Assembly (NCBI GenBank): GCA_003223835.1 | Contig: QHWR01000040.1 | Span: forward strand, 15,134-79,133 | DNA from: Acidobacteriota bacterium | GTDB taxonomy: Bacteria > Acidobacteriota > Vicinamibacteria > Vicinamibacterales > 2-12-FULL-66-21 | DNA: 64,000 bases | Reading direction: 5' to 3' | In this document: positions 1-64,000 of the stretch, in pieces | Numbering within the stretch: position 1 is the stretch's first letter | How the letters are laid out: every line of letters starts with the position of its first letter | Notes under the pieces: generated by a model | What the model was told of the DNA's origin: nothing | Databases searched by the model: none | Seen by the model: only the letters and a program-made list of their open reading frames with translations | Position numbers and translations under genes: made by a program

Positions 1-200
1 CCACCCCCAACGAAATTCACCACTTCGATCTCGTCGCCTTCTTCAATCTTCGTCGTCGCGTACGAGTCCCGTTTGACGATGACGACGTTGCGTTCGACGG
101 CGACGCGCCGGGGATCGATCTCGAGGCGCGCGAGGAGATCCACGATCGTGATGGGGCCGTCGTCGATGACGTACGGCTCGCCGTTGAGCGTGATCGTCAA
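1..200 (-). CDS. thiS: ThiS sulfur-carrier protein (C-terminus at window edge)
   Basis: Absent from the ORF track (TTG start). Reverse translation from TTG 200..198 gives (M)TITLNGEPYVIDDGPITIVDLLARLEIDPRRVAVERNVVIVKRDSYATTKIEEGDEIEVVNFVGG. This is a ThiS/MoaD-type beta-grasp sequence ending in the diagnostic GG exactly at the window edge. It starts 3 nt after the upstream stop. Confidence 0.8.
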   Translation of the reverse strand, partial: MTITLNGEPYVIDDGPITIVDLLARLEIDPRRVAVERNVVIVKRDSYATTKIEEGDEIEVVNFVGG

Positions 201-203
201 AGT

Positions 204-1577
204 CTACCTCAACACTCCCTCGCGGGCGAGCGCCGCCGCGACGCCGAACGGCGCGATCAGCCGGCGCAGCCGTTCGTCCGCCGCGTCGCGCAGGTGGCGC
301 GGCAGCGATGCGGGAACCGCGGGTGCCGGACGCGCAATCGCGGCGGCGATCACGCGCTTGTAATCGTCAATCATCACCGCCGGCGAGTGCTCGCGCTCCC
401 ACCACGCGCGCGCCGCGCACCCGAGCCGCGCGCGCAGCGCCGCGTCCGTCCCGAGCCGCCGCATTGCCAGCCGCAGCGAATGATCTTCGTCCAGGACGTC
501 GATGGAGACGCAGACGGGAAGCCCATCTGGCTTCCACGTCCGCGGATCCAGCGCCGGGACGTGCGCGAGATGGACGAGGTCGCTGATGACCGTCGGACGC
601 GCCGCGGCGAGCGCGCGCAGCCACGGGCCCGACGTCTCGCGCGTCGTGGGCCAGCGCAGGTTGAGGCTGACGTCGCACGCCGCGAGGTGTGCGGTGACGT
701 CCGCGTCGGTCTCGAGATACCCGGTCACCGTGACGCGATCGGCGAGGCCGTGCGCGGCGATCTCCGCGCGCACGTCGTAGTGTTCGACGGGGGCGCCGGC
801 GAGCAGCAGATGCGCCGGCGGCACGTGCGCGATCAATCCGGGCATCGCGGCGAGGATCTGCGAAATCCGCTTCTCGGGAATGAGCCCGCCGATCACGGCA
901 AACACGATCGCGTCGATCGGAATATGGCAGCGCGCGCACACGGATCCGCGGGACCGGCGCTCCTCCTCGGACGTCACGAGTTCACCTTCTCCCAGCCGGA
1001 TGCTGGTGATGGCTTCAGCCGTTTCCGCCCGATCCAACATCTCGCGCAGTTCGCGCGCCGCGCCTTCGCCATGTACCGCGACGAGCCGTGCCGTCGCCGC
1101 GAGCGCGCGCACCATCGGCCACTCGTAATACAGCCGGCTGTCGAACCCGTTGACCGCGAGCTCCGCGAGGTCCGGGTCGTGGTGCGGATGATTCCACGCG
1201 AACTCCGCGCGGTACTCGTCGGCGCGCCTCGTGCGCAGGAGCGCCGCGGCGCGCGCGTGGTGCAGGTGCGTGTCGTGGAGGACGACGAGGCCCGGATAAC
1301 GGTGCGCGTAGGGCCACGCGTAATCGTGATGCGACGAGTTGCCGATCTGATAGACGTTCAGGTCGTACGGCTGCTGCTGGTGCCGCCACACGAACTCGTG
1401 CGCCGAGCGCACGCGCGGATCGGTCGTCGCCCGCGCCACGGGCTCGTCAACGAACACGTCGATGTCGAACGCCGCGCGAAGCTCAACGACAAGCTCGGCG
1501 CTGCGTCCGGCGATGCCGGAGCGCGCCGGCGGGACGGGGCTGAACCAGGCGAGGCGCGGACGCGACTGTGATAGCAT
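204..1577 (-). CDS. Glycosyltransferase, GT-B fold (family 1/4-like)
   Basis: 457-aa ORF. The C-terminal half has a GT1/GT4-like layout (…VFAVIGGLIPEKRISQIL…, …GYLETDADVTAHLAACDVSLNLRWPTTRETSGPWLRALAAARPTVISD…). The family call rests on motif recognition only. Confidence 0.6.
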   Translation of the reverse strand: MLSQSRPRLAWFSPVPPARSGIAGRSAELVVELRAAFDIDVFVDEPVARATTDPRVRSAHEFVWRHQQQPYDLNVYQIGNSSHHDYAWPYAHRYPGLVVLHDTHLHHARAAALLRTRRADEYRAEFAWNHPHHDPDLAELAVNGFDSRLYYEWPMVRALAATARLVAVHGEGAARELREMLDRAETAEAITSIRLGEGELVTSEEERRSRGSVCARCHIPIDAIVFAVIGGLIPEKRISQILAAMPGLIAHVPPAHLLLAGAPVEHYDVRAEIAAHGLADRVTVTGYLETDADVTAHLAACDVSLNLRWPTTRETSGPWLRALAAARPTVISDLVHLAHVPALDPRTWKPDGLPVCVSIDVLDEDHSLRLAMRRLGTDAALRARLGCAARAWWEREHSPAVMIDDYKRVIAAAIARPAPAVPASLPRHLRDAADERLRRLIAPFGVAAALAREGVLR

Positions 1578-1633
1578 TCGGGGGTTGAACGGTTGAGAAA
1601 AGATTCACAAGCAGGATAACCGACCGCACACGC

Positions 1634-1999
1634 ATGCACGGCTGGATTCCTATCCTTATTATGTTGGCGTTCGGCACCGGCTTCGCGGTGGTCAACATCG
1701 GCCTGTCGAAGCTGGTCGGTCCGAAGAAGCCCACCCCCGAAAAGCTCGCGCCGTACGAGTGCGGCATGCCCCCCGTCGGGGACGCCCGCGAACGCCACCC
1801 GGTCAAGTTCTACCTGGTGGCCATGATCTTCCTGCTCTTCGACATCGAGGTCGCGTTCCTCTACCCGTGGGCCATGGCGCTGCGCGAGCTGCGCTGGAAC
1901 GGCTTCATCCAGTTGATCGTGTTCTTCGTCATCCTGCTCGCCGGCTACGTGTACGTCTGGCGCAAAGGGGTCCTGGACTGGGGCCACGAGCACGACTGA
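1634..1999 (+). CDS. nuoA: NADH-quinone oxidoreductase subunit A
   Basis: 121 aa. Contains …YECGMPPVGDARERHPVKFYLVAMIFLLFDIEVAFLYPWA…, the canonical NuoA/ND3 motif. First gene of the nuo cluster. Confidence 0.95.
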   Translation: MHGWIPILIMLAFGTGFAVVNIGLSKLVGPKKPTPEKLAPYECGMPPVGDARERHPVKFYLVAMIFLLFDIEVAFLYPWAMALRELRWNGFIQLIVFFVILLAGYVYVWRKGVLDWGHEHD

Positions 2000-2011
2000 C
2001 GCCGCGCATTT

Positions 2012-2479
2012 ATGGCATCCGATTTCGAAATCCCCGTTCTGACGACGACCGTGGAGAAGGTCGTCCAGTGGGCGCGCCGCTCGTCGATCTGGCCGGTCAC
2101 GTTCGGCCTCGCCTGCTGCGCGATCGAGATGATGGCGATGAGCGCGTCGCGCTACGACATTGCCCGGTTCGGGGCCGAGGTGTTTCGCGGCTCGCCGCGG
2201 CAGTCGGACCTGATGATCGTCGCCGGCCGCCTGTCGCGAAAAATGGCGCCCGTGCTCCGCCGCATCTACGACCAGATGCCGGAACCCAAGTACGTGATCT
2301 CGATGGGCGCCTGCGCGTCGATCGGCGGCGTGTTCGACAACTACGCGCTCGTCCAGGGCGTGGACCAGATCGTCCCCGTCGACGTATTCGTGCCCGGCTG
2401 CCCGCCGCGTCCCGAATCGCTCATCTACGGGATCGTCCAGCTCCAGAAGAAGATCGACCGGTCGAGGATGAATGCTTAG
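2012..2479 (+). CDS. nuoB: NADH-quinone oxidoreductase subunit B
   Basis: 155 aa. Has [10 protein letters not shown]…, SPRQSD…, MGACASIGG… and VPGCPPRPE, the N2 cluster ligands of NuoB/PSST. Confidence 0.95.
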
Positions 2480-2481
2480 TC

Positions 2482-2523
2482 GGCTTTGGGCTTTAGGCTT
2501 GAACCCTCTAGAGTCCAAGGCCT
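2482..2523. repeat. Short heptad repeat (GGCTTNN x3) with a weak inverted partner, nuoB-nuoC spacer
   Basis: ggctttg ggcttta ggcttga accctctagagtcc aaggcc. A small member of the same class of element. Confidence 0.5.
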
Positions 2524-2532
2524 GTTACACGC

Positions 2533-3099
2533 ATGGATTCCACCGCGATAGCTGAGTCGTTACGAGGGACCGTCCCCGACGGCTCCGTCGAGCCGTTTGC
2601 CGCCGCCGACGGCATGCCGACGATCTACGTCGCGCGCGAGCACGTGGTCGCCGTGTGCCGCGAGCTGCGCGATCGTCCGGCCCTGCGGTTCGCGTTCTTC
2701 GCCGACGTGACGGCCGTGGACTGGATGCCAGCCGAGCCGCGCTTCGAGGTCGTGGTGCACCTCGCGTCGTTCGGCGTCGCGGGATTCGGCGAGGCGCCGA
2801 AGCGGCTGCGCGTGAAGGTGCGCGTTCCCGGCGATCGGCCGGTCATGCCGACGCTCTCCCGCGTCTGGCCGGCCGCGAACTGGGGGGAGCGCGAAGTGTT
2901 CGACCTGTTCGGGATCGAGTTCGAGGGGCATCCGGACCTGCGGCGCGTCCTGATGCCGGAGGATTGGGAAGGCTACCCCGCGCGGAAGGACTACCCGGTC
3001 CAGATCACGATGACGCCGAAGGTGTACGAGCCGCTGCAGGTCTCGGCGGAAGAATTCGCGGCCAACGTCAAGGCCGCGCGGATCGCCGAACAGGACTGA
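2533..3099 (+). CDS. nuoC: NADH-quinone oxidoreductase subunit C
   Basis: 188 aa. Contains …WPAANWGEREVFDLFGIEFEGHPDLRRVLMPEDWEGYPARKDYP…, the NuoC/30-kDa signature. Confidence 0.93.
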   Translation: MDSTAIAESLRGTVPDGSVEPFAAADGMPTIYVAREHVVAVCRELRDRPALRFAFFADVTAVDWMPAEPRFEVVVHLASFGVAGFGEAPKRLRVKVRVPGDRPVMPTLSRVWPAANWGEREVFDLFGIEFEGHPDLRRVLMPEDWEGYPARKDYPVQITMTPKVYEPLQVSAEEFAANVKAARIAEQD

Positions 3100-3113
3100 G
3101 GACTCGAGGCCGC

Positions 3114-3689
3114 ATGACGCCGCCGCCGAGAGACGCCGTCGCCGCCGCCGAAGCGGCGTTCGCGGCCGCGGCGGCGCTGCACCAGCGCGTGCGGAGCAAT
3201 CTCGCGCCGGCGGTGGCCGCGGCGCAGGCGATCCGCGAGGCGCTCGAGCACGGCGGCAAGCTGCTCGTCTTCGGCAACGGCGGGAGCGCCGCCGACGCGC
3301 AGCACTTCGCGGCGGAGCTGGTCGGCCGGTTCATGAAGGAGCGCGCCGCGCTCGCCGCGATCGCGCTGACGACCGACACGAGCGTGATGACGAGCGTGGC
3401 GAACGACTACTCGTTCGAGCACGTGTTCGTCCGGCAGATCGAGGCGCTCGGGAGGCCCGGGGACGTCGCGTTCGGCATTTCGACGAGCGGCGAGTCGCGC
3501 AACGTGATCTCGGCGCTCGAGCGCGCGCGCGAGCGCGGGCTGAAGACGATCGCGCTGACGGGGCGCGACGGCGGCCACGCCGGCCGCGCCGCCGACCTGC
3601 ACGTGAACGTGCCGGACCAGAACACGGCCCGCGTGCAGGAAGTGCACCGCACGATTCTGCACGTGATGTGTGAATTGATCGAGACGTAA
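3114..3689 (+). CDS. gmhA: D-sedoheptulose-7-phosphate isomerase (SIS domain) embedded in the nuo operon
   Basis: ATG at 3114, in frame within track ORF 2655..3689. Contains …GGKLLVFGNGGSAADAQHFAAELVGRF… and …ALTTDTSVMTSVANDYSFEHVFVRQIEALGRPGDVAFGISTSGESRNV…, typical of GmhA. Sits between nuoC and nuoD with 14- and 19-nt gaps. Confidence 0.88.
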   Translation: MTPPPRDAVAAAEAAFAAAAALHQRVRSNLAPAVAAAQAIREALEHGGKLLVFGNGGSAADAQHFAAELVGRFMKERAALAAIALTTDTSVMTSVANDYSFEHVFVRQIEALGRPGDVAFGISTSGESRNVISALERARERGLKTIALTGRDGGHAGRAADLHVNVPDQNTARVQEVHRTILHVMCELIET

Positions 3690-3708
3690 CGGCGAGCGAA
3701 GCGAGCCC

Positions 3709-4914
3709 ATGTCCACCGAGCGAGCGAGCGTCCCAACCCGTCGCGAGACGATGACCGTGAACATGGGGCCGCAGCACCCGAGCACGCACGGGGTGCTCCG
3801 GCTCGTGCTCGAGCTGTCGGGCGAGGTGGTCGTCTCCGCCGATTCCACGATCGGATTCCTCCACACCGGCATCGAGAAGACCGCCGAGCAGAAGAAGTGG
3901 CAGCAGGTCATCCCGCTCGTCGAGCGGATGGATTACCTTGGCGCGCAGTCCAACTCGCTCGCCTTCTCGCTCTCCGTCGAGCGGCTGCTCGGCGTCGAGG
4001 CGCAGATGCCGGAGCGCGTCCGGAACATCCGCATCCTGATCGCGGAGCTGCAGCGGATCGCGAGCCACCTCGTCTGGCTCGGGACGCACGCGCTCGAAGT
4101 CGGCGCGGTGTCGGTGATGATGTACTGCTTCCGCGAGCGCGAGCTGTTGATGAACGTCAACGAGATGCTCGCGGGCTTCCGGATGTTTCCGAGCTACATC
4201 CGGATCGGCGGCCTGCGTGAAGACCTGCCGCCCGGGTTCCACGACGCCGTCAACGCGTTCCTCGCGCGGTTCCCGTCGAAGCTGAACGAGTACGAAGACC
4301 TGCTGACGAAGAATCAGATCTGGATCAAACGGACCAGCGGAGTCGGCGCGCTGTCGCGCGAGGACACGATCGCGTACGGCCTCGTCGGGCCGCTCGCGCG
4401 CGCGGCCGGCGTTCCCTACGACGTCCGCAAGGCGTTTCCGTACCTGGGCTACGACACCTACACGTTCGACGTTCCGACCGGCATCAACGGCGACGTCTAC
4501 GACCGGTACTTGGTCCGCATCGAGGAGATGCGGCAGAGCCTCCGGATCGCGGAGCAGGCGATCGCGCGCATCACGCCGCGCGGCCAGTTCGACATCCAGG
4601 ACTACCGGATCGTCCCGCCCCCGAAGGACAAGGTGTACACCGAGATGGAAGCGCTCATTCAGCACTTCCTGGTGTACTCGCAGGGGTTCACCGTGCCGGC
4701 CGGCGAGGCGTACATCCCGGTCGAGGGGCCGCGCGGCGAGCACGGGTTCTACATCGTGTCGGACGGATCGAACCGGCCGTGGCGGATCAAGGCGCGTCCG
4801 CCGGGATTCTATGCCTGTCAGGCGTTGCCGAAGATGATCGAGGGCGGACTCATCGCGGACGTCATCGCCGTCATCGGATCCACGGACGTCGTGATGGGGG
4901 ACGTGGATCGATGA
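3709..4914 (+). CDS. nuoD: NADH-quinone oxidoreductase subunit D
   Basis: 401 aa. Contains MTVNMGPQHPSTHGVLRL…IGFLHTGIEK…, and ends …GSTDVVMGDVDR. Canonical NuoD/49-kDa subunit. Confidence 0.96.
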   Translation: MSTERASVPTRRETMTVNMGPQHPSTHGVLRLVLELSGEVVVSADSTIGFLHTGIEKTAEQKKWQQVIPLVERMDYLGAQSNSLAFSLSVERLLGVEAQMPERVRNIRILIAELQRIASHLVWLGTHALEVGAVSVMMYCFRERELLMNVNEMLAGFRMFPSYIRIGGLREDLPPGFHDAVNAFLARFPSKLNEYEDLLTKNQIWIKRTSGVGALSREDTIAYGLVGPLARAAGVPYDVRKAFPYLGYDTYTFDVPTGINGDVYDRYLVRIEEMRQSLRIAEQAIARITPRGQFDIQDYRIVPPPKDKVYTEMEALIQHFLVYSQGFTVPAGEAYIPVEGPRGEHGFYIVSDGSNRPWRIKARPPGFYACQALPKMIEGGLIADVIAVIGSTDVVMGDVDR

Positions 4915-5513
4915 GCTTCCATCCGTTGATGCCGTACGGCGAGGGCTGGCACAAATCGGACCGGATCGTCGCCGCCGAAGGGCAGCCGTTCGCGTTCACG
5001 CCGGATCGCGTTCGACAGCTCGAGGAGATTTGCGGCAAGTACCCGCCCGATCGCCGGAAATCGGCGGTGCTGGCGGCGCTCTATTTCGTCCAGGAGCAGC
5101 AGGGCTATCTGACGGCGAACGCGATGCGGCACGTCGCGGAATTCCTGCGCATCACGCCCGCCGAGGTCGAAGACGTCGCGACATACTACGTGATGTTCTA
5201 CAGGGCGCCGGTCGGCCGCTACGTGCTGCAGGTCTGCCGCACGCTGTCCTGTGCGCTCGGCGGCGCCGAGCGCGTCGTCGAGGCGCTCAGCGAGAAGCTG
5301 GGGATCAAGGTCGGCGAGACGGACGCGTCCGGCATGTTCACGCTGATGGAGTTCGAGTGCCTCGGCGCGTGCGATCGCGCGCCGGTCGTGATGGTGAACA
5401 ACGAGTACTGGCACGAAAGGCTGACGCCGGAGAATTGTTCGAAGTTCGTGGATGACATCAAAGTTCGCGGTGAGGCGGCGTTGTCGGGGTGTTATCTGAA
5501 GGTCGAAAACTGA
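4911..5513 (+). CDS. nuoE: NADH-quinone oxidoreductase subunit E
   Basis: ATG at 4911 overlaps the nuoD stop (ATGA). Contains …VCRTLSCALGG… and …ECLGACDRAPVVMVN…, the 2Fe-2S ligands of NuoE/24-kDa. Confidence 0.93.
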   Translation: MSFHPLMPYGEGWHKSDRIVAAEGQPFAFTPDRVRQLEEICGKYPPDRRKSAVLAALYFVQEQQGYLTANAMRHVAEFLRITPAEVEDVATYYVMFYRAPVGRYVLQVCRTLSCALGGAERVVEALSEKLGIKVGETDASGMFTLMEFECLGACDRAPVVMVNNEYWHERLTPENCSKFVDDIKVRGEAALSGCYLKVEN

Positions 5514-5518
5514 GCCAC

Positions 5519-6817
5519 ATGGAACCTGTCCTCACCAAATACGTGCGCGAACCCAACAGCTTCGAGCTGGACTTCTTCCTGACGCACGACGGCTATCAGG
5601 GGTTGAAGAAGGCGCTCGCGATGCAGCCGAACGACGTCATCGAAATGGTGAAGGCCTCGGGGCTGCGCGGCCGCGGCGGCGCCGGCTTCCCGACCGGGAT
5701 GAAGTGGCAGTTCGTGGACAAGAAAACCCCGAACCCGCGCTACATCGCCTGCAACGCGGACGAGAGCGAGCCCGGCACGTTCAAGGATCACCTGCTGATG
5801 GAGCGCAACCCGCACCTGATGTTCGAAGGCTGCCTGATCGGCTGCTGGGCGATCGGCGCGAAGGTCGCGTACATCTACATCCGCGGCGAGTTCTATCACG
5901 TCCAGAAAATTCTCGAAGACCAGCTCGCGAAAGCTTACGCGAAGGGCTACGCCGGCAAGAACGTCATGGGCAGCGGGTGGGACTGCGACATCGTGCTCCA
6001 TCGCGGCGCCGGCGCGTACGAGGCCGGCGAGGAGACCGCGCTGATCGAATCGCTCGAAGGGAAGCGCGCGCAGCCGCGGATCAAGCCGCCGTTCCCGGCC
6101 GTCTCGGGCCTCTACAACTGCCCGACCGCGGTCAACAACGTCGAGACGCTGTGCAACCTGCCGTCGATCCTGACGAACGGCGCGGAGTGGTTCGCCAGAC
6201 TCGGCCCGGAGAAAAACGGCGGGCCGAAGCTGTTCTGCATCAGCGGGCACGTGAAGAAGCCCGGCGTCTACGAAGCGTCGATGAATACGACGCTCCAGGA
6301 CCTCATCTTCAATTACGCGGGCGGCATCCGCGACGGCCATCGGCTGAAGGCCGTGATCCCGGGCGGCTCCTCGGTACCGATCCTGATGCCGGATCAACTC
6401 GACGTGCCGGCGAGCTTCGACGCCGTGCAGAAGGCCGGCTCGATGCTCGGGTCCGCCGGGATCATCGCGATGGACGAGACCACGTGCATGGTCTGGGTCG
6501 CGAAGAACCTGATGCACTTCTACGCGCACGAGTCGTGCGGCAAGTGCACGCCGTGCCGCGAAGGCGGCGACTGGCTCTACAAGATCCTCGACCGCATCGA
6601 GCGCGGCGAAGGGGAGGTGCGCGACCTCGATTTGCTGACGAGCGTGTCGAACAACATCGCGGGCAAGACGCTGTGCGCGTTCGGCGACGCCGCAGCGACG
6701 CCGCCGCTGACGACGCTGAAAAACTTCCGCGCCGAGTACGAAGCGCACATCCGCGAGGGCCGGTGCCCGATCCCGGCGGACTGGCGCGCCGGCACGGCGC
6801 TCGCGGCCGCTCACTAG
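5519..6817 (+). CDS. nuoF: NADH-quinone oxidoreductase subunit F
   Basis: Has GLRGRGGAGFPTGMKW (FMN site), …NADESEPGTFKD… and …ESCGKCTPCREG… (4Fe-4S). Start taken at ATG 5519 (MEPVLTKY…); the track ORF begins at an alternative start, 5489. Confidence 0.95.
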   Translation: MEPVLTKYVREPNSFELDFFLTHDGYQGLKKALAMQPNDVIEMVKASGLRGRGGAGFPTGMKWQFVDKKTPNPRYIACNADESEPGTFKDHLLMERNPHLMFEGCLIGCWAIGAKVAYIYIRGEFYHVQKILEDQLAKAYAKGYAGKNVMGSGWDCDIVLHRGAGAYEAGEETALIESLEGKRAQPRIKPPFPAVSGLYNCPTAVNNVETLCNLPSILTNGAEWFARLGPEKNGGPKLFCISGHVKKPGVYEASMNTTLQDLIFNYAGGIRDGHRLKAVIPGGSSVPILMPDQLDVPASFDAVQKAGSMLGSAGIIAMDETTCMVWVAKNLMHFYAHESCGKCTPCREGGDWLYKILDRIERGEGEVRDLDLLTSVSNNIAGKTLCAFGDAAATPPLTTLKNFRAEYEAHIREGRCPIPADWRAGTALAAAH

Positions 6818-6820
6818 GGT

Positions 6821-7843
6821 ATGTCCGCGTACTTCATCGCGCACTTCCTGCTGATCTTCCTCGTCTTCAACATGCTCGTGATGTCGGCCGCGTTCATGGT
6901 GTGGATGGAGCGGAAGGTGTGCGCCTACATCCAGGACCGCGTCGGCCCGAACCGGGTCGGCGTCGAGGGACTGCTCCAGCCCTTCGCCGACGTCCTCAAG
7001 CTCCTGATGAAAGAGGAGCTGCGTCCCAAGGCGGCCGATGCGTTCCTGTTCACGATCGCGCCGATTGTCTCCGCCGCCGCCGCGTTCACCGCCTTCTCCG
7101 TCATCCCCTTCGGCAGCGAGACGACGCTGTTCGGGCTGCTCGATCGGCCGCTGCCGCTCGAGGTGACGGACGTCAACGTCGCCGTGCTGGTGATCTTCGC
7201 GATCACGTCGATGGGCGTGTACGGGATCGTGCTGGCGGGCTGGAGCTCCAACAGCAAGTACTCGCTGCTCGGCGGCCTGCGCTCGTCGGCGCAGATGATC
7301 AGCTACGAGCTGTCGTACGGCCTCGCGCTCGCGGCGGTGATCGTGCTCGGCGGCTCGCTCTCGCTGCGCGAGCTGGTGCTGAACCAGACCGGCTACTGGT
7401 TCCACGTGATCCCGCGCTGGTACATCTTCCTGCAGCCGCTCGGGTTCCTGATTTACCTGACGGCGGGCGTGGCCGAGACGAACCGCGCGCCGTTCGATTT
7501 TCCCGAAGCGGAGCAGGAACTGGTCGCCGGCTATCACACGGAGTACAGCAGCATGAGCTTCGCGATGTTCTTCCTCGCGGAGTACATCAACATGGTGACC
7601 GTGTCGGCGGTCGCGACGAGCCTGTATCTCGGCGGCTGGCTGGGCCCGATCCTGCCGTCATGGCTCGGCTGGCTGTGGTTCCTCCTCAAGGTCCTGCTGC
7701 TGCTCTTCTTCTATGTCTGGATGCGATGGACGCTGCCGCGCTACCGCTACGACCAGTTGATGGAGTTCGGGTGGAAGTGGCTGCTGCCCGCCGCGGTGGT
7801 CAACCTGATCGCGACCGCGGCGCTGGTGCTGTGGATTGGATGA
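6821..7843 (+). CDS. nuoH: NADH-quinone oxidoreductase subunit H
   Basis: 340 aa. Contains …ERKVCAYIQDRVGPNRVG… and …AETNRAPFDFPEAEQELVAGYHTEYS…, the NuoH/ND1 signature. Begins 3 nt after the nuoF stop, where nuoG would normally be. Confidence 0.95.
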   Translation: MSAYFIAHFLLIFLVFNMLVMSAAFMVWMERKVCAYIQDRVGPNRVGVEGLLQPFADVLKLLMKEELRPKAADAFLFTIAPIVSAAAAFTAFSVIPFGSETTLFGLLDRPLPLEVTDVNVAVLVIFAITSMGVYGIVLAGWSSNSKYSLLGGLRSSAQMISYELSYGLALAAVIVLGGSLSLRELVLNQTGYWFHVIPRWYIFLQPLGFLIYLTAGVAETNRAPFDFPEAEQELVAGYHTEYSSMSFAMFFLAEYINMVTVSAVATSLYLGGWLGPILPSWLGWLWFLLKVLLLLFFYVWMRWTLPRYRYDQLMEFGWKWLLPAAVVNLIATAALVLWIG

Positions 7844-7854
7844 TGCAAGATGTT

Positions 7855-7890
7855 GGCTTCGTGAACTTCGCAGCTTCGCGGGCTTCGTGC
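7855..7890. repeat. One-armed 8/9-nt repeat (core CTTCG x4) in the nuoH-nuoJ spacer
   Basis: ggcttcgtg aacttcgca gcttcgcgg gcttcgtgc. Cores at 7857, 7866, 7874 and 7883. Same core as the right arm of the 58881 element. Sits where nuoI would be expected. Confidence 0.6.
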
Positions 7891-7916
7891 CAGCGCCGTC
7901 GGCGCGTGCGTGATTG

Positions 7917-8423
7917 ATGTTCGAGTTCATTGCCTTCTACGCCTTCGCCGCAATCGCCATCATCGCGTCGCTGCTCGTCATCGGGCAGCGCAACCCGATG
8001 TACAGCGTGATCCTGCTGATCGTGTCGTTCGGCGCGCTGGCGGGGCTGTACGTGCTCCTCGACGCGCCGTTCACGGCCGTCACGCAGATCATCATCTACG
8101 CCGGCGCGATCATGGTCCTCTTCCTGTTCGTCGTCATGCTGCTGAACGTCCCGCGCGAAGAGGCGATCGCGTCGCGGCTCGGCGCGCGCGCGAGGCGGAC
8201 CGGCGCCGTCCTCTCGCTCGTGTTCACGCTCGAGATCGTCTGGGCGCTGACGCGCCTCAGCGTGATGCCCGTCTCGAGCGGCGGCGGCGGCTCGATCGGA
8301 TCGGTCGCGCGGATCGGCACGGCGCTCTTCACGACCCACGCGTTCGCGTTCGAGGCGACGTCGCTCCTCATCCTCGTCGCCATGGTCGGCGCCGTCGTCC
8401 TCGCGCGCAAGGAGCACCACTGA
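7917..8423 (+). CDS. nuoJ: NADH-quinone oxidoreductase subunit J
   Basis: MFEFIAFYAFAAIAIIASLLVIGQRNPMYSVILLIVSF…YAGAIMVLFLFVVMLLN, typical of NuoJ/ND6. ATG 7917 chosen; TTG 7914 is also possible. Confidence 0.9.
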   Translation: MFEFIAFYAFAAIAIIASLLVIGQRNPMYSVILLIVSFGALAGLYVLLDAPFTAVTQIIIYAGAIMVLFLFVVMLLNVPREEAIASRLGARARRTGAVLSLVFTLEIVWALTRLSVMPVSSGGGGSIGSVARIGTALFTTHAFAFEATSLLILVAMVGAVVLARKEHH

Positions 8424-8424
8424 C

Positions 8425-8727
8425 GTGATCTCTCTCAACCATTACCTGATTCTCTCGGGGATCCTGTTCGCCATCGGGACCGCGGGGGTGTTCCTTCGCC
8501 GCAACGTGATCACGATCCTGCTGTCGATCGAGATCATGCTGAACGCGGTGAACCTGACGTTCGTCGCGGTGGGGCGCTACCTCAACACGGTTGACGGCCA
8601 GATCATCACGTTCTTCGTGATGACGGTCGCGGCGGCGGAAGCAGCGGTGGGCCTGGCGCTGGTCATCGCACTCTTCCGCCATCGCGAGACGCTGAGCCCC
8701 GATGCATTCACCGCGCTGAAATGGTGA
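8425..8727 (+). CDS. nuoK: NADH-quinone oxidoreductase subunit K
   Basis: 100 aa with a GTG start. …LSGILFAIGTAGVFLRRNVITILLSIEIMLNAVNLTFVA… is typical of NuoK/ND4L. Confidence 0.93.
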   Translation: MISLNHYLILSGILFAIGTAGVFLRRNVITILLSIEIMLNAVNLTFVAVGRYLNTVDGQIITFFVMTVAAAEAAVGLALVIALFRHRETLSPDAFTALKW

Positions 8728-8737
8728 CGCAGCGCCG

Positions 8738-10687
<1,950 letters not shown>

Positions 10688-12281
10688 GTTCCGCTCGCGG
10701 GCGCCGTGCTGGCGCTCCTCGCCGGCGGGCGCGGCGATCGGCCGGACCGCGACCCCCTCGTGCGCGCGATCGCGGTCGTGACGTCGCTCCTCGCCTTCGC
10801 GGCGACGCTGTATCTGTGGTGGCGCTTCGACCCGGCGAGCGCGGACTTCCAGTTCATCGAGCATCGCCCGTGGATTCCGGCGTTCGGGATCGCCTACCAC
10901 CTCGGCATCGACGGCATCAGCCTGTTCCTCATCGTCCTGACCGGCTTCCTCACGCCGCTCGCGCTGCTGTCGTCGTGGCAGTCGGTGCACAAGAACTTCA
11001 AGCTGTTCTCGTTCTTCCTGCTGGCGCTCGAGACGGCGATGCTCGGCGTGTTCGCGTCGCTGGACCTCTTCCTCTTTTATGTGTTCTGGGACGCGATGGA
11101 AGGGCCGACGCCGGTCTCCGCGTTGATCCACGCCGCGACGATGGTGACGGCCGGGGTGTACATGATCGGGCGGAACGCCGTGCTGTTTTCGCGCGCGCCC
11201 GAGACGCTGGCGGTCGTCGCGGCGATCGCTCGACCTCTACGGCCTGCGGCTGCAGCACCCGCTCGACACGTGGTTCTTCCTGGCGTTCACGGTGGCCTTC
11301 GCCATCAAAGTGCCGCTGTTCCCGTTCCACACCTGGCTGCCCGACGCGCACGTCGAGGCGCCGACGGCGGGTTCGGTGATCCTGGCCGGCGTGCTGCTGA
11401 AGATGGGCACGTACGGTCTGCTCCGCTTCTCGTTCCCGCTCTTCCCCGACGCCGCCCACTACTTCGCGCCCGCGCTCGCGGTGCTCGCCGTCGTCGGCAT
11501 CATCTACGGCGCGCTGGTCGCGATGGTGCAGCCGGACTTGAAGAAGCTGGTCGCGTATTCGAGCGTGAGCCACCTGGGGTTCGTGGTGCTCGGGCTCTGC
11601 GCGCTCAACGTCAACGGCGTGCAGGGGGCCGTCTACCAGATGCTCAACCACGGCGTCAGCACGGGCGGATTGTTCATGCTCGTCGGCATGCTGTCGGACC
11701 GGCGCCACACGCGGCTGATCTCCGAGTTCGGCGGCCTCAAGGCGGTGATGCCGCGGCTCGTCGCGGCGTTCCTGCTCGTGACGCTCTCGTCGATCGCGCT
11801 GCCCGGCCTGAACGGATTCGTCGGCGAGTTCCTGATCCTGCTCGGGGCGTTCCGCTGGCATCCGAAGTTTGCCGCGTTTGCCGCGACGGGCGTGATTCTC
11901 TCGGCGGTCTACATGCTCTGGATGTTCCAGCGCGTGAACTACGGCGAGATGACGAACGAGAAGAACGCGCGGCTGCCGGACCTCTCGCCGCGCGAGTGGG
12001 CGCTCATGATTCCGACCGTCGCGATCGCCGTGCTCATGGGCGTCGCGCCGGGCATCTTCCTGCGGCCCATGGAGCCGTCGGTCGCGAAGTCGCTCGACCG
12101 GATCATGAGCGGCCAGCCGACCAGCGTGCGCGCGATCGAAACGCCGCCCGTCAGCCGCCCTCCGTCATCCGTCATCGTTTCTCGGCGCTCGGCGGCTTCC
12201 GCCTTCGCTGAAGCTTCGGCGGACCGCCGTAGCCTTGGCGGAGGCTCGTCGCGCCTCGCTCGGGCCGCAGGCGCGCCATGA
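10688..12281 (+). pseudogene. nuoM: NADH-quinone oxidoreductase subunit M, disrupted (N-terminus fused to nuoL, an internal segment replaced by a nuoL copy, frameshift)
   Basis: - N-terminal part: VPLAGAVLALLAGG…FQFIEHRPWIPAFGIAYHLGIDGISLFLIVLTGFLTPLALLSSW…FYVFWD, in the nuoL frame.
- Middle: 140 nt of nuoL sequence (11089..11228).
- C-terminal part: the NuoM sequence resumes in another frame at 11229 (LDLYGLRLQHPLDTWFFLAFTVAFAIKVPLFPFHTWLPDAHVEAPTAGSVILAGVLLKMGTYG…, track ORF 11292..12281).
- Missing: the expected ~60 aa (…AMLIPMYFLIG…). Confidence 0.85.
11089..11228 (+). repeat. 140-bp exact direct repeat, copy 2 (ectopic, inside nuoM)
   Basis: Identical to 9463..9602. The left junction shares the 10-nt microhomology ggacgcgatg with the expected nuoM sequence (FWDAM…). 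The right junction is at …gcgatcg|ctcgacctc. Confidence 0.95.
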
Positions 12282-13705
12282 TTGACTTCTACGCCGTCAT
12301 TCCGCTCCTCATCGTCGTCCTGGCGGGCGGCGCCGCGATGCTCGCGGAGGCGTTCCGTCAGCCGGGCGAGCGGATGCCGATCGCCGGGCTCGGCGTGATC
12401 GGCCTCGTGGGGGCGGCGGCCGCATCCTGCTTCCTGTGGAACACCGACGCGCAGAGCTACGGCGCGATCCGCGCGGACAACTTCGCGCTGTTCATCAACC
12501 TGATCCTCTGCGGGATCGGGATCCTGACGATGATCTTCTCGAACGACGTCGTGGAGCGCGAGGGCCTGCCGGCGGGCGAGTACTACGCGCTGACGCTCTT
12601 CGCGATCGCGGGCATGATGATGATGGCGGCGGCGACCGACCTGCTCGTCATCTTCATCGCGCTCGAGATCCTGTCGCTGGCGGTGTACGTGCTGACGGGG
12701 CTTCGCCGGTCGAGCGCGGCGGGCGCGGAAGCGGCGTTCAAGTATTTCCTGCTCGGCGCGTTCTCGAGCGCGTTCTTCCTCTACGGCATCGCGTTCGCGT
12801 TCGCGATTTCCGGATCGACCCGGCTCGATGTGATCGGGACGGCGATCGCGTCGGGTCCGGGCGGGACGCTCGCCCTCCTCGCGGTCGGACTCCTGGCGAT
12901 CGGGTTCGCCTTCAAGGTGTCGGCGGTGCCGTTCCACATGTGGACGCCCGACGCCTACGAAGGGGCGCCGACGATTGTCACGGCGTTCATGTCCACGGCG
13001 GTCAAGGCCGCGGCGTTCGGCGCGTTCGTGCGCGTCTTCCTCTCGACGCTCGAACCGCTGCAGGGGCACTGGGTGCCCGTGCTGTCCGTCATTTCCGCGC
13101 TCACGATGATCCTGGGGACGGTCGTCGGGGTCCTTCAGAGCAACATCAAGCGGATGCTCGCGTACTCGAGCATCGCGCACGCCGGTTATCTGCTGCTCGG
13201 CATCGTCGCGGCGAACGCGTCGGGCAAGGCCGCCGTCCTCTTCTATCTCGCGGTGTACGCCATCGCGAACCTCGGCGCGCTCGGCATCGTCGCGCTGCTC
13301 GGCACGGCCGACCACGAACACGATCAGCTTCGCGATTTCGCGGGTCTCTGGCAGTCGCGGCCGGGGCTCGCGGGCCTGATGACGATCTTCCTGCTGTCGC
13401 TCGGCGGCTTTCCGCCCACCGCCGGATTCATCGGCAAGTGGTACATCTTCGCGGCCGCGGTGCAGGAAGGCCACTACTGGCTCGCGATTATCGGGGTCCT
13501 CTCGAGCGTCGTCTCGGTGTTCTTCTATCTCCGGATCGTCGTGATGATGTACATGACGGAAGACGCGGCGGGTCCCGTCCGTCCGCCGATCTCGGCGACC
13601 GCGATGGCCGCTCTCGCCGTCGCGATGATCGTGACGTTCTACCTTGGAATCCTTCCCACGCGGGTGATCGACCTCGCGCTGCAGTCGATCCAGACGATCT
13701 ACTGA
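12278..13705 (+). CDS. nuoN: NADH-quinone oxidoreductase subunit N
   Basis: 475 aa. Contains …LFAIAGMMMMAAATDLLVIFIALEILSLAVYVL… and …FKVSAVPFHMWTPDAYEGAPT…, typical of NuoN/ND2. Has a 4-nt overlap with the nuoM stop. Confidence 0.94.
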   Translation: MIDFYAVIPLLIVVLAGGAAMLAEAFRQPGERMPIAGLGVIGLVGAAAASCFLWNTDAQSYGAIRADNFALFINLILCGIGILTMIFSNDVVEREGLPAGEYYALTLFAIAGMMMMAAATDLLVIFIALEILSLAVYVLTGLRRSSAAGAEAAFKYFLLGAFSSAFFLYGIAFAFAISGSTRLDVIGTAIASGPGGTLALLAVGLLAIGFAFKVSAVPFHMWTPDAYEGAPTIVTAFMSTAVKAAAFGAFVRVFLSTLEPLQGHWVPVLSVISALTMILGTVVGVLQSNIKRMLAYSSIAHAGYLLLGIVAANASGKAAVLFYLAVYAIANLGALGIVALLGTADHEHDQLRDFAGLWQSRPGLAGLMTIFLLSLGGFPPTAGFIGKWYIFAAAVQEGHYWLAIIGVLSSVVSVFFYLRIVVMMYMTEDAAGPVRPPISATAMAALAVAMIVTFYLGILPTRVIDLALQSIQTIY

Positions 13706-13734
13706 GAACTCTCTACCCGATTCGAGTGTGGCAC

Positions 13735-13764
13735 TTCTGCGATCGAGGCAATTCTGCGATCGAG
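13735..13764 (+). promoter_or_regulatory. Two direct copies of the 13-mer TTCTGCGATCGAG, 17 bp apart (candidate regulator site)
   Basis: Copies at 13735..13747 and 13752..13764 are identical. Each contains the CGATCG palindrome. They lie ~45-75 bp upstream of the -35 element at 13807. Confidence 0.4.
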
Positions 13765-13806
13765 AAAACAATTTTGCGTCACGCGACAAAAGTCGCGCGT
13801 TAACTC

Positions 13807-13836
13807 TTGACTGCCGCGGCCCGCGGCAGTTATTGT
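13807..13836 (+). promoter_or_regulatory. Sigma-70-like promoter TTGACT-N18-TATTGT whose spacer is a perfect 21-nt palindrome
   Basis: TTGACT at 13807..13812 and TATTGT at 13831..13836. The palindrome ACTGCCGCGG-C-CCGCGGCAGT at 13810..13830 spans the spacer. A GGAGG RBS (13885..13889) and ATG 13894 follow about 55 nt downstream. Confidence 0.55.
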
Positions 13837-13893
13837 CTCGCTTCCCGAAACTTTCGTTCTCGTTCACAGCCGAACGACACCATCGGAGGTTCG

Positions 13894-16800
13894 ATGCGTG
13901 TGTCCGATTTGGCGCGCGACGGGAGCGACACCGCCACTGCGCGCTCGAGTGTGCGCCACGGGTGTCGATTCCGCGCGCTGCCGCTTTATCTTGTTCTCGC
14001 GCTGACATCGATCGCGGCGTTCAGCGCCAATGCATTTGGCGCCGGCCCGCCGATGTACACAGTCTACGGACCGCGGTCATTCGTGCGCAGCACCGGACAC
14101 TCCTCTCCGGTTTCCGAGACCTTCACCGTTCGGAGTCCCGGTTCCACGAGCACCCTGCGAATCGTGAATCACGGCATCACGAGCGCTCAGGTCGCCGTCA
14201 ACGGGCAGGTCGTGTTCGAGCCGCCGGACTTTCAGGGCAGCGACAAGATCGATCCGCTGCTGATGGAGCGGCCCGTCGTCCTGCGATCCGGCGCCAACCA
14301 GCTGACCGTCGAACTGCAGAGCGGACCCGGAAATCACCTGACGATTGAGGTCGTCACGACCGACGTCATCGCGCCGCGGATCTCCGCGGCGGCGAATCCG
14401 CCGGCGAACACCGCCGGCTGGAACAACGCGGACGTCACCGTCACCTTCACGTGCGCGGACGACGAGTCCGGCATCGCGGCGTGTCCGGCCCCGGTGCTCG
14501 TGAGCACGGAAGGCGCGCAGCAGATCGTGTCGGGCACCGCGGTCGACAAGGCGGGCAACACGGCCGTCGCCAGCCTGACGGTGAACCTGGACAAGACCGC
14601 GCCGGTCGTGACGGCGACCGTGTCGCCGGCGGCGAATGCGAACGGATGGAACAACGGGCCGGTCGTCGTCCATTTCGATTGCGCGGACGGGGGGTCTGGC
14701 GTGCCGGCCTGCCCGGCCGACAGGACGGTCACGAACGACGGCGCCGGCCAGACCGTGAGCGAAACCGCGACGGACAGAGCGGGCAATTCAGCGTCGGTGA
14801 CGAGCGCGGCGTTCAACATCGATCGGACGCTTCCGGCAATCACCGTGGCGTTGACGCCTGCCCCTGGCGGATGGCTGAAGACGCCGGTGACGGCGCATTT
14901 CACGTGCAATGACGCCGGATCCGGCGTCGACACGTGCCCGCCGGATAAAACCGTCGCGTCCGAAGGGGCCAGCCAGACCGTCACCGGGACCGTGACCGAC
15001 AGGGCCGGCAACGTCGCATCGGTGACGAGCGATCCGTTCGACATCGACGTCACACCGCCGGCCGTGACCGTCACGCTCAATCCGCCGCCCAACGCGGCGG
15101 GCTGGAACAACACGGAGGTCACGGCGCATTTCACCTGCGCCGATGCAGGCTCCGGCGTGATCGTGTGTCCGGACGACCAGGTGATTTCCACCGAAGGGGC
15201 CGCGCAGACCGTCACCGGCCGGGCGTTCGACAACGCGGGGAATACCGTGATCGGATCCGCGACGGTCAACATCGACAGGACCGGTCCCGTCCTCACGCTC
15301 TCGTCGCCGACGGATGGCTCGACGCTGTTCACGGCGACGGCGACGGTGACCGGCACGGTCGCCGACACGCTGTCGGGGGTCGCCGCCGTCACCTGCAATG
15401 ACGCGCCGGCGACGATGACGCAGGGTCAGGTGCAGTGCGACGTCACGCTCGAGCGGGGCGCCCACCCGATCCTCGCGACGGCCACCGACGTCGCGGGCAA
15501 CCAGAGTACGGCCCGCCTCGGGTTGAGCTACGTGCGCGTGCCGCAGGTCACGATCTCGGCGCCGTCGAATCTGGGCTACGTGAGCATGAGCCCGACCACC
15601 GTCACCGGTACGGTTGACGATCCGACGGCGACGGTCACGGTCAATTCGATTGCCGCGCCCGTCATGAACGGCGCGTTCAGCATCGTGCTGCCGCTCGCCG
15701 AGGGGCCGAACGTCATCACTGCGAGCGCGAACACGGCGGAAGGGGGCGTCGGCACCGCGAGCGTCACCGTAACCCTCGATACCACGCCGCCGCACGTCAC
15801 GATTACCTCTCCGCCCGATCAGTTTGTGACCACCGAGGCGTCGATCTCGATCGCCGGCAGCGTCAACGACATCGTCGTGGGGACCGTGAACGACCAGCAG
15901 GCGCAGGTGAAGCTGGAGGTGAGCGCCAGAGAGTTCGTCGCGCAGGTCTCCAACCGCACGTTTCTCGCGACCGCGGTCCCGCTCGCGCTCGGACCGAACA
16001 CGATTCTGGCGCGGGCCATCGATCGCGTGGGCAATTCCGCGGACACGCACATCATCGTGACGCGGCGCGCGCCGACGCAGGCGCAGATCAAGCTGCTCTC
16101 AGGCAACAACCAGTCGGGCACGATCGGCGCCACGGTCGCCGCGCCGCTCGTCGTGGCGCTCACCGATGCGGCGGGCAACCCCGTGGCGAACGAGCAGGTC
16201 ATCTTCAAGGTCACGCAGAACGACGGCCTCGTCGCGAGCGGCGGCCCCCCCGCGGCGACGGTGATTGCGACGACCGACGCGCAGGGTCAGGCGCGCGCGC
16301 AGTGGACGCTCGGGCATCGCGCGGGGGCGGGGGGCAACGCCGTCGAAGCGTACTCGGTCGGGTTCGACGGCACGGCGCTCTTCACCGCGACCGGCCAGCA
16401 GGGCGCCGGCAGCCGCTGCCGAAGCCGTTCATCGCGGTCGTCGTCGACGACGGCAACAACCGTCTGTCGCGCGTGCCGGTCACCTTCGCCGTGAAGCAGG
16501 GCGGTGGCAGCTTCGACGGCAATCCGACGGTGACCGTGGAGACCGATTCCGACGGCCGCGCCGCGGCGACGCTCACGCTCGGCGTCCAGGAAGGGAACGC
16601 GAACAACCTCGTCGAGGCGGATTTCGCCTTCAACGAAGGCTTCGCGGCGGCGTTCACCGCCTCGGGCCGCGCGCCCGGGGATCCGACGGCGACGACGATC
16701 TCGGGCGTCGTGCTCGACAACAGCAACGTCCCGATTCCGGGTGTCACCGTCCGCGCGGTGTTGACGAACGTGCTGCACTCCAACCTCACGTCGGTCCAGT

Positions 16801-18212
16801 CCGCAACCGCGGTGCAGACGAACGCGGAAGGACAGTTCTCGATTCCGCAGGCGCCGGTCGGCTTCGTCAAACTGCTCGTCGACGGATCGACGGCGTCGCT
16901 TCCGGGCAAATACCCGTCGCTCGAGTACGACGTCGTGACGGTCGCGGGCCAGAACAACACCGTCGGCCAGCCGATCTACCTGCTTGCGTTGAGCGCCGCG
17001 AACCAGCTCTGCGTGACCGCCACCACGGGCGGCGGGACGCTGACGATTCCGGAGGCGCCGGGCTTCTCGCTGACGTTCGGTCCCGATCAGGTCACCTTCC
17101 CCGGCGGATCGAAGAGCGGCTGCGTCAGCGTCACGGTCGTTCACGGCGACAAGGTGCCGATGGTCCCCGGCTTCGGCCAGCAGCCGCGATTCATCGTGAC
17201 GATTCAGCCGTCGGGCGCGGTCTTCAATCCGCCCGCGCCGATTACGCTGCCCAACGTCGACGGCCTGAGGCCGCGCGAAGTCACCGAGATGTACTCGTTC
17301 GATCACGACATCGGATCGTTTGTCGCGATCGGCACCGGCGTCGTCAGCGACGACGGCTTGTTGATTCGATCGAGTCCGGGCGTCGGCGTCCTCAAGGCGG
17401 GGTGGCACTGCGGAGGCGATCCCAACACGAGCGGAACCGCGGCGACGTGTCCAACCTGCCAGTCGTGTCAGGGCTCCGGCTGCCAGCCCGACGACGGCCA
17501 GTCGTACGACGACGGCAAGTTCTGCACGTCGTGCGACGGCAGATCGCCGGGGGGCGACTGCTGCAAGAACGGCACCCCGACGGCCATCAAGATCGACGAG
17601 CAGGACATCGGGGGCGCCACGCTGCAGGAGTGGGACTTCAGCAAACTGGCCGACATCATCCGGACCGGAACGTCGGTGTTCGAGTACACGCCGGGATGTC
17701 AGATGCCGCCGGTGTCCATCAAGGGCGCGATCAAGCTGACCGGCGTCAAGCAGTGCTGCGAGGAGAAGCAGGACTTCGAAACCGCCTACAAGATGAGCGG
17801 CAGCATCGGCGTCGACGCGATCGGCGTCGAGTGTTCCGTGCCGGGCCTGTCGGTGGACTTCCTCGGCCTGGTCAAGATCGGACTCGTCGCGGGGGTCTCG
17901 CTCGGCGGCGAGTTCTCCGGCAGCGGGATCTCCGGCGGATGCAGCGACTGCAACTGGTCCGTCGACGGAAAGGTTGGCGTGAGCGTCACCGGCAAGGCGG
18001 TGTTCATCACGAAGATCGACCCGAGCGTGATCCGGTTCGAGGGTGGCGTCAAGGGCGACGGCTCCGTATCGGCGTCGTGCAACTGCCAGGGCTGCGGCAA
18101 CCTGAAAGGCTGTCTCGGCCCCGTCTCGGTGTTCGGCACGGTCACGCTCGCGAACTTCATCAGCAAGGGCGGCGAGGTCGTGATTCCGGGCACGCAGATC
18201 TGCACGCATTGA
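13894..18212 (+). pseudogene. Large secreted Ig-like multidomain protein with a Cys-rich C-terminal domain; reading frame breaks near 16405
   Basis: - Start: ATG 13894 after GGAGG, followed by a signal-peptide-like RFRALPLYLVLALTSIAAFSANAFG.
- Repeats: four ~77-aa repeats (approx 14365..15285) with GWNN…V.V.F.C.D..SG…CP…D.AGN.
- Other modules: further Ig-like modules, Big_1/invasin-like modules (LSGNNQSGTIGATVAAPLVVALTDAAGNPV…) and a CarboxypepD_reg-like module.
- Frame change: frame 1 (track 13807..16494) switches to frame 0 (track 16302..18212) at …FTATGQQGAG | QPLPKPFIAVVVDDGNN…. Confidence 0.8.
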
Positions 18213-18226
18213 GGAAGGGAAACGTG

Positions 18227-18811
18227 ATGGGTTGGCCGGCAGGGATCGCGTTGGTGGCGGCGTTGACGGCAGGCGCGGGCGCGCAGGCGCCGAGCCAGGC
18301 GTCGAACACGGTGCGCATCGAGCTGTACCCCGACGCGCAGCCGCGCGCGAACCCCGTGGTGTTGACGTTCACCGGCGAGCAGTACGGCAAGGGCGTGCTC
18401 ATTTCCGCGTCGCCGAGCGGCGGCGGAAAGCCGTCGGACGACGTCGCGTTTCTGAGCACCCTGTTCGCCGCCGACGTCAACGGCACGATCGACGACATCC
18501 TGAAACTGTGGGACGTGCCGGACCGCGACGCGATCCGGCGGACCGCGTCGGATCCGCAGGCGTTCGAGGGGAACCGCAACTTCTATCGCGGCATCACGAC
18601 GTCCATGCTGCTGGCGAAGATGCTGTATGGGCCTTACGAGGTGCTGTTCGTCAAGCACGCGGGGGCGGCCCCCGTCGTCAAGGACTACCCCCTGATCCGG
18701 CGGAACGGGTCCCTGTATCTCACGAACGCGCTGCAGCGCGATCCGCTGTTCGTGTACGTGAGCACGAAGTACGCGCAGACGCTGCAGCAGGCAACGACCG
18801 ATGCGAAGTAA
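18227..18811 (+). CDS. Hypothetical secreted protein (194 aa)
   Basis: ATG 18227 preceded by gaggaaggga. It is in frame with the last 194 codons of track ORF 16265..18811. Has an N-terminal signal-like MGWPAGIALVAALTAGAGAQA. No family recognised. Confidence 0.6.
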   Translation: MGWPAGIALVAALTAGAGAQAPSQASNTVRIELYPDAQPRANPVVLTFTGEQYGKGVLISASPSGGGKPSDDVAFLSTLFAADVNGTIDDILKLWDVPDRDAIRRTASDPQAFEGNRNFYRGITTSMLLAKMLYGPYEVLFVKHAGAAPVVKDYPLIRRNGSLYLTNALQRDPLFVYVSTKYAQTLQQATTDAK

Positions 18812-20468
18812 CGGCTCCCACGTCGGAACCTGCGCGCTGATCCTGGTGTCGGCGCACGTGTGCGCGCTGTACTGCCAGACCCGCGCGACGGATCCGCGCG
18901 CGGCGCAGCCGTCGTCGATCGGCCGCGAAGTCGCGGTGCCGCGGCATCTGCAGGACGGCGAGGAATTCAGCGTTCCCCTCGAGGCGCTGCTCGCGCACGG
19001 GCAGAAGCTGTTCGAGGCGAACTGGACCGACCAGGAGGGGGGTGGCCGGCCGCTGACGAAGGGCACCGGCCGTCCGATCGCCGACCCCACGCGTCCGCTC
19101 ACGGGCACGCGCGCTTTCAACCGCATCTCCGCCCCCGACGCGAACTCGTGCGCCGGCTGTCACAACGCGCCGTACCGCATCTCCGGCGGCGGCGGGGACG
19201 TCGTGACGAACGTCTTCGTCCTCGGCCAGCGCTTCGATTTCATGACGTTCGATCGGGACGACACGCTGCCGACGCGCGGCGCCGTCGACGAAACCGGCAA
19301 GCCGGTCTCGCTGCTCGACGCCGCGGATTCGCGCGCGACGACGGGGATGTTCGGCGCCGGCTATCTCGAGATGCTCGCGCGCCAGATGACCGAGGAGCTG
19401 CAGCGGACGCGCGATACGATCCATCGCGGCGAGACGACGGATCTCGTCGCGAAGGGCATCGCGTTCGGCAAGCTCACGTTGACCGACGCGGGATTGTGGG
19501 ACACCTCCAGGGTCCAGGGGCTCGGGCGCCTCAGCCTGTTGTCCACCGATTCGCACAATCCGCCGACGCTCGTCATCCGTCCGTGGCATCAGGCGAGCAA
19601 CGTCATTTCCCTGCGGGAATTCACGAATACCGCGTACAACCAGCATCACGGCATCCAGTCGACGGAACGGTTCGGCCGCGACACGGATCCGGACGGCGAC
19701 GGCTTCGCCAACGAGCTGACGCGCGCCGACGTCACGGCGGTGACGATGTGGCAGGCGACGCTGCAGGTCCCGGGCCGCGTCATCCCTCGCGATCCCGACG
19801 TCGAAGAGGCGGTGCTCGCGGGCGAGCGTCTCTTCGAACGCATCGGGTGCGCGTCGTGCCACGTCCCGCGCCTGCCGCTCGCGAAGCAGGGCTGGATCTT
19901 CACCGAGCCGAATCCCTTCAATCCGCCAGGCAACCTCCGCAAAGGCGAGACGCGCGATCTGAAGGTCGACTTGTCGAGCGCGCTGCTGCCGGCGCCGCGT
20001 CTGAACCCCGACTCGTCAGGGACGGTGTGGGTCGAGGCGTACACCGATTTCAAGCTGCACGACATCTGCGACGGCGGCGGCCGCGAGCCGCTGGATCAGA
20101 ACCAGTCGCAGTGGTCGAAGAAGCTGATGGACGGCAACTGCCGGTTCCTGACCAAGCGTCTGTGGGGCGCGGCGAACGAAGCGCCGTTCTTCCACCACGG
20201 CCTGTTCACGACGCTGCGGCAGTCGGTGCTGGCGCACGGCGGCGAGGCGCGCGACTCGCGGGTCGCGTTCCAGGCGCTCGCGCCGCCGCAGCGCGACGCC
20301 GTCATCGAATTCCTGAAGACGCTGCAGGTGCTGCCGCCGGGGACGACGGATCGGATCGTCGACGAAACGTTCCACGCGCGGACCTGGCCGCCGCCGCCGA
20401 ACCGATTGACGCAGGGCGAGCCCCGCCTGCAACAGGGGCGGCCCTCGATCCGGGAGCGCCGGCGATGA
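18801..20468 (+). CDS. Di-haem oxidoreductase / putative peroxidase (DUF1111 family), paralog A
   Basis: 555 aa with two CxxCH haem motifs (…DANSCAGCHNAPY… and …RIGCASCHVPRLPL…). Also …FGAGYLEMLARQ… and …PFFHHGLFTTLRQSVLAHGGEA…, typical of the DUF1111 'thiol oxidoreductase' family. Overlaps the upstream gene by 11 nt. Confidence 0.8.
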   Translation: MRSNGSHVGTCALILVSAHVCALYCQTRATDPRAAQPSSIGREVAVPRHLQDGEEFSVPLEALLAHGQKLFEANWTDQEGGGRPLTKGTGRPIADPTRPLTGTRAFNRISAPDANSCAGCHNAPYRISGGGGDVVTNVFVLGQRFDFMTFDRDDTLPTRGAVDETGKPVSLLDAADSRATTGMFGAGYLEMLARQMTEELQRTRDTIHRGETTDLVAKGIAFGKLTLTDAGLWDTSRVQGLGRLSLLSTDSHNPPTLVIRPWHQASNVISLREFTNTAYNQHHGIQSTERFGRDTDPDGDGFANELTRADVTAVTMWQATLQVPGRVIPRDPDVEEAVLAGERLFERIGCASCHVPRLPLAKQGWIFTEPNPFNPPGNLRKGETRDLKVDLSSALLPAPRLNPDSSGTVWVEAYTDFKLHDICDGGGREPLDQNQSQWSKKLMDGNCRFLTKRLWGAANEAPFFHHGLFTTLRQSVLAHGGEARDSRVAFQALAPPQRDAVIEFLKTLQVLPPGTTDRIVDETFHARTWPPPPNRLTQGEPRLQQGRPSIRERRR

Positions 20469-21574
20469 TGCTGCTCCTCTGGACGCTCCTGATCGCGGCG
20501 CAGACGACGTCGGCACCCGGCGCGGCCGCGCGAGCGCCGGCGCCGGCCGATCGCGTCGAGGTCGTGCTGTTCTCCGACTTTCAGTGTCCGTTCTGCGCGC
20601 TGCTCGCGCAGCCGGTCCGCCAACTGGAGACCAAAGGCGTCGAGGGCGTGGACGTCACCGTCCGGTTCAAGAATTTCCCGCTCCCGATCCACCCGCGCGC
20701 GGCGCTCGCGCACCAGGCCGCGCTCGCCGCGATGCGGCAGGGCAAGTTCTGGGAGATGCACGACCTGCTCTTCGCGAACCAGCGCAAGGCGGAGCGCGAT
20801 GACGTGCTGGGATACGCGCGGACGCTGGGGCTCGACCTCGTTCGCTTCCAAAAGGACATCGACAGCGACGAGATCAAGGCGTCGATCGCCGCCGACAAGG
20901 CGGAAGGCGACAGGCGTCGCGTCACGGGAACGCCGACCTACTACATCAACGGCAAGCCGTACGTCGGCGCGCGCTCGTACGAGCAGTTGAAGCAGCTCGT
21001 CGTCGGCGAACAGCGTCGCGCGCGCGCGCTGGCCGACGTGACCGACACGATGGTGAGCCAGGGCGCGTCGGACGCGCCCGTGATCATCGAATTGTTTGCG
21101 GACCTCGAGAGTCCCATCAGTCCGTCGGCGGTGCGCGTGGTCGACGAGGTCATGGCGCGATATCCCGCGGAGGTTCGCGTGCAGTTCCGCAACCTGCCGC
21201 TCGCGTTCCATCCCGGCGCGGCGCTCGCGCACGAAGCGGCGATGACCGCCGCGAAGGCGGGGCGGTTCTGGGACTTCGCGCGCGGCGTGCTCGCGCGGCG
21301 GCAGCCGGCGACGGACCGCGACCTGATCGCGCTCGCCGGCCGCCTCGGCCTCGACGAGGCGGCGTTCGCCGACACGCTGCGCCAGCATCGCTACGCGGCG
21401 CGCGTGGACGCCGACCTCGACGTCGCGCGCACCCGCGGCGTGCGCGGCAGTCCGGCTCTGTTCGTCAACGGCAGGCGGATCGACGGCGTTCCGACGCTGG
21501 CCGTCCTGACCCAATACGTCGAAGCAGAACTCATGGCGAGGCACGTCGGGCGCCTGGAACAACACTCATCGTGA
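20465..21574 (+). CDS. Tandem DsbA-like thioredoxin-fold protein (two domains; the second lacks the CxxC)
   Basis: ATG 20465 overlaps the upstream stop (ATGA).
- Signal: MMLLLWTLLIAAQTTSAPG.
- Domain 1: …VEVVLFSDFQCPFCALLAQP…FKNFPLPIHPRAALAHQAALAAMRQGKFWEMHDLLF…
- Domain 2: …VIIELFADLESPISPSAVRV…FRNLPLAFHPGAALAHEAAMTAAKAGRFWDF… (SPIS in place of CPFC). Confidence 0.8.
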   Translation: MMLLLWTLLIAAQTTSAPGAAARAPAPADRVEVVLFSDFQCPFCALLAQPVRQLETKGVEGVDVTVRFKNFPLPIHPRAALAHQAALAAMRQGKFWEMHDLLFANQRKAERDDVLGYARTLGLDLVRFQKDIDSDEIKASIAADKAEGDRRRVTGTPTYYINGKPYVGARSYEQLKQLVVGEQRRARALADVTDTMVSQGASDAPVIIELFADLESPISPSAVRVVDEVMARYPAEVRVQFRNLPLAFHPGAALAHEAAMTAAKAGRFWDFARGVLARRQPATDRDLIALAGRLGLDEAAFADTLRQHRYAARVDADLDVARTRGVRGSPALFVNGRRIDGVPTLAVLTQYVEAELMARHVGRLEQHSS

Positions 21575-24500
21575 CCACTACCGCCACGCGTTTCGTCCGC
21601 CTGCTCGCGCTCGTCCTGCTGGCCGTGTGTCCGGCACGGGAGACGTTCGCGCAGCTCAACGAGAACTGCACGGTCAGCGTGCTCAACCGGAACGTCCGCG
21701 TCAACCCGGACGGCACGTGGGTCCTGCCCAACGTCCCGGCGAATTTCGGGCCGGTGCGCGCGCGCGCGACGTGCATCATCGACGGCAGGACGATCTCCGG
21801 CGAGTCCGAGCCGTTCCTGGTTCCGCCGAATGGCGCGGTGAACGTGCCGCGAATCGTGTTCGGCGAGCTGACCCCCATCCCCACGACCGTGACGGTCACC
21901 GCGCCGGCGTCCCTCCTGACGGCGCTGGGATCGACGCTGCAGCTCACCGTGACCGCGGCGTACGCCAACAACACCACGCGCGACGTGACGGCCGAGGCGA
22001 CCGGCACGCAGTACACGATCAGCAACTCCGCGATCGCGACCGTCAGCGGCAACGGCCTCGTGACGGCCGTCAAGGCGGGGATCGTGCTCGTCCAGGCCAC
22101 GCACGAAGGCGCGTCGGGCCTGATCTCGATCCGCATCGCGCCGTCCAACGCCGACGCAGACGGCGACGGGATCCCCGACGACGTGGAGGTCGCCCTCGGC
22201 TTGAACCCGCAGGATCCGACCGACGCCGCCGAGGACTTCGATCGTGACGGCCTCACGAACCTGCAGGAGTACCTGCTCGGCACGGACATCCGCAAGGCGG
22301 ACACCGACGGCGACGGCCTCACCGACGGCGACGAAGTCGCGCGCGGGACGAACCCGCTGCTCCGGGACACCGACGGCGACGGCATTTCCGACGGCCTCGA
22401 GGTGCAGACCGGCAGCAACCCGCTCGACGCGAACAGCTACAACCTCGCCGCCGCGCTCACGTCGGTCACCGTCGCGCCGGCGCAGTTCGTCCTGACGTTC
22501 AACACGATCCTCGGCGACGTGACGCTGCAGCTCAAGGTGACCGGGCATTTGAAAGACGGCTCGACGATCGATCTCACCTCGACGCGGCGCGGCACGAACT
22601 ACAACTCGAGCAACCTGAACGTCTGCAACTTCGGCGCGACCGACGGCATGGTCTTCGCCGGCGAAGAAGGCAGCTGCACGATTACCGCGACCGTTGCAAC
22701 CTTCACCGCGTCGTCATCCGGCAACGTCCACAAGTTCTCGCCGAAGCCGTTGTCGTTCGTCGATCTCGGCGGCCCGGGCAACAACATCGACGTGAGCGGC
22801 GACTACGCGTACGTCGCGGTCGGCGCGGCCGGGCTCAAGGTGGTGAACGTCAGCGATCGCAAGACGCCGCAAATCGTCGCGACGCTCAGCCTGCCGGGGA
22901 CCGCGAACGACGTGAAGCTCGCCGGGACCCGCGCGTATGTCGCCGCGGGCGCGGCCGGCCTCCACATCGTCGACGTCAGCAACCCGATTGCCCCCAGACT
23001 GATCGGCACGTTCGACACGGCGGGGAGCGCCAACGACGTGCGGTCGAACGGCAACCTCGCGTTCGTCGCCGATGGATCGGCCGGACTGGCCATCATCGAC
23101 GTCTCGACGCCGGATACGCCGCGGCTGATCGGCGCGCTGAGTGGGATTGGCACGGCCAACGGCGTCGACGTCGTCGGCGGGCTCGCCCTCATCGCCAACG
23201 GATCCATGCTGCGCGTCGTGGACGTGAGCAATCCCGCGAACCCGCGATCGATCGGCACGGTCAACCTGCCCGGCGACGCGCAGGACGTCGTGGCCAGAGG
23301 CACGACCGCGTACGTCGCGGACTACACCGGCAGCCTGCAGGTCGTGGACTTCACGACGCCGACGGCGCCCGTCGTGGTCGGGACGACGACGCAGGCGCTC
23401 GGCGGCATCCTCTACGACGTCGCCGTGTCCGGCAACTTCGTGTTCGGCGCCGACATCTTCTTCGTCAACGGCGTGCCGATCGTCGACGTCACGAATCCGC
23501 ACAGCCCGATCCCGCGGGCGATCCTCGACTTCCGGCAGTTCCGGGACGACAACGGGTCCGGCATCGCGGCGGACGGCAGCTACGTCTACCTGACGACCCT
23601 CGAGGGCCGGCTCTACATCGGCCAATACCGCCTGCTCGAGGATCTCTATGGCGTGGCGCCGACGGTCAGCATCTCGGCGCCGGCGCCGGGCGCGACGTTC
23701 GTCGAAGGGGAAACGATCCCGGTCAGCGTGGTCGCAACCGACGACGTGTCGGTCACGGCCGTCACGCTCGAGGTCGACGGCGCCGCCGCGGCGACCGACA
23801 CGACGGCGCCCTATCAATTCACGGTCACGGCGCCGCACGGCGCGACGGGCGTCACGCTCGGCGCCTCCGCCGTCGATCTCGGGAACAACGTTGGCGTCGC
23901 GGCGGACATCCAGGTCGCCGTGACACCCGATCCGCTGACGACAGCGGCGGGGCGCGTGGTGGACCGGAACGGCACGCCGGTTGGCGGCGCGACCGTGTCG
24001 TGTCTCGCGCACACGGGCGTCACGACACCGGACGGCGCGTTCGCGATCCCCGGACTGCCGACCATTCAGCCGACGGTCCTGTGCACCGCCGATTACGTCG
24101 ATGCGCAGGGGATCACGCAGCACGGCGCGTCGGCGCGCGTGCCGCCGGTCCGCGGCGGGATGACGCAGGTCGGCGACATCCGGCTGCTGGCGGTTCCCGT
24201 GATCGCCTCGATCACGCCGAAGGCGATCGACTCGTTCCGGCCGCCCACCACGCTTCACGTGACGGGCGTGAACCTCACCGGCGCGACGTTCGCGTTCGTG
24301 TCCGACACGACGCCGATCGTGACCGCTGGAACGCCGCAGATCGACGCCGGCGGGACGTCGGCGACGCTGCCGATCAACGTGACGTTCGGCGCGCAGGGCA
24401 CGCTCGTGCTGACGGCGACCAACAGCGTCGGGACGTCCGAGACGTTCGCGACCGCCGGCAATTCGCTCGTGGTGCTCAGCCTGACGCCGGCCGGCGACGC

Positions 24501-27500
24501 CGACAACGACGGCCTGACCAACGAGTACGAACTGGCGATCGGCACGGATCCCACGAGTCCCGACACCGATCACGATGGCATCCCCGACGGATGGGAAGTC
24601 CGGTTCGGCCTCAATCCGCTCGACGCGGCCGACGCGAACCAGGACGCGGACGGCGACGGCGCCACGAATCTGGAGGAGTTCGCCGCCGGCACCAGCCCGG
24701 TCAACCCGCACACCGTGCCGCCGGCGGTAGCGGAAGTGTTCCCGGCGAACGGCGCGACGAATTACCCGACGAACGGCGTGGTGATTGTCCGCTTCGACGA
24801 GCCGCTGCTGACAGCGGTGGCGATCGACGTCGCGAAGCAGGCGCTCGGCGCCGCGTTACCGGCGAGCCAGAGCCAGGTGGACCTCACAGCGGCGGCGCAG
24901 GCGCTGCAGGCGTACCTGCGGACGCACGGTGAAGGGGACACGGTCGTGCCGGGCACCGTCCGCGTGAGGCGGAACGGGATCGACGTGGCCGGCGCCGTCA
25001 CCTTGTCGAACGACAAGTTGTCGATCACGTTCACGCCGTCGCAGGCGCTGCTGGCGTCCTCGCTGTACACCGTGACCGTCGCCGGCGTTCGCGACGCCGC
25101 CGGCAATCCCATGACGCAGGCGTTCGAGAGCGTGTTCACCACCGGCCAGTCGGGGGACACGAGCGCTCCGCGCGTGTTGCTGACCAACCCGTCGAGCGGC
25201 ATGTCGGGCGTGCCGGTCAACGCGCCGGTGACCGTGCAGTTCACCAAACGTCTCGATCCCGCGACGCTGACCGCGCAAAGCTTCGCCGCGTACGACAACT
25301 TCACCGGCCAGCAGGTCGCCGGGATGATCCAGATGGAGCCGAGCGGTCTCGTCGCGTCGTTCGTCCCGCAGACGACGTGGGCGCCGGGCCGATCGTTCAG
25401 CGTCTATCTGAACACCGACATCAAGGACTCGGCCGGCAACCGGCTCCAGTCGTACTCGTTCTCGTTCTCGACGGCGTTCTTCGCCGACGCGCAGGGCCCG
25501 CACATCGTGGGCACCAGTCCCGCGGACGGCGATACGAACGTGCCGTTGAACGTCCCGATCGTCGTGCAGTTCGACGAGGCCGTGAACACGATTCGCGGGG
25601 CGGCGGGCGTCCAGGTGTTCGCGCAGGGCCAGCCCATCCCGGGCTCGATCGCGCTTTCCGACGGCAACCGGCGGATCACGTTCACGCCGGCGTCGGCGCT
25701 GGCGCCGAACACCGCTTACACCATCGTTCCGAGCGCGCAGCTCACGGACATCGCGGGGAACCTCGTTGCCGCGTTCACGAACGCGACGTTCACGACGGGC
25801 GCCGCGGCGGACAACACCACGCCGTCCGTGACGGCGGTGAGTCCCGCGAATGGCGCCGGGGGAGTGCCGACCAATACGGTCGTCCAACTGAGCTTCAACG
25901 AGCCGATCAACCGGCTGACCGTGAACGCCGCGACCTTCGTCGTGTATCCGCAGGCGACCGGCATCCCGGTGGCGGCGACCTATGCGGTCTCCGCGGACGG
26001 TCGAAACGCGACGCTGATTCCGGCCAGCCCGCTCGTCTCGCTGACCGGCTATTACGTCAGCATGAGCGGCATCTCGGATGCCGTCGGTCATGCGACGTCT
26101 ACATTCACGAGCTTTACGACCGGCGCGGCCGCCGACACCGCGCCGCCGACGGTCGTGGCGATCAGCCCGGCCGGCGGCGCGACCAACGTGCCGCTCAACG
26201 CGCGCGTCGTCGTGCGCCTGAGCGAACCGATCAACCCCTCCTCGGCGACGACGGCCGCGGTGAAACTGACCGCGGGGGGCAATGCGGCAGCGGCGACGGT
26301 GGCGCTGAGTGCCGACCGCCTCACGATCACGCTGACGCCGGGGGCGCCGCTCGCCGCCTCGACGCTCTACACGGTCAAGGTCAGCGGGCTCACGAACCTC
26401 GCGGGCCTGGAGGTCGTGGCGGCGACCAGCACGTTCACGACCGGCACCGCCGCCAGCGGTCCGCAGCTCGCGGTCACCTCGTTCACGCCGGCCAACAACA
26501 GCGTGAACGTGCCGGTGGACAGCCCGATCCTCGTGACGTTCAACGCGCCGATCGATCCGACGTCGGTCAACGTCAACTCGGTCTTCGTGTTCGTGTCCGG
26601 AGCGGGAGCGGTCTCCGGCACGTTTGCCGTCCAGGGCAACAGCGTGACCTACACGCCCGTGAGTTCATTCCCCGGCAATACGACCGTGTCGGTGCAGGTG
26701 TCCGGCGTCCTCGACGTCGCCGGCCACGGGAACAACTTCGCGAGCATGTCGTTCCGCACGGTCGCCGCGCCCGACACGACCGCGCCGGCGGTGATCAGCG
26801 TGACGCCCGGGGACGGCGCGATGGGCATCGGGCTCAACGCGCAGGTGGTCGTGACCTTCTCGGAGTCGGTGAACCCGTCGACGGTGAACAACAACACGAT
26901 CGCGCTGTTCGCGAACGGCGGCCGCTTCGGCAACATCGCGGGGATCTCGGCGGACAACCGCACCGTCGTGCTGAACGGTGGAATGTTGCCGGCGTCGAGC
27001 GTCGTCACGGTGGCGCTCACGAGCGCGATACAGGATCTGTCGGGGAACAGGCTCGCCGACTTCACGACGGCGTTCACGACGGCGCCTCCCTTCGACACGG
27101 CACGGCCGTCGGTCGTCAGCCAGCGGCCCGGCAACGGCGCGAGCGGCGTGGCCGCGGGAACCCGCATCGTGCTCTTCCTGAGCGAGCCGCTCGACGCGAC
27201 CACGGTGCCCTCCGCGCTGCACGTGTCGCAGAACGGCGCGTTGGTCGACGGCGTGGTGCAGGTCAGCGGCAACGGCCAGGTGATTCAGTTCTTCCCGGCG
27301 GAGCCGTGGGCGGGCAACGCGCTGGTTCAGGTGTTCCTCGACACGACCGCGCGCGATCTGCAGGGCAACAGCGTCTCGGCGTATCAGGCCTCGTTCCGCA
27401 CCGCCGCGGATCCGCAAACGACGCGTCCGGTGGTGACGGCGGTCAGCCCGGTGTACGGCGCGGGGAATGCGCCGCTCAACACGGTCGTCACGATCGGGTA

Positions 27501-30500
27501 CAGCCTGCCGCTGGATCCCGCGACGGTGACGGCGACTACGGTCACGATGACCGGACCGGCCGGCGCGGTGAACATCGCCGTCACGCTCGACGCGACCGGC
27601 CAGGTCATTCGCCTCGTGCCGGCGGGCCCGCTGGTTGCGAACTCGTACTACTTCTACCAGACGACGGCCGCGATCCGCGGGATCAACGGGCTGGCGCCGC
27701 AGAATCCCGGGTCTTGGTACTTCTATACGGGCGGACCCCTCGACGCGACCGCGCCCGCGGTGCGGTCCATCACGCCGCCGCCCGCGGCCGTCAGCGTCGG
27801 CGACAACGCGCGCATCATCGTGCGTTTCACGGAGCAGGTGAATCCGCTCACCGTCAACGGGACGACGCTTTCGGTCGCTGCGAACGCGTCCGTGCCCACG
27901 TCGGTCACGTTCTCGAACCAGAACATGGACGTGTATCTGGAGCCGTACGCGCCGCTGCCCGACGGGCAGTCGGTAACGGTCGCCATCGCCGGCGTCACCG
28001 ATATCGCCGGCAATCCCGTGACCGCCACGTCGGCGCAATTCACCGTCGGCGCGGGACCTGACGTGAAACCGCCGACGACGCTCGCGGAGAACCCCGTCAA
28101 CGGCCTCACGAACGTGCCGATCAATGCCGTCGTCTCGCTGCTGTTCAACGAGCCGATCGATCCGAGCTCCGTCACGCCGGGCGCGTTCCAGGTCTACGAC
28201 AACGTCGTCGGCCAGGTGAGCGGCAGCTACACGGTGAGCGGCGACGGCCGGCTGGTGACCTTCGTCCAGGCGAAGCCGTTCGGCATCGACCGGTCGCACA
28301 GCGTGTACTTCGCGAACCAGGGGATCACCGATCTCGCGGGCAACCTCGCGAACGGCTCGGGCTTCTCGAACTTCAGCTTCACGACGGGCGTGTCGGCGAA
28401 CGTCACCGGCCCGCAGGTGATCGGGATCAGCCCGGCCGATCAGCTCACGGACGTCTCGCGCAACGCGCAGGTCGTCATCGATTTCGATCGGCCGATCAAC
28501 ACGCTCACGGCGCCGCAGATCGCGCTGTCGGCGGCCGGGTCCCCCGTCGCGACGTTCACGTCGTTCTCGAGCGGCGACCGGCGCGTCACGCTGACGCCCG
28601 TGAATCCGCTCGCGGCGGCGACGGTTCACGCGATCACGATCGGCGCGATTACGGATCTGAGCGGCGCGCCGCTTGCGACGCCCGTCGTCACGCAGTTCAC
28701 CACCGCGCCGGGCGTGGATCTGGTCGGCCCGCAGGTCACGTCGGTGAGCCCTGCGAACGGCGCGACGTCCGTGCCGACGAACACGGTCGTCCAGTTGACC
28801 TTCAGCGAGCGGATGAACCCGCTGACGGTGAACGGGAGCACGTTCCAGGTGTACCCGCAGGCGACGGGATTGCCGGTCGCGGGCGTCTACGTCGTGGCGA
28901 GCGACGGCCGAAGCGCTACCTTCACGCCGAGCGCCGCGCTCTCCGCATCCACGGGCTACTACATCAGCGTCAGCGGGATCGCCGATCTCACCGGCCAGGG
29001 GGCGAACACTTTCACCAGCTTCGCGACGGCCGCGGGACCGCAGATCGCACGTCCGACCGTTGCCGGGATCAGCCCGCCTGACGGCGCCACGAACGTGCCG
29101 TTGAACGGCCGCGTCGTCGTCCGGATGAGCGAGCCGGTGAGCCCGCTCTCGCTCAACGCGGAGGCGCTGACGTTATCGGCCGCCGGCAGCCTCGTGCCGG
29201 CCGCGGTGGCTCTCAGCGGGGATCGCCTCACTCTCACGCTGACGCCGAACGCGCCGCTCACCGCGTCGACGACGCATACGGTCGCCATCGCGCATCTGAC
29301 CAACGTCGTCGGCGCCGAAGTGCTGCCCGTGACGAGCGCCTTCACGACGGGCACGACGACGGCCGGCAGCAATTCGCTGACCGTGTCGTCGATCGCGCCA
29401 GCCAACGGCGCGCAGAACGTGCCCGTGGACAGCACGGTGAGGGTCACGTTCAGCACGGCTGTCGATCCGACCTCCGTCAACGTGAATACGGTGACGATCT
29501 ATCTGTCGGGCGTGACCAATCTGGCGGGTTCGTACGTGGTGCAGGGGGCGACGGTCACATTCACGCCGCTCAATCCGCTGCCCGGGAACACGACGATCTC
29601 GGTGCAGGTCTCCGGCGTCGTCGACTTCGCGGGACACGGGAACAACTACACGAACATCTCGTTCAAGACGGCGGCAGTGCCCGATACGACGGCGCCCACC
29701 GTCGTCAGCATCACCCCGAGCGAGGGCGCGACCGGCGTCGGGCCGAACGCGCAGGTCGTGATCGCGTTCTCGGAGTCGCTGAACGCCGCGACGGTGAGGA
29801 ACAACACCGTGGCGCTGTTCGTGAACGGCGCGCGGTTCGGCAACGTGGTGTCGGTCTCGGCCGACGCCCGCACCGTCGTCCTCGGCGGCGGCACGTGGCC
29901 GGCGTCGAGCCTCGTCACGGTGGCGTTGACGAGCGCGGTGCAGGACGTGTCCGGCAATCCGCTCGCGGACTTCACGAGCACCTTCACGACGGCGCCCGCG
30001 TTCGACACGGCGCGGCCGTCGGTGGTGAGCCAGCGGCCCGCGAACGGCTCGAGCGGCGTCGCTGCGAGCACGGACGTGGTGTTCTTCCTCAGCGAACCGC
30101 TCGATCCGGCGACGGTGCCGGACGCCGTGCACATCTCCGAGAACGGCGTGCTGGTGGACGGCACGGTGCAGGTGAGCGGCAACGGTCAGGTGATTCAGTT
30201 CGCGCCGGCGGAGCCATGGGCGGGCGGCGCGTTGATTCAGGTCTTCCTCGAATCGAGCGCGCGCGATCGCAACGGCAATAGTGTCTTCGCGTATCAGGCG
30301 TCGTTCCGCACGGCGTCCGATCCGCAGACGACGAGGCCGGCCCCGACCGCGGTGAGCCCGGTGTACGGCGCGTCGAACGTGCCGCTCAATACGGCGATCA
30401 CGATCGGCTACAACGTCCCGCTCGATCCGGCGACCGTGACGACGAGCACCGTCACGATGAGCGGCCCCGCCGGCGCGGTCAGCGCGGCCGTCAGCCTCGA

Positions 30501-33500
30501 CGCGACGGGCCAGGTGATCCGTCTCGTGCCGTCGGCGCCGCTGCTGCCGAACAATTACTACTACTACCAGGTGAGCACCGCGATCCGCGGAACGAACGGC
30601 CTGACGCCGCAGAACCAGGGTTCCTGGTACTTCTACACCGCGACGACGAGCGATACGATCGCGCCCGGCGTCCTGTCGGTGACGCCGCCTGCCGCCGCGA
30701 TCAACGTCGGCGACAACGCGCGCATTGTCGTGCGCTTCACCGAGCCGGTGAACACGCTCACGGTGAACGCGGCGACGCTGTCGGTAAGGGGCACGACGCC
30801 GATCGCCGGCGCGCTCAGCTTCGCCAACCAGAATCAGGACGTGTATCTGGAGCCGTTCACGCCGCTGCCCGACGGGCAGGTCCTGACGGTGGCGATCGAC
30901 GGCGTGACCGACGTCGCGGGGAATCCCGTCGCGGCGGTGACGTCGCAGTTCGCCGTCGGCGCCGGACCCGACGTGGCGGTGCCGGTGGTGCTCGCCATCA
31001 ATCCGGTGAACGGCCTCACGAACGTGCCGACGAACGTGGCGGTCTCGCTGCTCCTGAACGAGCCCATCGATCCGAGCTCGGTGACGCGCTCGAGCCTCCA
31101 GATCTACGACAACGTCGTCGGCCAGGTGAACGGCGCCTACACGGTGAGCAGCGACGGCCGCACGGTGACGTTCGTGCCGGGCGCGCCGCTCGGCGTGAGC
31201 CGCTCGCACAGCGTGTACTTCGCCAATCAGGGGATGACCGACCTCGCCGGCAATCTGGTGAACGGGTCGGGCTTCTCGAACTTCAGCTTCACGACGGGCG
31301 CGTCCGCGAACACGACGGCGCCGCAGGTGGTCGGGATCAGCCCGGCGGATCAGCTGACCGACGTCTCGCGCAACGTGCAGGTCGTCGTCGATCTCGATCG
31401 CCCGATCGACACGCTGACGGCGTCGCAGATCACGCTTGCGGCGAGCAGCGGAACGATCCCGGTCATCATGACGTTCGCCAACGGCGACCGCCGGATCACG
31501 CTGACGCCGATCGCGCCGCTGGCGGCCGCGACCGCCTACACCGTCACCGTGGGCGCGATTACGGATCTCAGCGGGATTCCGCTCGCCACGCCGGTGGTCA
31601 GTCATTTCACGACCACGACCGGCGTCGATCTGAACGGACCGCAGGTGAGCGTCGTCAGCCCGATCAACGGTGGAACGGGTGTGCCGACGAACGCGCTGAT
31701 TCAGCTCGGGTTCACCGAGCGCATGAATCCGCTGACCGTCAACGCCGGCACGTTCCGGCTCTATCCGCAGGCGACGGGGATTGTGATTGCCGGATCGTAC
31801 TCGGTCGCCGCCGACGGCCGGAGCGCGACGTTCACGCCGTCCGCGCCGCTGGCGCCGTCGACCGCCTACTACATCGACGTCAACGGCGTCGTGGATCTGA
31901 CCGGACAGGCCGCCTCGACGTTCACGAGCTTCACGACCGGGACAGCCGCGCAGGTCGCGCGGCCGACGGTCGTCACCGTCAGTCCGGCTGACGGCACGTC
32001 GGACGTGCCGCTCAACGCCAAGGTGTCCATGCTCGTGAGCGCGGCGATCAGCCCCGTGACGATCGGGAGCATGGCCGTCACGTTGTCGGCCAACGGCAGC
32101 AGCGTCGCCGGATCGATCTCGCTCAGCGCGGATCGCAGACAACTGACGCTGACGCCCGCCGCCGCGCTGGCGCCGAATACCACTTACACGGTGTTCGTCG
32201 GCGGCTTCGCGGACGTCGCCGGCAACCTCGTGCTGCCGTTCGGCAGCACGTTCACGACCGGGACCGCGGCGACCGACACCGGGCCGCTCGTCGTGAGCGC
32301 CTTCACCCCGGCGAACGGCACCCAGAACGTGCCGGTGAACAGCACCGTCGTCGTCCGGTTCAACAAGGCGGTCAGCCCGGTGACCGTCAACACGAACACG
32401 ATCGTGGTGTCGTACGCCGGCGTCAGCCACGTGGCGGGCGCCTACGCGGTCAGCGGCGGCACGGTGACGTTCACGCCGGCGAGCCCGTTCCCAGGCAATA
32501 CCAGCATCTCGGTGCAGGTGACGGGCGTCCAGGATCTGATCGGCAACGCGAACGGGTTCGCGTCCGCCTCCTTCGTGACGGCCGCCGTGGCGGATACGAC
32601 GCCGCCCGAGGTGGCGAGCGTGACGCCCGCCGACGGATCGGGCGACGTCGGCCTCAACGCGCAGGTCGTCGTGACGTTCTCCGAATCGCTGAATCCCGCG
32701 ACGGTGAGCAACAACACGTTCGCGTTGTTCGCCAACGGCATCCGCATCGGCAACATCGCGTCGGTGTCGGCCGACAACCGGACCGTCGTGCTGAGCGGCG
32801 GCACACTGCCGGCCGCGAGTCTCATCAGCCTCGTCATCACGAGCGCCGTTCGTGACCTCGCCGGGAACGCGCTCGCGGACTTCGTGAGCGGGTTCACCAC
32901 CGAGGATGCGCCCGACACGTCACGGCCGAGCATCGTGAGCCAGCGGCCGGCGAACGGCGCGAGCGGCGTGTCCGCCGCGAGCGGCGTCGTCCTGTTCGTC
33001 AGCGAGCCGCTCAACCCCGCAACCGTCGGGGCGGCGATCCACGTCTCGCAGAACGGCGTGCTCGTCGACGGGACGGCGCAGGTGACCGGCAACGGGCAGG
33101 TGATTCAGTTCCAGCCGGCCGTGGCGTGGGCGCCGAACGCGCTGATCCAGGTGTTCCTCGACGGCAACGCACAGGATCTGCAGGGCAACGCGCTCAACTC
33201 GTACCAAAGCTCGTTCCGGATCGCCGTCGATCCGCAGACCGCCGCGCCGGTCGCGACCGCGGTGAGCCCGGCGTACGGCTCGCAGAACGTGCCGCTGAAT
33301 CCGAGCATCGCCGTCGGTTACAACCAACCGCTCGATCCCGCGACGGTCAATACGTCCACGGTCAGCCTGAACGGCCCCGCGGGCAGGGTCAACGCGTCGG
33401 TCGGCCTCGATTCGACGGGAACGGTGATTCGGATCCTGCCCGTTGACGCGAGCAACAACCGGGTCGATCTGGCGCCCAACGCGTTCTACTACTACCAGAC

Positions 33501-34878
33501 GAACGGGATTCGCGGCACGAACGGCGTCGCCGCGCAGAATTCGGGCTACTGGTACTTCTACACGGGCACCGATCGCGACGCGACGGCGCCGTCCGTGCGC
33601 GCCATCACGCCGCCGGCGGGCTCGACGAACGTCGGCGACAACGCTCGCATCGTCGTCCGCTTCTCCGAGCCGCTGAATCCGTTGACGGTGAACAATGGGA
33701 CGATCGCGGTGACGGGCGCCGCGGCTGTGACGGGCTCCTTCAGTTTCGCCAACCAGAACAAGGATGTGTATCTCGAACCGTACGCGCCGTTGCCGGATAG
33801 CCAGACGCTCACGATCACGATCGCGGGCGTGACCGACGTCAGCGGCAACGCGGTGACCACGACGACCGCTCAGTTCGGCGTGGCGGCGGGCCCGGACGTC
33901 GCGGTGCCGGTCGTCCTGGCGGAAAACCCGGTCGGCGGGCTGACGAACGTGCCGACGAACGCCGTCGTCTCGCTGCTGCTGAACGAGCCGATCGATCCGG
34001 GCTCGGTGACCACCTCCACGATGCAGGTGTACGACAACGTTCTCGGCAAGCAGGTCGCCGGGAGCTACGCCGTCAGCAGCGACGGACGGACGATCAGCTT
34101 CGTGGCCGACTCGCCGCTCGCCGCGAACCACAGCCACAGCGTGTACTTCGCCAATCAGGGGATGACGGATCTGGCGGGCAACCTCGTGAACGGCAGCGGC
34201 TTCTCGAACTTCAGCTTCACCACCGGATCGACGGCGGACCTCACCGGACCGCAGGTCACCGCCATCAGCCCGGCGGATCAATTGACGAACGTGCCGCGCA
34301 ACGGGTCCGTCATGATCGGGTTCGATCGGCCGATCAACACGCTGACGGCATCGCAGATCACGCTTGCCACCGCGGCCGGAACGCCCGTGCCGGTCGCGAG
34401 GACGTTCTCGAACGGCGACGCGCGCGTCACGCTGACGCCGCTCGCGCCGCTGTCCGCCTCGACTTCTTACAGGGTCACGGTAGGCGCCGTCGCGGACCTG
34501 ACCGGCACCGCGCTGGCGACGCCGGTGGAGAGCCGCTTCACCACCGGCACCGGGGCCGATCTGACGCCGCCCGTGGTCACGAGCGTGTCGCCGATCAACG
34601 GCGCGCAAAACGTGCCGACGAACGTCGTCGTCCAGGTCACGTTCAACGAGCGGATGAATCCGCTGACGATCGCGCGCTCGACGTTCCAGGTGATCGATCA
34701 GAGCACCGGCATCGCGATCGCGGGCGACGTCGTCGTGTCGTCCGACGGCTTGACGGCGGCGTTCATTCCGGCGGCGGCGCTGACGCCGTCGGCGGGCTAC
34801 TATGTGCAGGGCTCCGGATGGGCGAACCTGGCGGGCCTGCAGACGAGCGTGTTTACGAGTTTCAGAACGGGTCAATGA
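21571..34878 (+). CDS. Giant (4,435 aa) secreted multidomain Ig-repeat protein: Big_2, TSP3-like Ca-binding repeats, LVIVD propeller repeats, then ~31 SbsA/Big_5-like Ig modules
   Basis: Uninterrupted 13,308-nt ORF. The GTG start overlaps the upstream stop (GTGA). Signal peptide MTTTATRFVRLLALVLLAVCPARETFAQ. Domain calls come from motif reading (see findings). The long antisense ORFs across it are Arg-rich shadows. Confidence 0.92.
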   Translation: MTTTATRFVRLLALVLLAVCPARETFAQLNENCTVSVLNRNVRVNPDGTWVLPNVPANFGPVRARATCIIDGRTISGESEPFLVPPNGAVNVPRIVFGELTPIPTTVTVTAPASLLTALGSTLQLTVTAAYANNTTRDVTAEATGTQYTISNSAIATVSGNGLVTAVKAGIVLVQATHEGASGLISIRIAPSNADADGDGIPDDVEVALGLNPQDPTDAAEDFDRDGLTNLQEYLLGTDIRKADTDGDGLTDGDEVARGTNPLLRDTDGDGISDGLEVQTGSNPLDANSYNLAAALTSVTVAPAQFVLTFNTILGDVTLQLKVTGHLKDGSTIDLTSTRRGTNYNSSNLNVCNFGATDGMVFAGEEGSCTITATVATFTASSSGNVHKFSPKPLSFVDLGGPGNNIDVSGDYAYVAVGAAGLKVVNVSDRKTPQIVATLSLPGTANDVKLAGTRAYVAAGAAGLHIVDVSNPIAPRLIGTFDTAGSANDVRSNGNLAFVADGSAGLAIIDVSTPDTPRLIGALSGIGTANGVDVVGGLALIANGSMLRVVDVSNPANPRSIGTVNLPGDAQDVVARGTTAYVADYTGSLQVVDFTTPTAPVVVGTTTQALGGILYDVAVSGNFVFGADIFFVNGVPIVDVTNPHSPIPRAILDFRQFRDDNGSGIAADGSYVYLTTLEGRLYIGQYRLLEDLYGVAPTVSISAPAPGATFVEGETIPVSVVATDDVSVTAVTLEVDGAAAATDTTAPYQFTVTAPHGATGVTLGASAVDLGNNVGVAADIQVAVTPDPLTTAAGRVVDRNGTPVGGATVSCLAHTGVTTPDGAFAIPGLPTIQPTVLCTADYVDAQGITQHGASARVPPVRGGMTQVGDIRLLAVPVIASITPKAIDSFRPPTTLHVTGVNLTGATFAFVSDTTPIVTAGTPQIDAGGTSATLPINVTFGAQGTLVLTATNSVGTSETFATAGNSLVVLSLTPAGDADNDGLTNEYELAIGTDPTSPDTDHDGIPDGWEVRFGLNPLDAADANQDADGDGATNLEEFAAGTSPVNPHTVPPAVAEVFPANGATNYPTNGVVIVRFDEPLLTAVAIDVAKQALGAALPASQSQVDLTAAAQALQAYLRTHGEGDTVVPGTVRVRRNGIDVAGAVTLSNDKLSITFTPSQALLASSLYTVTVAGVRDAAGNPMTQAFESVFTTGQSGDTSAPRVLLTNPSSGMSGVPVNAPVTVQFTKRLDPATLTAQSFAAYDNFTGQQVAGMIQMEPSGLVASFVPQTTWAPGRSFSVYLNTDIKDSAGNRLQSYSFSFSTAFFADAQGPHIVGTSPADGDTNVPLNVPIVVQFDEAVNTIRGAAGVQVFAQGQPIPGSIALSDGNRRITFTPASALAPNTAYTIVPSAQLTDIAGNLVAAFTNATFTTGAAADNTTPSVTAVSPANGAGGVPTNTVVQLSFNEPINRLTVNAATFVVYPQATGIPVAATYAVSADGRNATLIPASPLVSLTGYYVSMSGISDAVGHATSTFTSFTTGAAADTAPPTVVAISPAGGATNVPLNARVVVRLSEPINPSSATTAAVKLTAGGNAAAATVALSADRLTITLTPGAPLAASTLYTVKVSGLTNLAGLEVVAATSTFTTGTAASGPQLAVTSFTPANNSVNVPVDSPILVTFNAPIDPTSVNVNSVFVFVSGAGAVSGTFAVQGNSVTYTPVSSFPGNTTVSVQVSGVLDVAGHGNNFASMSFRTVAAPDTTAPAVISVTPGDGAMGIGLNAQVVVTFSESVNPSTVNNNTIALFANGGRFGNIAGISADNRTVVLNGGMLPASSVVTVALTSAIQDLSGNRLADFTTAFTTAPPFDTARPSVVSQRPGNGASGVAAGTRIVLFLSEPLDATTVPSALHVSQNGALVDGVVQVSGNGQVIQFFPAEPWAGNALVQVFLDTTARDLQGNSVSAYQASFRTAADPQTTRPVVTAVSPVYGAGNAPLNTVVTIGYSLPLDPATVTATTVTMTGPAGAVNIAVTLDATGQVIRLVPAGPLVANSYYFYQTTAAIRGINGLAPQNPGSWYFYTGGPLDATAPAVRSITPPPAAVSVGDNARIIVRFTEQVNPLTVNGTTLSVAANASVPTSVTFSNQNMDVYLEPYAPLPDGQSVTVAIAGVTDIAGNPVTATSAQFTVGAGPDVKPPTTLAENPVNGLTNVPINAVVSLLFNEPIDPSSVTPGAFQVYDNVVGQVSGSYTVSGDGRLVTFVQAKPFGIDRSHSVYFANQGITDLAGNLANGSGFSNFSFTTGVSANVTGPQVIGISPADQLTDVSRNAQVVIDFDRPINTLTAPQIALSAAGSPVATFTSFSSGDRRVTLTPVNPLAAATVHAITIGAITDLSGAPLATPVVTQFTTAPGVDLVGPQVTSVSPANGATSVPTNTVVQLTFSERMNPLTVNGSTFQVYPQATGLPVAGVYVVASDGRSATFTPSAALSASTGYYISVSGIADLTGQGANTFTSFATAAGPQIARPTVAGISPPDGATNVPLNGRVVVRMSEPVSPLSLNAEALTLSAAGSLVPAAVALSGDRLTLTLTPNAPLTASTTHTVAIAHLTNVVGAEVLPVTSAFTTGTTTAGSNSLTVSSIAPANGAQNVPVDSTVRVTFSTAVDPTSVNVNTVTIYLSGVTNLAGSYVVQGATVTFTPLNPLPGNTTISVQVSGVVDFAGHGNNYTNISFKTAAVPDTTAPTVVSITPSEGATGVGPNAQVVIAFSESLNAATVRNNTVALFVNGARFGNVVSVSADARTVVLGGGTWPASSLVTVALTSAVQDVSGNPLADFTSTFTTAPAFDTARPSVVSQRPANGSSGVAASTDVVFFLSEPLDPATVPDAVHISENGVLVDGTVQVSGNGQVIQFAPAEPWAGGALIQVFLESSARDRNGNSVFAYQASFRTASDPQTTRPAPTAVSPVYGASNVPLNTAITIGYNVPLDPATVTTSTVTMSGPAGAVSAAVSLDATGQVIRLVPSAPLLPNNYYYYQVSTAIRGTNGLTPQNQGSWYFYTATTSDTIAPGVLSVTPPAAAINVGDNARIVVRFTEPVNTLTVNAATLSVRGTTPIAGALSFANQNQDVYLEPFTPLPDGQVLTVAIDGVTDVAGNPVAAVTSQFAVGAGPDVAVPVVLAINPVNGLTNVPTNVAVSLLLNEPIDPSSVTRSSLQIYDNVVGQVNGAYTVSSDGRTVTFVPGAPLGVSRSHSVYFANQGMTDLAGNLVNGSGFSNFSFTTGASANTTAPQVVGISPADQLTDVSRNVQVVVDLDRPIDTLTASQITLAASSGTIPVIMTFANGDRRITLTPIAPLAAATAYTVTVGAITDLSGIPLATPVVSHFTTTTGVDLNGPQVSVVSPINGGTGVPTNALIQLGFTERMNPLTVNAGTFRLYPQATGIVIAGSYSVAADGRSATFTPSAPLAPSTAYYIDVNGVVDLTGQAASTFTSFTTGTAAQVARPTVVTVSPADGTSDVPLNAKVSMLVSAAISPVTIGSMAVTLSANGSSVAGSISLSADRRQLTLTPAAALAPNTTYTVFVGGFADVAGNLVLPFGSTFTTGTAATDTGPLVVSAFTPANGTQNVPVNSTVVVRFNKAVSPVTVNTNTIVVSYAGVSHVAGAYAVSGGTVTFTPASPFPGNTSISVQVTGVQDLIGNANGFASASFVTAAVADTTPPEVASVTPADGSGDVGLNAQVVVTFSESLNPATVSNNTFALFANGIRIGNIASVSADNRTVVLSGGTLPAASLISLVITSAVRDLAGNALADFVSGFTTEDAPDTSRPSIVSQRPANGASGVSAASGVVLFVSEPLNPATVGAAIHVSQNGVLVDGTAQVTGNGQVIQFQPAVAWAPNALIQVFLDGNAQDLQGNALNSYQSSFRIAVDPQTAAPVATAVSPAYGSQNVPLNPSIAVGYNQPLDPATVNTSTVSLNGPAGRVNASVGLDSTGTVIRILPVDASNNRVDLAPNAFYYYQTNGIRGTNGVAAQNSGYWYFYTGTDRDATAPSVRAITPPAGSTNVGDNARIVVRFSEPLNPLTVNNGTIAVTGAAAVTGSFSFANQNKDVYLEPYAPLPDSQTLTITIAGVTDVSGNAVTTTTAQFGVAAGPDVAVPVVLAENPVGGLTNVPTNAVVSLLLNEPIDPGSVTTSTMQVYDNVLGKQVAGSYAVSSDGRTISFVADSPLAANHSHSVYFANQGMTDLAGNLVNGSGFSNFSFTTGSTADLTGPQVTAISPADQLTNVPRNGSVMIGFDRPINTLTASQITLATAAGTPVPVARTFSNGDARVTLTPLAPLSASTSYRVTVGAVADLTGTALATPVESRFTTGTGADLTPPVVTSVSPINGAQNVPTNVVVQVTFNERMNPLTIARSTFQVIDQSTGIAIAGDVVVSSDGLTAAFIPAAALTPSAGYYVQGSGWANLAGLQTSVFTSFRTGQ
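25819..34878 (+). repeat. Intragenic tandem super-repeat: a ~2.9-kb (nine Ig modules) unit, about 3.1 copies
   Basis: Unit starts:
- 25819: TPSVTAVSPANGAGGVPTNTVVQLSFNEPINRLTVNAATFVVYPQATG
- 28726: GPQVTSVSPANGATSVPTNTVVQLTFSERMNPLTVNGSTFQVYPQATG
- 31636: GPQVSVVSPINGGTGVPTNALIQLGFTERMNPLTVNAGTFRLYPQATG
- 34564: TPPVVTSVSPINGAQNVPTNVVVQVTFNERMNPLTIARSTFQV
Spacings are 2907, 2910 and 2928 nt. The copies have diverged (roughly three-quarters aa identity by eye). Confidence 0.85.
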
Positions 34879-36398
34879 GCCGCCGAACGCCGGGCGCGTT
34901 GTGGACTCTCGCGCTCGCCGGTTCCGTGCTGTCGACGTGGGAGACCGCCGCGCAGTCGCGGCGTCCGGCGTCGCGGATCGGCCAGGAAACGGCGGTCGCC
35001 CGGCACCTGCGAGACGGCGAGGAGTTCAGCCTGCCGCTCGCCGCGCTCGTCGATCACGGCCGCATACTCTTCTCGGCGAACTGGACCGCGCAGGACGGCG
35101 GCGGCCGGCCGCTCGCCAAGGGCACCGGAGAAGCGCTGTCGGACCGCGCGCGGCCTCTCGAGGGTACGCGCGCGTTCAACCGGATCTCCGGTCCGGATGC
35201 GAACTCCTGTCAGGGCTGCCACAACGCGCCCTTCGGCATCACGGGCGGCAAGGGCGACGTCGTCACGAACACGTTCGACGCGGCCGAACGGTTCGACTTC
35301 GCGACGTTCGATCGCACCGACAAGCGGAGCACCGTCGGAGCCGTTGACGAACAGGGCCGTCCGGTCTCTCTCCAGACCGTTGGCGGCGAGCGTTCGACGC
35401 CGGCGCTGTTCGGTGCCGGCTACGTCGAGATGCTGGCGCGGCAAATCACCGCCGACCTGCAGCGGACGCGCGACGCGACGCAGCCCGGCCAGACGCGTCC
35501 GCTGCTGTCGAAAAGCATCTCGTTCGGGACGCTCGCGCGTCGCGCCGACGGCGCCTGGGACGTCAGCCGCGTCGAGGGTTTGCCCCGCGCCAGCGTCGTC
35601 ACGTCGCGTCCCGGCGACAAGCCGAGCCTCGTGCTGCGGCCGTGGAACCACGCCGGCACGGCGGTGTCGCTGCGCGAGGTCACCAACACGCAGTTCAATC
35701 TGCACCACGGCATGCAGTCGTCGGAACGGTTCGGCGCCGGCGTCGACGCCGATCGAGACGGCGTCGCCGACGAGCTGACGCGCGCCGACATCACGGCCGT
35801 CAGCGCATTCGAAGCGACGCTGCCCGTGCCGGGCCGCGTGATTCCGAACGATCCGGACGTCGAAAAGGCTGTCTCGATCGGCGAGCGCCTCTTCGCGCAA
35901 ATCCGGTGCAGCGCCTGCCACATGCCATCGCTGCCGCTGGATCATAAAGGATGGATCTATTCGGAGCCGGGGCCGTACAATCCGCCACGCAACCTGCGCC
36001 GCGGGACCGTGCGGGTGCTCGACGTCGATCTGACGAGCGCGCTGCTGCCGCCGCCCCGCTTGACGCCGTCTATCGCGGACCGGGACGTCGTTCAGGTGCC
36101 GGCGTATTCGGATTTCAAGCGCCACGATCTCGGCGACGCCGGCGGTCCGTTTCTCACGGCCCGCCTCTGGGGGATCGCGAACGCGCCGCCGTACTTCCAT
36201 CACGGCCTCTTCACGACGATGCGGCAGGCCGTGCTGGCGCATGGCGGGGAGGCCCTGGAGCAGCGCGAGGCGTTCCGGCAGCTCTCCGCGCCGGATCAGG
36301 ATGCGCTGATCGAATTCCTCAAGACGCTGCAGGTGTTGCCGCCGGGGACCAAAGATCTCGTCGTCGACGAACACTATAAAGCCCGAAGCCAACCATGA
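34875..36398 (+). CDS. Di-haem oxidoreductase / putative peroxidase (DUF1111 family), paralog B
   Basis: ATG 34875 overlaps the giant gene's stop (ATGA). Colinear with paralog A (…DANSCQGCHNAPF…, …QIRCSACHMPSLPL…, …PYFHHGLFTTMRQAVLAHGGEA…). It lacks a ~20-aa Cys-containing stretch that A has (DICDGGGREPLDQNQSQWSKKLMDGNC). Confidence 0.8.
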   Translation: MSRRTPGALWTLALAGSVLSTWETAAQSRRPASRIGQETAVARHLRDGEEFSLPLAALVDHGRILFSANWTAQDGGGRPLAKGTGEALSDRARPLEGTRAFNRISGPDANSCQGCHNAPFGITGGKGDVVTNTFDAAERFDFATFDRTDKRSTVGAVDEQGRPVSLQTVGGERSTPALFGAGYVEMLARQITADLQRTRDATQPGQTRPLLSKSISFGTLARRADGAWDVSRVEGLPRASVVTSRPGDKPSLVLRPWNHAGTAVSLREVTNTQFNLHHGMQSSERFGAGVDADRDGVADELTRADITAVSAFEATLPVPGRVIPNDPDVEKAVSIGERLFAQIRCSACHMPSLPLDHKGWIYSEPGPYNPPRNLRRGTVRVLDVDLTSALLPPPRLTPSIADRDVVQVPAYSDFKRHDLGDAGGPFLTARLWGIANAPPYFHHGLFTTMRQAVLAHGGEALEQREAFRQLSAPDQDALIEFLKTLQVLPPGTKDLVVDEHYKARSQP

Positions 36399-37146
36399 TC
36401 GCCCTTACGCGCAGCGTGCCTCCCAGCATCACCCGCTGCGAGTTGACGCACGTCGCGCGGCAGCCGATCGATTACCACCGCGCGCGCGCGCAGCATGCGG
36501 CGTACGAGCGCGCGCTCGAGACGCTGGGATGTCGCATTCAGCGTCTTCCCGACACGCCCGATCTGCCGGATTCCGTCTTCGTGGAGGACGCCGCCGTCGT
36601 CTTCGACGAGATTGCGGTGCTGACGCGGCCCGGCGCCGCCTCGCGGCGTCCCGAGATCGAATCCGTCGCCGCCGCGCTCGAGCCGCAGCGGAGCCAGGCA
36701 CGCTCGACGGCGGAGACGTGCTCACGGTCGGCAAGACCGTGTACGTCGGGTTGTCGCGCCGCACCAACGCCGACGGCGCGCGGCAGCTCGAACACGCCGT
36801 GGCGCCGTTCGGCTATCGCGTCGTGCGCGCGGCCGTCGACGGATGTCTGCACCTGAAGTCCGCCGTGACGGCGGTGAGCGACGGCGCGGTGTTGCTCAAC
36901 CCCGCGTGGATCGATCCGCGCGTTTTTGCCGCGCACGATCGCATCGACGTCGATCCGTCGGAGGCCGCGGCCGCCAACGTCCTGCGCGTCGGCGATCGCG
37001 TGCTCGTTGCCGCGGCATTTCCACGCACCAACGATCGAGTGGGGCAGCGCGGCGCGCAGATCGCGATCGTCGACGTCTCGGAGGTCGCGAAGGCCGAAGG
37101 CGCGCTGACCTGTTGCAGCATTCTGGTTCGGACGGTTGGATCGTGA
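36395..37146 (+). pseudogene. ddaH: Dimethylarginine dimethylaminohydrolase-like amidinotransferase (DDAH), frame broken near 36690
   Basis: - N-terminal part (track 36395..): MIALTRSVPPSITRCELTHVARQPIDYHRARAQHAAYERALETLGCRI…SVFVEDAAVVFDEIAVLTRPGAASRRPE…ALEPQR.
- C-terminal part, in another frame (track 36529..37146): PGTLDGGDVLTVGKTVYVGLSRRTN…DGCLHLKSAVTAV…AKAEGALTCCSILV (catalytic Cys).
- About 6-8 codons seem to be missing at the junction.
- The ATGA start overlaps the upstream stop. Confidence 0.8.
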
Positions 37147-37286
37147 CGCGTGCCCGCGGCCGTGCGGTCACCGCAACGCACTGGCGGAGCGGGCGATTGC
37201 TTCGGCCAATTCCTTGAATCCGCGGTTCCAATTCATTGGTTCCGCTGTCGGTGTCTTACCTACCACAGCCGTGCTGGATTTCGCTC

Positions 37287-37315
37287 TTGACTGTTCGCGC
37301 GACAGCGTTTACGGT
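37287..37315 (+). promoter_or_regulatory. Sigma-70-like promoter TTGACT-N17-TACGGT
   Basis: TTGACT at 37287..37292 and TACGGT at 37310..37315. The 10-mer CTCTTGACTG (37284..37293) is identical to the -35 region of the 13807 promoter (13804..13813). Confidence 0.45.
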
Positions 37316-37325
37316 CACCCCCGGA

Positions 37326-37418
37326 TGAGAGGCGTGATCGCGGTGGAGGAGGGAGGGCCTCCGCCGCTTCTCGCCGCAACGTCTGCTCGCCTGATCGCAA
37401 TCCCTCTCACTTTTTTTT
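37326..37418 (+). terminator. Structured element ending in U8: an intrinsic terminator, either an attenuator in the TonB-receptor leader or the terminator of the upstream operon
   Basis: The outer helix TGAGAGG (37326..37332) pairs with CCTCTCA (37403..37409). It is followed by C and then T8 (37411..37418). An inner 10-bp hairpin forms between GCGGTGGAGG (37340..37349) and CCTCCGCCGC (37358..37367). Confidence 0.55.
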
Positions 37419-37462
37419 GATTCGTTTCACGGGCTTCTTGGGACACGCAGAAGGAGCGTTTC

Positions 37463-41343
<3,881 letters not shown>

Positions 41344-41346
41344 TCA

Positions 41347-41449
41347 GTCCCTCGTCCCTAGTCCCTCGTCCCGAGTCCCTCGTCCCCAGTCCCTCGTCCC
41401 CAGTCCGGCGTCCTTGGGACCCGAGACGAGGGACTAGGGACTAGGGACT
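41347..41449. repeat. Heptad-armed hairpin: (GTCCCNN) x~10 facing (GGGACNN/TAGGGAC) x~4
   Basis: gtccctc gtcccta gtccctc gtcccga gtccctc gtcccca gtccctc gtcccca gtccggc gtccttg | gggaccc gagac gagggac tagggac tagggac. Fills the whole 90-bp spacer between the convergent TonB receptor and selA. The last four selA codons (AVPSP*) lie in the right arm. Confidence 0.9.
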
Positions 41450-42837
41450 GCCGAGTGTCGCAGCAACTCGCGTAGTTTCGCGTCGTCCTGCGGCAGTACC
41501 GTCCTGAGGTCCAGCACGACCCGATCGTTTTCGATCCTGGCGATGACCGGCGGGTCGAGCGCGCGCAGGCGCTGTTCGATTTGATCCGCGGTCAGGTCGT
41601 CGCGCGTCAACTCCAATAGCCGTGTCGGCAGCGCGGACCCCGGGGCGCTTCCGCCGCCGATCGTGGACTCGCCGTCGACGAGGCGCGTCCGCCACGGCGT
41701 CCCGCGAAGCGCCGACGCGAGCGCCTCGGCACGGCGGCCGATCTCCTCCGCCGTCAGCGCGATCATCCGCACCACCGGTACTTCCTCGCATCCACGCCCG
41801 ATGGCGTGCTGCTCGAGCGTCGCCTCGAGCGCCGCGTACGTCAGCTTGTCCACGCGGAACGCGCGCATCAGCGGGTGCAGGCGGATCCGATCGAGCGGCT
41901 CGCGACGCCCGGCGATGATCCCCGCCTGCGGTCCGCCGAGCAGCTTGTCGCCGCTGAACGTGACGACGTCCGCGCCGGCCTCGACGCTCGCGGACACGAT
42001 CGGCTCGTCTGCGAGCGGCGGAGGCGTGCGGTCGCGCTCCGGCCATCCCAGCCACCCGCTGCCGAGATCTTCGGCGACCGCGACGCCGAACCGGCGCCCG
42101 ATTGCGACGAGGTCCTCCAGCGACGGCCGTTCCGTGAACCCCGAGATCCGGAAGTTCGACGGGTGGACGCGCAGGATGAGCGCCGTGCGGCCGGTGATCG
42201 CCGCGGCGTAGTCCGCCGCGCGCGTCCGATTGGTGGTGCCGATCTCGCGCAGAATCGCGCCGGACTGCGCCATGACGTCGGGGACGCGGAACCCGCCGCC
42301 GATCTCGACCAGCTCGCCGCGCGAGATGATCACTTCCCGTCCCGCCGCGAGGGCCGCCAGCGTCAGCATCGCGGCCGCGGCGTTGTTGTTGACGACGACC
42401 GCGGCTTCGGCGCCGGTGAGCCGCTGGAGCAGGCGCTCGGCATGGGTGTCGCGGCGGCCGCGCGCGCCGGCCTCGAGGTCGTATTCGAGGTTCGTGTACC
42501 CGGCGGCGACGTCCGCGACGCGTGCGGCGGCCGCCGCGGAGAGCGGCGCGCGTCCGAGATTCGTGTGCACGATGACGCCCGTCGCGTTGATCACGCCGAC
42601 GAGCGACGGGCGCATCGCGGCGCGAAGCCGCGATTCCGCGCCGCGCTCGATCTCGAAAACCGCATCGTCCACGGCGATCGCCGCGAGGCCGCCGGAGGCG
42701 AGGCGATCGCGGAGGGCGGCGGTTTCGGCGCGCAGCGCGTCCACGAGCGCCGCGCGGCCGTAGCGCGCCTCGAGCGCGCGCATCGCGTCGCGCTGCCGCA
42801 GCTGTTCGATGGCGGGGATCACACGAAGGTCAGCCAT
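41434..42837 (-). CDS. selA: L-seryl-tRNA(Sec) selenium transferase
   Basis: Start taken at MADLRVIPAIEQLRQRDAM… (ATG 42837). Contains …INATGVIVHTNLGRAPL…, …NNNAAAAMLTLAALA… and …VVTFSGDKLLGGPQAGII… (PLP lysine), the SelA signature. The track's 5' extension to 42924 reads through a repeat element. Confidence 0.9.
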   Translation of the reverse strand: MADLRVIPAIEQLRQRDAMRALEARYGRAALVDALRAETAALRDRLASGGLAAIAVDDAVFEIERGAESRLRAAMRPSLVGVINATGVIVHTNLGRAPLSAAAAARVADVAAGYTNLEYDLEAGARGRRDTHAERLLQRLTGAEAAVVVNNNAAAAMLTLAALAAGREVIISRGELVEIGGGFRVPDVMAQSGAILREIGTTNRTRAADYAAAITGRTALILRVHPSNFRISGFTERPSLEDLVAIGRRFGVAVAEDLGSGWLGWPERDRTPPPLADEPIVSASVEAGADVVTFSGDKLLGGPQAGIIAGRREPLDRIRLHPLMRAFRVDKLTYAALEATLEQHAIGRGCEEVPVVRMIALTAEEIGRRAEALASALRGTPWRTRLVDGESTIGGGSAPGSALPTRLLELTRDDLTADQIEQRLRALDPPVIARIENDRVVLDLRTVLPQDDAKLRELLRHSAVPSP

Positions 42838-42850
42838 GAGAGATGCGCTA

Positions 42851-42939
42851 GAATGACGAATGCCGAATGTCGAATGCCGAACGTGAACCGAGTGCCGATT
42901 CAGATCTCTTTCGGCATTCGGCATTCAGCATTCGGCATT
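42851..42939. repeat. Heptad-armed hairpin: (GAATGNC) x4 facing (GNCATTC) x4
   Basis: Left arm gaatgac gaatgcc gaatgtc gaatgcc (42851..42878). Right arm ggcattc ggcattc agcattc ggcattg (42912..42939). Lies in the divergent spacer between selA and the 42953 gene. Confidence 0.9.
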
Positions 42940-42952
42940 GTCAGAATATCAA

Positions 42953-43396
42953 ATGAGCAGCGACAATCCCCAGGAGGGCGGCGCGCCCGCCGTGCCGGTG
43001 CCGGATTATCGGCCGCTGGAGCGGTTCTGGCCGTACGTCGATCTGCCCGAGCAGCCGAGCGACGAGGAGCTCGCCGCGCTCGACCCGGAGCTCGCGGAAG
43101 CGCTGTTCGGGGCGCCGCGTCTGCCGTTTTCCGTCACGATTGAATTCTCGCCGTTCGACGCGCCGGATTTCGCGCGCGCGATCGAGCTGGCGCGCGGCTC
43201 CCGCGAGTACCGCGAGATCGGCGCCGGCGACCGCCGCCGGCTCCGCGCGCGCTTCTACCCGCAGGACGCCGTCCGCCTGCGCGACTTCTTCGACATCGTC
43301 GGGCGCTTCGACTCGACGGACGTGCTGATCGACGACCGTCCCGTCCCGTACGCGCGCGAACTCTGGCTGCCGCTCATATGGTTTCTGATTCGGTAA
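42953..43396 (+). CDS. Hypothetical protein (147 aa)
   Basis: ATG 42953 (MSSDNPQEGG…). Acidic and Pro-rich N-terminus; no family recognised. Bracketed on both sides by heptad-armed hairpins. Confidence 0.5.
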   Translation: MSSDNPQEGGAPAVPVPDYRPLERFWPYVDLPEQPSDEELAALDPELAEALFGAPRLPFSVTIEFSPFDAPDFARAIELARGSREYREIGAGDRRRLRARFYPQDAVRLRDFFDIVGRFDSTDVLIDDRPVPYARELWLPLIWFLIR

Positions 43397-43467
43397 CAGC
43401 TTCCAGCTGCCAGCTTCCAGCTTCCAGCTCGGAACCATGGAACCGTTGGCCGGGAGCTGGTAGCTGA
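43397..43467. repeat. Heptad-armed hairpin: (CAGCTNC) x5 facing GAGCTGG TAGCTGA
   Basis: Left arm cagcttc cagctgc cagcttc cagcttc cagctcg (43397..43431). Loop ggaaccatggaaccgttggccgg. Right arm gagctgg tagctga (43454..43467). Occupies the whole spacer from the stop at 43396 to ATG 43473. Confidence 0.9.
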
Positions 43468-43472
43468 AGACG

Positions 43473-44063
43473 ATGGCCGATCCCTCCGACCTGCAGAAAG
43501 ATCTCCAGACGCTCGCCGCGGAACTGAAGCGGCTCGAGGCGGAGTACAACATGTTCTTCGCCGGCCGGCTGCCGCGTCCGCCCTGGGAGACACGCGGGCG
43601 CGTGGAGGCGATGTTCAAGCGGTGGGACCGCGGCGTGATCCAGTCCACCGGCGATCGGTTCCGGTTCGAGACGCTGCAGTCGCGGTATCAGGCGTTCGTC
43701 GAGCTGTGGGATCGCGGGCTGAAGGCGCGCGAGGAAGGACGGCCGGGCCCGTTCGCGCAGCCGCCGCCGAAGGAGATCAAGCGCAGGCACAAGGAGCCCG
43801 ACGCCAAGGTGCTGCACGTGACCGCGTTCACCGATCCGATGCGCGAGATGGACAAGCTGCACTCGCTGTACGATTCGCTGATGGACGCGCGGCGCGAGTC
43901 GGGCGAGGACGTCGTCCCGTTCCATCGCTTCGCCGCGCTCGTGAAAGATCAGGTCAGCAAGCTGCGCGAGGAAGGCAGCCCCGAGGTCGCGTTCCGCGTC
44001 GCGAAGAACAAGCACGGCAAGGTGAACTTTACGGTGCGGGCGACGAAGGGCGGGAAAGAGTGA
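43473..44063 (+). CDS. Hypothetical protein (196 aa), coiled-coil-like N-terminus
   Basis: MADPSDLQKDLQTLAAELKRLEAEYNMFFAGRLPRPPWETR…; no family recognised with confidence. Confidence 0.55.
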   Translation: MADPSDLQKDLQTLAAELKRLEAEYNMFFAGRLPRPPWETRGRVEAMFKRWDRGVIQSTGDRFRFETLQSRYQAFVELWDRGLKAREEGRPGPFAQPPPKEIKRRHKEPDAKVLHVTAFTDPMREMDKLHSLYDSLMDARRESGEDVVPFHRFAALVKDQVSKLREEGSPEVAFRVAKNKHGKVNFTVRATKGGKE

Positions 44064-44086
44064 GGGGTGGAGCGCGCAACGACCGG

Positions 44087-44112
44087 AGGCTGGAGGCGGG
44101 CGCCTCCAGCCT
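44087..44112. terminator. Perfect GC-rich hairpin between convergent genes (bidirectional terminator candidate)
   Basis: AGGCTGGAGGCG-GG-CGCCTCCAGCCT, a 12-nt inverted repeat. There is no flanking U-tract, so activity is uncertain. Confidence 0.45.
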
Positions 44113-44127
44113 GCCGATCACGAGAGG

Positions 44128-44334
44128 TCAGCTGACTTTGGTGACGTTGCCGGCCTGCGGGCCCTTCGGACCGTCAACGATCTCGAACTCGACCGCCTGG
44201 CCTTCTTCGAGCGTCCGGAACCCGTTGCCCTGGACCGCCGAGAAGTGGACGAAGACGTCGCTGCCGCCGTCGCGCTCGATGAATCCGTAGCCCTTGGCGT
44301 TGTTGAACCACTTGACCTTGCCTGTGATACGCAT
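44128..44334 (-). CDS. cspA: Cold-shock protein (CspA family)
   Basis: [68 protein letters not shown], with RNP1 (KGYGFI) and RNP2 (VFVHF) motifs. Start taken at the internal Met of track ORF 44128..44433. Confidence 0.95.
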
Positions 44335-44433
44335 CGTACTTTCCCTGCCTTGCAATGACACGGCGATGGTCGCCGCATGACCCCGCCCGCCGGCCCGAAG
44401 AGCCCGATGGGGCCCCGCAAACCGGGCGGACAT

Positions 44434-44458
44434 AAAAAAAGACCGCGAGTGCGCGGCC
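44434..44458 (-). terminator. Hairpin plus U7 inside the cspA 5' leader (attenuator candidate)
   Basis: The minus strand reads GGCCGCG-CACT-CGCGGTC followed by TTTTTTT. It lies ~30-55 nt downstream of the predicted cspA TSS and ~100 nt upstream of the cspA ATG. Confidence 0.45.
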
Positions 44459-44493
44459 TCGGCTTACGACGCTGGCCCGCCAGCGCCGACGGC

Positions 44494-44523
44494 ATACTAC
44501 CGGCGGTCGGAGCGAAATGTCAA
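44494..44523 (-). promoter_or_regulatory. Strong sigma-70-like promoter for cspA: TTGACA-N18-TAGTAT
   Basis: The minus strand reads …ttcTTGACAtttcgctccgaccgccggTAGTATgcc…. The -35 overlaps the divergent purH ATG (44517). This predicts a ~150-nt 5' UTR, as is classical for cspA. Confidence 0.6.
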
Positions 44524-46048
44524 GAAAATCCAGCAATATGCGCGCGATTTTGAGCGTCTCGGACAAGGCGGGGCTCGTCCCGTTCGCGCGTGCCCTCGCC
44601 GCCGCCGGCGTCGCCTTGATCTCGACCGGCGGCACCGCGAAGGCGCTGGCGGACGCCGGCTTGCCGGTGACGAACGTGTCGGACGTCACCGGTTTCCCCG
44701 AGATGATGGACGGCCGCGTCAAGACGCTGCATCCGAAGATCCACGGCGGCATCCTGGCGCGCCGCCATCGGCCCGACGATCTCGCCGCGATCGCGGCTCA
44801 AGGCATCGAGCCGGTGGATCTCGTGGTCGTGAACCTGTATCCGTTCGAGCGGTGCTGCGCGCCGCGGCGAAAAATTTCCGCGACGTCCTCGTCGTCGTGT
44901 ATCCCGCGGACTATCCGCGCGTGCTCGAAGAGCTGGCGCGGCCGGACGGGCCGTCGCTGGCATTCAGGTTCGAGCTGATGAAAAAGGCGTTCGCGCACAC
45001 GGCGCAGTTCGACAAGTTGATTCTCGATACGCTGAACACGATTCGGTGCTCGAACGGCGATTTCTCGCGGGGCGCTCCGCTCGAGAACCGCAGGCAGCTG
45101 CGGTACGGCGAGAACCCGCATCAGCAGGCGATCTGGCTGTGTACGACGGACGCCGCGGCCGAGTGGAAGATCCATCAGGGCAAGGAGCTGTCGTACACGA
45201 ATCTGCTCGACGTCGACGCCGCCGCCCGCATCGCGCTCGAGTTCACGGAGCCGGCGGCGGTTGTCATCAAACACACGAATCCATGCGGGACTGCGACGGG
45301 GTCGTCGATCGCCGACGCGTATGTGCGCGCGCGCGAGGCCGACCCGCTGTCCGCCTTCGGCGGGATCGTCGGGCTGAACCGGCCGGTTGACGAGGAAACG
45401 GCGCGGGCTATTGCGTCGACGTTCATCGAGGCGGTCATCGCCCCCGGAATCGACGAGGCCGCGCGCGGGATTCTCGCGGCCAAGACCAACATGCGCGTCC
45501 TGACGGCGAGCTTCGATCGCCTGCGCGACGACGAGCGATCGGCCAAGGACGGGCGATCGATTCTGGGCGGCTTCCTCGAGCAGGACAGGGATCAGGTCGT
45601 CGAGGCCCGCCTGCCCTGGCCACCGCCGCCGGGTGACGCAACCGCCGCAACGGCGGCGATTCGGGTGGTGACGAAGCGCCAGCCGACGCCGGAGGAGTGG
45701 ACCGCGTTGCGGTTTGCGTGGCGCGTGTGCGCGCACGTCAAATCCAACGCGGTGATCTTCACCGCGGCCGATCGAACGCTGGCGGTGGGCGCCGGTCAGA
45801 TGAGCCGTGTGGACGCGGTCAAGGTCGCGGTGACGAAGGCCGCGGGCCAGAACGTCTCGTTGAAAGGATCAGTCGCGGCGTCGGATGCGTTCTTCCCGTT
45901 CCGCGACGGCCTCGACGCGATCGCGGACGCCGGCGCGACCGCGGTCGTGCAGCCCGGCGGATCCGTGCGCGATCAGGAGGTGATTGCCGCGGCCGACGAG
46001 CGAGGGCTCGCCATGGTGTTCACAGGGCGCCGTCACTTCAGACACTGA
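44517..46048 (+). pseudogene. purH: Bifunctional AICAR transformylase / IMP cyclohydrolase, frame broken near 44851
   Basis: - N-terminal part: [37 protein letters not shown]…[18 protein letters not shown]…VVVNLYPFE (track 44517..).
- C-terminal part, in another frame: (V)[15 protein letters not shown]… to the end (track 44852..46048).
- Missing: the ~22 aa that normally separate NLYPF from LRAAAKN. Confidence 0.88.
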
Positions 46049-47697
46049 TGACGCGACGAGCGACGCTGACGGTCATCCTCGCGCTCGCCTCGATCCTCTT
46101 CTTCGTGGATCTCGGCGGCACCTCGATATGGGACGCGAACGAAGCGTTCTACGTCGAAACGCCGCGCGAGATGCTCGAGGCGCACGACCTCATCAACCCC
46201 ACGTTCGACTACGAGCCGCGCTTCAACAAGCCGGTGCTCAGCTACTGGGTGGTTGCGGCTTTCTACAAGCTGTTCGGCGTCTCCGTCGCCGTGCAGCGAA
46301 TCCCTATCGCCATCGGAGCGTTGATCATCGTCGCCTGCGCGTTCTTCCTCGCGCGTGCCGCCGCCGACGGGGGACTTGGGACGCGGGACGAGGGACGAGG
46401 GACGAGGGACGCGGCGTTGTGGGCCGCCGCCGGCCTCGCCGTTTCCCCCCGGCTGGTGATGTTCGCGCGCCGCATCTTCATCGACATCTGGATCACGGCG
46501 TTCATGTCGCTGACGCTGCTCTTCTTCGCGTTGAGCGAACGTCATCCGGAGAGGCGGCGGTTGTTCCTGATCCTGATGTACGTTGCCGCGGGGCTCGGGA
46601 CGCTGACGAAGGGCCCCGTCGCGATCGTGCTGCCCGCCCTCGCATTCCTCCTGTATCTGATCGTCCATGGGGAACTGCGTCGCCTTCGGTCGATGATGCT
46701 GCCGCTCGGCGTCGTCATCGTCTGCGCCGTCGTGGTGCCGTGGTATCTGGCGGTGTACCACCAGCACGGCTGGCCCTACATCAAGGCATTCTTCATCGGC
46801 GAGAACATCGGGCGCTACACGTCCGGCGTCGGCCTGCAGCAGGAGCGCGGTCTTCTGTTCTATCCGCCGATTATCCTCACCGACTCGTTGCCGCTGTCGT
46901 TTTTTCTGGTCGCCGCGGCGGCGTGGTGGTGGCGCGAGAGCCGGATCCAGACGCTCCTCTGGATCTGGATTGCCGTCATCGTGCTGTTCTTCTCGTTCTC
47001 GGCGAACAAGCAGGATCTGTACATCTACCCGATCGTGCCCGCGGTCGCCGCGCTCGCCGGTGCGTTCCTCTCGCGCGTTGAGGCGGATTCCTCGGGACCG
47101 TTCGCGTGGTGGGCGGCCGTCACGGCCGGCGTCGCCGGGATCTTCCTGGCGGCGGCCGGCGCCGGCGTGCTGTACGTGTTCGAGACGGCGGGCCGGGTGT
47201 ACGCGCTCAACGGCGCGATCGCCATCGGCGTCGTCGGCGTGTGCGGGGGTCTAATCGCGTTTGCGCTCGCCGTCGCGCGGAAGCCGCTGGCGTCGACGTT
47301 CACCCTGCTCATCCTGATGGTCGCGCTCGACTGGACGTTCGTGCTGCGCGTCTTGCCGGACTTCGAGCGCAACAAACCGGTCCCCGGGATCAGCGAGACG
47401 CTTCGCGCGCGCCTGCGTCCGGACGACGTCGTCGCCGTGTTTCACGAGGCGGTGCCGAGCCTCGTCTACTATCTGCGGCGGCACGTGGACATGTACATCG
47501 ACCCGCGCGCGTTCGTCGAGGCGATGTCGCAGCCACGGCGCGTCTACGGCGTGCTGACGCTCAGCGATTACGACGAGCTGCGCCCGCAGATCTCGAGGCC
47601 GACGTGCATCATCGATCGGCGGCCGACCTTCGCCGGAGCTGTTGCTCATTACGAACGATTGTGGCCGACGATAGGTTCGGGGTTCCTGAAACAGTGA
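46048..47697 (+). CDS. Glycosyltransferase family 39 (ArnT/PMT-like, undecaprenyl- or dolichyl-phosphate sugar dependent)
   Basis: ATG 46048 (TGATG overlap with the purH stop). MTRRATLTVILALASILFFVDLGGTSIWDANEAFYVETPREMLE…FNKPVLSYWVVAAFYKLFG…LGTLTKGPVAIVLPAL… is typical of GT39/PMT_2. Polytopic membrane protein. Confidence 0.8.
   Translation: MTRRATLTVILALASILFFVDLGGTSIWDANEAFYVETPREMLEAHDLINPTFDYEPRFNKPVLSYWVVAAFYKLFGVSVAVQRIPIAIGALIIVACAFFLARAAADGGLGTRDEGRGTRDAALWAAAGLAVSPRLVMFARRIFIDIWITAFMSLTLLFFALSERHPERRRLFLILMYVAAGLGTLTKGPVAIVLPALAFLLYLIVHGELRRLRSMMLPLGVVIVCAVVVPWYLAVYHQHGWPYIKAFFIGENIGRYTSGVGLQQERGLLFYPPIILTDSLPLSFFLVAAAAWWWRESRIQTLLWIWIAVIVLFFSFSANKQDLYIYPIVPAVAALAGAFLSRVEADSSGPFAWWAAVTAGVAGIFLAAAGAGVLYVFETAGRVYALNGAIAIGVVGVCGGLIAFALAVARKPLASTFTLLILMVALDWTFVLRVLPDFERNKPVPGISETLRARLRPDDVVAVFHEAVPSLVYYLRRHVDMYIDPRAFVEAMSQPRRVYGVLTLSDYDELRPQISRPTCIIDRRPTFAGAVAHYERLWPTIGSGFLKQ
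46371..46412 (+). repeat. In-frame (GGGACNN) x6 heptad array inside the GT39 coding sequence
   Basis: gggactt gggacgc gggacga gggacga gggacga gggacgc, 42 nt or 14 codons (GLGTRDEGRGTRDA), inserted in a loop after a TM helix. The core is the same as the right arm of the 41347 element. Confidence 0.85.
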
Positions 47698-47704
47698 ACC
47701 AGAC

Positions 47705-47735
47705 CACGAACTCCGAACCGCCGAACGTGGAACCG
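47705..47735. repeat. One-armed 7/8-nt repeat (core CGAAC x4) after the GT39 stop
   Basis: cacgaac tccgaac cgccgaac gtggaac. Cores at 47707, 47714, 47722 and 47729. Confidence 0.5.
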
Positions 47736-47750
47736 ACGCGCTACGCGACC

Positions 47751-48557
47751 ATGGCGTATGGCGAAGGCGCGGCTGTGTACCGGCAGGCCGTGATGCTGCT
47801 CGTATCGTTGCTCGCGCATGCGCCCGCGTCGCGGGAAATCGTCGTCGCGACCGATCGTCCGGAACGGTTCGTCTGGTTCGGGACGCGCATCGAGATCGAG
47901 TATCTTCCGGCGGATCTGCTCGCGCGCTGGCGGGGAACGCCGGCGGTGTCGATGCGCGAGAAGCTCGAGGTCGCGCGGAAGCTGATGCCCGAGCGCGGCG
48001 CGCTGGTGCTGCTCGACGCCGACACGCTCGCGACGTCGGATTTGCGGCCGTTCGTCGAGCGGCTCGGCCGCGGCGCGGTGTTCATGCACGCGTGCGAGTA
48101 CGAGCTGCGGCGGCGGCGCCGTCCCGGCGATCAGCCGTTCCTGCGCGCGCTGCGCGGCGCGACGTTCGCGGGCTGGCAGATGCGGGGGGACGAGCGGATG
48201 TGGAATTCCGGCGTGATCGCGGTGGGCGAACGCGACCGCGCGCTGGTGGACGAGGCGCTGCGGCTGTACGACGCGATGGTGGACGCGGGCGTGCGTCACT
48301 TCGCGCTGGAGCAGTTTGCGGCGGGAACGATCTTCGGGAGGACGGGCCGTCTCGAGGCGGCGCAGCCGTGGTTCGTGCACTACTGGGGGAACAAAGCGGG
48401 GTATGACGCCGAACTCGCGCGGCGTCTGGCCGACGCCTTTCTGCGCGGCGACTCCGTCAAGGAAGCGATCGCGGAGTATCGCGCGCACCCGATCGCGCTG
48501 CCGGCGGAAATGCGCGCGACGCGCTGGCAGAAGCTCCGCGGCTGGCTGCACCGCTGA
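47751..48557 (+). CDS. Hypothetical protein, possible nucleotide-diphospho-sugar transferase (DxD-like LLDADT)
   Basis: 268 aa from ATG 47751, in frame with track ORF 47106..48557. An earlier GTG near 47695 is possible. No confident family; it sits in an LPS-related neighbourhood. Confidence 0.5.
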   Translation: MAYGEGAAVYRQAVMLLVSLLAHAPASREIVVATDRPERFVWFGTRIEIEYLPADLLARWRGTPAVSMREKLEVARKLMPERGALVLLDADTLATSDLRPFVERLGRGAVFMHACEYELRRRRRPGDQPFLRALRGATFAGWQMRGDERMWNSGVIAVGERDRALVDEALRLYDAMVDAGVRHFALEQFAAGTIFGRTGRLEAAQPWFVHYWGNKAGYDAELARRLADAFLRGDSVKEAIAEYRAHPIALPAEMRATRWQKLRGWLHR

Positions 48558-48572
48558 CCGTGGCAGCCACCG

Positions 48573-49550
48573 TTACAGCACGGCGCGCAATTCGTCGGCG
48601 GTGATCGCCGCCGGCCCAAAGCGGCTGACGGCGAGGCCCGCCGCGCGATTCGCCAGCCGTGCGGCATCCGCGAGCGACCCGCCCGCCGCCAGCCCGAGCG
48701 CGATCGCGGCGATGACGGTGTCCCCCGCGCCCGTCACGTCCGACACCTCCAGCGCCTCGGCCGGCAGATCGAACTCGCCGTCCGGCCCGAGCAGCCACAT
48801 CCCGTGCTCCCCCCGCGTGATCAGCACGTTCTCGCAGCGCGCGCGGTCGCGGAAGCGCTGCGCCGCCTCCCGCGCCTCCTCCTCCGACCGGATGCGCATC
48901 AGCGTGACCGCTTCCGCCTCGTGGTGATTCGGCGTCACGAGCGTCGCCCCCGCGTACCGGTCGATGTGCGGCACCTTCGGGTCCACGAGCGACGGCACGC
49001 CGCGCGCGCGCGCCGCCTCGATCGCCGCCGCCGCGACCGCGGCCGTAATCGTGCCTTTCTGATAATCCGAAATCAGCACGACGTCGGTCCGCGCCGCCAG
49101 TTCCCTCACCTTGCGCAGCACCGCATCCTGCAGCGTGCCCCCGATCTCCCGGTCGCTCTCGTAATCGATCCGCGCGACCTGCTGGTTGCGCGTCGTGACG
49201 ACCCGCAGCTTCCGCGTCGTGGACCGCTCCGCATCCGTGACGACGCCCGTCGTGCCGATCGCCATGCGCGCGAGGTCCGCGAGCAGCCGCGCCGCCGAAT
49301 CGTCCGACCCCGCGACCCCGACGACGTCGGCGTGTCCGCCGAGCGCCGCAACGTTGTGCGCCACGTTCGCCGCCCCCCCGAGCCGGTACTCCTCGTGATC
49401 GAACTGCACGACCGGCACCGGCGCTTCGGGCGAAATGCGATCGACGCGCCCGATCAGGAAATGATCGAGCATCAGATCGCCGATGACGAGGACGGATCGC
49501 CCGCGGGCGCGGTCGAGCAGCCGTTGCAGGTCAGACGGCGCGGCGCACAT
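48573..49550 (-). CDS. rfaE1: D-glycero-beta-D-manno-heptose-7-phosphate kinase (RfaE domain I only; PfkB family)
   Basis: MCAAPSDLQRLLDRARGRSVLVIGDLMLDHFLIGRVDRISPEAPVPVVQFDHEEYRLGGAANVAHNVAALGG…DVTGAGDTVIAAIALGLAAGGSL…. The kinase domain of HldE/RfaE is present, with no adenylyltransferase domain attached. Confidence 0.85.
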   Translation of the reverse strand: MCAAPSDLQRLLDRARGRSVLVIGDLMLDHFLIGRVDRISPEAPVPVVQFDHEEYRLGGAANVAHNVAALGGHADVVGVAGSDDSAARLLADLARMAIGTTGVVTDAERSTTRKLRVVTTRNQQVARIDYESDREIGGTLQDAVLRKVRELAARTDVVLISDYQKGTITAAVAAAAIEAARARGVPSLVDPKVPHIDRYAGATLVTPNHHEAEAVTLMRIRSEEEAREAAQRFRDRARCENVLITRGEHGMWLLGPDGEFDLPAEALEVSDVTGAGDTVIAAIALGLAAGGSLADAARLANRAAGLAVSRFGPAAITADELRAVL

Positions 49551-50805
49551 CGGTGACGGCGGCCATGGGTTCGGCGGCGGAGACGAGGGCGGCCGCGCCG
49601 CGCTCGGCCGCATAGGGGAGCGTGACGAGCACGAGGAACAACATCAGGAACTCGGAGTCGCCGAAATTGTATTCGAACTGTCCGGCGGCCAGCATCGCGG
49701 CGATCGCCGCGAGCGCGCCCGCGGCGAGCGAGGCGGTCGCCCCCCGGCGCCGGCGGACGAAGTCGCGCACGAGCCGCACGATGAACCAGAGCCACAGCGC
49801 GAGCGCCGGCAGTCCGCGCTCCGCCGCAATCTGCAGCGGCACATTGTGCAGGTGCGGAGCGAGCTGGTTGACGGCGCGCTTGTCGCGATAGTGCGGGTAC
49901 ACCTGGATCACCATGTCGGGTCCGACCCCGGTGAGCGGATCGTCCTTGATGATCCGCCACCCCGAGCGGATCATCGCGAGGCGGTCCGCGTTCGAGGGAT
50001 CGCTCAAGCTGAACGTCGAATAGAGGCGTTCGGTCAGGTGCGCCGGCGCGATGGCGAGGAACGCGCCGAGCGCGACCGGCAGCAGCGCGAGCAGACGGAA
50101 GTCGCGCAACAGGAACATCAGCCCGATCCCGACGCACGCGCCGACCCAGGCGCTCCGCGTCTGCGTCAGGATCAACGCGACGACGAGCGCCGGCATGACG
50201 ATCGCCGTCCACGCGCGGTTGTGCCGGGAGAACAGCAGCCGCGCCACCGCCGCGCACGCGACGAGCATCAGCAGCCCCGAGTACGTCATGTAGTGGCCGC
50301 CGAGCGACCCGCCGGGCCGCAGGCCCAGCGAATCGTAGTCGAGGATGCCGTATTCGATGATGCCGATCGTCGCGCTGATCGCGCCCATCGTGACGATGAC
50401 GTCGATCGCCAACAGGCTTCGTCGTCCGGGCAGCAACCGGTAGACGAGCGGGACGATGACGAGCAGGACGAGCTGCTTGCTGTCCACGAGGCTGACGCGC
50501 GGATCGACCGAGAAGACGGACGCGACGAGGGTCGCCGCGGCAAACGCGGCGAGCGGCCAGAACATGCCGGGGAAGCGGACGCGCTCGCGGTTCCGGACGA
50601 TCAACGCCAGCCACAAGAGCGTCGTGACGGCGAGGAAGATGTCGGCGATGGCGATCGAGAACTGCAGCGCGGCGGCGAACGCGAGCAGCACGAGGCACGC
50701 GATCCGCTCGAGGACGTCCTCGGGCAGCAGCGGCGCCGTCAGCGCGCCGTCAGCGCCCGTTCCGCCGCGGCGATTACCGTCTCTGAACTGAGCGTCGTCA
50801 GGCAT
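49531..50805 (-). CDS. O-antigen ligase family (Wzy_C / WaaL-like) membrane protein
   Basis: Start at MPDDAQFRDG… (ATG 50805). Multi-TM, with …ILTQTRSAWVGACVGIGLMFL… and …APHLHNVPLQIAAERGLPAL…, typical of O-antigen ligase/polymerase. The upstream 241 codons of the track ORF are an Arg-rich extension overlapping the next gene. Confidence 0.78.
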   Translation of the reverse strand: MPDDAQFRDGNRRGGTGADGALTAPLLPEDVLERIACLVLLAFAAALQFSIAIADIFLAVTTLLWLALIVRNRERVRFPGMFWPLAAFAAATLVASVFSVDPRVSLVDSKQLVLLVIVPLVYRLLPGRRSLLAIDVIVTMGAISATIGIIEYGILDYDSLGLRPGGSLGGHYMTYSGLLMLVACAAVARLLFSRHNRAWTAIVMPALVVALILTQTRSAWVGACVGIGLMFLLRDFRLLALLPVALGAFLAIAPAHLTERLYSTFSLSDPSNADRLAMIRSGWRIIKDDPLTGVGPDMVIQVYPHYRDKRAVNQLAPHLHNVPLQIAAERGLPALALWLWFIVRLVRDFVRRRRGATASLAAGALAAIAAMLAAGQFEYNFGDSEFLMLFLVLVTLPYAAERGAAALVSAAEPMAAVTDVRRAV

Positions 50806-51809
50806 CGGAAGTCCCCCGGCGTGCACACCCGCTGGTCGCACGGGCGGCACGGCAGGGCGGTCAGCTCGACCGACTCGGTCGGCAGCCGCGGGTCGCGCCA
50901 CGGCGCCGACTGGGCCGACAGCGTCGGACCATAGATTCCCACAATCGCGGTCCCCGTCGTCGCCGCGATGTGCAGCGGCCCCGTGTCGCCGCCGACGAAC
51001 AGCCGGCTGCGGCCGATGAGCGCGCGCAGCTCCTGCAGATCGAATTCGCCGAGATCGATGACGCGCGTCGCGTCGCCGCCGAGCGTCGCGCGCGCCGCCG
51101 ACACGATGCGCGCGGCCGCCGCGCGATCCGACGGTCCGGAGCTGACCGTCACGCGGCGCCGCGGGTCGCGGCGGGCGAGCGTCGTCACCAGTTCGACGAA
51201 CGACTCCTCCGGCCATCGCCGGAAACGATTCCCCGCGCTGACGTGGACGACGACCAGCTCGTCGCCGCGTCCGACGCCCGCGCGATCGAGGCGCGCCGCC
51301 ATCCGCGCGTCGGCGTCGCGATCGAGCGGCATCTCGACGGCATCTCGATCCGCCCGCGGCCCCCCCCCCGGCCAGCCGGGCATCGCCTCGACGAGATCCC
51401 ACTGGTTCGCGACCGAATGGCGTGCCCTCAGCTCGCGCGGCCGTTTCACGACGCGCGTGTACATCCACTCGCGGCCGGGGATCGCGTAGCCGATGCGCTC
51501 GCGCGCGCCGCTCGCCCACGTGAGCCACGCGCTCCGCGGGCCTCCGTGGAGATCGAGCGCGACGTCGAACCGTTCGGCGCGCAACCGCCGCGCCAGCGCC
51601 AGGTCGTCGAACAGCCGTCGCGCGCCGCGCGACCGCGGCACGACGATGACCTCGTTCAGATGCGGGTTGTTGATCACCACCGGCGCCGCGTCGCGCTCGA
51701 CGAGAAAGGTGAGACGCGCCCCGGGATACGCCCGCTTCAGCGCGCCGAGGAGCGGCGTCGTGAAGACGACGTCGCCGATCAGCCGCAGCCGGAGCAGGAG
51801 GATCTTCAG
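50739..51809 (-). CDS. Glycosyltransferase family 9 (LPS heptosyltransferase)
   Basis: …KILLLRLRLIGDVVFTTPLLGALKRAYPGARLTFLV… and …LFVGGDTGPLHIAATTGTAIVGIYGPT…, the GT9 signature. The start is uncertain: there is no ATG/GTG at the conserved (M)KILL position. Either CTG at 51809 or upstream GTGs overlapping trm112 could serve. Confidence 0.8.
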   Translation of the reverse strand: MKILLLRLRLIGDVVFTTPLLGALKRAYPGARLTFLVERDAAPVVINNPHLNEVIVVPRSRGARRLFDDLALARRLRAERFDVALDLHGGPRSAWLTWASGARERIGYAIPGREWMYTRVVKRPRELRARHSVANQWDLVEAMPGWPGGGPRADRDAVEMPLDRDADARMAARLDRAGVGRGDELVVVHVSAGNRFRRWPEESFVELVTTLARRDPRRRVTVSSGPSDRAAAARIVSAARATLGGDATRVIDLGEFDLQELRALIGRSRLFVGGDTGPLHIAATTGTAIVGIYGPTLSAQSAPWRDPRLPTESVELTALPCRPCDQRVCTPGDFRCLTTLSSETVIAAAERALTAR

Positions 51810-51976
51810 GGCTCGATGGTCGCTTCGTCGATCAGCATCACCGGGATGTCGTCCTTGATCGGATACACCCGGCGGCACTGCCCGCACTTCAACGCGGTGC
51901 CGTTCTTCACGAGGTCGACCTTCGTCTTGCAGTTGGGACACGCGAGGATCTCGAGCAGCTCCGGATCGATGGCCAT
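51806..51976 (-). CDS. Trm112/YcaR-family small zinc-ribbon protein (56 aa)
   Basis: Absent from the track (<60 aa). The minus strand from ATG 51976 gives MAIDPELLEILACPNCKTKVDLVKNGTALKCGQCRRVYPIKDDIPVMLIDEATIEP*, the UPF0434/Trm112 pattern (CPxC…CxxC…YPI.DGIPVML). Confidence 0.85.
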   Translation of the reverse strand: MAIDPELLEILACPNCKTKVDLVKNGTALKCGQCRRVYPIKDDIPVMLIDEATIEP

Positions 51977-52086
51977 AAGCTCCTGCCGACGCTCTCGTTT
52001 TGTCCGTGTTGATCCCTGTTCTTCCGTGGCCAGTATTCCATAAGTTGCGCCGGATAACCTGCAGCCGTCATTATAGTCAGCGACGC

Positions 52087-53817
52087 ATGTCTGTCGCGCT
52101 GTTGTTCGTCGTTTCGCTGAGTTTTCCCGCCTCCGCCCCGAATCAGGCCGACCAGCCGACCGCGGCGTACTACTTCCTGCTGGGCAGAACGCTCGAAGGC
52201 AAAGGCAAGATCGACGACGCGATCGCCGCGCACCGCCAGGCGATCCAGCTCGATCCGAAGTCCGCCGAGCTGCACGCCGAACTGGCAGGCCTCTTCGCGC
52301 GGCAGGAGCGCGCGCCGGAGGCGTTCGACGAGGCGCGCGCGGCGCTCGACCTCGATCCGCAGAACGTCGAGGCGAATCGCATTCTGGGCACCGTGCTCGC
52401 GGCGTACGCGGACCAGCGGCGCGTGTTGAAGCCGGGCGACGATACGTCGACGTACATGCGGCGCGCGATCGGCGCGCTCGAAATCGCGCGGCGCGACGGC
52501 TCCGTCGATCTCAACACCGACCTCGCGCTCGCGCGTCTGTATCTGCAGGACCATGCCCCCGGGAAGGCCGCGCCGCTCCTCCGCCACATCCTCGACGATC
52601 AACCCGGCTTCGGCGAAGGCTATCTGCTGCTCGCGCAGGCGCAGGAGGAATCCGGTCATCCCGACGACGCGATCAATACGCTGAAAGCCGTCGTCGGCGA
52701 GGAGCCGACGTTCTATCGCGCCGTCGTCCGCCTCGCGGAGCTGTACGACGCGCACCGTCAATGGACGGAGGCGGCCGAGACGTGGTCGCAGGCGCAGAAG
52801 ATCAATCCGCGCAATCCCGACCTCGTGAGCCGCCGCATCACGGCGCTCATCAACAGCGGCAAGGCGGGGGACGCGCGCGCGGAATTGCAGATCGCGCTCA
52901 AGGCGCGGCCCGACGACCCGTCGCTCTTGTATCTCCTCGCGCAGGCGGAGCGCCAGGCGGGGGACTGGGACGCCGCCGAGGCGACGGCGCGTCAGCTCCA
53001 GAAGGCGGAGCCGAACGGCATCCGCGGACTTTACGTGCTGGCGCAGATTCTCGAGACGCGCAACCGTCACCAGGAGGCCGTCGCCCTGCTCCAGCCGGAG
53101 ATCGCGAAGCGCCGCGGCAACGCGGACGCGGGCTCCGGCGTCGCGCTGCTCCTCGGCACCGAGGGGCTCGCGCTGCAGGGACTGAAGAAGCATGACGAGG
53201 CCATCGCCGCGTTCAAGGAGGCGGCGGAGCTTGCGCCGGACGATCCGCTGCGGCAGGTCCTGCTGATCCAGAGCTACACCGAAGCGCGCCGGTTCAAGGA
53301 CGCGATCGCGGCGGCGGCCGCGGCGCAGAAGAGATTTCCTGACGACACGAGCGTCCTGTATCAACTCGGCGCCGCGTACGATCGCGGCGGGCAGCAGGTC
53401 GAAGCCGAGAAAACGTTCCGCGATCTGCTGCGGCACGACCCGCTCGACGCCAACGCGCTGAACTATCTCGGCTACATGTTCGCGGAGCGCGGCCGTGACC
53501 TCGACGAGGCCGTCGCGCTCATTCAGCGCGCGCTGAAAATCGATCCCGCCAACCCGTCCTATCTCGACAGCCTGGGCTGGGCGTACGTGCAGCAGGGGCA
53601 CCTCGATCTCGCCGATCAGCCCCTGACGGCGGCGGCGGATCGGCTGCCGAAGAACTCGGTCGTCCAGGATCATCTGGGCGACCTGCGTCAGAAGCAGCAT
53701 CGGCCCGCCGACGCGATCGCGGCGTGGCAGCGCGCGCTCGCCGGCGACGGCGAGGAGATCGACCGTGGCAAGATCGAGAAGAAGATAAAAGAGGCACAGG
53801 CGCTGCTGAGGAAATGA
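52087..53817 (+). CDS. Tetratricopeptide-repeat (TPR) protein, secreted
   Basis: Start MSVALLFVVSLSFPASAP (ATG 52087). Many TPR units (…AIAAHRQAIQLDPKSAELHAELAGLF…, …ALNYLGYMFAERGRDLDEAVALIQRALKIDPANPSYLDSLGWAY…). Occupies the position of the TPR gene that precedes lolB-ispE in many Gram-negatives. Confidence 0.85.
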   Translation: MSVALLFVVSLSFPASAPNQADQPTAAYYFLLGRTLEGKGKIDDAIAAHRQAIQLDPKSAELHAELAGLFARQERAPEAFDEARAALDLDPQNVEANRILGTVLAAYADQRRVLKPGDDTSTYMRRAIGALEIARRDGSVDLNTDLALARLYLQDHAPGKAAPLLRHILDDQPGFGEGYLLLAQAQEESGHPDDAINTLKAVVGEEPTFYRAVVRLAELYDAHRQWTEAAETWSQAQKINPRNPDLVSRRITALINSGKAGDARAELQIALKARPDDPSLLYLLAQAERQAGDWDAAEATARQLQKAEPNGIRGLYVLAQILETRNRHQEAVALLQPEIAKRRGNADAGSGVALLLGTEGLALQGLKKHDEAIAAFKEAAELAPDDPLRQVLLIQSYTEARRFKDAIAAAAAAQKRFPDDTSVLYQLGAAYDRGGQQVEAEKTFRDLLRHDPLDANALNYLGYMFAERGRDLDEAVALIQRALKIDPANPSYLDSLGWAYVQQGHLDLADQPLTAAADRLPKNSVVQDHLGDLRQKQHRPADAIAAWQRALAGDGEEIDRGKIEKKIKEAQALLRK

Positions 53818-54638
53818 AGGCAGGAGGCACAAGGCAGAAGGCAACCGCATCGGGATGGCTTGCGGCGTTCTGCCTTTTCCCTTTTGCCTTCTGCCTTTTT
53901 GCGTGCACGCCGAAGCCGCCTGCCCTTCCCGCTGGTGCCGCGTCGCCGTTTCCGGAATATCAACAGGCGTGGACCGAGGCGACGCGCGAGTGCGCCGGAG
54001 TCCAGACGTTGACGGCGTCGCTCGCGATGTCGGGGAAGGTCGCGAAGACAACGCTGCGCGGACGAATCGACGCCGGGTTCGCCGCGCCATCGAGCCTCAG
54101 GCTCGAAGCGGTCGCGCCGTTCGGCCGGCCGGTGTTCGTGCTGGTCGCCACCGGCGACGCCGGCACGCTGCTGCTCGAGCGCGACAACCGCGTGCTGCGC
54201 GGCGCGCGTCCGGCGGACATCGTCGAAGCGCTGGCGGGGGTGCCGCTCGGCGCCGCCGACCTCCGGGCGGTCGTGACCGGCTGCGGGCTGTGGGCCGCCG
54301 CGTCGCCGCACGAGGGGCGCCGGTACGCCGACGGATGGGCGGCGGTCGATCTCGATGACGGCACGGCATTCCTGCGGCAGGCGAACGCCCGCTGGCGGAT
54401 CGCCGCCGCTTCGTCGCCCCACATGACGGTGCGATACGATCTCGATCGCGACGGGCGTCCGTCCACGATTCGCATTTTCACCGATGCGTCCACGACCGCG
54501 GCCGACCTCACGCTGCGCGTCTCACAGGTCGACATCAACGTCACCCTCACTCCGCGAACGTTCACCATCGACGTCCCGCGTGACGCAGCGCCGATCACAC
54601 TCGACGAACTCAGGCGCGCCGGCCCGCTGGGACGCTGA
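53814..54638 (+). CDS. Outer-membrane lipoprotein, LolB-like by position (DUF4292/LolB-type)
   Basis: ATG 53814 (ATGA overlap with the TPR stop). N-terminus MKAGGTRQKATASGWLAAFCLFPFAFCLFAC has a lipobox-like LFAC. Followed directly by ispE. The family call rests mainly on synteny. Confidence 0.6.
   Translation: MKAGGTRQKATASGWLAAFCLFPFAFCLFACTPKPPALPAGAASPFPEYQQAWTEATRECAGVQTLTASLAMSGKVAKTTLRGRIDAGFAAPSSLRLEAVAPFGRPVFVLVATGDAGTLLLERDNRVLRGARPADIVEALAGVPLGAADLRAVVTGCGLWAAASPHEGRRYADGWAAVDLDDGTAFLRQANARWRIAAASSPHMTVRYDLDRDGRPSTIRIFTDASTTAADLTLRVSQVDINVTLTPRTFTIDVPRDAAPITLDELRRAGPLGR
53816..53898. repeat. Heptad-armed hairpin (NNAGGCA x4 / TGCCTNN x4) overlapping the lipoprotein signal peptide
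   Basis: Left arm aaggca ggaggca caaggca gaaggca (53816..53843). Right arm tgccttt tcccttt tgccttc tgccttt (53871..53898). The right arm encodes FCLFPFAFCLF. Confidence 0.88.
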
Positions 54639-54642
54639 CGTG

Positions 54643-55548
54643 ATGAAGCGAGCGAAGCGCTTGACCGTTCGCGCCCATGCCAAGGTCAATCTGGATCTGC
54701 GCGTGCTCGGCGTCCGCGAGGACGGGTATCACGAGCTGCTGACCGTGTTCCAGACGATCGAGCTGCACGACACGCTCGTGTGCGCGGAGCAGACGGGACG
54801 CTTCCGGATCACGTCGCGCGCGGCGGACGTCCCGCTCGACGCCGACAATCTGATCTGGAAGGCCGCGTCCGCGTTGTGGAAAGCGCTCGGGCGCGCCGGC
54901 GACGTCCGCGACACCGCCGTCACGCTGCAGAAGAAGATCCCGGTCCAGGCCGGCCTCGGCGGCGGAAGCGCCGACGCCGCGGCGGCGCTTCACGCGCTCG
55001 CGCGGCTCTGGGGCGGCGTGCCGCTCACGCTGCTGCGCGAAGTCGGCGCGACGATCGGCGCCGACGTCCCCTTCTTCCTCTCGGGCGGCACCGCGCTCGG
55101 GCTCGGGCGCGGCGAGGAGGTCTATCCGCTCGTCGATCTGCCGCCGCACTGGATCGTGATCGTGCGGCCGCCCTTCGGCGTCTCCACCGCGGAAGCGTAC
55201 GCGTGGTACGACGAAGATCGCGCGGCAGGGCTGCGCGAAGTGCGGGAGCTTCAGCTGCTGCCGGTGCCCTGGCCCAGCCGCGCGGCGCAGATGATCAACG
55301 ACCTCGAGCCACCCGTCGTGCGGCGTCATCCCGAGATTGCGACGCTGAAGACGCAGTTGCGCGAGGCGGGCGCGGTCGCGGCGGCGATGTCGGGGAGCGG
55401 CTCTGCCGTGTTCGGTTTGTTCCGCGCGCGCCGCGCCGCCGAGGCGCTCGTGCGGCCGCTGTCCCGCAAGGGGTGCCGCGCGCTGCTCACGCGCACGCTG
55501 GCGCGCGCCCAGCACGAGCGCCGCGCGCGTCCCTTTGGCCGCCGTTGA
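54643..55548 (+). CDS. ispE: 4-diphosphocytidyl-2-C-methyl-D-erythritol kinase
   Basis: MKRAKRLTVRAHAKVNLDLRVLGVREDGYHELLTVFQTIELHDTL… and …KKIPVQAGLGGGSADAAAAL… (GHMP kinase motif). Confidence 0.93.
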   Translation: MKRAKRLTVRAHAKVNLDLRVLGVREDGYHELLTVFQTIELHDTLVCAEQTGRFRITSRAADVPLDADNLIWKAASALWKALGRAGDVRDTAVTLQKKIPVQAGLGGGSADAAAALHALARLWGGVPLTLLREVGATIGADVPFFLSGGTALGLGRGEEVYPLVDLPPHWIVIVRPPFGVSTAEAYAWYDEDRAAGLREVRELQLLPVPWPSRAAQMINDLEPPVVRRHPEIATLKTQLREAGAVAAAMSGSGSAVFGLFRARRAAEALVRPLSRKGCRALLTRTLARAQHERRARPFGRR

Positions 55549-55693
55549 GCTGACGTGGTGACGCGGCCGGTTTGCGCGAACTGCCCGGATCCGCTAGACT
55601 TAACCTTTTGCCGACGTGCCGGCGGGCCATGCCCTTGTGATCCATCTCCAGCAACGGCGCGGGTTCTGTCATCCTTAACGAGCGGTCCGGTGG

Positions 55694-55768
55694 TGGGGCG
55701 TGGCCAAGCGGTAAGGCGCGGGACTTTGGATCCCGTATTCGGAGGTTCGAATCCTCCCGCCCCAACCA
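55694..55768 (+). tRNA. tRNA-Gln (anticodon UUG)
   Basis: 75 nt, folded by hand:
- Acceptor stem: TGGGGCG / CGCCCCA
- Anticodon arm: CGGGA-CTTTGGA-TCCCG (UUG)
- T arm: GGAGG-TTCGAAT-CCTCC
- Discriminator A and an encoded CCA
Sits between ispE and prs as in many Gram-negative genomes. Confidence 0.92.
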
Positions 55769-55805
55769 GCATTGGGGTGTCGGTACGCTACTAGAATCGC
55801 TGCCG

Positions 55806-56771
55806 ATGAGTCGCGGACAGCTCAAGCTTTTTTCGGGCAGCGCGCACCGCGCGCTCACGGAGGAAATCGCGGAGTTCCTGCAGGTGCCCGTCGGGCACTC
55901 GCGGCTCCAGCGGTTCCCCGACACGGAGGTCTCGTTCCAGATCGACGAGAACATCCGCGGCACGGACGTGTTCGTGATCCAGCCGACGTGCGCGGACGTC
56001 GATCGCAACCTGGTCGAGCTGTGCGTGATGATCGACGCGTTCAAGCGGTCGTCCGCCTCGCGCATCACGGCGGTGATTCCCTATTACGGCTACGCGCGCC
56101 AGGACCGCAAGGACAAGCCGCGCGTGCCGATTTCGGCGAAGCTGGTCGCGAACCTGCTGAGCGCCGCCGGCACGAACCGCGTGCTGACGATGGATCTGCA
56201 CAAGGCGCAGATCCAGGGGTTCTTCGACATCCCGGTCGATCATCTGTTCGCGGCGCCGGTGATCATCGACTACCTGTCGAGGCTCGCGACGACGCTCGAC
56301 CGCGGGTCGTCGAACATGACGATTGTGTCCCCCGACGCGGGGGGCGCCGAGCGCGCGCGGGCGTACGCGAAGCGGCTCGACGCGGAGCTGGCGATCATCG
56401 ACAAACGCCGCACCGACGACGGCACGGCGGAGGTCATGAACGTCATCGGCGACGTGAACGGCCGCGTGTGTATCCTGCAGGACGACATCATCGACACTGC
56501 GGGAACGATCGTGAAGGCGGCGGGCGCGCTCAAGGAGAGCGGCGCCGAACGCGTGCTCGCGTGCGCGGTGCACGGCGTGTTGAGCGGCCCCGCGATCGAA
56601 CGGCTCGAGGCGGCGCCGATCGATCAGGTCGTGATCACCAACACGATCCCGCTCAACAGCGAGCGGGCGAAGTGCTGCCGGAAGATCAAGCAGCTCTCGG
56701 TCGCGCGTCTGCTGGGACAGGCGATCCGGAGCATTCACGAGGAAACGTCGGTTTCGTCCTTGTTCGTATAG
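55806..56771 (+). CDS. prs: Ribose-phosphate pyrophosphokinase
   Basis: 321 aa. Contains …LKLFSGSAHRALTEEIA…, …VIPYYGYARQDRK… and …ILQDDIIDTAGTIVKAA…, the canonical Prs motifs. Confidence 0.96.
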   Translation: MSRGQLKLFSGSAHRALTEEIAEFLQVPVGHSRLQRFPDTEVSFQIDENIRGTDVFVIQPTCADVDRNLVELCVMIDAFKRSSASRITAVIPYYGYARQDRKDKPRVPISAKLVANLLSAAGTNRVLTMDLHKAQIQGFFDIPVDHLFAAPVIIDYLSRLATTLDRGSSNMTIVSPDAGGAERARAYAKRLDAELAIIDKRRTDDGTAEVMNVIGDVNGRVCILQDDIIDTAGTIVKAAGALKESGAERVLACAVHGVLSGPAIERLEAAPIDQVVITNTIPLNSERAKCCRKIKQLSVARLLGQAIRSIHEETSVSSLFV

Positions 56772-56773
56772 CT

Positions 56774-56801
56774 GGAAGCCGGAAGCTGATATATGGAAGC
56801 C
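56774..56801. repeat. Heptad repeat GGAAGCN (x3 in a 4-heptad register) across the prs-ctc spacer and the ctc start
   Basis: ggaagcc ggaagct gatatat ggaagcc. The reverse complement (CAGCTTCC) is the core of the 43397 element. Confidence 0.55.
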
Positions 56802-57418
56802 ACACTGCAAGCGGGCGGCTGCGTGCCGCGGGCCGGATCCCGGCCGTCCTCTACGGCACGCACAAGGGGAAGGCCACCGAGATCGCGGTCGATCCGAAGG
56901 CGCTCCTGCGCATCCTGCACTCCGACTCCGGGGTCAACACGCTCATCGGGCTGAGCGTCGACGGATCGGCGACGCGCGTGCTCGTCAAGGAGTACCAGCT
57001 CGACCCGATCGATCACAAGCTGCTCCACGCGGACTTCTATCAGGTCGCGATGGACAAGGCGATCACCGTCACCGTGCCGATCGTGCTCAAAGGTGAACCG
57101 AAGGGCGCCAAGCAGCAGGGCGGGATCGTCGACTTCGTCAATCGTGAGATCGAGATCGAGTGTCTGCCCGGCGACATCCCCGAGCACGTCGACGTGGACA
57201 TCAGCGAGCTGATGCTGCACCAGGGCGTGCGCGTGCGCGACCTCGTCCAGGGCGTGAAGTGGACGGCGATCAGCGACCCCGACATGATGATCGTGCACGT
57301 CGTGACGCTGAAGGCGGAGGAGGAGCCGAAGCCGGCCGAGGCCGCCGCCGCCGCGCCGGCCGCGCCCGCCGAGCCCGAGGTGATCAAGAAGGGCAAGACG
57401 GAGAAAGAAGAAGAATAA
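56793..57418 (+). pseudogene. rplY: 50S ribosomal protein L25 / general stress protein Ctc, frame broken near 56812
   Basis: ATG 56793 gives MEATLQA. The L25 sequence then continues in another frame (…RLRAAGRIPAVLYGTHKGKATEIAVDPKALLRILHSDSGVNTLIGLSVDG…, the C-terminal part of track ORF 55772..57418). About 12 residues of the usual …R…GKG.ARRLR… segment are missing. Confidence 0.85.
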
Positions 57419-57426
57419 TTGGTGGA

Positions 57427-57456
57427 TTGGTGAAGTGGTGATCACCAACTCACCAA
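57427..57456. repeat. Near-perfect 30-nt palindrome built from TTGGTGA/TCACCAA repeats
   Basis: ttggtgaagtggtgatcaccaactcaccaa, with a further ttggtgga copy just upstream. Lies between the ctc stop (57418) and the pth ATG (57456). The centre GTGGTGATCACC recurs at 59506..59517. Confidence 0.85.
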
Positions 57457-58055
57457 TGAAGCTCGTTGTCGGCTTGGGCAATCCGGGCAGGAAGTACGAA
57501 GGGACGCGGCACAACGCGGGATTCGCGGTCATCGACGCGCTGGCCGCGCGTCACCACGTCGACTGGGAGGCGGCGCCGCGCGGGATCGAGGCGCTCGTCG
57601 CGCGCTGGCGGACCGCCGACGTCGTCTTCGCCAAGCCGCTGACGTTCATGAACAGCAGCGGCCCGGCGGTCGCCGCGCTGCTGCAGTTCTACAAGGTCGA
57701 CCCGGCGGAGCTGCTCGTCGTCGTCGACGAAGTGAACCTCGAGCTGGGGCGGCTGCGCACGCGCGCGAGCGGATCGGCCGGCGGCCACAACGGCCTGAAG
57801 TCGGTCGTCGCGGCGCTCGGGGGCGACGGGTTCGCGCGGATGCGCGTCGGCGTCGGGCGCGGCGACGCGAGGCGCGACCTCGCGGATCACGTGCTGGCGA
57901 GATTCGAGACGTCGGAGCGCGCGGTCGTCGACGAAACGATCGGGCGCGCCGCCGACGCGGTGGAGCTGTTCATCAACGAGGGCATCGTCCCCATGATGAA
58001 CCGGTACAACAGGAAAGACGACAGCGGGATCGACCCGACAGAATCGTCTCCTTGA
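57456..58055 (+). CDS. pth: Peptidyl-tRNA hydrolase
   Basis: [30 protein letters not shown]…[10 protein letters not shown]… is canonical Pth. Start taken at the internal ATG of track ORF 57435. Confidence 0.95.
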
Positions 58056-58103
58056 GAAAATGGGCCATTTGGCCGGATTTCTCCAAAGTCCAGAAGGAGA
58101 GCC

Positions 58104-58559
58104 ATGAGTCAGACCAGACAGTACGAGCTCGTCTACATCGTCGGCGCGGAGACCGGCGAGCAGGAGATCGCCGACCTGCACACGCAGGTCGAGCAGATCG
58201 TGCAGCGCTTCAACGGCACCCTCGACAAGACCGAGAACTGGGGGCGCCGGAAGCTGGCGTACGAAATCAGTCACCATCGCGAAGGCACCTACGTCGTCGA
58301 GACGATTTCCGGCTCGGGCGAGCTGATGAAGGAAATCGACCGGCGGCTGCGCGTGACCGACACGGTCATCCGGCACCTCATCGTGCGGATCGACGAGGAT
58401 CTGCGCGTCGCGGGGCGGCGGCGCGAGGACCGGCGGTCGTCGCAGGCGCGGCGCCGCGTGGCGCGCGGGTTGCCGCCCGAGCCGGCGGCCGGCGAGCGGC
58501 GCGACCACGGCGATCTGGAAGAAGAGGATCGGGGCGAAGGGGTCGAGGTGCAGCGATGA
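58104..58559 (+). CDS. rpsF: 30S ribosomal protein S6 (with a ~50-aa charged C-terminal extension)
   Basis: [55 protein letters not shown]…, followed by an Arg/Glu-rich tail. Confidence 0.93.
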
Positions 58560-58849
58560 GCGAAGAACGAGGATCGCGGGGACGCGGGGGCAAGTCGGCC
58601 GACAAGGGCAAGGGAGAGCAGCCGCGCCGCGGCGGGTTCTTCCGGCGCCGCCGGGTGTGCAAGTTCTGCGTCGACAAGATCGATTACATCAACTACAAGG
58701 ACGTGCGGCTGCTGATGCCGTTCATCCCGGAGCGCGGCAAGATTCAGCCGCGGCGGATTTCGGGGACCTGCGCGGCGCACCAGCGGAAGCTGCAGACCGC
58801 GATCGCCCGCGCGCGGCAGCTGGCGCTGATTCCGTATGTGACCGATTGA
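58556..58849 (+). CDS. rpsR: 30S ribosomal protein S18
   Basis: ATG 58556 (ATGA overlap with rpsF). Contains …[65 protein letters not shown]…. Confidence 0.94.
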
Positions 58850-58880
58850 AGAGTGGAAGACTAGATGCGCCGACGGCCCC

Positions 58881-58964
58881 GACACGAAGACACGAAGGTA
58901 CGAAGGATACGAAGAAAACACATTTGGCTTCGTGTGCTTCGTTGGCTTCGTGATCTTCGTGATG
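58881..58964. repeat. Repeat-armed hairpin: (NNACGAAG) x4 facing (CTTCGTNN) x4
   Basis: gacacgaa gacacgaa ggtacgaa ggatacgaa gaaaacacatttg gcttcgtgt gcttcgttg gcttcgtgat cttcgtgat. Lies between rpsR and rplI. Confidence 0.9.
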
Positions 58965-58994
58965 AGACCGTGGTCCCGTGACAGGAAAATCATC

Positions 58995-59410
58995 ATGGAA
59001 GTGATTCTTCGAGAACATGTCGAAAAGCTCGGCAAACGCGGCGACGTCGTCAGGGTCGCCGAGGGCTACGCGCGCAACTACCTGCTGCCGCGGAAGCTGG
59101 CGCTTGCCGCGAGCGCAAGGTCGCCGAGGTGCGCGAGGCCGAAGAGAAGTCGCAGGCCGACGCGATCGCGCAGCGGCTGAACGCGCTCGAGATCGAGATC
59201 GGGCGCCGCGTGGGGGAGCACGAGACGCTGTACGGTTCGGTCACCTCCGCCGACATCGCGCACGCGGTGCAGGCGAAAGGGTTCGACGTGGACAAGCGCA
59301 AGATCGTGCTCGCGGAACCGCTCAAGGCGCTGGGCGAAACGATGGTCACCGTGAAAATTCACCGCGACGTGACCGCGCAGGTCAAGGTCAAGGTCGTCCC
59401 GCAGACGTAA
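58995..59410 (+). pseudogene. rplI: 50S ribosomal protein L9, frame broken near 59113
   Basis: [40 protein letters not shown] (frame of track 58932..). Continues in another frame as …[63 protein letters not shown]… (track 59129..59410). About 10 residues of the linker helix are missing. Confidence 0.87.
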
Positions 59411-59443
59411 AGGCCGTCGTGTCCCAGAACGAGCGCTGAATTT

Positions 59444-59517
59444 CACCACAGAGCCAACAGAGAACACAGAGGCCGACTCAGTTTTCTGTGACCTCTGTTT
59501 CCTCTGTGGTGATCACC
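59444..59517. repeat. Repeat-armed hairpin: (NNNACAGAG) x3 facing (CTCTGTNNN) x3, ending in GGTGATCACC
   Basis: caccacagag ccaacagag aacacagag gccgactcagtttt ctgtgac ctctgtttc ctctgtggtgatcacc. Begins 34 nt after the rplI stop. Confidence 0.9.
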
Positions 59518-59536
59518 CACGCTGCATTTTCGGGCA

Positions 59537-59566
59537 TTCGACAGTACACCTCCCCGGTCGTAGAAT
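59537..59566 (+). promoter_or_regulatory. Sigma-70-like promoter TTCGAC-N18-TAGAAT upstream of dnaB
   Basis: TTCGAC at 59537..59542 and TAGAAT at 59561..59566. The ~40-nt leader contains caattcac caattcac gaactgactgattcttcgtg (59575..59611), another short repeat/hairpin. Confidence 0.5.
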
Positions 59567-59608
59567 CTCTCCACCCAATTCACCAATTCACGAACTGACT
59601 GATTCTTC

Positions 59609-60967
59609 GTGCCCGACGTCGCTGTCTCCGACCGTACGCTGCCGCATTCGCTCGACGCGGAGAAGTCCGTGCTCGGCGCGATCCTGATCCACAACGAGGC
59701 GTTCAACCACGCCGCGGAGCTGATCGACTCGCGGGATTTCTTCCGCGACGCGCACCGCCGCATCTTCGAGAAGATGATCGTGCTCAGCGAGCGCGGCGAC
59801 GCGATCGATCTGATCACGCTGAAGGACGAACTGGCGCGGTCGGGCGAGCTGGACGAAGTCGGCGGGCCCGCCTACATCGCGTCGCTCGCCGACGGCGTGC
59901 CGCGCTCCGCCAACATCGAGCACTACGCGCGCATCGTCAAGGAGAAGTCCACCCTCCGGAACCTGATTTACTCCGCCAACAAGATCCTGACGACGGCGTA
60001 CGAGGCGGAGCAGGACGCGGACCTGATCCTGGACGAGGCGGAGAAATCCATCTTCGAGATCGCGGAGGACCGGATCCGCGAGGGGTTCGTGCCGCTGCGC
60101 GACCTCGTGCAGGGCAGCTTCGCCACGATCGAGAAGCTCCAGCAGCACAAGGGGCTGGTCACGGGCGTGCCGACGGGGTTCGCCGATCTCGACGAGATGA
60201 CCTCTGGGCTCCAGCGGTCGGACCTCATCCTCATCGCCGCGCGGCCGTCCATGGGAAAGACCAGCCTCGTGCTCAACATCGCGCAGCACGTCGGCGCGCA
60301 GACGGATATGACCGTCGGCTTCTTCAGCCTGGAGATGGCGAAGGAACAGCTCTTCATGCGGCTGCTGACGTCGGAGGCGCGGATCGACGCGCACCGGTTC
60401 CGCAGCGGCCACCTGAGCGAGAAGGATTACGGCCGCCTGTCCCACGCCCTCGGCACGCTCGCCGAGTCGCGCGTGTTCATCGACGACACGGCGTCGATCG
60501 GCGTGCTGGAAATGCGCGCAAAGGCGCGGCGGCTCAAGGCGGAGCACGGCCTGCACCTGCTGATCGTGGATTACATCCAGTTGATGCAGGGGCGCGGCCG
60601 GTTCGAGAACCGGCAGGCGGAGCTGGCCTCGATCTCGCGCTCGCTCAAGGGGCTCGCCAAGGAGCTGCACGTGCCGATCGTCGCGCTCTCGCAGCTCTCA
60701 CGCGCGCCCGAGACACGATCGGACCACCGGCCGCAGCTCTCCGATCTTCGCGAGTCGGGCGCTCTCGAGCAGGACGCCGACGTCGTCCTCTTCATCTTCC
60801 GCGAGGAGCAGTACCGCGACGACAACGGCCAGCCGAACCAGGCGGCCGAAGGGATCGCGGAGATCATCATCGGCAAGCAACGCAACGGCCCCACCGGTGT
60901 CGTCAAGCTCGCGTTCATCAAAGAGCACACGCGGTTCGAGAACCTCGCCCACGGCGCTGTCCAGTGA
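59609..60967 (+). CDS. dnaB: Replicative DNA helicase
   Basis: 452 aa with a GTG start. Contains …[17 protein letters not shown]…, …[17 protein letters not shown]… (Walker A), …[10 protein letters not shown]… and …[33 protein letters not shown]…. Confidence 0.96.
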
Positions 60968-62160
60968 TCCGGCCGACCGTCGCGCGCGTCGACCTTCAGG
61001 CCATCGAGTCGAATCTGCGCGCGATCGCCGCATTTCTTCTCGGTCCCCGGTCTCCGGTCGCCCCGCCTCCGCCGCCTGGCGGCGACGGCGAGGCCTCGCC
61101 AGAGCCCGCGCCGCATTCAACGCGGGCGGCGGCGGGTCCTCGAATCATCGGTGTCGTCAAGGCGAACGCCTACGGCCACGGCGCTCGGGAAGTCGGCCTC
61201 GCGCTCGAGCGCGCGGGGGCGGCCGTGCTCGCGTGCGCGGATATCGAGGAGGGGATCGCGCTGCGCGACGCCGGCGTCCGCGCCCCGATTCTGGTGTTCG
61301 GCGCGCTCGGCATCAGCGACCTCGACGGCCTCTTCACGCACACGCTGACGCCGACGATTTCCACGCCGTCCGCGGCGGCCGCGTTGCAGCAGGCCGCGGC
61401 ACGCCACGCCACGGTGCTCCGCTGTCATCTCAAGATCGACACGGGCATGAACCGCCTCGGCTTCCGGCACGACAACCTCGCGCGGACGATTCCCGAAGTC
61501 GCGTCCAGCCGCAACCTCGCGATCGACGCCGTCTACACGCACTTCGCGACCGCCGACGATCCCGACGGCGACATGTTCGCGGTCCAGCGCGAGCGCTTCG
61601 AGCGCGCGTGCGCGGAGGTCAGCGCGCTCGGGATTCGACCGGCGTCGCGTCACGCCGCGAACAGCGCCGCCCTCCTGCGCGACGAGCGGGTCTGGTACGA
61701 CTTCGTCCGCCCCGGACTGCTCCTCTACGGCATCGTCCCGCCGCCGCTCGCCTCGACGCTGCGGCTGCGACCCGCCCTGTCACTCCACAGCCGTATCGTC
61801 CATGTGAAAGGGATGCGGCCCGGCGAGGGCACGGGCTACGGGCTCAAGACCGTCGTCGATCGTCCGGCGACGATCGCCGTCGTGCCCGCGGGGTACGCCG
61901 ACGGCCTCGATCGCCGGCTCGCGGGCGCCGGCGCGATGCTGGTTCGCGGCCGCCGCGCCCCCATCGTCGGATCGGTGTGCATGGACATGACGACGATCGA
62001 CGTCACCGGGATGGATGTGTACCCGGGCGACGAGGTGGTGATTGTCGGCGAGCAGGACGGCGCGTCGATCGGCATGCGCGAGATGTCCGCCGCGATCGGC
62101 ACGATCCCGTACGAGCTGCTTTGCCGCGTCGGCACGAGGATTGAAAGGCTCTACGATTGA
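60964..62160 (+). CDS. alr: Alanine racemase (with a ~35-aa Pro/Gly/Ala-rich insertion near the N-terminus)
   Basis: GTG 60964 (GTGA overlap with dnaB). Contains …[14 protein letters not shown]… (PLP lysine), …[13 protein letters not shown]… and …GYADGL…[11 protein letters not shown]…. The insertion is [35 protein letters not shown] at about 61036..61140. Confidence 0.92.
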
Positions 62161-62652
62161 AGATTGGCGATTGGCGATTGGCGATTCACGAATTGACGAT
62201 TACAGGATTGCCGATTCACGGATTGACGAATACCGATTGCCGATTCACGAATTGACGATTACGGGATTGCCGGTTTACGGATTCACGAATACAGATTGCC
62301 GATTCACGAATTGACGATTACAGGATTGCCGGTTTACGGATTGACGAATTGAGGATTGCCGATTGACGGATTGCCGAGTGCGGATTGGCGGTTGCCAATC
62401 GTCAACACGCCAATCGTCAACACGCCAATCGTCAATGCCCCAATCGTCAATATGCCAATCGTCAATACGCCAATCGTCAATGCCCGAATCGTCAATGCCC
62501 GAATCGTCAATGACCCAATCGTCAATGACCCCAATCGTCAATTGCCCAATCGTCGATCCGTCAATCGTTAATCGCCAATCGTCGATCCGTCAATCGTTAA
62601 TCGCTAATCGACAATTCGTGAATCTTCAGTCTCCAATCGCCAATCGCCAATG
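62155..62652. repeat. ~490-bp palindromic tandem-repeat array (15-bp period; core GATTG/CAATC) filling the alr-radA spacer
   Basis: - Left arm (62155..62389): alternating 7/8-mers such as gattggc, gattcac, gaattgac, gattaca, ggattgcc…
- Dyad: gattggc-ggtt-gccaatc at 62383..62400.
- Right arm (62394..62650): CAATCGTCAANNNNN at a strict 15-bp period (starts 62396, 62411, 62426 … 62516).
- Outermost pairing: gattggcgattggcgatt (62162..) is complementary to aatcgccaatcgccaat (62633..).
- Overlaps: covers the alr stop and the radA ATG. Confidence 0.92.
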
Positions 62653-64000
62653 AAAGCGAAGATTGTCTACGTGTGCCAGGAATGCGGCGCGCAGGCGCCG
62701 AAATGGCTCGGACGCTGCGCGGACTGCGGCGCGTGGAACTCCCTCGTCGAGGAACGCCCGGTGCCCGTGGGGGCCGGGGCGGGCGCGGCGGCGGGAGCCG
62801 CGGCGGAGCGGTACGCACTGGCTGCCACATCGGGGCCGCGGCTGTACGCGGAAATTGACACTGTCGTCGCCGAGCGGCTGTCCACCGGCATCGGCGAGTT
62901 CGATCGCGTGCTCGGCGGCGGGGTCGTGCCCGGATCGCTGGTGTTGATCGGCGGCGAGCCCGGCATCGGGAAGTCGACGCTGCTCCTGCAGGCGGCCGCG
63001 CACTTCGCGCACGCGATCGGCCCGGTGCTCTACAGCTCCGGCGAGGAATCCGAGCACCAGATCAAATCGCGCGGCCAGCGGCTCGGCGTCGCCGCCGCTC
63101 CTCTTTATCTGCTCGCCGAAACGTGCCTCGAGCGGATCCTCGAGGAGATCGCGCGGCTGCGCCCCAGGTTCGTGATCGTGGACTCCGTGCAGACGGTGTT
63201 CTCGCTCAAGTTCCAGTCGGCGCCCGGCAGCGTCGGTCAGGTGCGCGAGGCCGCGACGCAGCTGCTCTTCGCGGCGAAGGGGCAGAACATCCCGACCTTC
63301 CTCGTCGGCCACGTCACGAAGGACGGCAGCCTCGCGGGTCCGAAAGTCCTCGAGCACATCGTGGACACGGTCCTCTATTTCGAAGGCGAGAAGCACCACT
63401 CGCACCGCGTCGTCCGCGCGGTCAAGAACCGGTTCGGCGCGATCAGCGAGCTGGGCGTCTTCGAGATGACGGGACAGGGGCTGCGCGCGGTGCCGAATCC
63501 GTCGCAGCTCTTTCTCGCCGAGCGTCCCGCGAACGCGCCTGGCTCCGCGGTGCTCTGCTGCGTCGAGGGATCGCGGCCGCTGCTCGTCGAGGTGCAGGCG
63601 CTCGTGAGCACGAGCAGCTACGGCAACGCGCGCCGGATGGCGAGCGGGCTCGATCAGAATCGGCTGTCGCTGCTGCTCGCCGTCCTCGAGAAGCGCGCGG
63701 GGCTGAACCTGATGGCGGAGGACGTGTTCGTCAACGTCGCCGGCGGCATGTCGATCGAGGAGCCCGCCGCGGACCTTGCGGTCGTCGCCGCCGTCGCGTC
63801 GAGCGTCCGCAACCGCCCGATCAAGCCGGGGACCGCCGTCTTCGGCGAGGTCGGGCTCGCCGGCGAGGTGCGCGGGACGACGCAGGCGTCGCTGAGGGTG
63901 AAAGAGGCGGGGCAGCTCGGGTTCACGCGCGTCGTGATGCCCGAGGCCAACATCGTCCCCGGCGAGGCGCCCGACGGGTGCGAGCTGGTCGGCGTCAGGA
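62650..64000 (+). CDS. radA: DNA repair protein RadA/Sms (3' end beyond the window)
   Basis: Absent from the track because it runs off the end. From ATG 62650: MKAKIVYVCQECGAQAPKWLGRCADCGAWNSL (zinc ribbon), …LIGGEPGIGKSTLLLQ… (Walker A), …HVTKDGSLAGPKVLEHIVDTVLYFEGE… and KNRFG. Confidence 0.94.
   Translation, partial: MKAKIVYVCQECGAQAPKWLGRCADCGAWNSLVEERPVPVGAGAGAAAGAAAERYALAATSGPRLYAEIDTVVAERLSTGIGEFDRVLGGGVVPGSLVLIGGEPGIGKSTLLLQAAAHFAHAIGPVLYSSGEESEHQIKSRGQRLGVAAAPLYLLAETCLERILEEIARLRPRFVIVDSVQTVFSLKFQSAPGSVGQVREAATQLLFAAKGQNIPTFLVGHVTKDGSLAGPKVLEHIVDTVLYFEGEKHHSHRVVRAVKNRFGAISELGVFEMTGQGLRAVPNPSQLFLAERPANAPGSAVLCCVEGSRPLLVEVQALVSTSSYGNARRMASGLDQNRLSLLLAVLEKRAGLNLMAEDVFVNVAGGMSIEEPAADLAVVAAVASSVRNRPIKPGTAVFGEVGLAGEVRGTTQASLRVKEAGQLGFTRVVMPEANIVPGEAPDGCELVGVR

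Follow-up and report, generated by a model that had tools for sequence, protein, structure and literature searches.

A complex I operon of Vicinamibacterales that has gmhA between nuoC and nuoD and no nuoG or nuoI

A complex I operon that contains gmhA and has neither nuoG nor nuoI is a conserved gene-order variant in Vicinamibacterales (Acidobacteriota), a soil lineage. In the stretch of DNA analysed here (64,000 nucleotides in all, hereafter the window) the order is nuoA-B-C-gmhA-D-E-F-H-J-K-L-M-N by Pfam and NCBIfam models (Table 1), and 12 of the 14 core Nuo subunits are encoded in the operon. The initial annotation had given the same order; its content and succession of genes hold, but an intact L-M-N does not, nuoL and nuoM being damaged in the window. 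We put at about 75% the probability that the product is a conventional 14-subunit NADH:quinone oxidoreductase, with nuoG and nuoI unlinked, the passenger gene of the operon being one for a true phosphoheptose isomerase.

Judged by their motifs, the encoded subunits look functional. The NADH-oxidising module is present, with the FMN/NADH site (GRGGAGFPTG) and N3 cysteines of NuoF intact and the N1a cysteines of NuoE found in its translation. All four cysteines of cluster N2 (CCAIEM, GACA, GCPP) are found in NuoB, NuoD with the quinone site (PF00346) is encoded, and every membrane-arm subunit (NuoA, H, J, K, L, M and N) was detected, the damage to nuoL and nuoM being confined to this assembly. 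The nuoE ATG overlaps the nuoD stop, and nuoJ is given from a TTG at 7914, the gene callers taking the ATG at 7917. Identical NuoA and NuoN proteins are encoded on 22 and 4 independent contigs, respectively. Promoter-like and terminator-like sites inside the operon were not above the shuffled background.

Table 1. Positions of the operon genes, junctions and heptose genes in the window
Feature	Position	Strand	Basis or remark
nuoA	1634..1999	+	PF00507, E 1.3e-38
nuoB	2012..2479	+	PF01058; NF005012 252.7 bits
nuoC	2533..3099	+	PF00329, E 6e-46
gmhA, D-sedoheptulose-7-phosphate isomerase, 191 aa	3114..3689	+	SIS_2; TIGR00441
nuoD	3709..4914	+	PF00346, E 3e-112
nuoE, 200 aa	4911..5513	+	PF01257; TIGR01958 171 bits (cut-off 142); gene call in L081
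nuoF, 432 aa	5519..6817	+	TIGR01959 607.7 >= 558.65; Pfam
nuoF-nuoH junction, 3 nt	6818..6820		nuoG position in standard operons; sequence
nuoH	6821..7843	+	PF00146, E 1.5e-125
nuoH-nuoJ spacer, 70 nt	7844..7913		nuoI position in standard operons; sequence
nuoJ	7914..8423	+	PF00499; gene call in L081
nuoK	8425..8727	+	PF00420
nuoL, without last ~12 codons and stop in this assembly	8738..10688	+	PF00662, PF00361
nuoM, N-terminal part	10689..11098	+	fused in frame to nuoL
140-nt exact copy of nuoL (of 9463-9602) inside nuoM	11089..11228	+	100% direct repeat
nuoM, C-terminal part	11229..12281	+	PF00361; GC3 frame switch
nuoN	12278..13705	+	PF00361
heptose-7-phosphate kinase, RfaE/HldE domain I	48573..49643	-	TIGR02198 353.6 >= 345; PfkB
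GT9 heptosyltransferase	50739..52067	-	PF01075; heptosyltransferase models below cut-off

The two junctions at which nuoG and nuoI would be expected are as first annotated: nuoH begins 3 nt past the nuoF stop (stop at 6815-6817, ATG at 6821), and the spacer between nuoH and nuoJ contains CTTCG repeats, of which there are four copies. The spacer (TRF period 9, 3.7 copies, score 36) has no stable fold (folding z = +1.78) and matched no Rfam family, and the length of this gap is not conserved, ranging from 3 to 182 nt in relatives. Searches of the 64-kb window by tblastn with three NuoG and four NuoI queries (E <= 10) returned noise only, and the 4Fe-4S ferredoxin motif CxxCxxCxxxC is found in none of its six frames. 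The DNA flanking the operon, approximately 50 kb on the downstream side and 2.7 kb on the upstream side, contains no nuoG or nuoI, and nor do the 10 kb on each side of nuoH in the 14 relatives. The absence of both genes from these positions, which the initial annotation had reported, is thus upheld by the sequence, by independent assemblies and by relatives.

Assembly artefact was considered as the cause of this absence and rejected. The C-gmhA-D, F-H and H-J junctions recur in contigs of the same population that were assembled independently in JGI and ENA metagenomes, at least 11 in number and 99.3-99.9% identical over the parts compared; the F-H junction is found in L081, L082 and L083 (99.4-99.8% identity, ungapped) and in L088-L091. 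The contig of the window does have two assembly errors of local extent, which affect nuoL and nuoM, but loss of nuoG and nuoI in this assembly alone, through misassembly or deletion, has next to no probability given that so many independently assembled contigs share identical F-H and H-J junctions and that 14 related MAGs, long-read complete assemblies included, keep them. A deletion peculiar to this assembly, which the initial annotation had named as a possible refutation, is therefore contradicted: independent assemblies and relatives have no nuoG or nuoI there either.

Of the two errors, one is a misjoin at 10688/10689, where nuoL reads in frame into nuoM; L081 continues nuoL as ...FVGAVMILGWY where the window jumps into nuoM, and in L088 nuoL is intact (644 aa), with nuoM as a separate gene after it. 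Exactly at the misjoin, L084 shows a scaffold gap of 66 N, L081 ends and L086 starts. The other is the 140-nt nuoL copy, which stands in place of 167 nt of nuoM and so causes a frameshift; L086 and L084 have an intact nuoM that reads ...FYVFWDAMLIPMYFLIGIWGYERR... at the insertion site. Because independent assemblies carry intact, separate nuoL and nuoM, the damage is attributed to errors in the source assembly.

Conservation was assessed in 14 related MAG loci (NuoH 67-85% identical, GC 63-69%), one of them on a complete chromosome of 5.1 Mb and another on a contig of 3.7 Mb, which form one clade in a neighbour-joining tree of NuoD, NuoF and NuoH. The genes nuoH and nuoJ are adjacent in all 14, and nuoF and nuoH in all 13 in which the junction is visible, L014 starting inside nuoH. 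The order without nuoG and nuoI is therefore lineage-wide (14/14 relatives), the widespread occurrence that the initial annotation had also named as a possible refutation; no paper characterising this gene order was found.

Operons of this family are typically incomplete. nuoI is missing from all the other Acidobacteriota operons of the type that were sampled. The operons of Terriglobia (A-C-D-E-F-G-H-J-K-L-M-N) and Pyrinomonadaceae (A-B-C-D-E-F-G-H-J-K-L-M-N) belong to the same operon family as the window in the NuoD+F+H tree and, like it, have nuoJ directly after nuoH, with no nuoI; they differ from it in keeping nuoG and in having no gmhA, and those of Terriglobia also in having no nuoB. 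Retention of E and F without G and I, initially described as not a recognised pattern, is seen in two other phyla too: a Latescibacterota locus (L027) keeps E and F without nuoB, nuoG or nuoI, and an Armatimonadota locus (L063) reads A-E-F-H-J-K-L-M-N. Related operons without nuoB, or without nuoB, C and D, cannot suffice on their own either, and subunit genes at unlinked sites must therefore be usual in the operon family. According to a genome survey, complex I is complete in most Acidobacteriota species, and split arrangements occur alongside single clusters in most clades (PMC12361115).

The window shares its subunit families and their relative order with the canonical nuo/nqo operon (E. 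coli nuoA-N, Thermus thermophilus nqo1-14), but differs from this 14-gene operon in having no nuoG between F and H, no nuoI between H and J, and an additional gmhA between nuoC and nuoD. Complex I genes are dispersed in Aquifex aeolicus, the operons of Paracoccus and Rhodobacter have unidentified reading frames inside, and in Rhodothermus marinus nqo8 and nqo9 lie outside two operons, within which pcd and nhaD are co-transcribed. Dispersed sets of the R. marinus type resemble the preferred reading of the window in that core genes, including the NuoI homologue nqo9, lie off the main operon and unrelated genes stand between the others, the enzyme being complete; the window differs in that its unlinked pair would be G and I, not H and I, and in that its passenger is an LPS-heptose enzyme. 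The 11-subunit complex I-like enzymes are without NuoE, F and G (PMC11238625; PMC4453560) and are not known to dispense with NuoI. They are like the window in the absence of nuoG from the cluster, but this type was rejected for the window, whose operon encodes intact NuoE and NuoF and has no nuoI.

The identification of the embedded gene as gmhA, separated from nuoC by 14 nt and from nuoD by 19 nt, agrees with the coordinates and is supported by the TIGR00441 score, structure matches and invariant residues. The protein, named D-sedoheptulose 7-phosphate isomerase in GenBank (PYR79109.1), scores 212.8 on TIGR00441, just above the cut-off of 209.45. Its best PDB matches are phosphoheptose isomerases in 13 of 13 cases (5i01 at 4e-55 vs DiaA at 2e-39). 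It was aligned to 5i01 and 1tk9. The Zn-binding and catalytic residues His64, Glu68, Gln175 and His183, the equivalents of E. coli H61, E65, Q172 and H180, are invariant in eight orthologues. Length, SIS fold family and the His/Glu/Gln/His site are thus like those of known GmhA (TIGR00441; PDB 5i01, 1tk9, 1x92, 2i22); unlike them, the window gene is found in a respiratory operon, not with LPS genes, and its score only just exceeds the cut-off. DiaA was rejected as the identity of this SIS protein (NF008138 142.3 vs cut-off 352), the DiaA structures ranking below the 13 of GmhA.

Eight of 13 relatives have the gene at the same place, between nuoC and nuoD (52-72% identity), and it follows the operon tree; the other 66 loci from the first scan do not have it. 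It behaves as a vertically inherited enzyme gene. Since 5 of the 13 relatives have no insertion, the gmhA-nuo linkage is dispensable. That the SIS protein is not a housekeeping GmhA at all, serving instead complex I, as an accessory protein or in its assembly, or acting as a regulator like the paralogue DiaA, might be argued from the retention of its position across a deep lineage and from orthologues that mostly score just below the TIGR00441 cut-off (209.0 in L002, 198.6 in L012 and 163.6 in L011). It is nonetheless highly improbable, given the invariant catalytic and Zn-binding residues, the structure matches, a DiaA model far under its cut-off, the relatives with the same operon and no gmhA, and the later heptose-pathway genes in the window. 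These last, the RfaE domain I kinase (the pathway step after GmhA) and the GT9 gene, had been annotated 45 kb away, and TIGR02198/PfkB and PF01075, respectively, confirm them. A coupling of LPS-heptose synthesis to complex I transcription, as initially proposed, is suggested by the 14- and 19-nt gaps only.

Candidates for the unlinked nuoI were found with a DNA-motif scan of metagenomes, which yielded 120 nuoI loci, 73 of them linked to nuoH or nuoJ; nuoI is stand-alone, flanked left and right by 1 kb or more of DNA without nuo genes, in 16 of the 89 decidable loci. Closely similar sequences from eight loci (L121, L125, L152, L150, L130, L117, L213 and L215) make up a high-GC orphan nuoI family, the six annotated loci of which have shared neighbours; the two members that were scanned reach 142-146 bits with TIGR01971 (cut-off 113). 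The tetranucleotide correlation of L121 with the non-nuo part of the window is 0.975, and true relatives give 0.947-0.978, except L012 (0.897); the measure is imperfect, the highest non-relative value being 0.957, for a Frankiaceae locus. GC content and tetranucleotide similarity suggest that the orphan family belongs to these genomes. No nuoG candidate for this lineage emerged, the protein database searches returning only other lineages.

Two other accounts of the enzyme were weighed. The cluster could encode a dependent second isozyme, to which a complete nuo operon elsewhere in the genome lends NuoG and NuoI, in place of dedicated stand-alone genes. Some Acidobacteria have numbered paralogues of several Nuo subunits in UniProt naming, and a second nuoN, convergent and approximately 2.9 kb downstream, in the Terriglobia loci L019 and L041 indicates that two nuo clusters per genome occur in Acidobacteriota; linked nuoH-nuoI-nuoJ loci of high GC are also fairly similar to the whole window (L113, r = 0.958; L158, r = 0.939). 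We nevertheless consider this account unlikely, as no second nuo cluster is found in the 64-kb window or up to 10 kb either side of nuoH in the 14 relatives, the best composition match among nuoI loci is the orphan L121 and not a linked locus, and subunit mixing between complex I clades is rare according to Spero et al. (PMC4453560).

Much less probable still is a true 12-subunit enzyme without NuoG and/or NuoI, in which electrons would pass from NuoEF to NuoB by another route or partner. The conserved arrangement, and the lack of both genes over the flanking DNA surveyed, would fit such an enzyme, and genome-wide absence of nuoG keeps some probability because gene sets in which NuoG alone is missing have been reported for many Chloroflexi (PMC4453560). 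Against it, NuoB, NuoD, NuoE and NuoF have ordinary lengths and motifs, with no extra Fe-S domain replacing the missing clusters; bona fide stand-alone nuoI genes with the composition of the lineage exist, and unlinked subunit genes must be normal in the operon family, as reasoned above. In every complex I structure solved, electrons reach N2 from N3 by way of the clusters in NuoG and NuoI. The initial annotation implied an enzyme that is itself without NuoG and NuoI; this reading is not supported, given the lineage-wide order, the nuoI-less operons of other Acidobacteriota and the stand-alone nuoI genes.

Under the preferred reading, a conventional 14-subunit enzyme, gmhA would be a genuine sedoheptulose-7-phosphate isomerase gene serving ADP-heptose and LPS-core synthesis, inserted between nuoC and nuoD in an ancestor of the lineage and later lost from that position in some descendants. 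To judge by spacing, gmhA and the nuo genes probably share a transcript, and the arrangement would call for no mechanistic link with respiration. The operon would be the one for the main complex I (NDH-1) in a bacterium of the Vicinamibacterales, its order fixed in the lineage, and NuoG and NuoI would most likely be made from unlinked loci, nuoI probably as a stand-alone gene and nuoG presumably elsewhere in the genome, and would join the complex after translation.

The complex I operon occupies positions 1634-13705 of the plus strand in a genome of 68% G+C, and its genes were identified with Pfam and NCBIfam models. The initial annotation had described it as lacking nuoG and nuoI, and the window bears this out: tblastn with three NuoG queries and four NuoI queries from standard operons returned only noise across the 64 kb, and the ferredoxin motif CxxCxxCxxxC does not occur in any frame. 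The spacings it gave are exact (nuoF-nuoH, 3 nt; nuoH-nuoJ, 70 nt; 14 and 19 nt flanking the embedded SIS_2 gene), as are the four CTTCG copies in the 70-nt spacer. Intact cofactor motifs include the N2 cysteines in NuoB, the N1a cysteines in NuoE, and both the FMN and the N3 motif in NuoF. The proteins carry consecutive GenBank accessions (PYR79107-PYR79113) on a 79.6-kb contig of an 'Acidobacteria bacterium' MAG, and that record already annotates the operon genes correctly. Other members of their 90%-identity cluster bear the label Vicinamibacterales.

Features of the window and of comparison loci, with position, strand and basis of assignment
Sequence	Feature	Position	Strand	Basis
Window	nuoA	1634-1999	+	Pfam/NCBIfam
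Window	nuoB	2012-2479	+	Pfam/NCBIfam
Window	nuoC	2533-3099	+	Pfam/NCBIfam
Window	SIS_2 gene (gmhA)	3114-3689	+	Pfam/NCBIfam
Window	nuoD	3709-4914	+	Pfam/NCBIfam
Window	nuoE	4911-5513	+	Pfam/NCBIfam
Window	nuoF	5519-6817	+	Pfam/NCBIfam
Window	nuoH	6821-7843	+	Pfam/NCBIfam
Window	nuoJ	7914/7917-8423	+	Pfam/NCBIfam
Window	nuoK	8425-8727	+	Pfam/NCBIfam
Window	nuoL	from 8738	+	Pfam/NCBIfam
Window	nuoM	between nuoL and nuoN	+	Pfam/NCBIfam
Window	nuoN	12278-13705	+	Pfam/NCBIfam
Window	4691-aa ORF	20803-34878	+	31 Big_5 Ig-like repeats; LVIVD, bacterial TSP3 and Big_7 domains
Window	TonB-dependent receptor-like gene	37421-41343 (frames 37421-38929 and 38428-41343)	+	CarboxypepD_reg, Plug, OMP_b-brl_4
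Window	selA	41434-42924	-	PF03841, E 1e-132
Window	tRNA gene	55694-55765	+	Rfam RF00005, 68.6 bits
Window	long ORF around the tRNA gene	55641-56771
L027	HAD-family hydrolase gene	9390-9980
L121	nuoI, orphan family A	5887-6357	-
L125	nuoI, orphan family A	5897-6346	-
L152	nuoI, orphan family A	5595-6041	+
L150, L130, L117, L213, L215	nuoI, orphan family A

Independent assemblies of the same population were obtained by looking up the window's exact proteins in JGI and ENA metagenomes, of these, L081-L083 and L084-L087 were aligned to the window, and L088-L095 were retrieved through NuoA. The closest contigs are 99.3-99.9% identical to the window, L085 and L087 are 96-99% identical, and an identical NuoA is present on 22 contigs. 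The nuoC-SIS-nuoD, nuoF-nuoH and nuoH-nuoJ junctions are reproduced ungapped; the gene arrangement is no assembly artefact. The order nuoL-M-N, also proposed initially, is correct for the organism but is broken in the window by two errors of its source assembly, as is evident from independent contigs with intact, separate nuoL and nuoM. The first, at 10688/10689, has removed the last part of nuoL with its stop codon and the first part of nuoM, fusing nuoL in frame to nuoM; L081 continues past this break (...FVGAVMILGWY), L084 has a 66-N scaffold gap exactly there, and L088 has nuoL (644 aa) and nuoM as separate genes. In the second, 167 nt of nuoM have given way at 11089-11228 to an exact 140-nt copy of nuoL 9463-9602, causing a frameshift; nuoM is intact at this site in L086 and L084.

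A scan of a genome collection with NuoH yielded 80 loci, and the 14 closest (L001-L014; NuoH identity 67-85%, G+C 63-69%) come, one mislabelled locus excepted, from Acidobacteriota-labelled MAGs, among them one complete 5.1-Mb chromosome, that of L003 (OY969918.1). These relatives form a single clade in a neighbour-joining tree of NuoD, NuoF and NuoH. In every relative that shows the junction, nuoF is followed directly by nuoH (gaps of 3-200 nt; L014 starts inside nuoH), and in all 14 nuoH is followed directly by nuoJ (3-182 nt). NuoG and NuoI are encoded in none of the 14 within 10 kb on each side of nuoH. The arrangement is thus confirmed as a genuine, lineage-wide gene-order variant, and we found no description in the literature of this order or of gmhA inside a nuo operon. 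The 70-nt nuoH-nuoJ spacer of the window was rejected as a structured or known RNA, having no stable fold (z +1.78) and no Rfam family match; nor does it qualify as a relic of nuoI or as a conserved element.

Other lineages also lack genes from their operons. Terriglobia loci read A-C-D-E-F-G-H-J-K-L-M-N, without nuoB and nuoI, and in L019-L021, L039 and L041 the nuoA-nuoC gap is about 150 nt and the nuoH-nuoJ gap about 30-135 nt; L019 and L041 also carry another nuoN, in convergent orientation, some 2.9 kb downstream. A KSB1 locus likewise lacks nuoB and nuoI, and Pyrinomonadaceae loci have nuoG and lack nuoI. Latescibacterota locus L027 is without B, G and I, and Armatimonadota locus L063 (A-E-F-H-J-K-L-M-N) without B, C, D, G and I, so that E and F are kept with G and I absent in three phyla of this small sample. 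In L027 a HAD-family hydrolase gene sits between nuoF and nuoH, the position of nuoG; it was rejected as the heptose phosphatase GmhB, its best matches being generic HAD-IA and YjjG-type hydrolases. Operons without nuoB, or without nuoB, nuoC and nuoD, plainly cannot be self-sufficient. On metagenome locus L181, nuoB and nuoI, the same pair that is missing from the Terriglobia operons, lie side by side. Locus L071 was grouped with the Terriglobia-type loci, L027 and L181 in this nuoB/nuoI observation.

The search for stand-alone nuoI genes scanned metagenome DNA for a GC-rich pattern that codes for the NuoI motif CIFCGxCxEACP. Among 120 loci, nuoI adjoins nuoH or nuoJ in 73, 16 are orphans flanked on each side by 1 kb or more of non-nuo DNA, and the remaining 31 are too short for a decision. 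By sequence the orphans form two families, one with 55-62% G+C and a composition like that of Terriglobia. The other, family A (n=8), comprises closely similar genes on contigs of 65-68% G+C, encoding 141-156 aa; the two members scanned score 142-146 bits on TIGR01971 (NuoI, cut-off 113), and L121 scores 163.6 on NF004537 (cut-off 163). In all six annotated family A loci, nuoI lies beside a LytS-like sensor, a LytTR regulator and/or a homocysteine S-methyltransferase/MTHFR gene; where present, the last is bifunctional and follows nuoI. It is unusual for a single complex I subunit gene to have a two-component system as its neighbour. The tetranucleotide correlation of L121 with the 50 kb of the window outside the nuo operon (0.975) falls within the range of the true relatives L001-L013 (0.947-0.978; L012 lower, 0.897), which suggests that nuoI is a stand-alone gene in this lineage; among non-relatives the highest value is 0.957, from a Frankiaceae locus. 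The NuoI of locus L024, used as a query, returned Zixibacteria-like proteins and was discarded as another lineage.

Protein database searches yielded no nuoG candidate for the lineage. The best 120 matches to a profile of nine Acidobacteriota NuoG proteins were exclusively Terriglobales, and a composition-filtered phmmer search of 1.84 billion representatives with Terriglobales NuoG did not find the lineage's protein; matches from phmmer and cluster look-ups belonged to Armatimonadota, Thermaerobacter, Dormibacteraeota and Planctomycetota or were unnamed. One high-GC candidate (P0253) proved to be part of an in-operon nuoG riddled with frameshifts in a long-read assembly and was rejected. The long-read ENA contig_29698 (L216, 285 kb) has a Terriglobia-type nuo operon in many short frameshifted gene calls, its nuoG split into pieces of 176 and 431 aa, so truncated Nuo proteins in databases can be sequencing artefacts.

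The enzyme belongs to the family of ordinary complex I; its operon differs from both the canonical 14-gene type and the 11-subunit type lacking E, F and G, and among known systems it comes nearest to dispersed complex I gene sets. One example is Rhodothermus marinus, with nqo8 and nqo9 outside the operons and pcd and nhaD co-transcribed within them; another is Aquifex. The most likely explanation (probability about 0.75) is that nuoG and nuoI are both encoded at unlinked loci away from the main operon. A variant of this reading, in which a second nuo operon supplies NuoG and NuoI, is considerably less likely. That the enzyme itself lacks both subunits, as the gene order might be read, is very unlikely. 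According to a 2025 survey, complex I is complete in most species of Acidobacteriota, and within most clades split arrangements occur alongside single-cluster ones (PMC12361115). Very improbable, too, is either that Vicinamibacterales have no NuoG genome-wide, with NuoEF docked via another Fe-S adaptor, or that the GmhA-like protein of the operon has taken on a part in assembling complex I or in linking the synthesis of envelope heptose to respiratory activity; the NuoG-less reading would perhaps extend to the Latescibacterota and Armatimonadota loci in which nuoF adjoins nuoH.

The SIS_2 gene encodes 191 aa and narrowly passes the GmhA equivalog model (212.8 vs 209.45). The 13 solved structures that match the protein best are all phosphoheptose isomerases (top 5i01, E 4e-55); DiaA structures rank below these, and the DiaA model score is far under its cut-off. 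Homologues lie between nuoC and nuoD in L001, L002, L004, L007, L010, L011 and L012, with identities to the window's protein of 72, 72, 69, 61, 61, 54 and 52%, respectively, that track the operon tree. His64, Glu68, Gln175 and His183, the counterparts of the Zn and catalytic residues of E. coli GmhA, are invariant in all eight copies, and the heptose-7-phosphate kinase and GT9 heptosyltransferase genes are present 45 kb from the operon, as initially reported. Taken together, this looks like a working gmhA riding in the nuo operon. We infer its co-transcription with the nuo genes because of the 14- and 19-nt gaps and because the operon shows no excess of internal promoter- or terminator-like sites. 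The gene is absent without remnants from this position in L003, L005, L006, L008 and L013 and the remaining 66 loci of the NuoH scan all lack it; the simplest history would be a single insertion in an ancestor and about three subsequent losses.

Elsewhere in the window, the 4691-aa ORF presumably encodes a giant surface or adhesin protein. The TonB-dependent receptor-like outer-membrane protein is encoded in two overlapping frames, a frameshift from either an assembly error or a pseudogene. Based on its selenocysteine synthase gene (selA), the organism probably makes selenoproteins. The tRNA gene, just upstream of a ribose-phosphate pyrophosphokinase gene, falls inside a long ORF, so the true start of the latter gene lies further downstream.

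Split nuo clusters are a systematic feature of Acidobacteriota and neighbouring phyla, and the Fe-S subunits exported differ by lineage (I alone; B and I; G and I; or all of B, C, D, G and I). Operon-based or KEGG-module calls would score the complex I of an abundant soil order as incomplete, which would mislead, as the genes are most likely merely unlinked. The insertion of gmhA offers a clean and datable example of a gene for a housekeeping enzyme carried within a respiratory operon, and could be used as a marker of synteny in this lineage. A modest question concerns stoichiometry and assembly when two electron-wire subunits are transcribed separately; in the candidate orphan nuoI family, a LytS/LytTR two-component system adjoins the gene. 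The finding matters for annotation and operon evolution, and would matter much more if nuoG were truly absent genome-wide.

Follow-up and report, generated by a model that had tools for sequence, protein, structure and literature searches.

What does an operon encode in which a 4,435-aa surface protein is coupled to two di-haem proteins and a thioredoxin-fold protein? The question was raised by a 64,000-nt stretch of an Acidobacteriota genome, the whole of which is referred to as the window. With a probability of roughly 0.6, the region is read here as an effector cassette of the polymorphic-toxin type that is conserved, chiefly in Acidobacteriota, and was enlarged in the window lineage.

Gene content of the operon

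The operon region contained the following features, all on the forward strand:

13807..13836, +: putative promoter-like site, TTGACT-18 nt-TATTGT
13894..18212, +: Ig1, polymorphic-toxin-like carrier, with a frame change (Pfam, sister contigs, homologues, AF2 model)
18227..18811, +: small exported protein of 194 aa with signal peptide MGWPAGIALVAALTAGAGAQA, candidate cognate immunity protein
18801..20468, +: DHOR-A, exported di-haem c-type protein (PF06537, 49.0 bits; CxxCH at 117 and 350)
20465..21574, +: tandem DsbA-like thioredoxin-fold protein with signal peptide (Pfam DSBA, PF01323, two stretches, 135 bits)
21571..34878, +: LVIVD-propeller surface protein of 4,435 aa (Pfam: 31 Big_5 stretches, six LVIVD, TSP3, Big_7, Big_2)
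25828..34802, +: ~2.9-kb super-repeat in three tandem copies with ~9 Big_5 domains each (self-blastn offsets 2907 and 5817 nt, 70-72% identity)
34875..36398, +: DHOR-B, second di-haem protein (PF06537, 43.9 bits; CxxCH at 112 and 345 counted from ATG 34875)
36395..37146, +: gene for a DDAH-type dimethylargininase, its frame interrupted by a 19-nt deletion (36689/36690)

Every gene between 13.8 and 37.1 kb was co-directional. As read from the sequence, the Ig1 stop codon (18210-18212) was separated from ATG 18227 by a 14-nt gap, ATG 18801 overlapped the stop at 18809-18811 by 11 nt, and 4-nt start/stop overlaps were located at ATGA 20465, GTGA 21571, ATGA 34875 and ATGA 36395. The one-strand gene row and all six junctions were as a preliminary description of this DNA had given them. 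The promoter-like site was the sole sigma-70-like match in 13400-22000, and terminator-like sites were not more frequent than in shuffled sequences. The spacer of the promoter-like site held a perfect 10-nt palindrome (13810-13830, ACTGCCGCGG/CCGCGGCAGT). A TonB-dependent receptor gene was located 317 nt downstream.

Two of the seven genes were broken by small deletions that were absent from sister assemblies, one of 49 nt after base 16407 and one of 19 nt at 36689/36690. The former caused a frame shift of Ig1 near 16400. The missing 49 nt were present in sister contig L001, and contig L002 had Ns at that spot. The two DUF1111/DHOR paralogs, the two-domain DsbA and the 4,435-aa ORF had been recognised before, but Ig1 and DDAH are not intact here. 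Likewise, the paired-Cys repeats and the 22 Cys at the end of the '~1,440-aa' Ig protein stood, but the window held no single ORF for it and the patched gene encoded 1,455 aa.

DDAH was intact in L006 (256 aa). Its frame fragments in the window reached 95 and 146 bits against NF045660 (DiMthArgaseDdahStm; cut-off 340), with the match split over two frames. The family-level assignment to the amidinotransferase/DDAH fold is sound. None of the 80 genome loci contained a DDAH gene, nor did L092, and the gene following DHOR-B in L091 was incomplete and without a Pfam match. DDAH had been proposed as an Arg-modifying maturation enzyme. As it carries no signal peptide, such a modification of exported proteins is unlikely, and with its absence from the loci the proposal was not supported. 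DDAH is probably a passenger outside the conserved system and would be an unrelated cytoplasmic protein.

The conserved cassette and the variable carrier tails

The conserved unit comprised four to five genes: Ig1, a variable small ORF, DHOR, usually the tandem DsbA, and the LVIVD-propeller protein. It was present in dozens of Acidobacteriota MAGs and in a few MAGs labelled Proteobacteria. In a tblastn analysis of DHOR loci, the Ig1 body and/or the LVIVD core adjoined DHOR in ~45 of 80 loci. Two gene orders were found, Ig1-small-DHOR-DsbA-LVIVD and Ig1-small-LVIVD-DHOR(-DsbA). Ig1, LVIVD, DHOR and DsbA co-occurred in several classes and phyla, and the flanking genes changed from genome to genome, indicating that the cassette is self-contained. 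The tight coupling that had been noted for the window was accompanied by conservation of much of the unit elsewhere. In other genomes the cassette lay amid defence and mobile genes. Ig1 occurred without DHOR in L093 and L094; L093 lay in a region rich in mobile elements, and Ig1 of L094 was followed by genes for an integrase and an IS91 transposase. No known outer-membrane secretion component was present in the cassette. No description of an Ig1/DHOR/DsbA/LVIVD association was found in the literature searched, in keeping with the earlier view that the arrangement was not recognisable as a described system.

Homologues of Ig1 numbered 551. The body consisted of a signal peptide, five repeats with Cys pairs spaced 10 residues apart, Glucodextran_B/Big_1 Ig domains, CarboxypepD_reg and a conserved beta-sandwich 'pre-toxin' domain. 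Pfam and NCBIfam scans found only Ig-like, OmpL47-type and CarboxypepD_reg domains besides the Sec signal, and trafficking determinants (TPS, Rhs, PAAR/VgrG, LXG) were absent in the same scans. The C-terminal part was divided by a short motif:

17400..17423, +: junction motif G-W-H-C-G-G-(D/N)-P, between the conserved Ig1 body and the variable tail
17424..18212, +: window-type tail, candidate effector/toxin module, with a Cys-knot linker CPxCxxCxGxxC followed by a Cys/Gly-rich domain

In 58 aligned Ig1 sequences, mean pairwise identity fell from 73-77% over the 140 residues that precede GWHCGG to 17-20% beyond it. The junction residues G327, W328 and G332 were invariant, and C330 and P334 were nearly so. 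Residues 331-341 were disordered in the AF2 model. The last ~400 residues of the window's Ig1 contained 22 Cys, of which 20 were past the junction. The tails of 32 loci were located with the search pattern G[WFY]HC[GSA]G and fell into at least 17 unrelated types. VanY (29.5 bits), Peptidase_M15_3 (24 bits) and 3D (38.7 bits) domains exceeded the Pfam cut-offs. Precomputed PLA2G12 matches were present on five Ig1 homologues with a visible HD-CY motif, and five tails had an HExxH motif. The linker and most tails were Cys-rich, with 14-30 Cys. Ig1 had been taken for a plain Ig-domain surface protein, and these apparently interchangeable C-terminal lytic or toxin-like modules had been overlooked. 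The same tail type occurred across different DHOR subclades, and sister DHORs (L011 and L014; the window and L007) adjoined different tails or downstream ORFs, which argues for module swapping. Ig1 thus resembled polymorphic toxins in its sharply hypervariable C-terminus and in tails from toxin or lytic enzyme families, the window's own tail excepted.

The window tail matched no recognisable toxin family in Pfam and no PDB fold significantly. About eight long beta-strands were predicted for its Cys/Gly-rich domain (AF2 pLDDT 73). The type was shared with L019, L026 and L037 and had only 39 representatives among 1.84 billion proteins. It formed the extreme C-terminus in all long carriers except P0380 and was mounted on an Ig1-type scaffold in 6 of 6 carriers scanned. 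Unlike many polymorphic toxin domains, it was not found on Rhs, CdiA or T6SS carriers.

The small protein belonged to no Pfam or NCBIfam family. Window-type tails (L019, L026, L037) were the only ones with a homologue of it downstream, and other tail types were followed by different ORFs or none. A window-type small protein came after the window-type tail in four of four cases, one ~390-aa family after PLA2-like tails in three of four (exception L040), and no intervening ORF after LLHE-type HExxH tails in five of five. Among the 21 loci with a downstream ORF, the same family never stood behind a different tail. Fisher's test on locus pairs, which are not independent, gave p ~1e-12. The downstream ORF therefore tracks tail type as an immunity gene would, and it is a candidate for such a gene on sequence grounds. 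Immunity would not be universal, since in 11 of 32 cassettes the next conserved gene followed the tail with no ORF in between. The earlier label 'small secreted protein' was apt for an exported small ORF but missed the immunity-like co-variation with the Ig1 tail.

Redox partners, giant protein and alternative readings

DHOR-A and DHOR-B shared 59% identity, and both exceeded the PF06537 cut-off of 22 bits. The profile aligned only with their C-terminal ~90 residues (positions ~407-499 of 499). Both CxxCH motifs were invariant in 31 DHOR homologues; counted in the longer ORF, those of DHOR-B were at 131 and 364. Hydrophobic signal-like segments were visible by eye at the N-termini. A phmmer search of DHOR against PDB bCCP/MauG returned nothing. 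With a DHOR profile, bCCP and MauG were the sole PDB matches; the alignments ran colinearly through the two haem motifs and the PFFHHG region, but at marginal E values of 0.004-0.3. The haem motifs of DHOR were separated by ~230 residues, more than in the matched CCP chain. DHOR-A had more than 4,800 homologues. Cassette DHORs formed one clade and DHORs outside such a context another. Close relatives (57-62% identity) occurred without any cassette context, so that the enzyme chemistry need not be toxin-specific. DHOR-B belonged to a separate and old clade with L012.1, L091.1, L092.0 and L084.0. Its members followed enlarged LVIVD proteins in three other contigs (L012, L091 and L092), at the same position in L091 and L092. 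A DUF1111 pair around an enlarged LVIVD protein, as first noticed in the window, accordingly recurred in L012, L091 and L092. As a conserved unit, the two DUF1111 genes around a giant did not hold up: giant size and second DHOR were lineage-specific additions.

In the tandem DsbA, CPFC was present at residue 41 of domain 1, and domain 2 had no Cys. The same restriction to domain 1 was seen in 12 DsbA homologues. The earlier description of a two-domain DsbA was correct, but only the first domain carries the CxxC. DsbA was located up to 400 nt downstream of DHOR in 12 cassettes and, where present, held no other cassette position; many cassettes lacked it. P0010 was considered as a true DHOR-DsbA fusion and rejected, as the CPFC half of DsbA was gone and the gene looked like a deletion product.

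The core of the LVIVD protein extended from residue 1 to ~1000 and comprised an N-terminal Cys domain, Big_2, TSP3, six LVIVD blades, Big_7 and a CarboxypepD_reg-like domain. It was followed by a lineage-specific extension of ~31 Big_5 domains. Only the first ~800 aa were kept at other loci, where the protein typically had 1,100-1,400 aa. The mature N-terminus, QLNENCTVSVLNR, was conserved across phyla. No recognisable anchor or T1SS signal was present at the C-terminus of the giant.

The alternative that survives best, unlikely as it is, was the main idea of the preliminary description: an oxidative folding or cross-linking maturation module for two structural surface proteins, such as adhesins or matrix/S-layer-like fibres, without antagonism. 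The two large proteins are assembled from domain types that adhesins typically contain (Ig-like, TSP3, propeller), the best structural matches of the Ig1 model were pilins, adhesins and the S-layer protein SlaB, and a stalk of 31 domains points to reach, not to catalysis. Oxidative folding is in line with DsbA and with the Cys-rich regions, and a dedicated folding role of DsbA, fitting the Cys-rich linker and tails, would be retained in the effector reading. The abrupt loss of identity at a single motif (from ~75% to ~20%), the peptidoglycan hydrolase, PLA2-like and HExxH tails, and the co-varying downstream ORF are left unexplained by a maturation module.

Quite improbable is a metal or peroxide redox apparatus akin to DUF1111 operons, in which DHOR and the LVIVD propeller would oxidise metal or consume H2O2 at the surface, with the downstream TonB-dependent receptor included. 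It would agree with the DHOR family assignment, with the receptor gene 317 nt away, with stand-alone DHOR orthologues suggesting general chemistry and with the known DUF1111 operon, which also couples a haem protein with a beta-propeller (bioRxiv 10.1101/072470). However, LVIVD is not DUF1513, and a TonB-dependent receptor was near DHOR in only 6 of ~80 loci. Neither imelysin/EfeO-like genes nor DUF1513 were present in the window or recurrent across ~85 related loci, which bears out the earlier distinction from the imelysin/EfeO-type DUF1111 iron operon. Such partners characterise the genomic context of DHOR proteins and do not define the family. Variable tails and partner ORFs would have no role in such an apparatus.

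By analogy, a protein-derived cofactor could be formed, with DHOR oxidising Trp or Cys of Ig1 or of the LVIVD protein into a redox cofactor. Methylamine dehydrogenase maturation brings together a heavy chain with a beta-propeller fold, a light chain rich in Cys, the di-haem protein MauG and the thioredoxin-like MauD. Four matching kinds of component are encoded together in the cassette, Trp-His-Cys is invariant at the Ig1 junction, and the DHOR profile had no PDB relatives other than MauG and bCCP. This reading is nevertheless very improbable: the MauG matches were marginal (E 0.01 or worse), Ig1 and the LVIVD protein had no homology to amine dehydrogenase subunits, and variable enzymatic tails are unexpected in a dehydrogenase. 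Finally, mutual independence of the cassette, DHOR-B and DDAH, packed together with incidental overlaps, is hardly credible, for although DDAH was not conserved with the rest and short overlaps are common in GC-rich genomes, Ig1, LVIVD, DHOR and DsbA co-occurred in two orders, several classes and phyla and varied flanks, cassette DHORs were monophyletic, and DHOR-B followed enlarged LVIVD genes in four independent contigs.

Proposed working and comparison with known systems

The effector cassette reading builds on the observed cassette conservation, sharp junction, several tail families, tail/ORF co-variation and DHOR clade structure. We infer toxicity, immunity and export past the periplasm, and likewise each role given to DHOR, DsbA and the LVIVD protein. 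Ig1, the small protein, DHOR-A, DsbA, the LVIVD protein and DHOR-B would be exported by Sec, given signal peptides read by eye. Ig1 would present a long Ig-domain stalk, then the conserved beta-sandwich domain and the invariant GWHCGG(D/N)P junction. Past this junction, recombination would place different disulfide-rich effector modules in different strains, namely peptidoglycan hydrolases (VanY, M15, 3D), phospholipase A2-like or HExxH metallopeptidase-like modules. The window module, a Cys/Gly-rich beta-hairpin domain, may attack membranes, and the small exported protein might neutralise the adjoining tail in the producer's periplasm as its immunity protein. DsbA would form the disulfides of linker and tail. 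DHOR, which may be distantly related to MauG and the bacterial cytochrome c peroxidases, would be the source of oxidising power: it may return DsbA to its oxidised state, or it may modify or process Ig1 at the Trp-His-Cys junction. Display or delivery of the effector would fall to the LVIVD-propeller protein as the constant partner at the surface; in the window lineage it would have gained the ~31-domain Big_5 stalk and a second DHOR of a distinct clade.

A bolder version is doubtful and offered tentatively. DHOR, tandem DsbA and LVIVD would form an unrecognised maturation-and-delivery route for Acidobacteriota polymorphic toxins, with the haem enzyme acting on the carrier at Trp-His-Cys-Gly-Gly-(Asp/Asn)-Pro, by an oxidative cross-link or by toxin release, and the propeller as surface launcher. 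If this is true, a toxin delivery system would for the first time be seen to depend on a redox enzyme, and the DUF1111/DHOR family would have its first protein substrate. In the literature searched, no earlier link was found between such toxins and the three constant helpers, a two-haem enzyme, a disulfide-forming enzyme and a propeller surface protein.

The canonical DUF1111/DHOR operon encodes EfeO-like, DUF1111, EfeO-like and DUF1513 beta-propeller proteins and was proposed to function in ferrous-iron uptake (bioRxiv 10.1101/072470, PMC3143127). The cassette similarly encodes an exported di-haem PF06537 protein beside a beta-propeller protein. In contrast, it lacks imelysin/EfeO-like genes, its partners are Ig1 and DsbA, its propeller is of the LVIVD type within a multidomain protein of more than 1,000 aa, and the Pfam model covers only the last ~90 residues of the window DHORs. 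Di-haem peroxidases of the bCCP/MauG type with protein substrates include MauG with pre-methylamine dehydrogenase and BthA (PMC6405878). DHOR likewise has two c-type haems, and a weak, colinear similarity spans the two haem motifs and the C-terminal PxFHxG region; its gene adjoins those of a candidate protein substrate and a thioredoxin-fold protein. It differs in that the similarity is marginal (E 0.004-0.3) and the haem-motif spacing of ~230 residues exceeds that of the matched CCP chain. Like giant Ig-repeat adhesins (Big_5/SbsA-type, RTX-type), the window giant has a long tandem Ig stalk from recent tandem duplication and Ca-binding TSP3 repeats. Unlike them, it has no recognisable C-terminal anchor or T1SS signal, and its conserved part is the N-terminal propeller core, with the stalk short or absent in most genomes.

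Polymorphic toxin-immunity systems (CdiA-CT/CdiI, Rhs, MafB) were surveyed by Zhang et al. 2012 (PMC3482391), and the terms LVIVD, DsbA and peroxidase do not occur in that survey. The constant partners of the cassette, di-haem DHOR, tandem DsbA and LVIVD-propeller protein, set it apart, as do the absence of a TPS domain, CdiB, Rhs/YD repeats, PAAR/VgrG and an LXG/WXG domain and the third of cassette loci without an ORF at the immunity position. Shared with polymorphic toxins are the large exported carrier with a conserved body and modules from lytic or toxic enzyme families. A short invariant motif precedes the hypervariable C-terminal module, GWHCGG(D/N)P in the cassette, as the VENN motif marks the switch to the variable C-terminal module in CdiA. 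As in those systems, the variable gene directly 3' of the carrier tracks the module.

Operon layout and reading frames

The window has a G+C content of 68%. Third-position GC plots and ORF lists gave an unbroken row of genes between 13.8 and 37.1 kb, all on the plus strand, with the following features.

Features of the operon region (positions within the window)
13807-13836, plus strand: sigma-70-like site TTGACT-18-TATTGT, the sole such site in 8.6 kb scanned
13894-18212, plus strand: Ig1, a large Ig-domain carrier with a variable C-terminal tail
18227-18811, plus strand: small protein
18801-20468, plus strand: DHOR-A, a di-haem DUF1111 (PF06537) protein
20465-21574, plus strand: DsbA with tandem domains
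21571-34878, plus strand: LVIVD protein, a giant of 4,435 aa
25828-34802, plus strand: triplicated 2.9-kb block in the 3' two-thirds of the giant gene, about nine Big_5 domains per copy, 70-72% nucleotide identity
34875-36398, plus strand: DHOR-B, the second di-haem DUF1111 protein
36395-37146, plus strand: DDAH, the last gene

The gene junctions of the preliminary description were confirmed in the sequence. The Ig1 stop codon (18210-18212) is followed by an ATG at 18227, the ATG at 18801 overlaps the stop codon ending at 18811, and four start/stop overlaps follow (ATGA 20465, GTGA 21571, ATGA 34875 and ATGA 36395). The layout as a seven-gene operon was largely right, but two frame breaks had been overlooked. 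The Ig1 reading frame shifts near 16400, and DDAH is split over two frames with 19 nt missing between 36689 and 36690. Sister contigs obtained in the same soil project showed >99% identity to the window. In L001, an additional 49 bases follow window base 16407 and join the sequence into a single uninterrupted Big_1-type repeat, L002 shows a stretch of N at this site, and DDAH is intact in L006 (256 aa). Pseudogenes and programmed frameshifting were dropped as explanations for both breaks, because both absent stretches (49 and 19 nt) occur in sister assemblies, among which one shows Ns at the first site. Neither was regarded as biological; both were treated as artefacts of the assembly or the population. 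The patched Ig1 comprises 1,455 aa from ATG 13894.

Additional small indels between the assemblies amounted to 20-29 gaps over 4-5 kb upstream. The upstream neighbour is the nuo operon. In its nuoL/nuoM region (8738-12281), a 1,157-aa ORF overlaps a Proton_antipo_M ORF (11292-12281) in another frame, suggesting more frame errors. Downstream, a TonB-dependent receptor gene (CarboxypepD_reg, Plug and OMP_b-brl_4) is split into ORFs at 37463-38929 and 38938-41343, probably a further assembly problem; in L006, this region is interrupted by runs of N near 38.1 and 38.85 kb. The gene selA for selenocysteine synthase is located on the minus strand at 41434-42924, about 4 kb 3' of the operon, and the remaining window is housekeeping.

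A perfect 10-nt inverted repeat (ACTGCCGCGG / CCGCGGCAGT, 13810-13830) lies exactly within the promoter-like spacer, and a tandem 17-nt direct repeat was present at 13723-13756. Either could be a candidate regulator site. Terminator-like hairpins in the operon region were not more frequent than in shuffled sequence. An Rfam scan detected no riboswitch or other RNA family in or beside the operon; the sole match in the window was a tRNA at 55694-55765.

Conservation and composition of the cassette

A survey with one genome per species returned 80 DHOR loci. They were mainly affiliated with Acidobacteriota, namely Vicinamibacterales (best, 79%), Blastocatellia/Pyrinomonadaceae, Bryobacterales, Acidobacteriaceae and Thermoanaerobaculia. 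The remaining loci belonged to Verrucomicrobiota, Chloroflexota and a few MAGs labelled Proteobacteria. At about 45 loci, the DHOR gene adjoins a gene homologous to the N-terminal ~800 residues of the giant, as identified by tblastn and ORF clustering. An Ig1 homologue is also present at these loci where the contig permits a view, often together with the tandem DsbA. This cassette has two gene orders, either Ig1, small ORF, DHOR, DsbA and LVIVD as in the window, or Ig1, small ORF, LVIVD and DHOR with or without DsbA. Metagenome contigs showed matching gene sets in precomputed Pfam labels. The claim of a coupled, undescribed unit was upheld by this conservation in other genomes and by a literature search, in which no description of a cassette or association of DHOR, DsbA, LVIVD and Ig1 proteins was found. 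No imelysin or iron linkage was found in the window or related loci, so the unit had been rightly set apart from the DUF1111 imelysin-iron arrangement.

The flanks of the cassette are different in every genome and often carry defence or mobile genes. Neighbours at L087, L090, L093 and L094 were nSTAND/SIR2, OLD-UvrD, AbiE, relaxase, integrases, transposases and a group II intron RT. At L090, an inserted HepT/MNT pair separates DsbA from the LVIVD gene, with a second LVIVD paralogue after it.

DHOR-A and DHOR-B pass the Pfam DHOR threshold with an alignment restricted to the last ~90 residues. They share 59% identity and have two CxxCH motifs each. A sequence search of solved structures returned none related to DHOR. 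The only matches of a profile built from 31 homologues were bacterial cytochrome c peroxidases and MauG; they were marginal (E 0.004-0.3) and colinear across the two haem motifs as well as the C-terminal PFFHHG region. No demonstrated substrate of the DHOR/DUF1111 family was found in the literature. DHOR-A contains a 20-residue insertion with one Cys (EPLDQNQSQWSKKLMDGNCR) directly N-terminal of the conserved RLWG...PFFHHG region, which is missing from DHOR-B. Metagenomic homologues of DHOR-A at >70% identity numbered thousands.

In a neighbour-joining tree of 91 DHORs, nearly all members of one clade with sufficient flanking DNA have the cassette context, and members of a stand-alone clade share no recurrent neighbour. 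The third group is a small, deep clade with DHOR-B of the window, L084.0 and the second DHORs found in L012, L091 and L092. These three second DHORs directly follow enlarged LVIVD proteins of 1,755, 2,366 or 3,461 aa. The DUF1111 pair bracketing the giant, as first described, is thus a recurrent sub-type with old paralogy, but not part of the core. DDAH, also counted as part of the system, was removed from it. By tblastn it was found at 0/80 loci, other genes replace it after DHOR-B in L092, and it has no signal peptide. In L091 and on the P0242 contig, the next gene is cut or unannotated.

DsbA has two domains with CPFC in the first only, and the pattern was identical in 12 homologues. Its best NCBIfam match, under the cut-off, was the Rcas_1661 thioredoxin-like (seleno)lipoprotein family. 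DsbA is missing from many cassettes; where present, it is the next gene after DHOR, which ties it to DHOR by position. The DHOR-DsbA fusion P0010 was rejected as a Rosetta-stone link, because the CPFC half of DsbA is lost at the join, which is therefore probably a deletion.

In the giant, Big_2, TSP3 repeats, six LVIVD blades, Big_7 and a CarboxypepD_reg-like domain precede about 31 Big_5 domains. The three tandem 2.9-kb copies indicate that its size arose via tandem duplication; such repeats are also liable to assembly collapse or expansion. LVIVD proteins in most genomes have 1,100-1,400 aa, so the Big_5 stalk is a lineage-specific extension. Weak NCBIfam matches to CglD, MtsD and Amuc_1099 stem solely from the TSP3 repeats; they were disregarded. 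The C-terminal ends of LVIVD homologues at L010-L087 vary, with at least two recurrent types, e.g., ...NANMQIYAANVLAW... and ...GGINVTVRRRG.... This partner protein may therefore be modular too.

Exchangeable tails of Ig1

Ig1 comprises a signal peptide, five repeats of ~75 aa with a Cys pair each, Glucodextran_B, Big_1, OmpL47-type and CarboxypepD_reg domains, and 20 Cys in the final ~270 residues. Its C-terminal 596 residues were used as query and gave 551 homologues, the majority of which align only with the first ~65% of this query. The homologues are near-identical up to ...PGVGVLKAGWHCGG(D/N)P and unrelated past a short CPxCxxCxGxxC linker. Mean pairwise identity was 73-77% over the 140 residues before the junction motif versus 17-20% after it. 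The structure model of Ig1 is confident as far as this motif and disordered immediately beyond; a fold search with the C-terminal model gave only generic tandem-Ig matches. At six loci (L022, 2709-3302; L019, L024, L042, L051 and L077), a family of ~200-375 aa is encoded immediately 5' of Ig1. The L022 copy has a C-terminal PEP-CTERM-like sorting signal (VPEPGTILLVAAGLALLRRR). This family is absent from the window.

At least 17 unrelated tail groups were present among 32 loci. Three peptidoglycan-cleaving families matched tails over their Pfam cut-offs: VanY (29.5 bits), Peptidase_M15_3 (24 bits) and the 3D domain (38.7 bits). Some tails were group XII phospholipase A2-like in precomputed Pfam matches, with the HD-CY motif visible, and others were HExxH domains. 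The ORF that separates the tail from the next conserved gene varies in step with the type of tail. Window-type tails are followed by a homologue of the small protein in 4/4 cases (window, L019, L026 and L037), and phospholipase A2-like tails by the same ~390-aa family in 3/4. Tails of the LLHE-type HExxH group had an intervening ORF in 0/5 cases. No downstream family was common to different tail types among the loci compared. DHOR subclades differ among the four window-type loci, and sister DHORs adjoin different tails or downstream ORFs. This pattern indicates module exchange and not simple descent. Judged by sequence, the tail-ORF arrangement corresponds to the layout that defines polymorphic toxin-immunity systems.

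The small protein carries a signal peptide and had no match in family scans. The window-type tail had 39 representatives among 1.84 billion proteins and was located at the extreme C-terminus of all long carriers except P0380. Its occurrence on other toxin carriers was rejected, as all 6/6 carriers scanned from this search had the same scaffold. The tail model has about eight long beta-strands, and a fold search gave no significant structural match. Barrels and pore-formers topped the list at E >=0.1 and were discounted as evidence.

Proposed working and comparison with known systems

From the observed export signals, junction, tail families and tail-ORF co-variation, we infer the other steps. 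Ig1 would be the exported carrier of an exchangeable disulfide-rich effector and the small protein a periplasmic antidote to it. DsbA would oxidise the numerous cysteines. DHOR may supply oxidising equivalents for DsbA or act on the invariant Trp-His-Cys junction, whose (Asp/Asn)-Pro bond is a plausible cleavage site. The LVIVD propeller protein would be the constant surface partner. Of the maturation module proposed earlier, oxidative folding is plausible, but arginine modification via DDAH is unlikely, and the proposed effector carrier had been missed. Close DHOR relatives exist without any cassette. Together with the cassettes lacking DsbA, they suggest that the haem-enzyme chemistry is probably general and was co-opted here.

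The cassette was rated as a polymorphic effector system whose accessory gene set is undescribed. Few soil bacteria are as abundant as Acidobacteriota, whose modes of competition are little understood. The cassette is present in at least five acidobacterial lineages and, if it is an antagonism system, would be a widespread, unstudied one. It would supply a carrier scaffold, a junction motif and several candidate effector and immunity families, all of them new. DHOR/DUF1111 gains a testable protein context, with one whole clade inherited with a Cys-rich exported protein and DsbA. For annotation, the 'giant adhesin' and 'hypothetical Ig protein' of such loci are best read as a pair.

The terms LVIVD, DsbA and peroxidase are all absent from the polymorphic-toxin survey of Zhang et al. 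(PMC3482391). In the known DUF1111 operon, the partners of the haem protein are imelysin-like proteins and a DUF1513 propeller (bioRxiv 10.1101/072470). The pairing of haem protein and propeller recurs in the cassette, whereas the imelysins do not. With marginal sequence similarity, the component set of the cassette appears strikingly analogous to that of the mau cluster, which consists of a propeller subunit, a Cys-rich subunit, MauG and MauD.

What the first reader, a model, noticed from the sequence alone, without database searches (positions are those of the whole stretch)
21571..34878. 13.3-kb uninterrupted gene for a 4,435-aa secreted Ig-repeat mega-protein with no recognisable anchor or enzymatic domain
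**What the sequence shows**
- One ORF of 13,308 nt with a cleavable-looking signal peptide (…LLAVCPARETFAQ).
- A Big_2-like module (…LQLTVTAAYANNTTRDVTAEATGTQYTISNSAIATVSGNGLVTAVKAG…).
- Two blocks of thrombospondin-type-3-like Ca-binding runs, approx 22150..22440 and 24490..24700 (DADGDGIPDD, DTDGDGLTDGDE, DTDGDGISDG, DADNDGLTNEYE, DTDHDGIPDG).
- A block of LVIVD-type propeller repeats at approx 22800..23640 (AGLKVVNVSD, AGLHIVDVSN, AGLAIIDVST, LRVVDVSN, LQVVDFTT).
- CarboxypepD_reg-like and IPT/TIG-like modules.
- About 31 consecutive ~100-110-aa modules of the SbsA/Big_5 Ig type, each starting x-x-P-x-V-x-x-x-x-P-x-x-G-x-x-x-V and ending F-T/R-T-G/A.

**Why it matters**
- The protein ends abruptly (…SFRTGQ) with no sorting signal I recognise (no LPXTG, PEP-CTERM, T9SS CTD, autotransporter or T1SS GGxGxD).
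- How a ~450-kDa protein is exported and retained is therefore an open question.
- The combination of LVIVD propeller, TSP3 and a Big_5 rod points to an adhesin or S-layer-like fibre, but that is inference.
Basis: partly seen in the sequence, partly recalled or inferred. Interest (0 to 1): 0.8.

Follow-up and report, generated by a model that had tools for sequence, protein, structure and literature searches.

The report
Giant Ig-rod protein on shared head
A real, intact 13.3-kb gene in a soil Acidobacteriota (Vicinamibacterales-like) genome encodes a 445-kDa exported protein whose first ~840 residues are a widely shared "head", here carrying an unusually long rod of 31 Ig-like modules; it is probably a cell-surface or matrix fibre, and how it is exported and held is still untested.

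Summary
ORF 21571..34878 (+) is uninterrupted and encodes 4,435 aa. It has a Sec signal peptide, Big_2, 7 TSP3 calcium motifs in two blocks, a 7-bladed LVIVD propeller, Big_7, a CarboxypepD_reg-like domain and 31 Big_5 modules. It stops exactly at a module boundary, with no known C-terminal sorting signal. Three independently assembled contigs from other samples, two of which together span the gene, match it at 99.6-99.9% without indels. The 9-module super-repeats are only 70-72% identical in DNA, so this is not an assembly artefact.

The new point is that residues 29 to ~870 form a conserved head shared by thousands of mainly Acidobacteriota proteins, 45-64% identical in the alignment. Their C-terminal parts are unrelated: PA14, LamG, lectins, Kelch, FG-GAP, a 19x CarboxypepD_reg array. 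The Big_5 rod is one rare payload, seen elsewhere only in one related locus.

The head gene sits in a recurring operon: a large Glucodextran_B/OmpL47-like Ig protein, a di-haem DHOR cytochrome, and a tandem DsbA with one active and one redox-dead domain. Here the gene overlaps the flanking genes at both ends.

My reading is that the conserved part, and any retention function, is N-terminal, and the rod is the variable projecting part. This is a new variant of a known kind (giant Ig-repeat surface proteins). Export across the outer membrane remains unresolved.

The parts
21571..21654 (+). Signal peptide, aa 1-28. The GTG start overlaps the TGA stop of the upstream DsbA gene (GTGA). Predicted SPase I cut after TFA, leaving N-terminal Gln.
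21655..21870 (+). N-terminal conserved domain, aa 29-100. It is a small beta-sandwich containing an invariant Cys33-Cys68 pair (a disulfide between them is inferred) and invariant L-N-R, D-G-x-W and N-x-P residues. It matches no Pfam family.
21883..22140 (+). Big_2 Ig-like domain, aa 105-190.
22147..22455 (+). TSP3 calcium-binding block 1, aa 193-295, with four DxDxDG motifs.
22456..22740 (+). Second Ig-like domain, aa 296-390. The Big_2 match is weak (E 0.006). Cys352 and Cys369 match Cys in the family consensus.
22744..23628 (+). Seven-bladed LVIVD beta-propeller, aa 392-686.
23659..23928 (+). Big_7 Ig-like domain, aa 697-786.
23932..24180 (+). CarboxypepD_reg-like domain, aa 788-870. This is the end of the family-wide conserved head.
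24193..24480 (+). Beta-sandwich, aa 875-970, recognised by fold only with no Pfam match.
24487..24708 (+). TSP3 calcium-binding block 2, aa 973-1046, with three DxDxDG motifs. Model confidence is low here.
24721..25815 (+). Big_5 modules 1-3, aa 1051-1415. Module 1 is split by an insertion (aa ~1116-1120 between the two HMM matches; content not characterised).
25822..28728 (+). Super-repeat copy 1, nine Big_5 modules, aa 1418-2386.
28729..31638 (+). Super-repeat copy 2, aa 2387-3356. It is 67% identical to copy 1 in protein.
31639..34569 (+). Super-repeat copy 3, aa 3357-4333. It is 60-63% identical to copies 1 and 2.
34570..34878 (+). Terminal Big_5 module 31, aa 4334-4435, plus the stop codon. 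The final CAA-TGA overlaps the ATG of the next gene (ATGA). No C-terminal sorting domain.
13807..18212 (+). Partner gene for a large secreted Ig protein with Glucodextran_B/OmpL47-type domains, Big_1, CarboxypepD_reg and a Cys-rich C-terminus. The window splits it into two frames through a ~49-nt loss at 16403-16408. In L027 it is a single ORF of up to 1,511 aa. A relative is present upstream of the head gene in all eight loci examined.
18209..18811 (+). Exported protein of 200 aa with no family match. It was seen only in this lineage.
18801..20468 (+). DHOR-type di-haem cytochrome c with two CxxCH motifs. NCBI names members of the DHOR2 cluster 'thiol oxidoreductase'.
20465..21574 (+). Tandem DsbA. 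Domain 1 has an active CPFC motif. Domain 2 has SPIS in place of CxxC, so it is redox-dead. This arrangement is conserved in four loci.
34875..36398 (+). Second DHOR-type di-haem cytochrome c, with its own signal peptide. Its start overlaps the stop of the giant gene.

Best explanation
The gene encodes a Sec-exported, acidic (pI 4.4), 445-kDa extracellular fibre, and it is one member of a large polymorphic family.

The conserved N-terminal head (aa 29-870) comprises a novel Cys-pair domain, Big_2, a TSP3 block, an Ig domain, a 7-bladed LVIVD propeller, Big_7 and a CarboxypepD_reg-like domain. It is the constant chassis of the family. I infer that it carries whatever is common to all members. 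That would be oxidative folding by the operon's own DsbA, calcium loading of the TSP3 linkers, and docking to the co-conserved Glucodextran_B-type partner protein or to the cell envelope.

The C-terminal part is the lineage-specific payload. Here it is a cysteine-free rod of 31 Big_5 Ig-like modules: 3 modules, then 3 copies of a 9-module super-repeat, then 1 module. At roughly 3-4 nm per Ig-like module it would be of the order of 100 nm long. That figure comes from my own knowledge of other BIg adhesins and was not measured here. The rod would project from the head as a spacer or adhesive filament, or as a matrix scaffold.

Shown: the gene is real and intact; the architecture; the conserved head with variable payload; operon synteny and overlapping start/stop codons with both flanking genes; no known C-terminal anchor; and more synonymous than non-synonymous differences between variants, a pattern consistent with purifying selection on small counts.

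Inferred: an extracellular location, an N-terminal (head-proximal) attachment, and the folding role of DsbA and DHOR.
For: - The ORF, its domains and the 31 modules are established.
- Independent contigs confirm the length with no indels.
- Between variants, synonymous differences outnumber non-synonymous ones in codons: 20 against 8, 7 against 4, and 17 against 9.
- The head is 45-64% identical to the 68 aligned homologues, with invariant Cys, Asp and Gly positions up to about aa 868, and nothing conserved after that.
- About 140 of the best 150 cluster representatives carry the full head at or near their N-terminus (about six carry it after a ~200-aa extension). Their lengths run from 858 to 3,554 aa.
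- The payloads differ between members: PA14, LamG_3, lectin, FG-GAP, beta-helix, Kelch with He_PIG, and a 19x CarboxypepD_reg array.
- Synteny holds across loci. The partner Ig protein is present in 8 of 8 loci, and DHOR with the tandem DsbA in 5 of 8.
- The gene shares GTGA and ATGA stop/start overlaps with its neighbours.
- All six Cys of the mature chain lie in the head, and the DsbA has an active CPFC motif.
- The AF2 models are confident: head pLDDT 88 and rod pLDDT 89. The rod is all-beta and resembles multi-Ig chains, including S-layer proteins.
- The host has LPS and outer-membrane genes, namely a heptosyltransferase, an O-antigen ligase and a TonB-dependent receptor.
Against: - There is no direct evidence of location, expression or partner binding.
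- No outer-membrane translocator or secretion-system gene lies in the 64-kb window, so the route across the outer membrane is unknown.
- The rod carries no distal 'tip' domain, unlike homologues whose payloads are lectin-like.
- A few family members carry about 200 aa before the head. This weakens the idea that the extreme N-terminus is a sorting signal.
- The propeller matches only generic WD40-like propellers, so no ligand can be inferred.
Confidence: 0.55

Rival explanations
1. The protein is a released extracellular matrix or biofilm scaffold protein. It is secreted and not retained on the producing cell. The calcium-binding TSP3 blocks and the propeller would bind exopolysaccharide or other matrix components, and the rod would act as a cross-linker.
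For: No anchor of any known type was found. The composition is acidic, low in Lys and cysteine-free. Calcium-binding motifs are present. All operon products carry signal peptides and none has a membrane anchor.
Against: This rival cannot be told apart from the cell-attached model with sequence data. The conserved head-plus-partner pairing suggests a defined complex more than a free polymer.
Confidence: 0.25
2. The protein is an S-layer-like lattice protein. The Big_5 modules would self-assemble into a two-dimensional array on the outer membrane, as the Ig arrays of SbsB, SbsC, Sap and EA1 do.
For: The Pfam Big_5 family and the Foldseek hits to the S-layer assembly domains of Sap, EA1, SbsB and SbsC support a resemblance.
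Against: It is four or more times longer than the matched S-layer chains (about 590-720 residues in the solved structures). No SLH or other cell-wall anchoring domain was found. The TM-scores are low (0.1-0.2), which reflects only generic Ig chains. The head family carries many non-S-layer payloads.
Confidence: 0.07
3. The protein is a polymorphic effector or toxin-delivery protein. On this view the conserved N-terminus is a trafficking module and the variable C-termini are effectors, as in Rhs, CDI or teneurin-like systems.
For: The family has a conserved N-terminus with variable C-termini. The partner protein also varies at its C-terminus and has a PGAP1/lipase-like end in L002. Big_5 arrays occur alongside RHS repeats in other proteins. 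There is a weak PDB sequence hit to bacterial teneurin-like proteins.
Against: The payloads detected are binding or structural modules, not nucleases, deaminases or pore formers. No immunity-like small gene follows the giant gene; the next gene is DHOR. No RHS/YD shell, PAAR or TPS domain was found.
Confidence: 0.05
4. The ORF is an assembly artefact, meaning a repeat expansion or collapse, or a chimaera.
For: The window contig does carry at least three local defects elsewhere: a 49-nt loss at about 16405, a 19-nt loss at about 36689 and a loss at 38850. The gene is repetitive.
Against: The super-repeat copies are only 70-72% identical in DNA. Three independently assembled contigs from other samples are collinear with it and show no indels or N runs across the gene. 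A related locus, L024, has the same 9-module super-repeat.
Confidence: 0.03

Closest known systems
Giant T1SS BIg/RTX adhesins (SiiE, LapA, MpIBP)
   Same: These are also giant, acidic, calcium-binding proteins. They are built from tens of tandem bacterial Ig-like modules that form a long rod used for surface adhesion. SiiE is 595 kDa with 53 BIg domains (PMC5466336).
   Different: Those proteins have no Sec signal peptide. They carry a C-terminal T1SS signal and RTX repeats, are encoded next to ABC/MFP/OMP genes, and are retained through the T1SS. Here there is a Sec signal peptide, no GGxGxD motif and no T1SS genes in 64 kb. The modules are of the Big_5 type.
S-layer proteins with Ig-like arrays (SbsA/SbsB/SbsC, Sap, EA1)
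   Same: They contain Big_5/Ig-like beta-sandwich chains and are among the best structural matches of the rod model.
   Different: The matched solved chains are only about 590-720 residues long. From my own knowledge they come from monoderm bacteria and are anchored by SLH or similar N-terminal domains; no SLH domain was found here.
Choice-of-anchor B / LVIVD-repeat surface proteins (TIGR04312, PF08309)
   Same: They share an LVIVD beta-propeller in exported proteins.
   Different: The score is only 24-30 bits against a cut-off of 100 and covers a partial region. In that family the variable part is the C-terminal anchor. Here the variable part is a large payload and no anchor is present.
TSP3-repeat adhesion proteins of Myxococcus (MtsD, CglD) and Amuc_1099-type proteins
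   Same: They share bacterial TSP3 calcium-binding repeats in secreted cell-cohesion or motility-adhesion proteins.
   Different: The matches cover the TSP3 repeats only. The scores of 53-65 bits are far below the equivalog cut-offs of 400-800, and the rest of the architecture is not shared. The Amuc_1099 match passes its cut-off (57.7 against 50) but covers only 57 residues of TSP3 repeat.
Polymorphic proteins with a constant N-terminus and variable C-terminus (Rhs/teneurin-like, CDI)
   Same: The organisational logic is the same: a conserved N-terminal region, swappable C-terminal regions, and tandem paralogues in some loci (L025).
   Different: No YD/RHS shell, TPS or PAAR domain is present. 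The payloads are binding or structural modules, and no immunity gene was found.

Membership tests
T1SS RTX/BIg giant adhesins | C-terminal RTX nonapeptide repeats (GGxGxD) and an uncleaved C-terminal secretion signal | tested here: not met
   There is no GGxGxD motif anywhere and no HemolysinCabind hit. The last 102 aa are a plain Big_5 module.
T1SS RTX/BIg giant adhesins | No N-terminal Sec signal, and adjacent ABC transporter, MFP and TolC-like genes | tested here: not met
   A Sec-type signal peptide is present and conserved. No such genes lie in the 64-kb window.
T9SS cargo | C-terminal Por_Secre_tail/CTD domain | tested here: not met
   No PF18962 hit was found in the protein or in its last module at E<=1. 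The organism is Acidobacteriota.
PEP-CTERM / exosortase substrates | C-terminal PEP motif, transmembrane helix and basic tail | tested here: not met
   There is no 'PEP', no hydrophobic stretch and no PF07589 hit. A separate small PEP-CTERM protein does occur in the related locus L002.
Autotransporters / intimin-invasin (T5SS) | Outer-membrane beta-barrel translocator domain in the same chain, or a TpsB partner | tested here: not met
   No barrel domain appears in Pfam or in the AF2 model of aa 29-1050. No TpsB/POTRA gene is nearby.
Bacterial lipoproteins | Lipobox [LVI][ASTVI][GAS]C at the end of the signal peptide | tested here: not met
   The regex finds none. Cys20 is preceded by Val and lies 9 residues before the conserved AxA|Q site.
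S-layer proteins (SLH-anchored) | SLH or another cell-wall-binding domain plus a self-assembling Ig array | tested here: inconclusive
   An Ig array is present and resembles S-layer arrays, but no SLH domain was found. Self-assembly cannot be tested here.
Choice-of-anchor B (TIGR04312) | Score at or above the curated cut-off of 100 bits over the domain | tested here: not met
   The scores are 24.3 and 30.2 bits and cover profile positions 261-338 only.
Head family (uncharacterised; defined here) | Signal peptide followed by the QLNENCTVSVLNR domain, then Big_2, TSP3, Ig, LVIVD propeller and Big_7 (with or without CarboxypepD_reg), collinear over about 790-870 aa | tested here: met
   Identity to the 68 aligned homologues is 45-64%. 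About 140 of the best 150 representatives align collinearly from their N-terminus.
Head family (uncharacterised; defined here) | Operon context: a Glucodextran_B/OmpL47-type Ig protein upstream, often with DHOR and a tandem DsbA | tested here: met
   All three are present in the window. The partner occurs in 8 of 8 loci and DHOR with DsbA in 5 of 8.

The most novel reading that the evidence does not exclude
The head and its operon (the partner Ig protein, the active-plus-dead tandem DsbA and the di-haem DHOR proteins) would form a previously undescribed Acidobacteriota surface-display system. In it, an N-terminal ~800-aa chassis, not a C-terminal sorting tag, directs maturation, outer-membrane passage and retention of interchangeable payloads. 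The di-haem protein would serve as the extracytoplasmic oxidant for the dedicated DsbA. The 4,435-aa protein would be its longest cargo found in these searches.
Probability: 0.2. Interest if true: 0.7.

Novelty: new variant of a known kind. Interest (0 to 1): 0.42.

Why it matters
Acidobacteriota are among the most abundant soil bacteria, yet how they build their cell surface and attach to particles is poorly known. This gene leads into a very large family with no family-level name or function in the libraries and papers I could search. The head query gave 15,268 cluster representatives at E<=1e-30, though some of those match only the repeat domains. The family shares one N-terminal chassis and one operon context but displays many different binding modules. 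If the chassis is the export and retention device, it would be a sorting principle different from the known C-terminal tags (LPXTG, PEP-CTERM, T9SS CTD) and from T1SS retention. It would also explain how such proteins do without a C-terminal anchor. On its own, a 445-kDa Ig-repeat protein is not unusual for bacteria.

Tried and rejected
- An exact look-up of the giant protein in the contig index found nothing. It may have failed because the GTG start is translated as V; this was not tested. The flanking DsbA and DHOR genes were used instead and worked.
- The genome-contig scan with the head returned only five full-length relatives, because the peptide patterns were too specific. The other hits were TSP3 repeats alone.
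- Foldseek of the head model against the PDB returned only generic WD40-type propellers and large multidomain proteins, which is uninformative about a ligand.
- A PDB sequence search with three Big_5 modules found nothing.
- The word-indexed protein search lists nothing longer than about 1.8 kaa and did not return the query's own protein. I therefore did not use it for length comparisons and relied on the representative library instead.
- Promoter and terminator scans gave nothing above the shuffle expectation, apart from one promoter-like site at 13807.
- Literature searches (LVIVD with Acidobacteria; Big_5, giant, adhesin; DUF1111) found no description of this family or operon.
- I tested whether stop/start overlap explains the excess of C-terminal Arg in homologues. 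It explains the window's own CAA-TGA but not the family-wide bias.
- I considered a lipoprotein anchor through Cys20 and rejected it because there is no lipobox.
Full report
**1. The observation**

ORF 21571..34878 (+) is the only long ORF there with coding-type composition. GC3 is 0.92 over 13.3 kb, and the many antisense or off-frame ORFs are by-products of 68% GC. The GC3 frame plot changes frame at about 21560. The upstream frame belongs to a DsbA gene whose TGA overlaps the GTG start (GTGA). The stop is equally tight: CAA-TGA overlaps the ATG of the next gene.

The translation has no internal stop. Pfam gives Big_5 x31 (1458 bits), LVIVD x6, TSP3_bac, Big_7 and Big_2. An HMM built from the protein itself places 31 modules from aa 1051 to 4435, spaced 105-114 aa apart.

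CarboxypepD_reg is supported only when the segment is scanned alone (33.6 bits against a cut-off of 32.3). The 'IPT/TIG' module has no profile support and is just a beta-sandwich in the model.

The C-terminus is a plain Big_5 module that ends where its paralogous copies end. There is no LPXTG, GGxGxD, PEP motif, lipobox, hydrophobic stretch or sorting-domain hit.

**2. It is not an assembly artefact**

Self-BLAST shows a 2,907-nt super-repeat of nine modules in three copies plus one extra module. The copies are only 70-72% identical in DNA and 60-67% identical in protein. That is far too diverged for collapse or expansion.

Exact look-ups place the window on an NCBI soil MAG contig labelled 'Acidobacteria bacterium' (PYR79112-PYR79126, 79.6 kb). 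Its NuoF clusters at 90% identity with Vicinamibacterales MAG proteins.

Contigs assembled independently from other samples carry the same gene:
- L027 covers aa 1-3334 at 99.73% identity.
- L026 covers aa 1103-4435 at 99.88% identity and has the same stop.
- L029 covers aa 1-2527.

None shows a gap. Differences between these variants are mostly synonymous, at 20 against 8, 7 against 4, and 17 against 9 codons. This pattern is consistent with purifying selection, but the counts are small.

The window contig does have small defects elsewhere, listed in section 8. None lies inside the giant gene.

**3. What the N-terminal third really is**

A search with aa 1-1050 found more than 3,800 proteins. 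The best are 47-67% identical over 72-97% of the query, apart from one truncated hit at 53% coverage. The few that are named are Pyrinomonadaceae or Vicinamibacterales 'Ig-like domain-containing proteins'.

An alignment of 69 sequences shows conservation from the signal-peptide cleavage site to about aa 868 and none after that. The mature N-terminus QLNENCTVSVLNR... is conserved, with invariant Cys33 and Cys68.

A full HMMER scan of 1.84 billion cluster representatives gave 15,268 hits at E<=1e-30. Some of these will be repeat-only matches. About 140 of the best 150 align collinearly with the head, most from their own N-terminus and about six after a ~200-aa extension, and they are 858-3,554 aa long.

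Their C-terminal parts are unrelated to one another. They include PA14, Laminin_G_3, legume lectin, FG-GAP/VCBS, beta-helix, lactonase-type propellers, Kelch with He_PIG, extra LVIVD propellers and a 19-fold CarboxypepD_reg array. None of the 141 newly returned representatives among the best 150 has a Big_5 rod.

The only other rod-bearing member I found is locus L024. Its head is 67% identical and it has the same 9-module super-repeat at 53-65% identity, but there the gene is broken by frameshifts.

AlphaFold2 with this alignment gives a confident head model (pLDDT 88). The domains in order are:

| Residues | Feature |
|---|---|
| 29-100 | small beta-sandwich, no Pfam family |
| 104-189 | Big_2 |
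| 193-295 | TSP3 loops and short helices |
| 296-389 | Ig-like domain |
| 392-685 | seven-bladed propeller |
| 697-786 | Ig-like domain (Big_7) |
| 788-870 | CarboxypepD_reg-like domain |
| 875-970 | further beta-sandwich |

. Structural neighbours of the propeller are generic.

**4. The rod**

The nine module types of the super-repeat are individually conserved in many other Big_5 proteins from several phyla. The unit is therefore old. The AF2 model of one super-repeat is all-beta with nine sandwiches (pLDDT 89). Its best PDB matches are multi-Ig chains: Chlamydomonas FMG1B, DSCAM, and the S-layer proteins Sap, EA1, SbsB and SbsC. The TM-scores are low, as expected for flexible chains.

The mature protein is 4,407 aa and 445 kDa, with a pI of 4.4. 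It has 23 Lys and six Cys, all of them in the head.

**5. Context**

The gene lies in core chromosome, between the nuo operon and selA, purH, LPS-core, prs, pth, rpsF, dnaB, alr and radA genes. It is not in a mobile island. The LPS genes and a TonB-dependent receptor show that the host has an outer membrane.

The local cluster runs in this order:
1. a Glucodextran_B/OmpL47-type Ig protein with a Cys-rich C-terminus;
2. a 200-aa exported protein;
3. a DHOR di-haem cytochrome c;
4. a tandem DsbA;
5. the giant gene;
6. a second DHOR.

The same order recurs in other loci (L002, L024, L025 and the P0001 contig). The partner Ig protein is also present in L001, L003 and L004.

The tandem DsbA has an active CPFC/CPYC motif in domain 1. 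In domain 2 the CxxC is replaced by SP(I/V)S. This is conserved in all four loci compared. Each DHOR has two CxxCH motifs, and NCBI calls members of the DHOR2 cluster 'thiol oxidoreductase'.

Other loci add a homologous Gly-rich secreted protein of about 400 aa after the head gene. It is absent here.

**6. Interpretation**

*Shown.* This is a real, constrained, exported giant protein. Its conserved part is N-terminal and its variable part is C-terminal. It is co-inherited with a partner Ig protein and, in 5 of 8 loci, with a periplasmic disulfide and haem module, and its coding sequence overlaps both flanking genes.

*Inferred.* The head is the constant functional base for folding, calcium loading and docking. 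The Big_5 rod is a projecting filament of the order of 100 nm, a per-module length taken from my knowledge of other BIg adhesins. It is not solved: no outer-membrane translocator is encoded nearby.

*Rivals.* The alternatives are a released matrix scaffold, an S-layer-like lattice and a polymorphic effector. The first cannot be separated from my preferred model with sequence data alone.

**7. Comparison and novelty**

The protein works like the giant BIg adhesins (SiiE, LapA) and resembles S-layer Ig arrays. It fails the defining tests of T1SS, T5SS and T9SS cargo, PEP-CTERM substrates, lipoproteins and choice-of-anchor B proteins (see the membership table).

The head family and its operon do not appear in the literature I could search. 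At 4,435 aa the protein is below the 5,000-aa 'huge protein' threshold of PMC11573180.

I rate it a new variant of a known kind, of moderate interest. The interest lies in the family architecture, not in the size.

**8. Noticed in passing**

- The window contig has three small losses relative to other assemblies. They artificially split three genes: the partner Ig protein, a DDAH-like gene and a TonB-dependent receptor.
- Half of the 120 homologues end in Arg, across unrelated payloads. This is unexplained.
- A semi-conserved Cys sits in the signal-peptide h-region without forming a lipobox.

Noticed in passing
window 16403-16408 (ORFs 13807-16494 and 16302-18212): The large Glucodextran_B/OmpL47-like Ig protein is split into two frames in the window. 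About 49 nt that are present in L027 are missing here, and L028 has an N-gap at the same spot. In L027 the gene is a single ORF of up to 1,511 aa. This is probably a gap-closure artefact of the MAG contig.
   Followed up: yes
window ~36689 (ORFs 36395-36856 and 36529-37146): A DDAH/amidinotransferase-like gene is frameshifted by a 19-nt loss relative to L026. In L026 it is an intact 256-aa gene that overlaps the DHOR2 stop.
   Followed up: yes
window 38850 (ORFs 37463-38929 and 38938-41343): A TonB-dependent receptor (CarboxypepD_reg, Plug and OMP_b-brl_4) is split into two frames. L026 has a scaffold N-gap at exactly this point, so the split is probably another local assembly defect and not a pseudogene.
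   Followed up: partly
homologues P0001-P0120 (one search set): Of the 120 head-family proteins, 60 end in Arg and 19 in Pro, often as P-x-R. The bias spans at least seven unrelated C-terminal payload groups. The window protein ends in Gln. Stop/start overlap with the next gene does not fully explain the bias.
   Followed up: partly
window 20465-21574, and L002, L024, L025: The tandem DsbA has an active CPFC motif in its first domain, but SP(I/V)S replaces CxxC in the second. This active-plus-redox-dead pair is conserved in all four loci compared. It also gives a sub-threshold hit to the Rcas_1661 thioredoxin-like (seleno)lipoprotein family, and selA lies 20 kb downstream.
   Followed up: partly
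window 21628-21630 (Cys20) and homologues: Many family members have a Cys in the signal-peptide h-region about 9 residues before the AxA|Q cleavage site (L-x-L-C-A/T). The residue at -1 is L or V, so it is not a canonical lipobox.
   Followed up: partly
L002 15048-16358; L025 14148-15359 and 19759-20778: In other loci a homologous Gly-rich secreted protein of 340-436 aa, with no Pfam hit, directly follows the head gene. Its sequence is rich in GGSGGGG...IRLVA-type repeats. It is absent from the window.
   Followed up: partly
L025 7464-9950 and 15624-19685: Locus L025 carries two tandem head-family genes with different C-termini. Toxin-antitoxin-like pairs (PIN; HepT with a nucleotidyltransferase) are inserted between the operon genes.
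   Followed up: no
L024 13285-23285: In the ENA contig ERZ25039565:contig_48045, the nearest relative of the giant gene is fragmented into many Big_5 ORFs by frameshifts. Giant members of the family may therefore be under-counted in protein databases.
   Followed up: partly
window 41434-42837 (-): A selA gene (L-seryl-tRNA(Sec) selenium transferase) is present, so the organism probably makes selenoproteins.
   Followed up: no

What the first reader, a model, noticed from the sequence alone, without database searches (positions are those of the whole stretch)
25819..34878. Ancient tandem triplication of a nine-module (2.9 kb) block inside the giant gene
- Beyond the ~320-nt module periodicity there is a higher-order period. 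Blocks starting at 25819, 28726, 31636 and 34564 are colinear module for module, with spacings of 2907, 2910 and 2928 nt. The last copy is cut off after one module.
- Corresponding modules stay clearly more similar to each other than to their neighbours in the same block. Example: TTAPAVISVTPGDGAMGIGLNAQVVVTFSESVNPSTVNNNTIALFANGGRFGN vs TTAPTVVSITPSEGATGVGPNAQVVIAFSESLNAATVRNNTVALFVNGARFGN vs TTPPEVASVTPADGSGDVGLNAQVVVTFSESLNPATVSNNTFALFANGIRIGN.
- The copies have diverged, so they are not recent, and all are still in frame. This implies selection for length or valency rather than a fresh slippage or assembly artefact.
- The gene ending inside a copy suggests the C-terminal boundary was set by the duplication itself.
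Basis: seen in the sequence. Interest (0 to 1): 0.6.

Follow-up and report, generated by a model that had tools for sequence, protein, structure and literature searches.

The report
Nine-domain super-repeat in giant surface protein
A 4,435-residue secreted protein of an uncultured soil Acidobacterium carries three old, diverged, in-frame copies of a nine-domain block of Ig-like domains; this is a real but ordinary case of a repeat protein lengthening by block duplication, and relatives carry one, two or three copies of the same block.

Summary
ORF 21571..34878 (4,435 aa) has 31 Big_5 Ig-like domains. Domains 3-30 form a nine-domain higher-order repeat: blocks A (25822-28728), B (28729-31638) and C (31639-34569), plus one terminal domain (34570-34875).

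All 30 same-position domain pairs (at least 45.8% identity) exceed all 348 other pairs (at most 45.5%). The 2,910-nt offset has z = 30.7. Domains cluster by position, not by block.

Synonymous sites are almost saturated, yet proteins stay 61-67% identical, so the copies are old and under purifying selection. Two independent assemblies rule out an artefact.

- The nine-domain order belongs to a widespread 13-domain cassette (0-1-2-[3..11]-3').
- Relatives have 1, 2 or 3 blocks, amplified independently.
- They all end in the same terminal domain, so duplication did not set the C-terminus.
- There were at least two steps. Block C separated before the split from a 31-domain ortholog; A and B separated, or were homogenised, afterwards.

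The likely mechanism (inferred) is unequal recombination between the two type-3 domains flanking the block. The likely role (inferred) is a long extracellular stalk. This is a new member of a known kind and of modest interest.

The parts
21571..34878 (+). Giant gene, 4,435 aa. It runs: Sec-type signal peptide (by inspection), Big_2, TSP3 repeats, LVIVD beta-propeller, Big_7, more TSP3-like repeats, then 31 Big_5 domains.
   Evidence: ORF list, translation and Pfam. Its GTG start overlaps the stop of the upstream DsbA-like ORF, which ends at 21574.
21571..24720 (+). Non-repetitive 'head', aa 1-1050. It belongs to a large family seen mostly in Acidobacteriota, whose other members carry different tails.
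   Evidence: 4,108 hits. None of the 120 listed has PF13205 (Big_5). The best hit, P0005 at 67%, is the head of the L003 ortholog.
24721..25821 (+). Big_5 domains 0, 1 and 2, which lie outside the higher-order repeat. Domain 0 carries an insertion of about 40 aa.
   Evidence: Identity to domains 9 positions downstream is only 36-39%. The orthologs in L003 are 58-64% identical.
25822..28728 (+). Block A: domains 3-11 (types 3-11), 969 aa.
   Evidence: A-B identity is 67.3% aa and 73.6% nt.
28729..31638 (+). Block B: domains 12-20, 970 aa.
   Evidence: B-C identity is 63.2% aa and 69.9% nt. An independent assembly (L002) spans the A-B junction.
31639..34569 (+). Block C: domains 21-29, 977 aa. 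It has a 6-aa insertion in its type-8 domain.
   Evidence: A-C identity is 61.1% aa. Its positional orthologs are 70-91% identical in P0122 and 63.1% on average in L003.
34570..34875 (+). Terminal domain 30 (type 3'), the last domain of the protein. It is ancestral to the family and is not a truncated fourth copy.
   Evidence: It is 51-60% identical to domains 3, 12 and 21. Orthologous terminal domains occur in L003 (56%), P0122 (85%), P0127 (83%) and P0124 (67%), and in single-block relatives.
34875..36398 (+). Downstream DHOR-like di-haem cytochrome c gene. Its ATG overlaps the giant gene's TGA (ATGA), which leaves no room for decayed repeat remnants.
   Evidence: Sequence and Pfam DHOR/Cytochrom_C. 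The same neighbour follows the ortholog in L003.

Best explanation
The region is a domain super-repeat (higher-order repeat) inside the Big_5 Ig-like stalk of a giant secreted protein.

The family's ancestral tail is an ordered cassette of 13 domains, 0-1-2-[3-4-5-6-7-8-9-10-11]-3'. Its first and last core domains (types 3 and 3') are each other's closest relatives. They therefore form a direct repeat of about 320 nt, spaced 2.9 kb apart.

Unequal recombination between those two domains duplicates exactly nine domains (inferred). This happened repeatedly and independently in different lineages, giving 1, 2 or 3 blocks.

In the lineage of this window, block C separated from the A/B ancestor before the divergence from the L003 lineage. 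A and B either separated afterwards in parallel in both lineages or were homogenised by gene conversion after that divergence. No exchange is recent.

Since then the copies have evolved under purifying selection with the copy number held. This fits a structural role as a long extracellular spacer or stalk of 31 beta-sandwich domains carrying the N-terminal propeller head (inferred). Block-wise growth keeps neighbouring domains only about 32% identical, which is the condition thought to limit inter-domain misfolding (inferred).
For: Shown:
- Periodicity and complete separation of same-position from other domain pairs.
- Monophyly of domain types across two genomes, with type-specific indels shared across blocks.
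- Near-saturated synonymous sites at 61-67% amino-acid identity.
- An ortholog with the same 31 domains.
- P0122, P0127 and P0124 are positional orthologs of domains 18-30 or 22-30 at 62-91%.
- Relatives with one block (L008, an intact 1,790-aa ORF; the partial MAG proteins P0129, P0131, P0135, P0136, P0138, P0142 show a single pass) and with two blocks (L007, an intact 2,776-aa ORF; L013), all ending in type 3'.
- The six W/L003 blocks form a clade with 100% bootstrap, apart from the L007/L008, L013 and P0129 blocks. L013's two blocks are sisters (100%). Amplifications are therefore lineage-specific.
- In single-block relatives, types 3 and 3' are 57-74% identical and are the most similar pair in each protein.
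- (W_A,W_B) has 99-100% support and (L_A,L_B) 100%. W_C+L_C has 86% and 97% support for types 4 and 5.
- A single domain models as a confident beta-sandwich (pLDDT 92.9). It is nearest to the S-layer SbsC Ig-like domains.

Literature:
- Multi-domain block duplication is the commonest mode of repeat expansion (PMC1553488).
- Neighbouring domains in tandem-repeat proteins have divergent sequences, probably through pressure to avoid misfolding (PMC4660218 abstract).
Against: - The recombination mechanism is inferred from architecture only. No junction scars survive at this divergence.
- With only one full-length ortholog, parallel duplication of A/B and gene conversion cannot be told apart.
- Support for W_C+L_C is only 44-52% on concatenated data and is absent for types 7 and 9-11. 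Composition differences between the genomes could inflate within-genome similarity.
- The stalk role is untested. No anchoring or sorting domain was recognised.
- The strict conservation of domain order across phyla could mean position-specific functions rather than mere length.
- Many bacterial adhesins tolerate near-identical neighbouring repeats, so the anti-misfolding argument is not compelling on its own (my own knowledge).
Confidence: 0.8

Rival explanations
1. All three blocks already existed in the common ancestor with the L003 lineage. The high A-B similarity within each genome comes from concerted evolution, meaning gene conversion between adjacent blocks that continued after the lineages split.
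For: - Both genomes have exactly 31 domains and are collinear without block-sized gaps.
- The phylogenetic signal is mosaic along the block. Types 4, 5 and 8 group W_C with L_C, while types 7 and 9-11 do not.
- The pattern of which block pairs are closest at each type is similar in both genomes.
Against: - No conversion tracts are visible. The longest shared exact run is 34 nt and synonymous sites are close to saturation.
- A and B show essentially no positional orthology signal: 58.0% and 60.5% against 58.2% for non-positional pairs.
- The family demonstrably re-amplifies blocks independently.
Confidence: 0.45
2. The common ancestor had two blocks (AB-ancestor and C). The first block was then duplicated independently in the window lineage and in the L003 lineage.
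For: - (W_A,W_B) and (L_A,L_B) have 99-100% bootstrap support.
- Block C retains orthology.
- Independent amplifications occur elsewhere in the family, in L013 and L007.
Against: - It requires the same block to be duplicated twice to the same final number.
- Within the window genome, C is also closer to A/B (61.5-63.9%) than to L003's A/B (57.6%). A simple two-step tree does not predict this.
Confidence: 0.4
3. The periodicity is an artefact, either an assembly that concatenated strain variants of one block or a recent slippage expansion.
For: Repeats often break or mis-join short-read assemblies. The sister assembly is fragmented here: L002 is a 5.7-kb contig made only of repeats.
Against: - Blocks are only 70-74% identical at the nucleotide level, with at most 34 nt of exact identity.
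- L002 independently reproduces the A-to-B order at 99.3%.
- A distant ortholog on a 165-kb contig has the same 31 domains.
- The 13.3-kb reading frame is intact.
Confidence: 0.02
4. The nine-domain period is functional in itself. Each domain type would have a position-specific role and the super-repeat would match a periodic partner or lattice, as the titin super-repeats match the thick filament. Selection would then act on the ordered unit, not just on length.
For: - The order 0-1-2-3..11-3 is kept across proteins from several phyla and with unrelated heads. 47 of 120 homologs follow the cycle in at least 90% of steps.
- Each type carries signature motifs and indels.
Against: - Order conservation follows from descent alone if the cassette is inherited and duplicated as a unit.
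- The search was seeded with a whole block, which favours ordered hits.
- No partner is known, and copy number varies from 1 to 3.
Confidence: 0.15

Closest known systems
Domain super-repeats made by multi-domain block duplication (nebulin 7-module unit; titin A-band 7- and 11-domain Ig/Fn3 super-repeats)
   Same: - Similarity between domains peaks at a fixed lag greater than 1.
- Same-position domains cluster together.
- Neighbouring domains are dissimilar.
- Expansion happens inside the repeat region.

PMC1553488 reports that duplication of several domains at a time is the commonest mode of expansion and that nebulin expands by seven domains. The titin figures come from my own knowledge.
   Different: This case is bacterial, has no introns, uses Big_5 domains and has a period of nine. 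No periodic binding partner is known. Copy number is low (1-3) and varies between lineages.
Giant bacterial Ig-like repeat adhesins (SiiE with 53 BIg domains; LapA/MpIBP-type RTX adhesins)
   Same: A very long extracellular protein built mostly of tandem Ig-like beta-sandwich domains, presumed to act as an extender (SiiE: PMC5466336 and PMC6272769, listed).
   Different: Pfam found no RTX or haemolysin-type calcium-binding repeats. The protein has an N-terminal Sec-type signal rather than a C-terminal T1SS signal (by inspection). No T1SS genes were found among the 10 neighbours scanned. The domains are Big_5, not BIg/Big_3. The repeats are diverged and ordered rather than near-identical.
S-layer proteins SbsA/SbsC of Geobacillus (source of the Big_5 / SbsA_Ig domain)
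   Same: The domain fold matches. The AF2 model of one domain (pLDDT 92.9) hits SbsC structures 4uic, 4uj6 and 2ra1 first. It also carries the Pfam Big_5 assignment.
   Different: Sequence identity to SbsC is only 17-18%. No sequence-level PDB hit was found. No S-layer anchoring domain was detected. The architecture is entirely different: a propeller head plus 31 domains.

Membership tests
Big_5 (PF13205) Ig-like domain array | Matches the Pfam Big_5 profile above the gathering score. | tested here: met
   31 stretches, 1458.7 bits against a cut-off of 23.6.
Big_5 (PF13205) Ig-like domain array | Ig-like beta-sandwich fold. | tested here: met
   all-beta model with pLDDT 92.9; the top Foldseek hits are SbsC Ig-like domains, CopC and the Ig domains of L,D-transpeptidases (probability 1.00, TM 0.65-0.76).
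Domain super-repeat / higher-order repeat from block duplication | Inter-domain similarity peaks at a constant lag greater than 1 and its multiples. | tested here: met
   61.8% at lag 9 and 57.0% at lag 18, against about 32%; z = 30.7 and 15.7 at 2,910 and 5,820 nt.
Domain super-repeat / higher-order repeat from block duplication | Domains cluster by position in the block, not by block. | tested here: met
   type monophyly across two genomes in 50-100% of bootstraps (at least 79% for 8 of 9 types); no overlap between same-position and other pairs.
Domain super-repeat / higher-order repeat from block duplication | Copy number changes in whole blocks among relatives. | tested here: met
   L008 has 1 block, L007 has 2, and the window and L003 have 3. 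All have the same flanks 0-1-2 and 3'.
Titin-type super-repeat (functional ruler) | The period matches the spacing of a periodic binding partner. | not testable with these tools
   No partner is known. This needs structural or biochemical work.
RTX / T1SS giant adhesins (LapA, SiiE, MpIBP type) | C-terminal RTX repeats and secretion signal, plus an adjacent T1SS (ABC transporter, MFP, TolC-like). | tested here: not met
   no RTX-type family among the Pfam hits, and the C-terminus is a plain Big_5 domain; the neighbours are DHOR-like, DsbA-like, TonB-dependent receptor and others, with no T1SS parts in the 10 ORFs scanned.
S-layer proteins (SbsA/SbsC type) | A cell-wall anchoring module (SLH or SCWP-binding N-terminus) and self-assembly into a lattice. 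| tested here: inconclusive
   No SLH or similar family appears. Self-assembly cannot be tested here.
Concerted evolution of tandem duplicates | Paralogs within a genome are more similar than positional orthologs between genomes, with a mosaic signal along the unit. | tested here: inconclusive
   the pattern is present for A/B and for types 7 and 9-11. Parallel duplication predicts much of the same, and only one full-length ortholog is available.

The most novel reading that the evidence does not exclude
The 13-domain ordered Big_5 cassette (0-1-2-[3..11]-3') would be a conserved, transferable 'stalk module'. It is fused to unrelated heads: a propeller head here and RHS/TIG heads in L007 and L008. 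Its two type-3 domains would act as built-in recombination handles, making length evolvable in quanta of nine domains (very roughly 35-40 nm if each domain spans about 4 nm, which is an assumed figure). The fixed domain order would reflect position-specific roles, for example matching a periodic partner or lattice as titin super-repeats do.
Probability: 0.15. Interest if true: 0.6.

Novelty: new member of a known kind. Interest (0 to 1): 0.35.

Why it matters
This is a clean bacterial example of how giant repeat proteins grow: by duplicating a multi-domain block rather than single domains. The ancestral one-block state, a two-block state and the three-block state are all still observable in relatives.

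It also shows that a 'partial last copy' can be the ancestral flank that seeds duplication rather than a truncation.

In practice, it flags a conserved 13-domain Big_5 cassette that could be annotated as a unit. It also gives a test set for separating gene conversion from parallel duplication in old tandem repeats. It does not reveal a new kind of system.

Tried and rejected
- blastp of the giant protein against itself returned only the trivial self-hit. I replaced it with chunked queries and per-domain global alignments.
- Nucleotide global alignments of domains with lenient gap costs gave about 70-80% for every pair and were uninformative. I replaced them with a frameshift-aware protein-to-DNA alignment of the L003 ortholog.
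- The genome-contig scan with domains 0-2 gave only one weak locus, L004, which I did not use.
- An exact look-up of the 4,435-aa product found no record, so the source contig was not identified.
- A sequence search of block B against the PDB found nothing at E <= 1e-3.
- The two-domain alignment A2 was badly registered (341 columns) and was dropped in favour of the single-domain alignment A3.
- NG86 dN/dS should not be read as a precise estimate, because GC3 is 0.92 and synonymous sites are near saturation.
- I considered that domains 1-2 are an older, decayed partial block (types 10-11). Domain 1 does best match type 10 (37-39%), but domain 2 matches type 4 better than type 11, so I do not claim this.
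- I considered a CopC-like copper-binding role because of faint CopC hits. These reflect the shared beta-sandwich fold only, and I rejected the idea without testing for binding residues.
Full report
**1. What is there**

The window carries one very long ORF, 21571..34878 on the + strand, of 4,435 aa.

- Pfam finds Big_2, three bacterial TSP3 repeats, six LVIVD repeats (a beta-propeller), Big_7, and then 31 Big_5 (PF13205) Ig-like domains from aa 1051 to the last residue.
- The N-terminus (…RFVRLLALVLLAVCPARETFA/QL…) looks like a Sec signal peptide. This is by inspection only.
- An HMM built from the protein itself places the domain starts at aa 1051, 1200, 1310, 1418, … 4334. I number these domains 0-30.
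- The start codon overlaps the stop of a DsbA-like ORF (GTGA). The stop overlaps the ATG of a DHOR-like di-haem cytochrome gene (ATGA).

**2.

- Within 25819-34878, base identity is 0.589 at in-frame offset 2910 and 0.464 at offset 5820. The background over 2,157 other in-frame offsets is 0.333 +/- 0.008, giving z = 30.7 and 15.7 (whole-gene scan).
- In the domain identity matrix, lag 9 averages 61.8% and lag 18 averages 57.0%, against about 32% at other lags.
- Among domains 3-30, all 30 same-position pairs (at least 45.8%) exceed all 348 other pairs (at most 45.5%).
- The blocks are A = domains 3-11 (25822-28728), B = 12-20 (28729-31638) and C = 21-29 (31639-34569), followed by domain 30 (34570-34875).
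- Domains 0-2 are outside the repeat, with 36-39% identity at lag 9.

**3. It is not an artefact and not recent**

- Blocks are 70-74% identical in DNA, with no exact shared run longer than 34 nt.
- An independent MAG assembly (GCA_003222655.1, 'Acidobacteria bacterium', contig QHWS01000527.1 = L002) is collinear with window 25700-31413 at 99.3% identity. It therefore crosses the A-B boundary.
- GC3 is 0.919. At aligned sites with the same amino acid, the same codon is used in 62-66% of cases, against 56% expected from codon usage alone. Synonymous sites are therefore nearly saturated. The first three domain types show no residual signal, and types 6-11 show a little.
- Amino-acid identity is nevertheless 61-67%. 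NG86 gives dN/dS of 0.36-0.42, which overestimates omega because dS is saturated.
- The copies are therefore old and under purifying selection.

**4. Tree test**

In an NJ bootstrap analysis of all domains of this gene and of its ortholog in L003, each of the nine types is monophyletic:

| Type | Bootstrap support |
|---|---|
| 3 | 79% |
| 4 | 50% |
| 5 | 92% |
| 6-9 and 11 | 99-100% |
| 10 | 82% |

- Type-specific indels are shared by all blocks.
- The refutation criterion, grouping by block, is not met.

**5. Relatives**

*The 31-domain ortholog.* L003 (ENA ERZ25039565, contig_48045, 165 kb) carries an ortholog.

- It is collinear with window 21652-36376 at 69% nucleotide identity.
- About 15 frameshifts break it, with no in-frame stop substitutions.
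- After frameshift-aware reconstruction it has the same 31 domains, and it has the same DHOR-DsbA-giant-DHOR neighbourhood.

*Closer partial relatives.* P0122, P0127 and P0124 are positional orthologs of domains 18-30 or 22-30 at 62-91% identity.

*Relatives with fewer blocks.* A metagenome scan with domains 0-2 found them.

- L008 is an intact 1,790-aa ORF reading 0-1-2-[3..11]-3', so it has one block.
- L007 (identical to L006 over their shared domains) is an intact 2,776-aa ORF with two blocks plus 3'.
- L013 has at least two blocks.
- These tails follow RHS/TIG N-terminal regions, not the propeller head.

*The wider family.* I classified 120 database homologs of block B with type HMMs.

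- 47 follow the cycle 0-1-2-3…11-3 in at least 90% of steps.
- 46 show a type again nine domains later.
- 31 end exactly at …10-11-3, commonly with the tail FTTGTQ.
- The sources label these proteins Acidobacteria, Gammaproteobacteria, Methylococcales, Pseudonocardiaceae, 'Ca. Nephthysia' and others.

Conversely, the head family (4,108 hits) normally lacks Big_5 tails.

**6. History in this lineage**

- On concatenated blocks, the six blocks of the window and L003 form a clade (100%), apart from the blocks of L007/L008, L013 and P0129. L013's two blocks are sisters (100%). Amplification therefore happened independently in several lineages.
- Inside the clade, (W_A,W_B) and (L_A,L_B) have 99-100% support.
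- W_C+L_C has 44-52% support overall, but 86%, 97% and 69% for types 4, 5 and 8.

Mean identities:

| Comparison | Mean aa identity |
|---|---|
| Window A-B / B-C / A-C | 67.6 / 63.9 / 61.5% |
| L003 A-B / B-C / A-C | 65.3 / 58.6 / 59.5% |
| Positional orthologs A / B / C | 58.0 / 60.5 / 63.1% |
| Non-positional cross-genome pairs | about 58% |

- Block C therefore predates the split of the two lineages. A linker feature shared by both C blocks but not by the A and B blocks supports this (…G-PL.V.A.TP).
- A and B either arose after the split in both lineages or were homogenised after it. I cannot separate these two options with one full-length ortholog.
- Positional orthology with P0122 shows no homogenisation since that more recent split.

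**7. The C-terminus**

Four results argue against this.

- Single-block relatives already end with the type-3' domain.
- In those relatives, types 3 and 3' are the most similar pair in the protein (57-74%, against a mean of about 35%).
- The terminal domain is orthologous across L003, P0122, P0127 and P0124.
- The stop overlaps the next gene's start.

The terminal 'ninth of a copy' is therefore ancestral. It also suggests the mechanism. Two similar domains 2.9 kb apart form a direct repeat, and unequal recombination between them yields exactly nine-domain duplications. That would explain the same period arising independently. This step is inferred, not shown.

**8. What it does**

- One domain models as a confident beta-sandwich (pLDDT 92.9) and is nearest to the Ig-like domains of the S-layer protein SbsC. 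There is no sequence-level PDB relative.
- No RTX repeats, T1SS neighbours or known anchor domain were found.
- My best reading is a long extracellular stalk or spacer carrying the propeller head. This is inference.
- Growth by blocks keeps neighbouring domains at about 32% identity. That fits the idea that neighbouring homologous domains diverge to avoid misfolding (PMC4660218 abstract).

**9. Comparison with what is known**

- Multi-domain block duplication is described as the commonest way in which domain repeats expand. Nebulin's seven-domain unit is the textbook case (PMC1553488).
- Titin super-repeats are the best-known Ig-like example (my own knowledge).
- This is a bacterial Big_5 instance with period nine. 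It is a new member of a known kind.

**10. Verdict**

The interest is modest. The most useful by-products are the conserved 13-domain cassette and the series of one-, two- and three-block relatives.

Noticed in passing
window 27190-27229 versus L002 1490/1491: The 99.3%-identical sister assembly (GCA_003222655.1, QHWS01000527.1) lacks 40 nt that are present in the window, inside domain 7 of block A. This shifts the frame and splits its gene call in two. It could be an assembly error or a real disrupting deletion in that population.
   Followed up: partly
L003 3600-7500, and fewer up to 12600: The ortholog on ENA contig_48045 has about 15 one- or two-base frameshifts and no stop substitutions. 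Most lie in domains 1-12, while its 3.3-kb head ORF is intact. They look like consensus indel errors next to short G/C runs, but their clustering is unexplained and pseudogenisation is not excluded.
   Followed up: partly
L007 367-17320; L008 1636-14189: In other lineages the same ordered Big_5 cassette follows an RHS-repeat/TIG region and a 2,200-2,600-aa RHS/TIG ORF instead of the propeller head. The head family of the window gene usually has no Big_5 tail. The whole cassette seems to have been shuffled between unrelated giant proteins.
   Followed up: partly
window 18801-21574 and 34875-36398; L001/L003 flanks: The neighbourhood is conserved: DHOR-like di-haem protein, DsbA-like thioredoxin, giant gene, second DHOR-like cytochrome. 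Start and stop codons overlap on both sides of the giant gene, which suggests one operon. The head contains several cysteines, which fits the adjacent DsbA.
   Followed up: partly
window 37463-38929 and 38938-41343: A TonB-dependent receptor (CarboxypepD_reg, Plug, OMP beta-barrel) is split into two ORFs in different frames. This is a frameshift, either a sequencing error or a pseudogene.
   Followed up: partly
window 24721-25167 (domain 0, aa about 1080-1123): Domain 0 carries an insertion of about 40 aa (…AVAIDVAKQALGAALPASQSQVDLTAAAQALQAYLRTHGEGDT…) in the middle of the Ig-like fold. It is conserved in L003 and absent from the Gammaproteobacteria-labelled homolog P0129.
   Followed up: no
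window 25168-25497 (domain 1): Domain 1 best matches the type-10 domains (37-39%, against about 28% for most other types), and L008's domain 1 was classified as type 10. Domain 2 is closest to type 4. This may be a trace of older duplications inside the cassette.
   Followed up: no
C-termini of family members (window 34858-34875): Family members end right after the last domain with a conserved F-(T/R)-T-G-(T)-Q tail (FTTGTQ in 8 of 31; SFRTGQ here). No known sorting signal was recognised, and the meaning of the conserved end is unknown.
   Followed up: no
window 41434-42924 (-): A selenocysteine synthase gene (SelA, E = 1e-132) lies about 6.5 kb downstream, so the organism probably makes selenoproteins.
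   Followed up: no
window 22299-22424: Tandem Repeats Finder reports a 66-nt repeat of 1.9 copies at 78% identity, which corresponds to the TSP3 calcium-binding repeats of the head. Apart from a 46-nt, 18-nt-period hit at 30148-30193, TRF found no tandem repeat in the Big_5 region, because the domains are too diverged.
   Followed up: no
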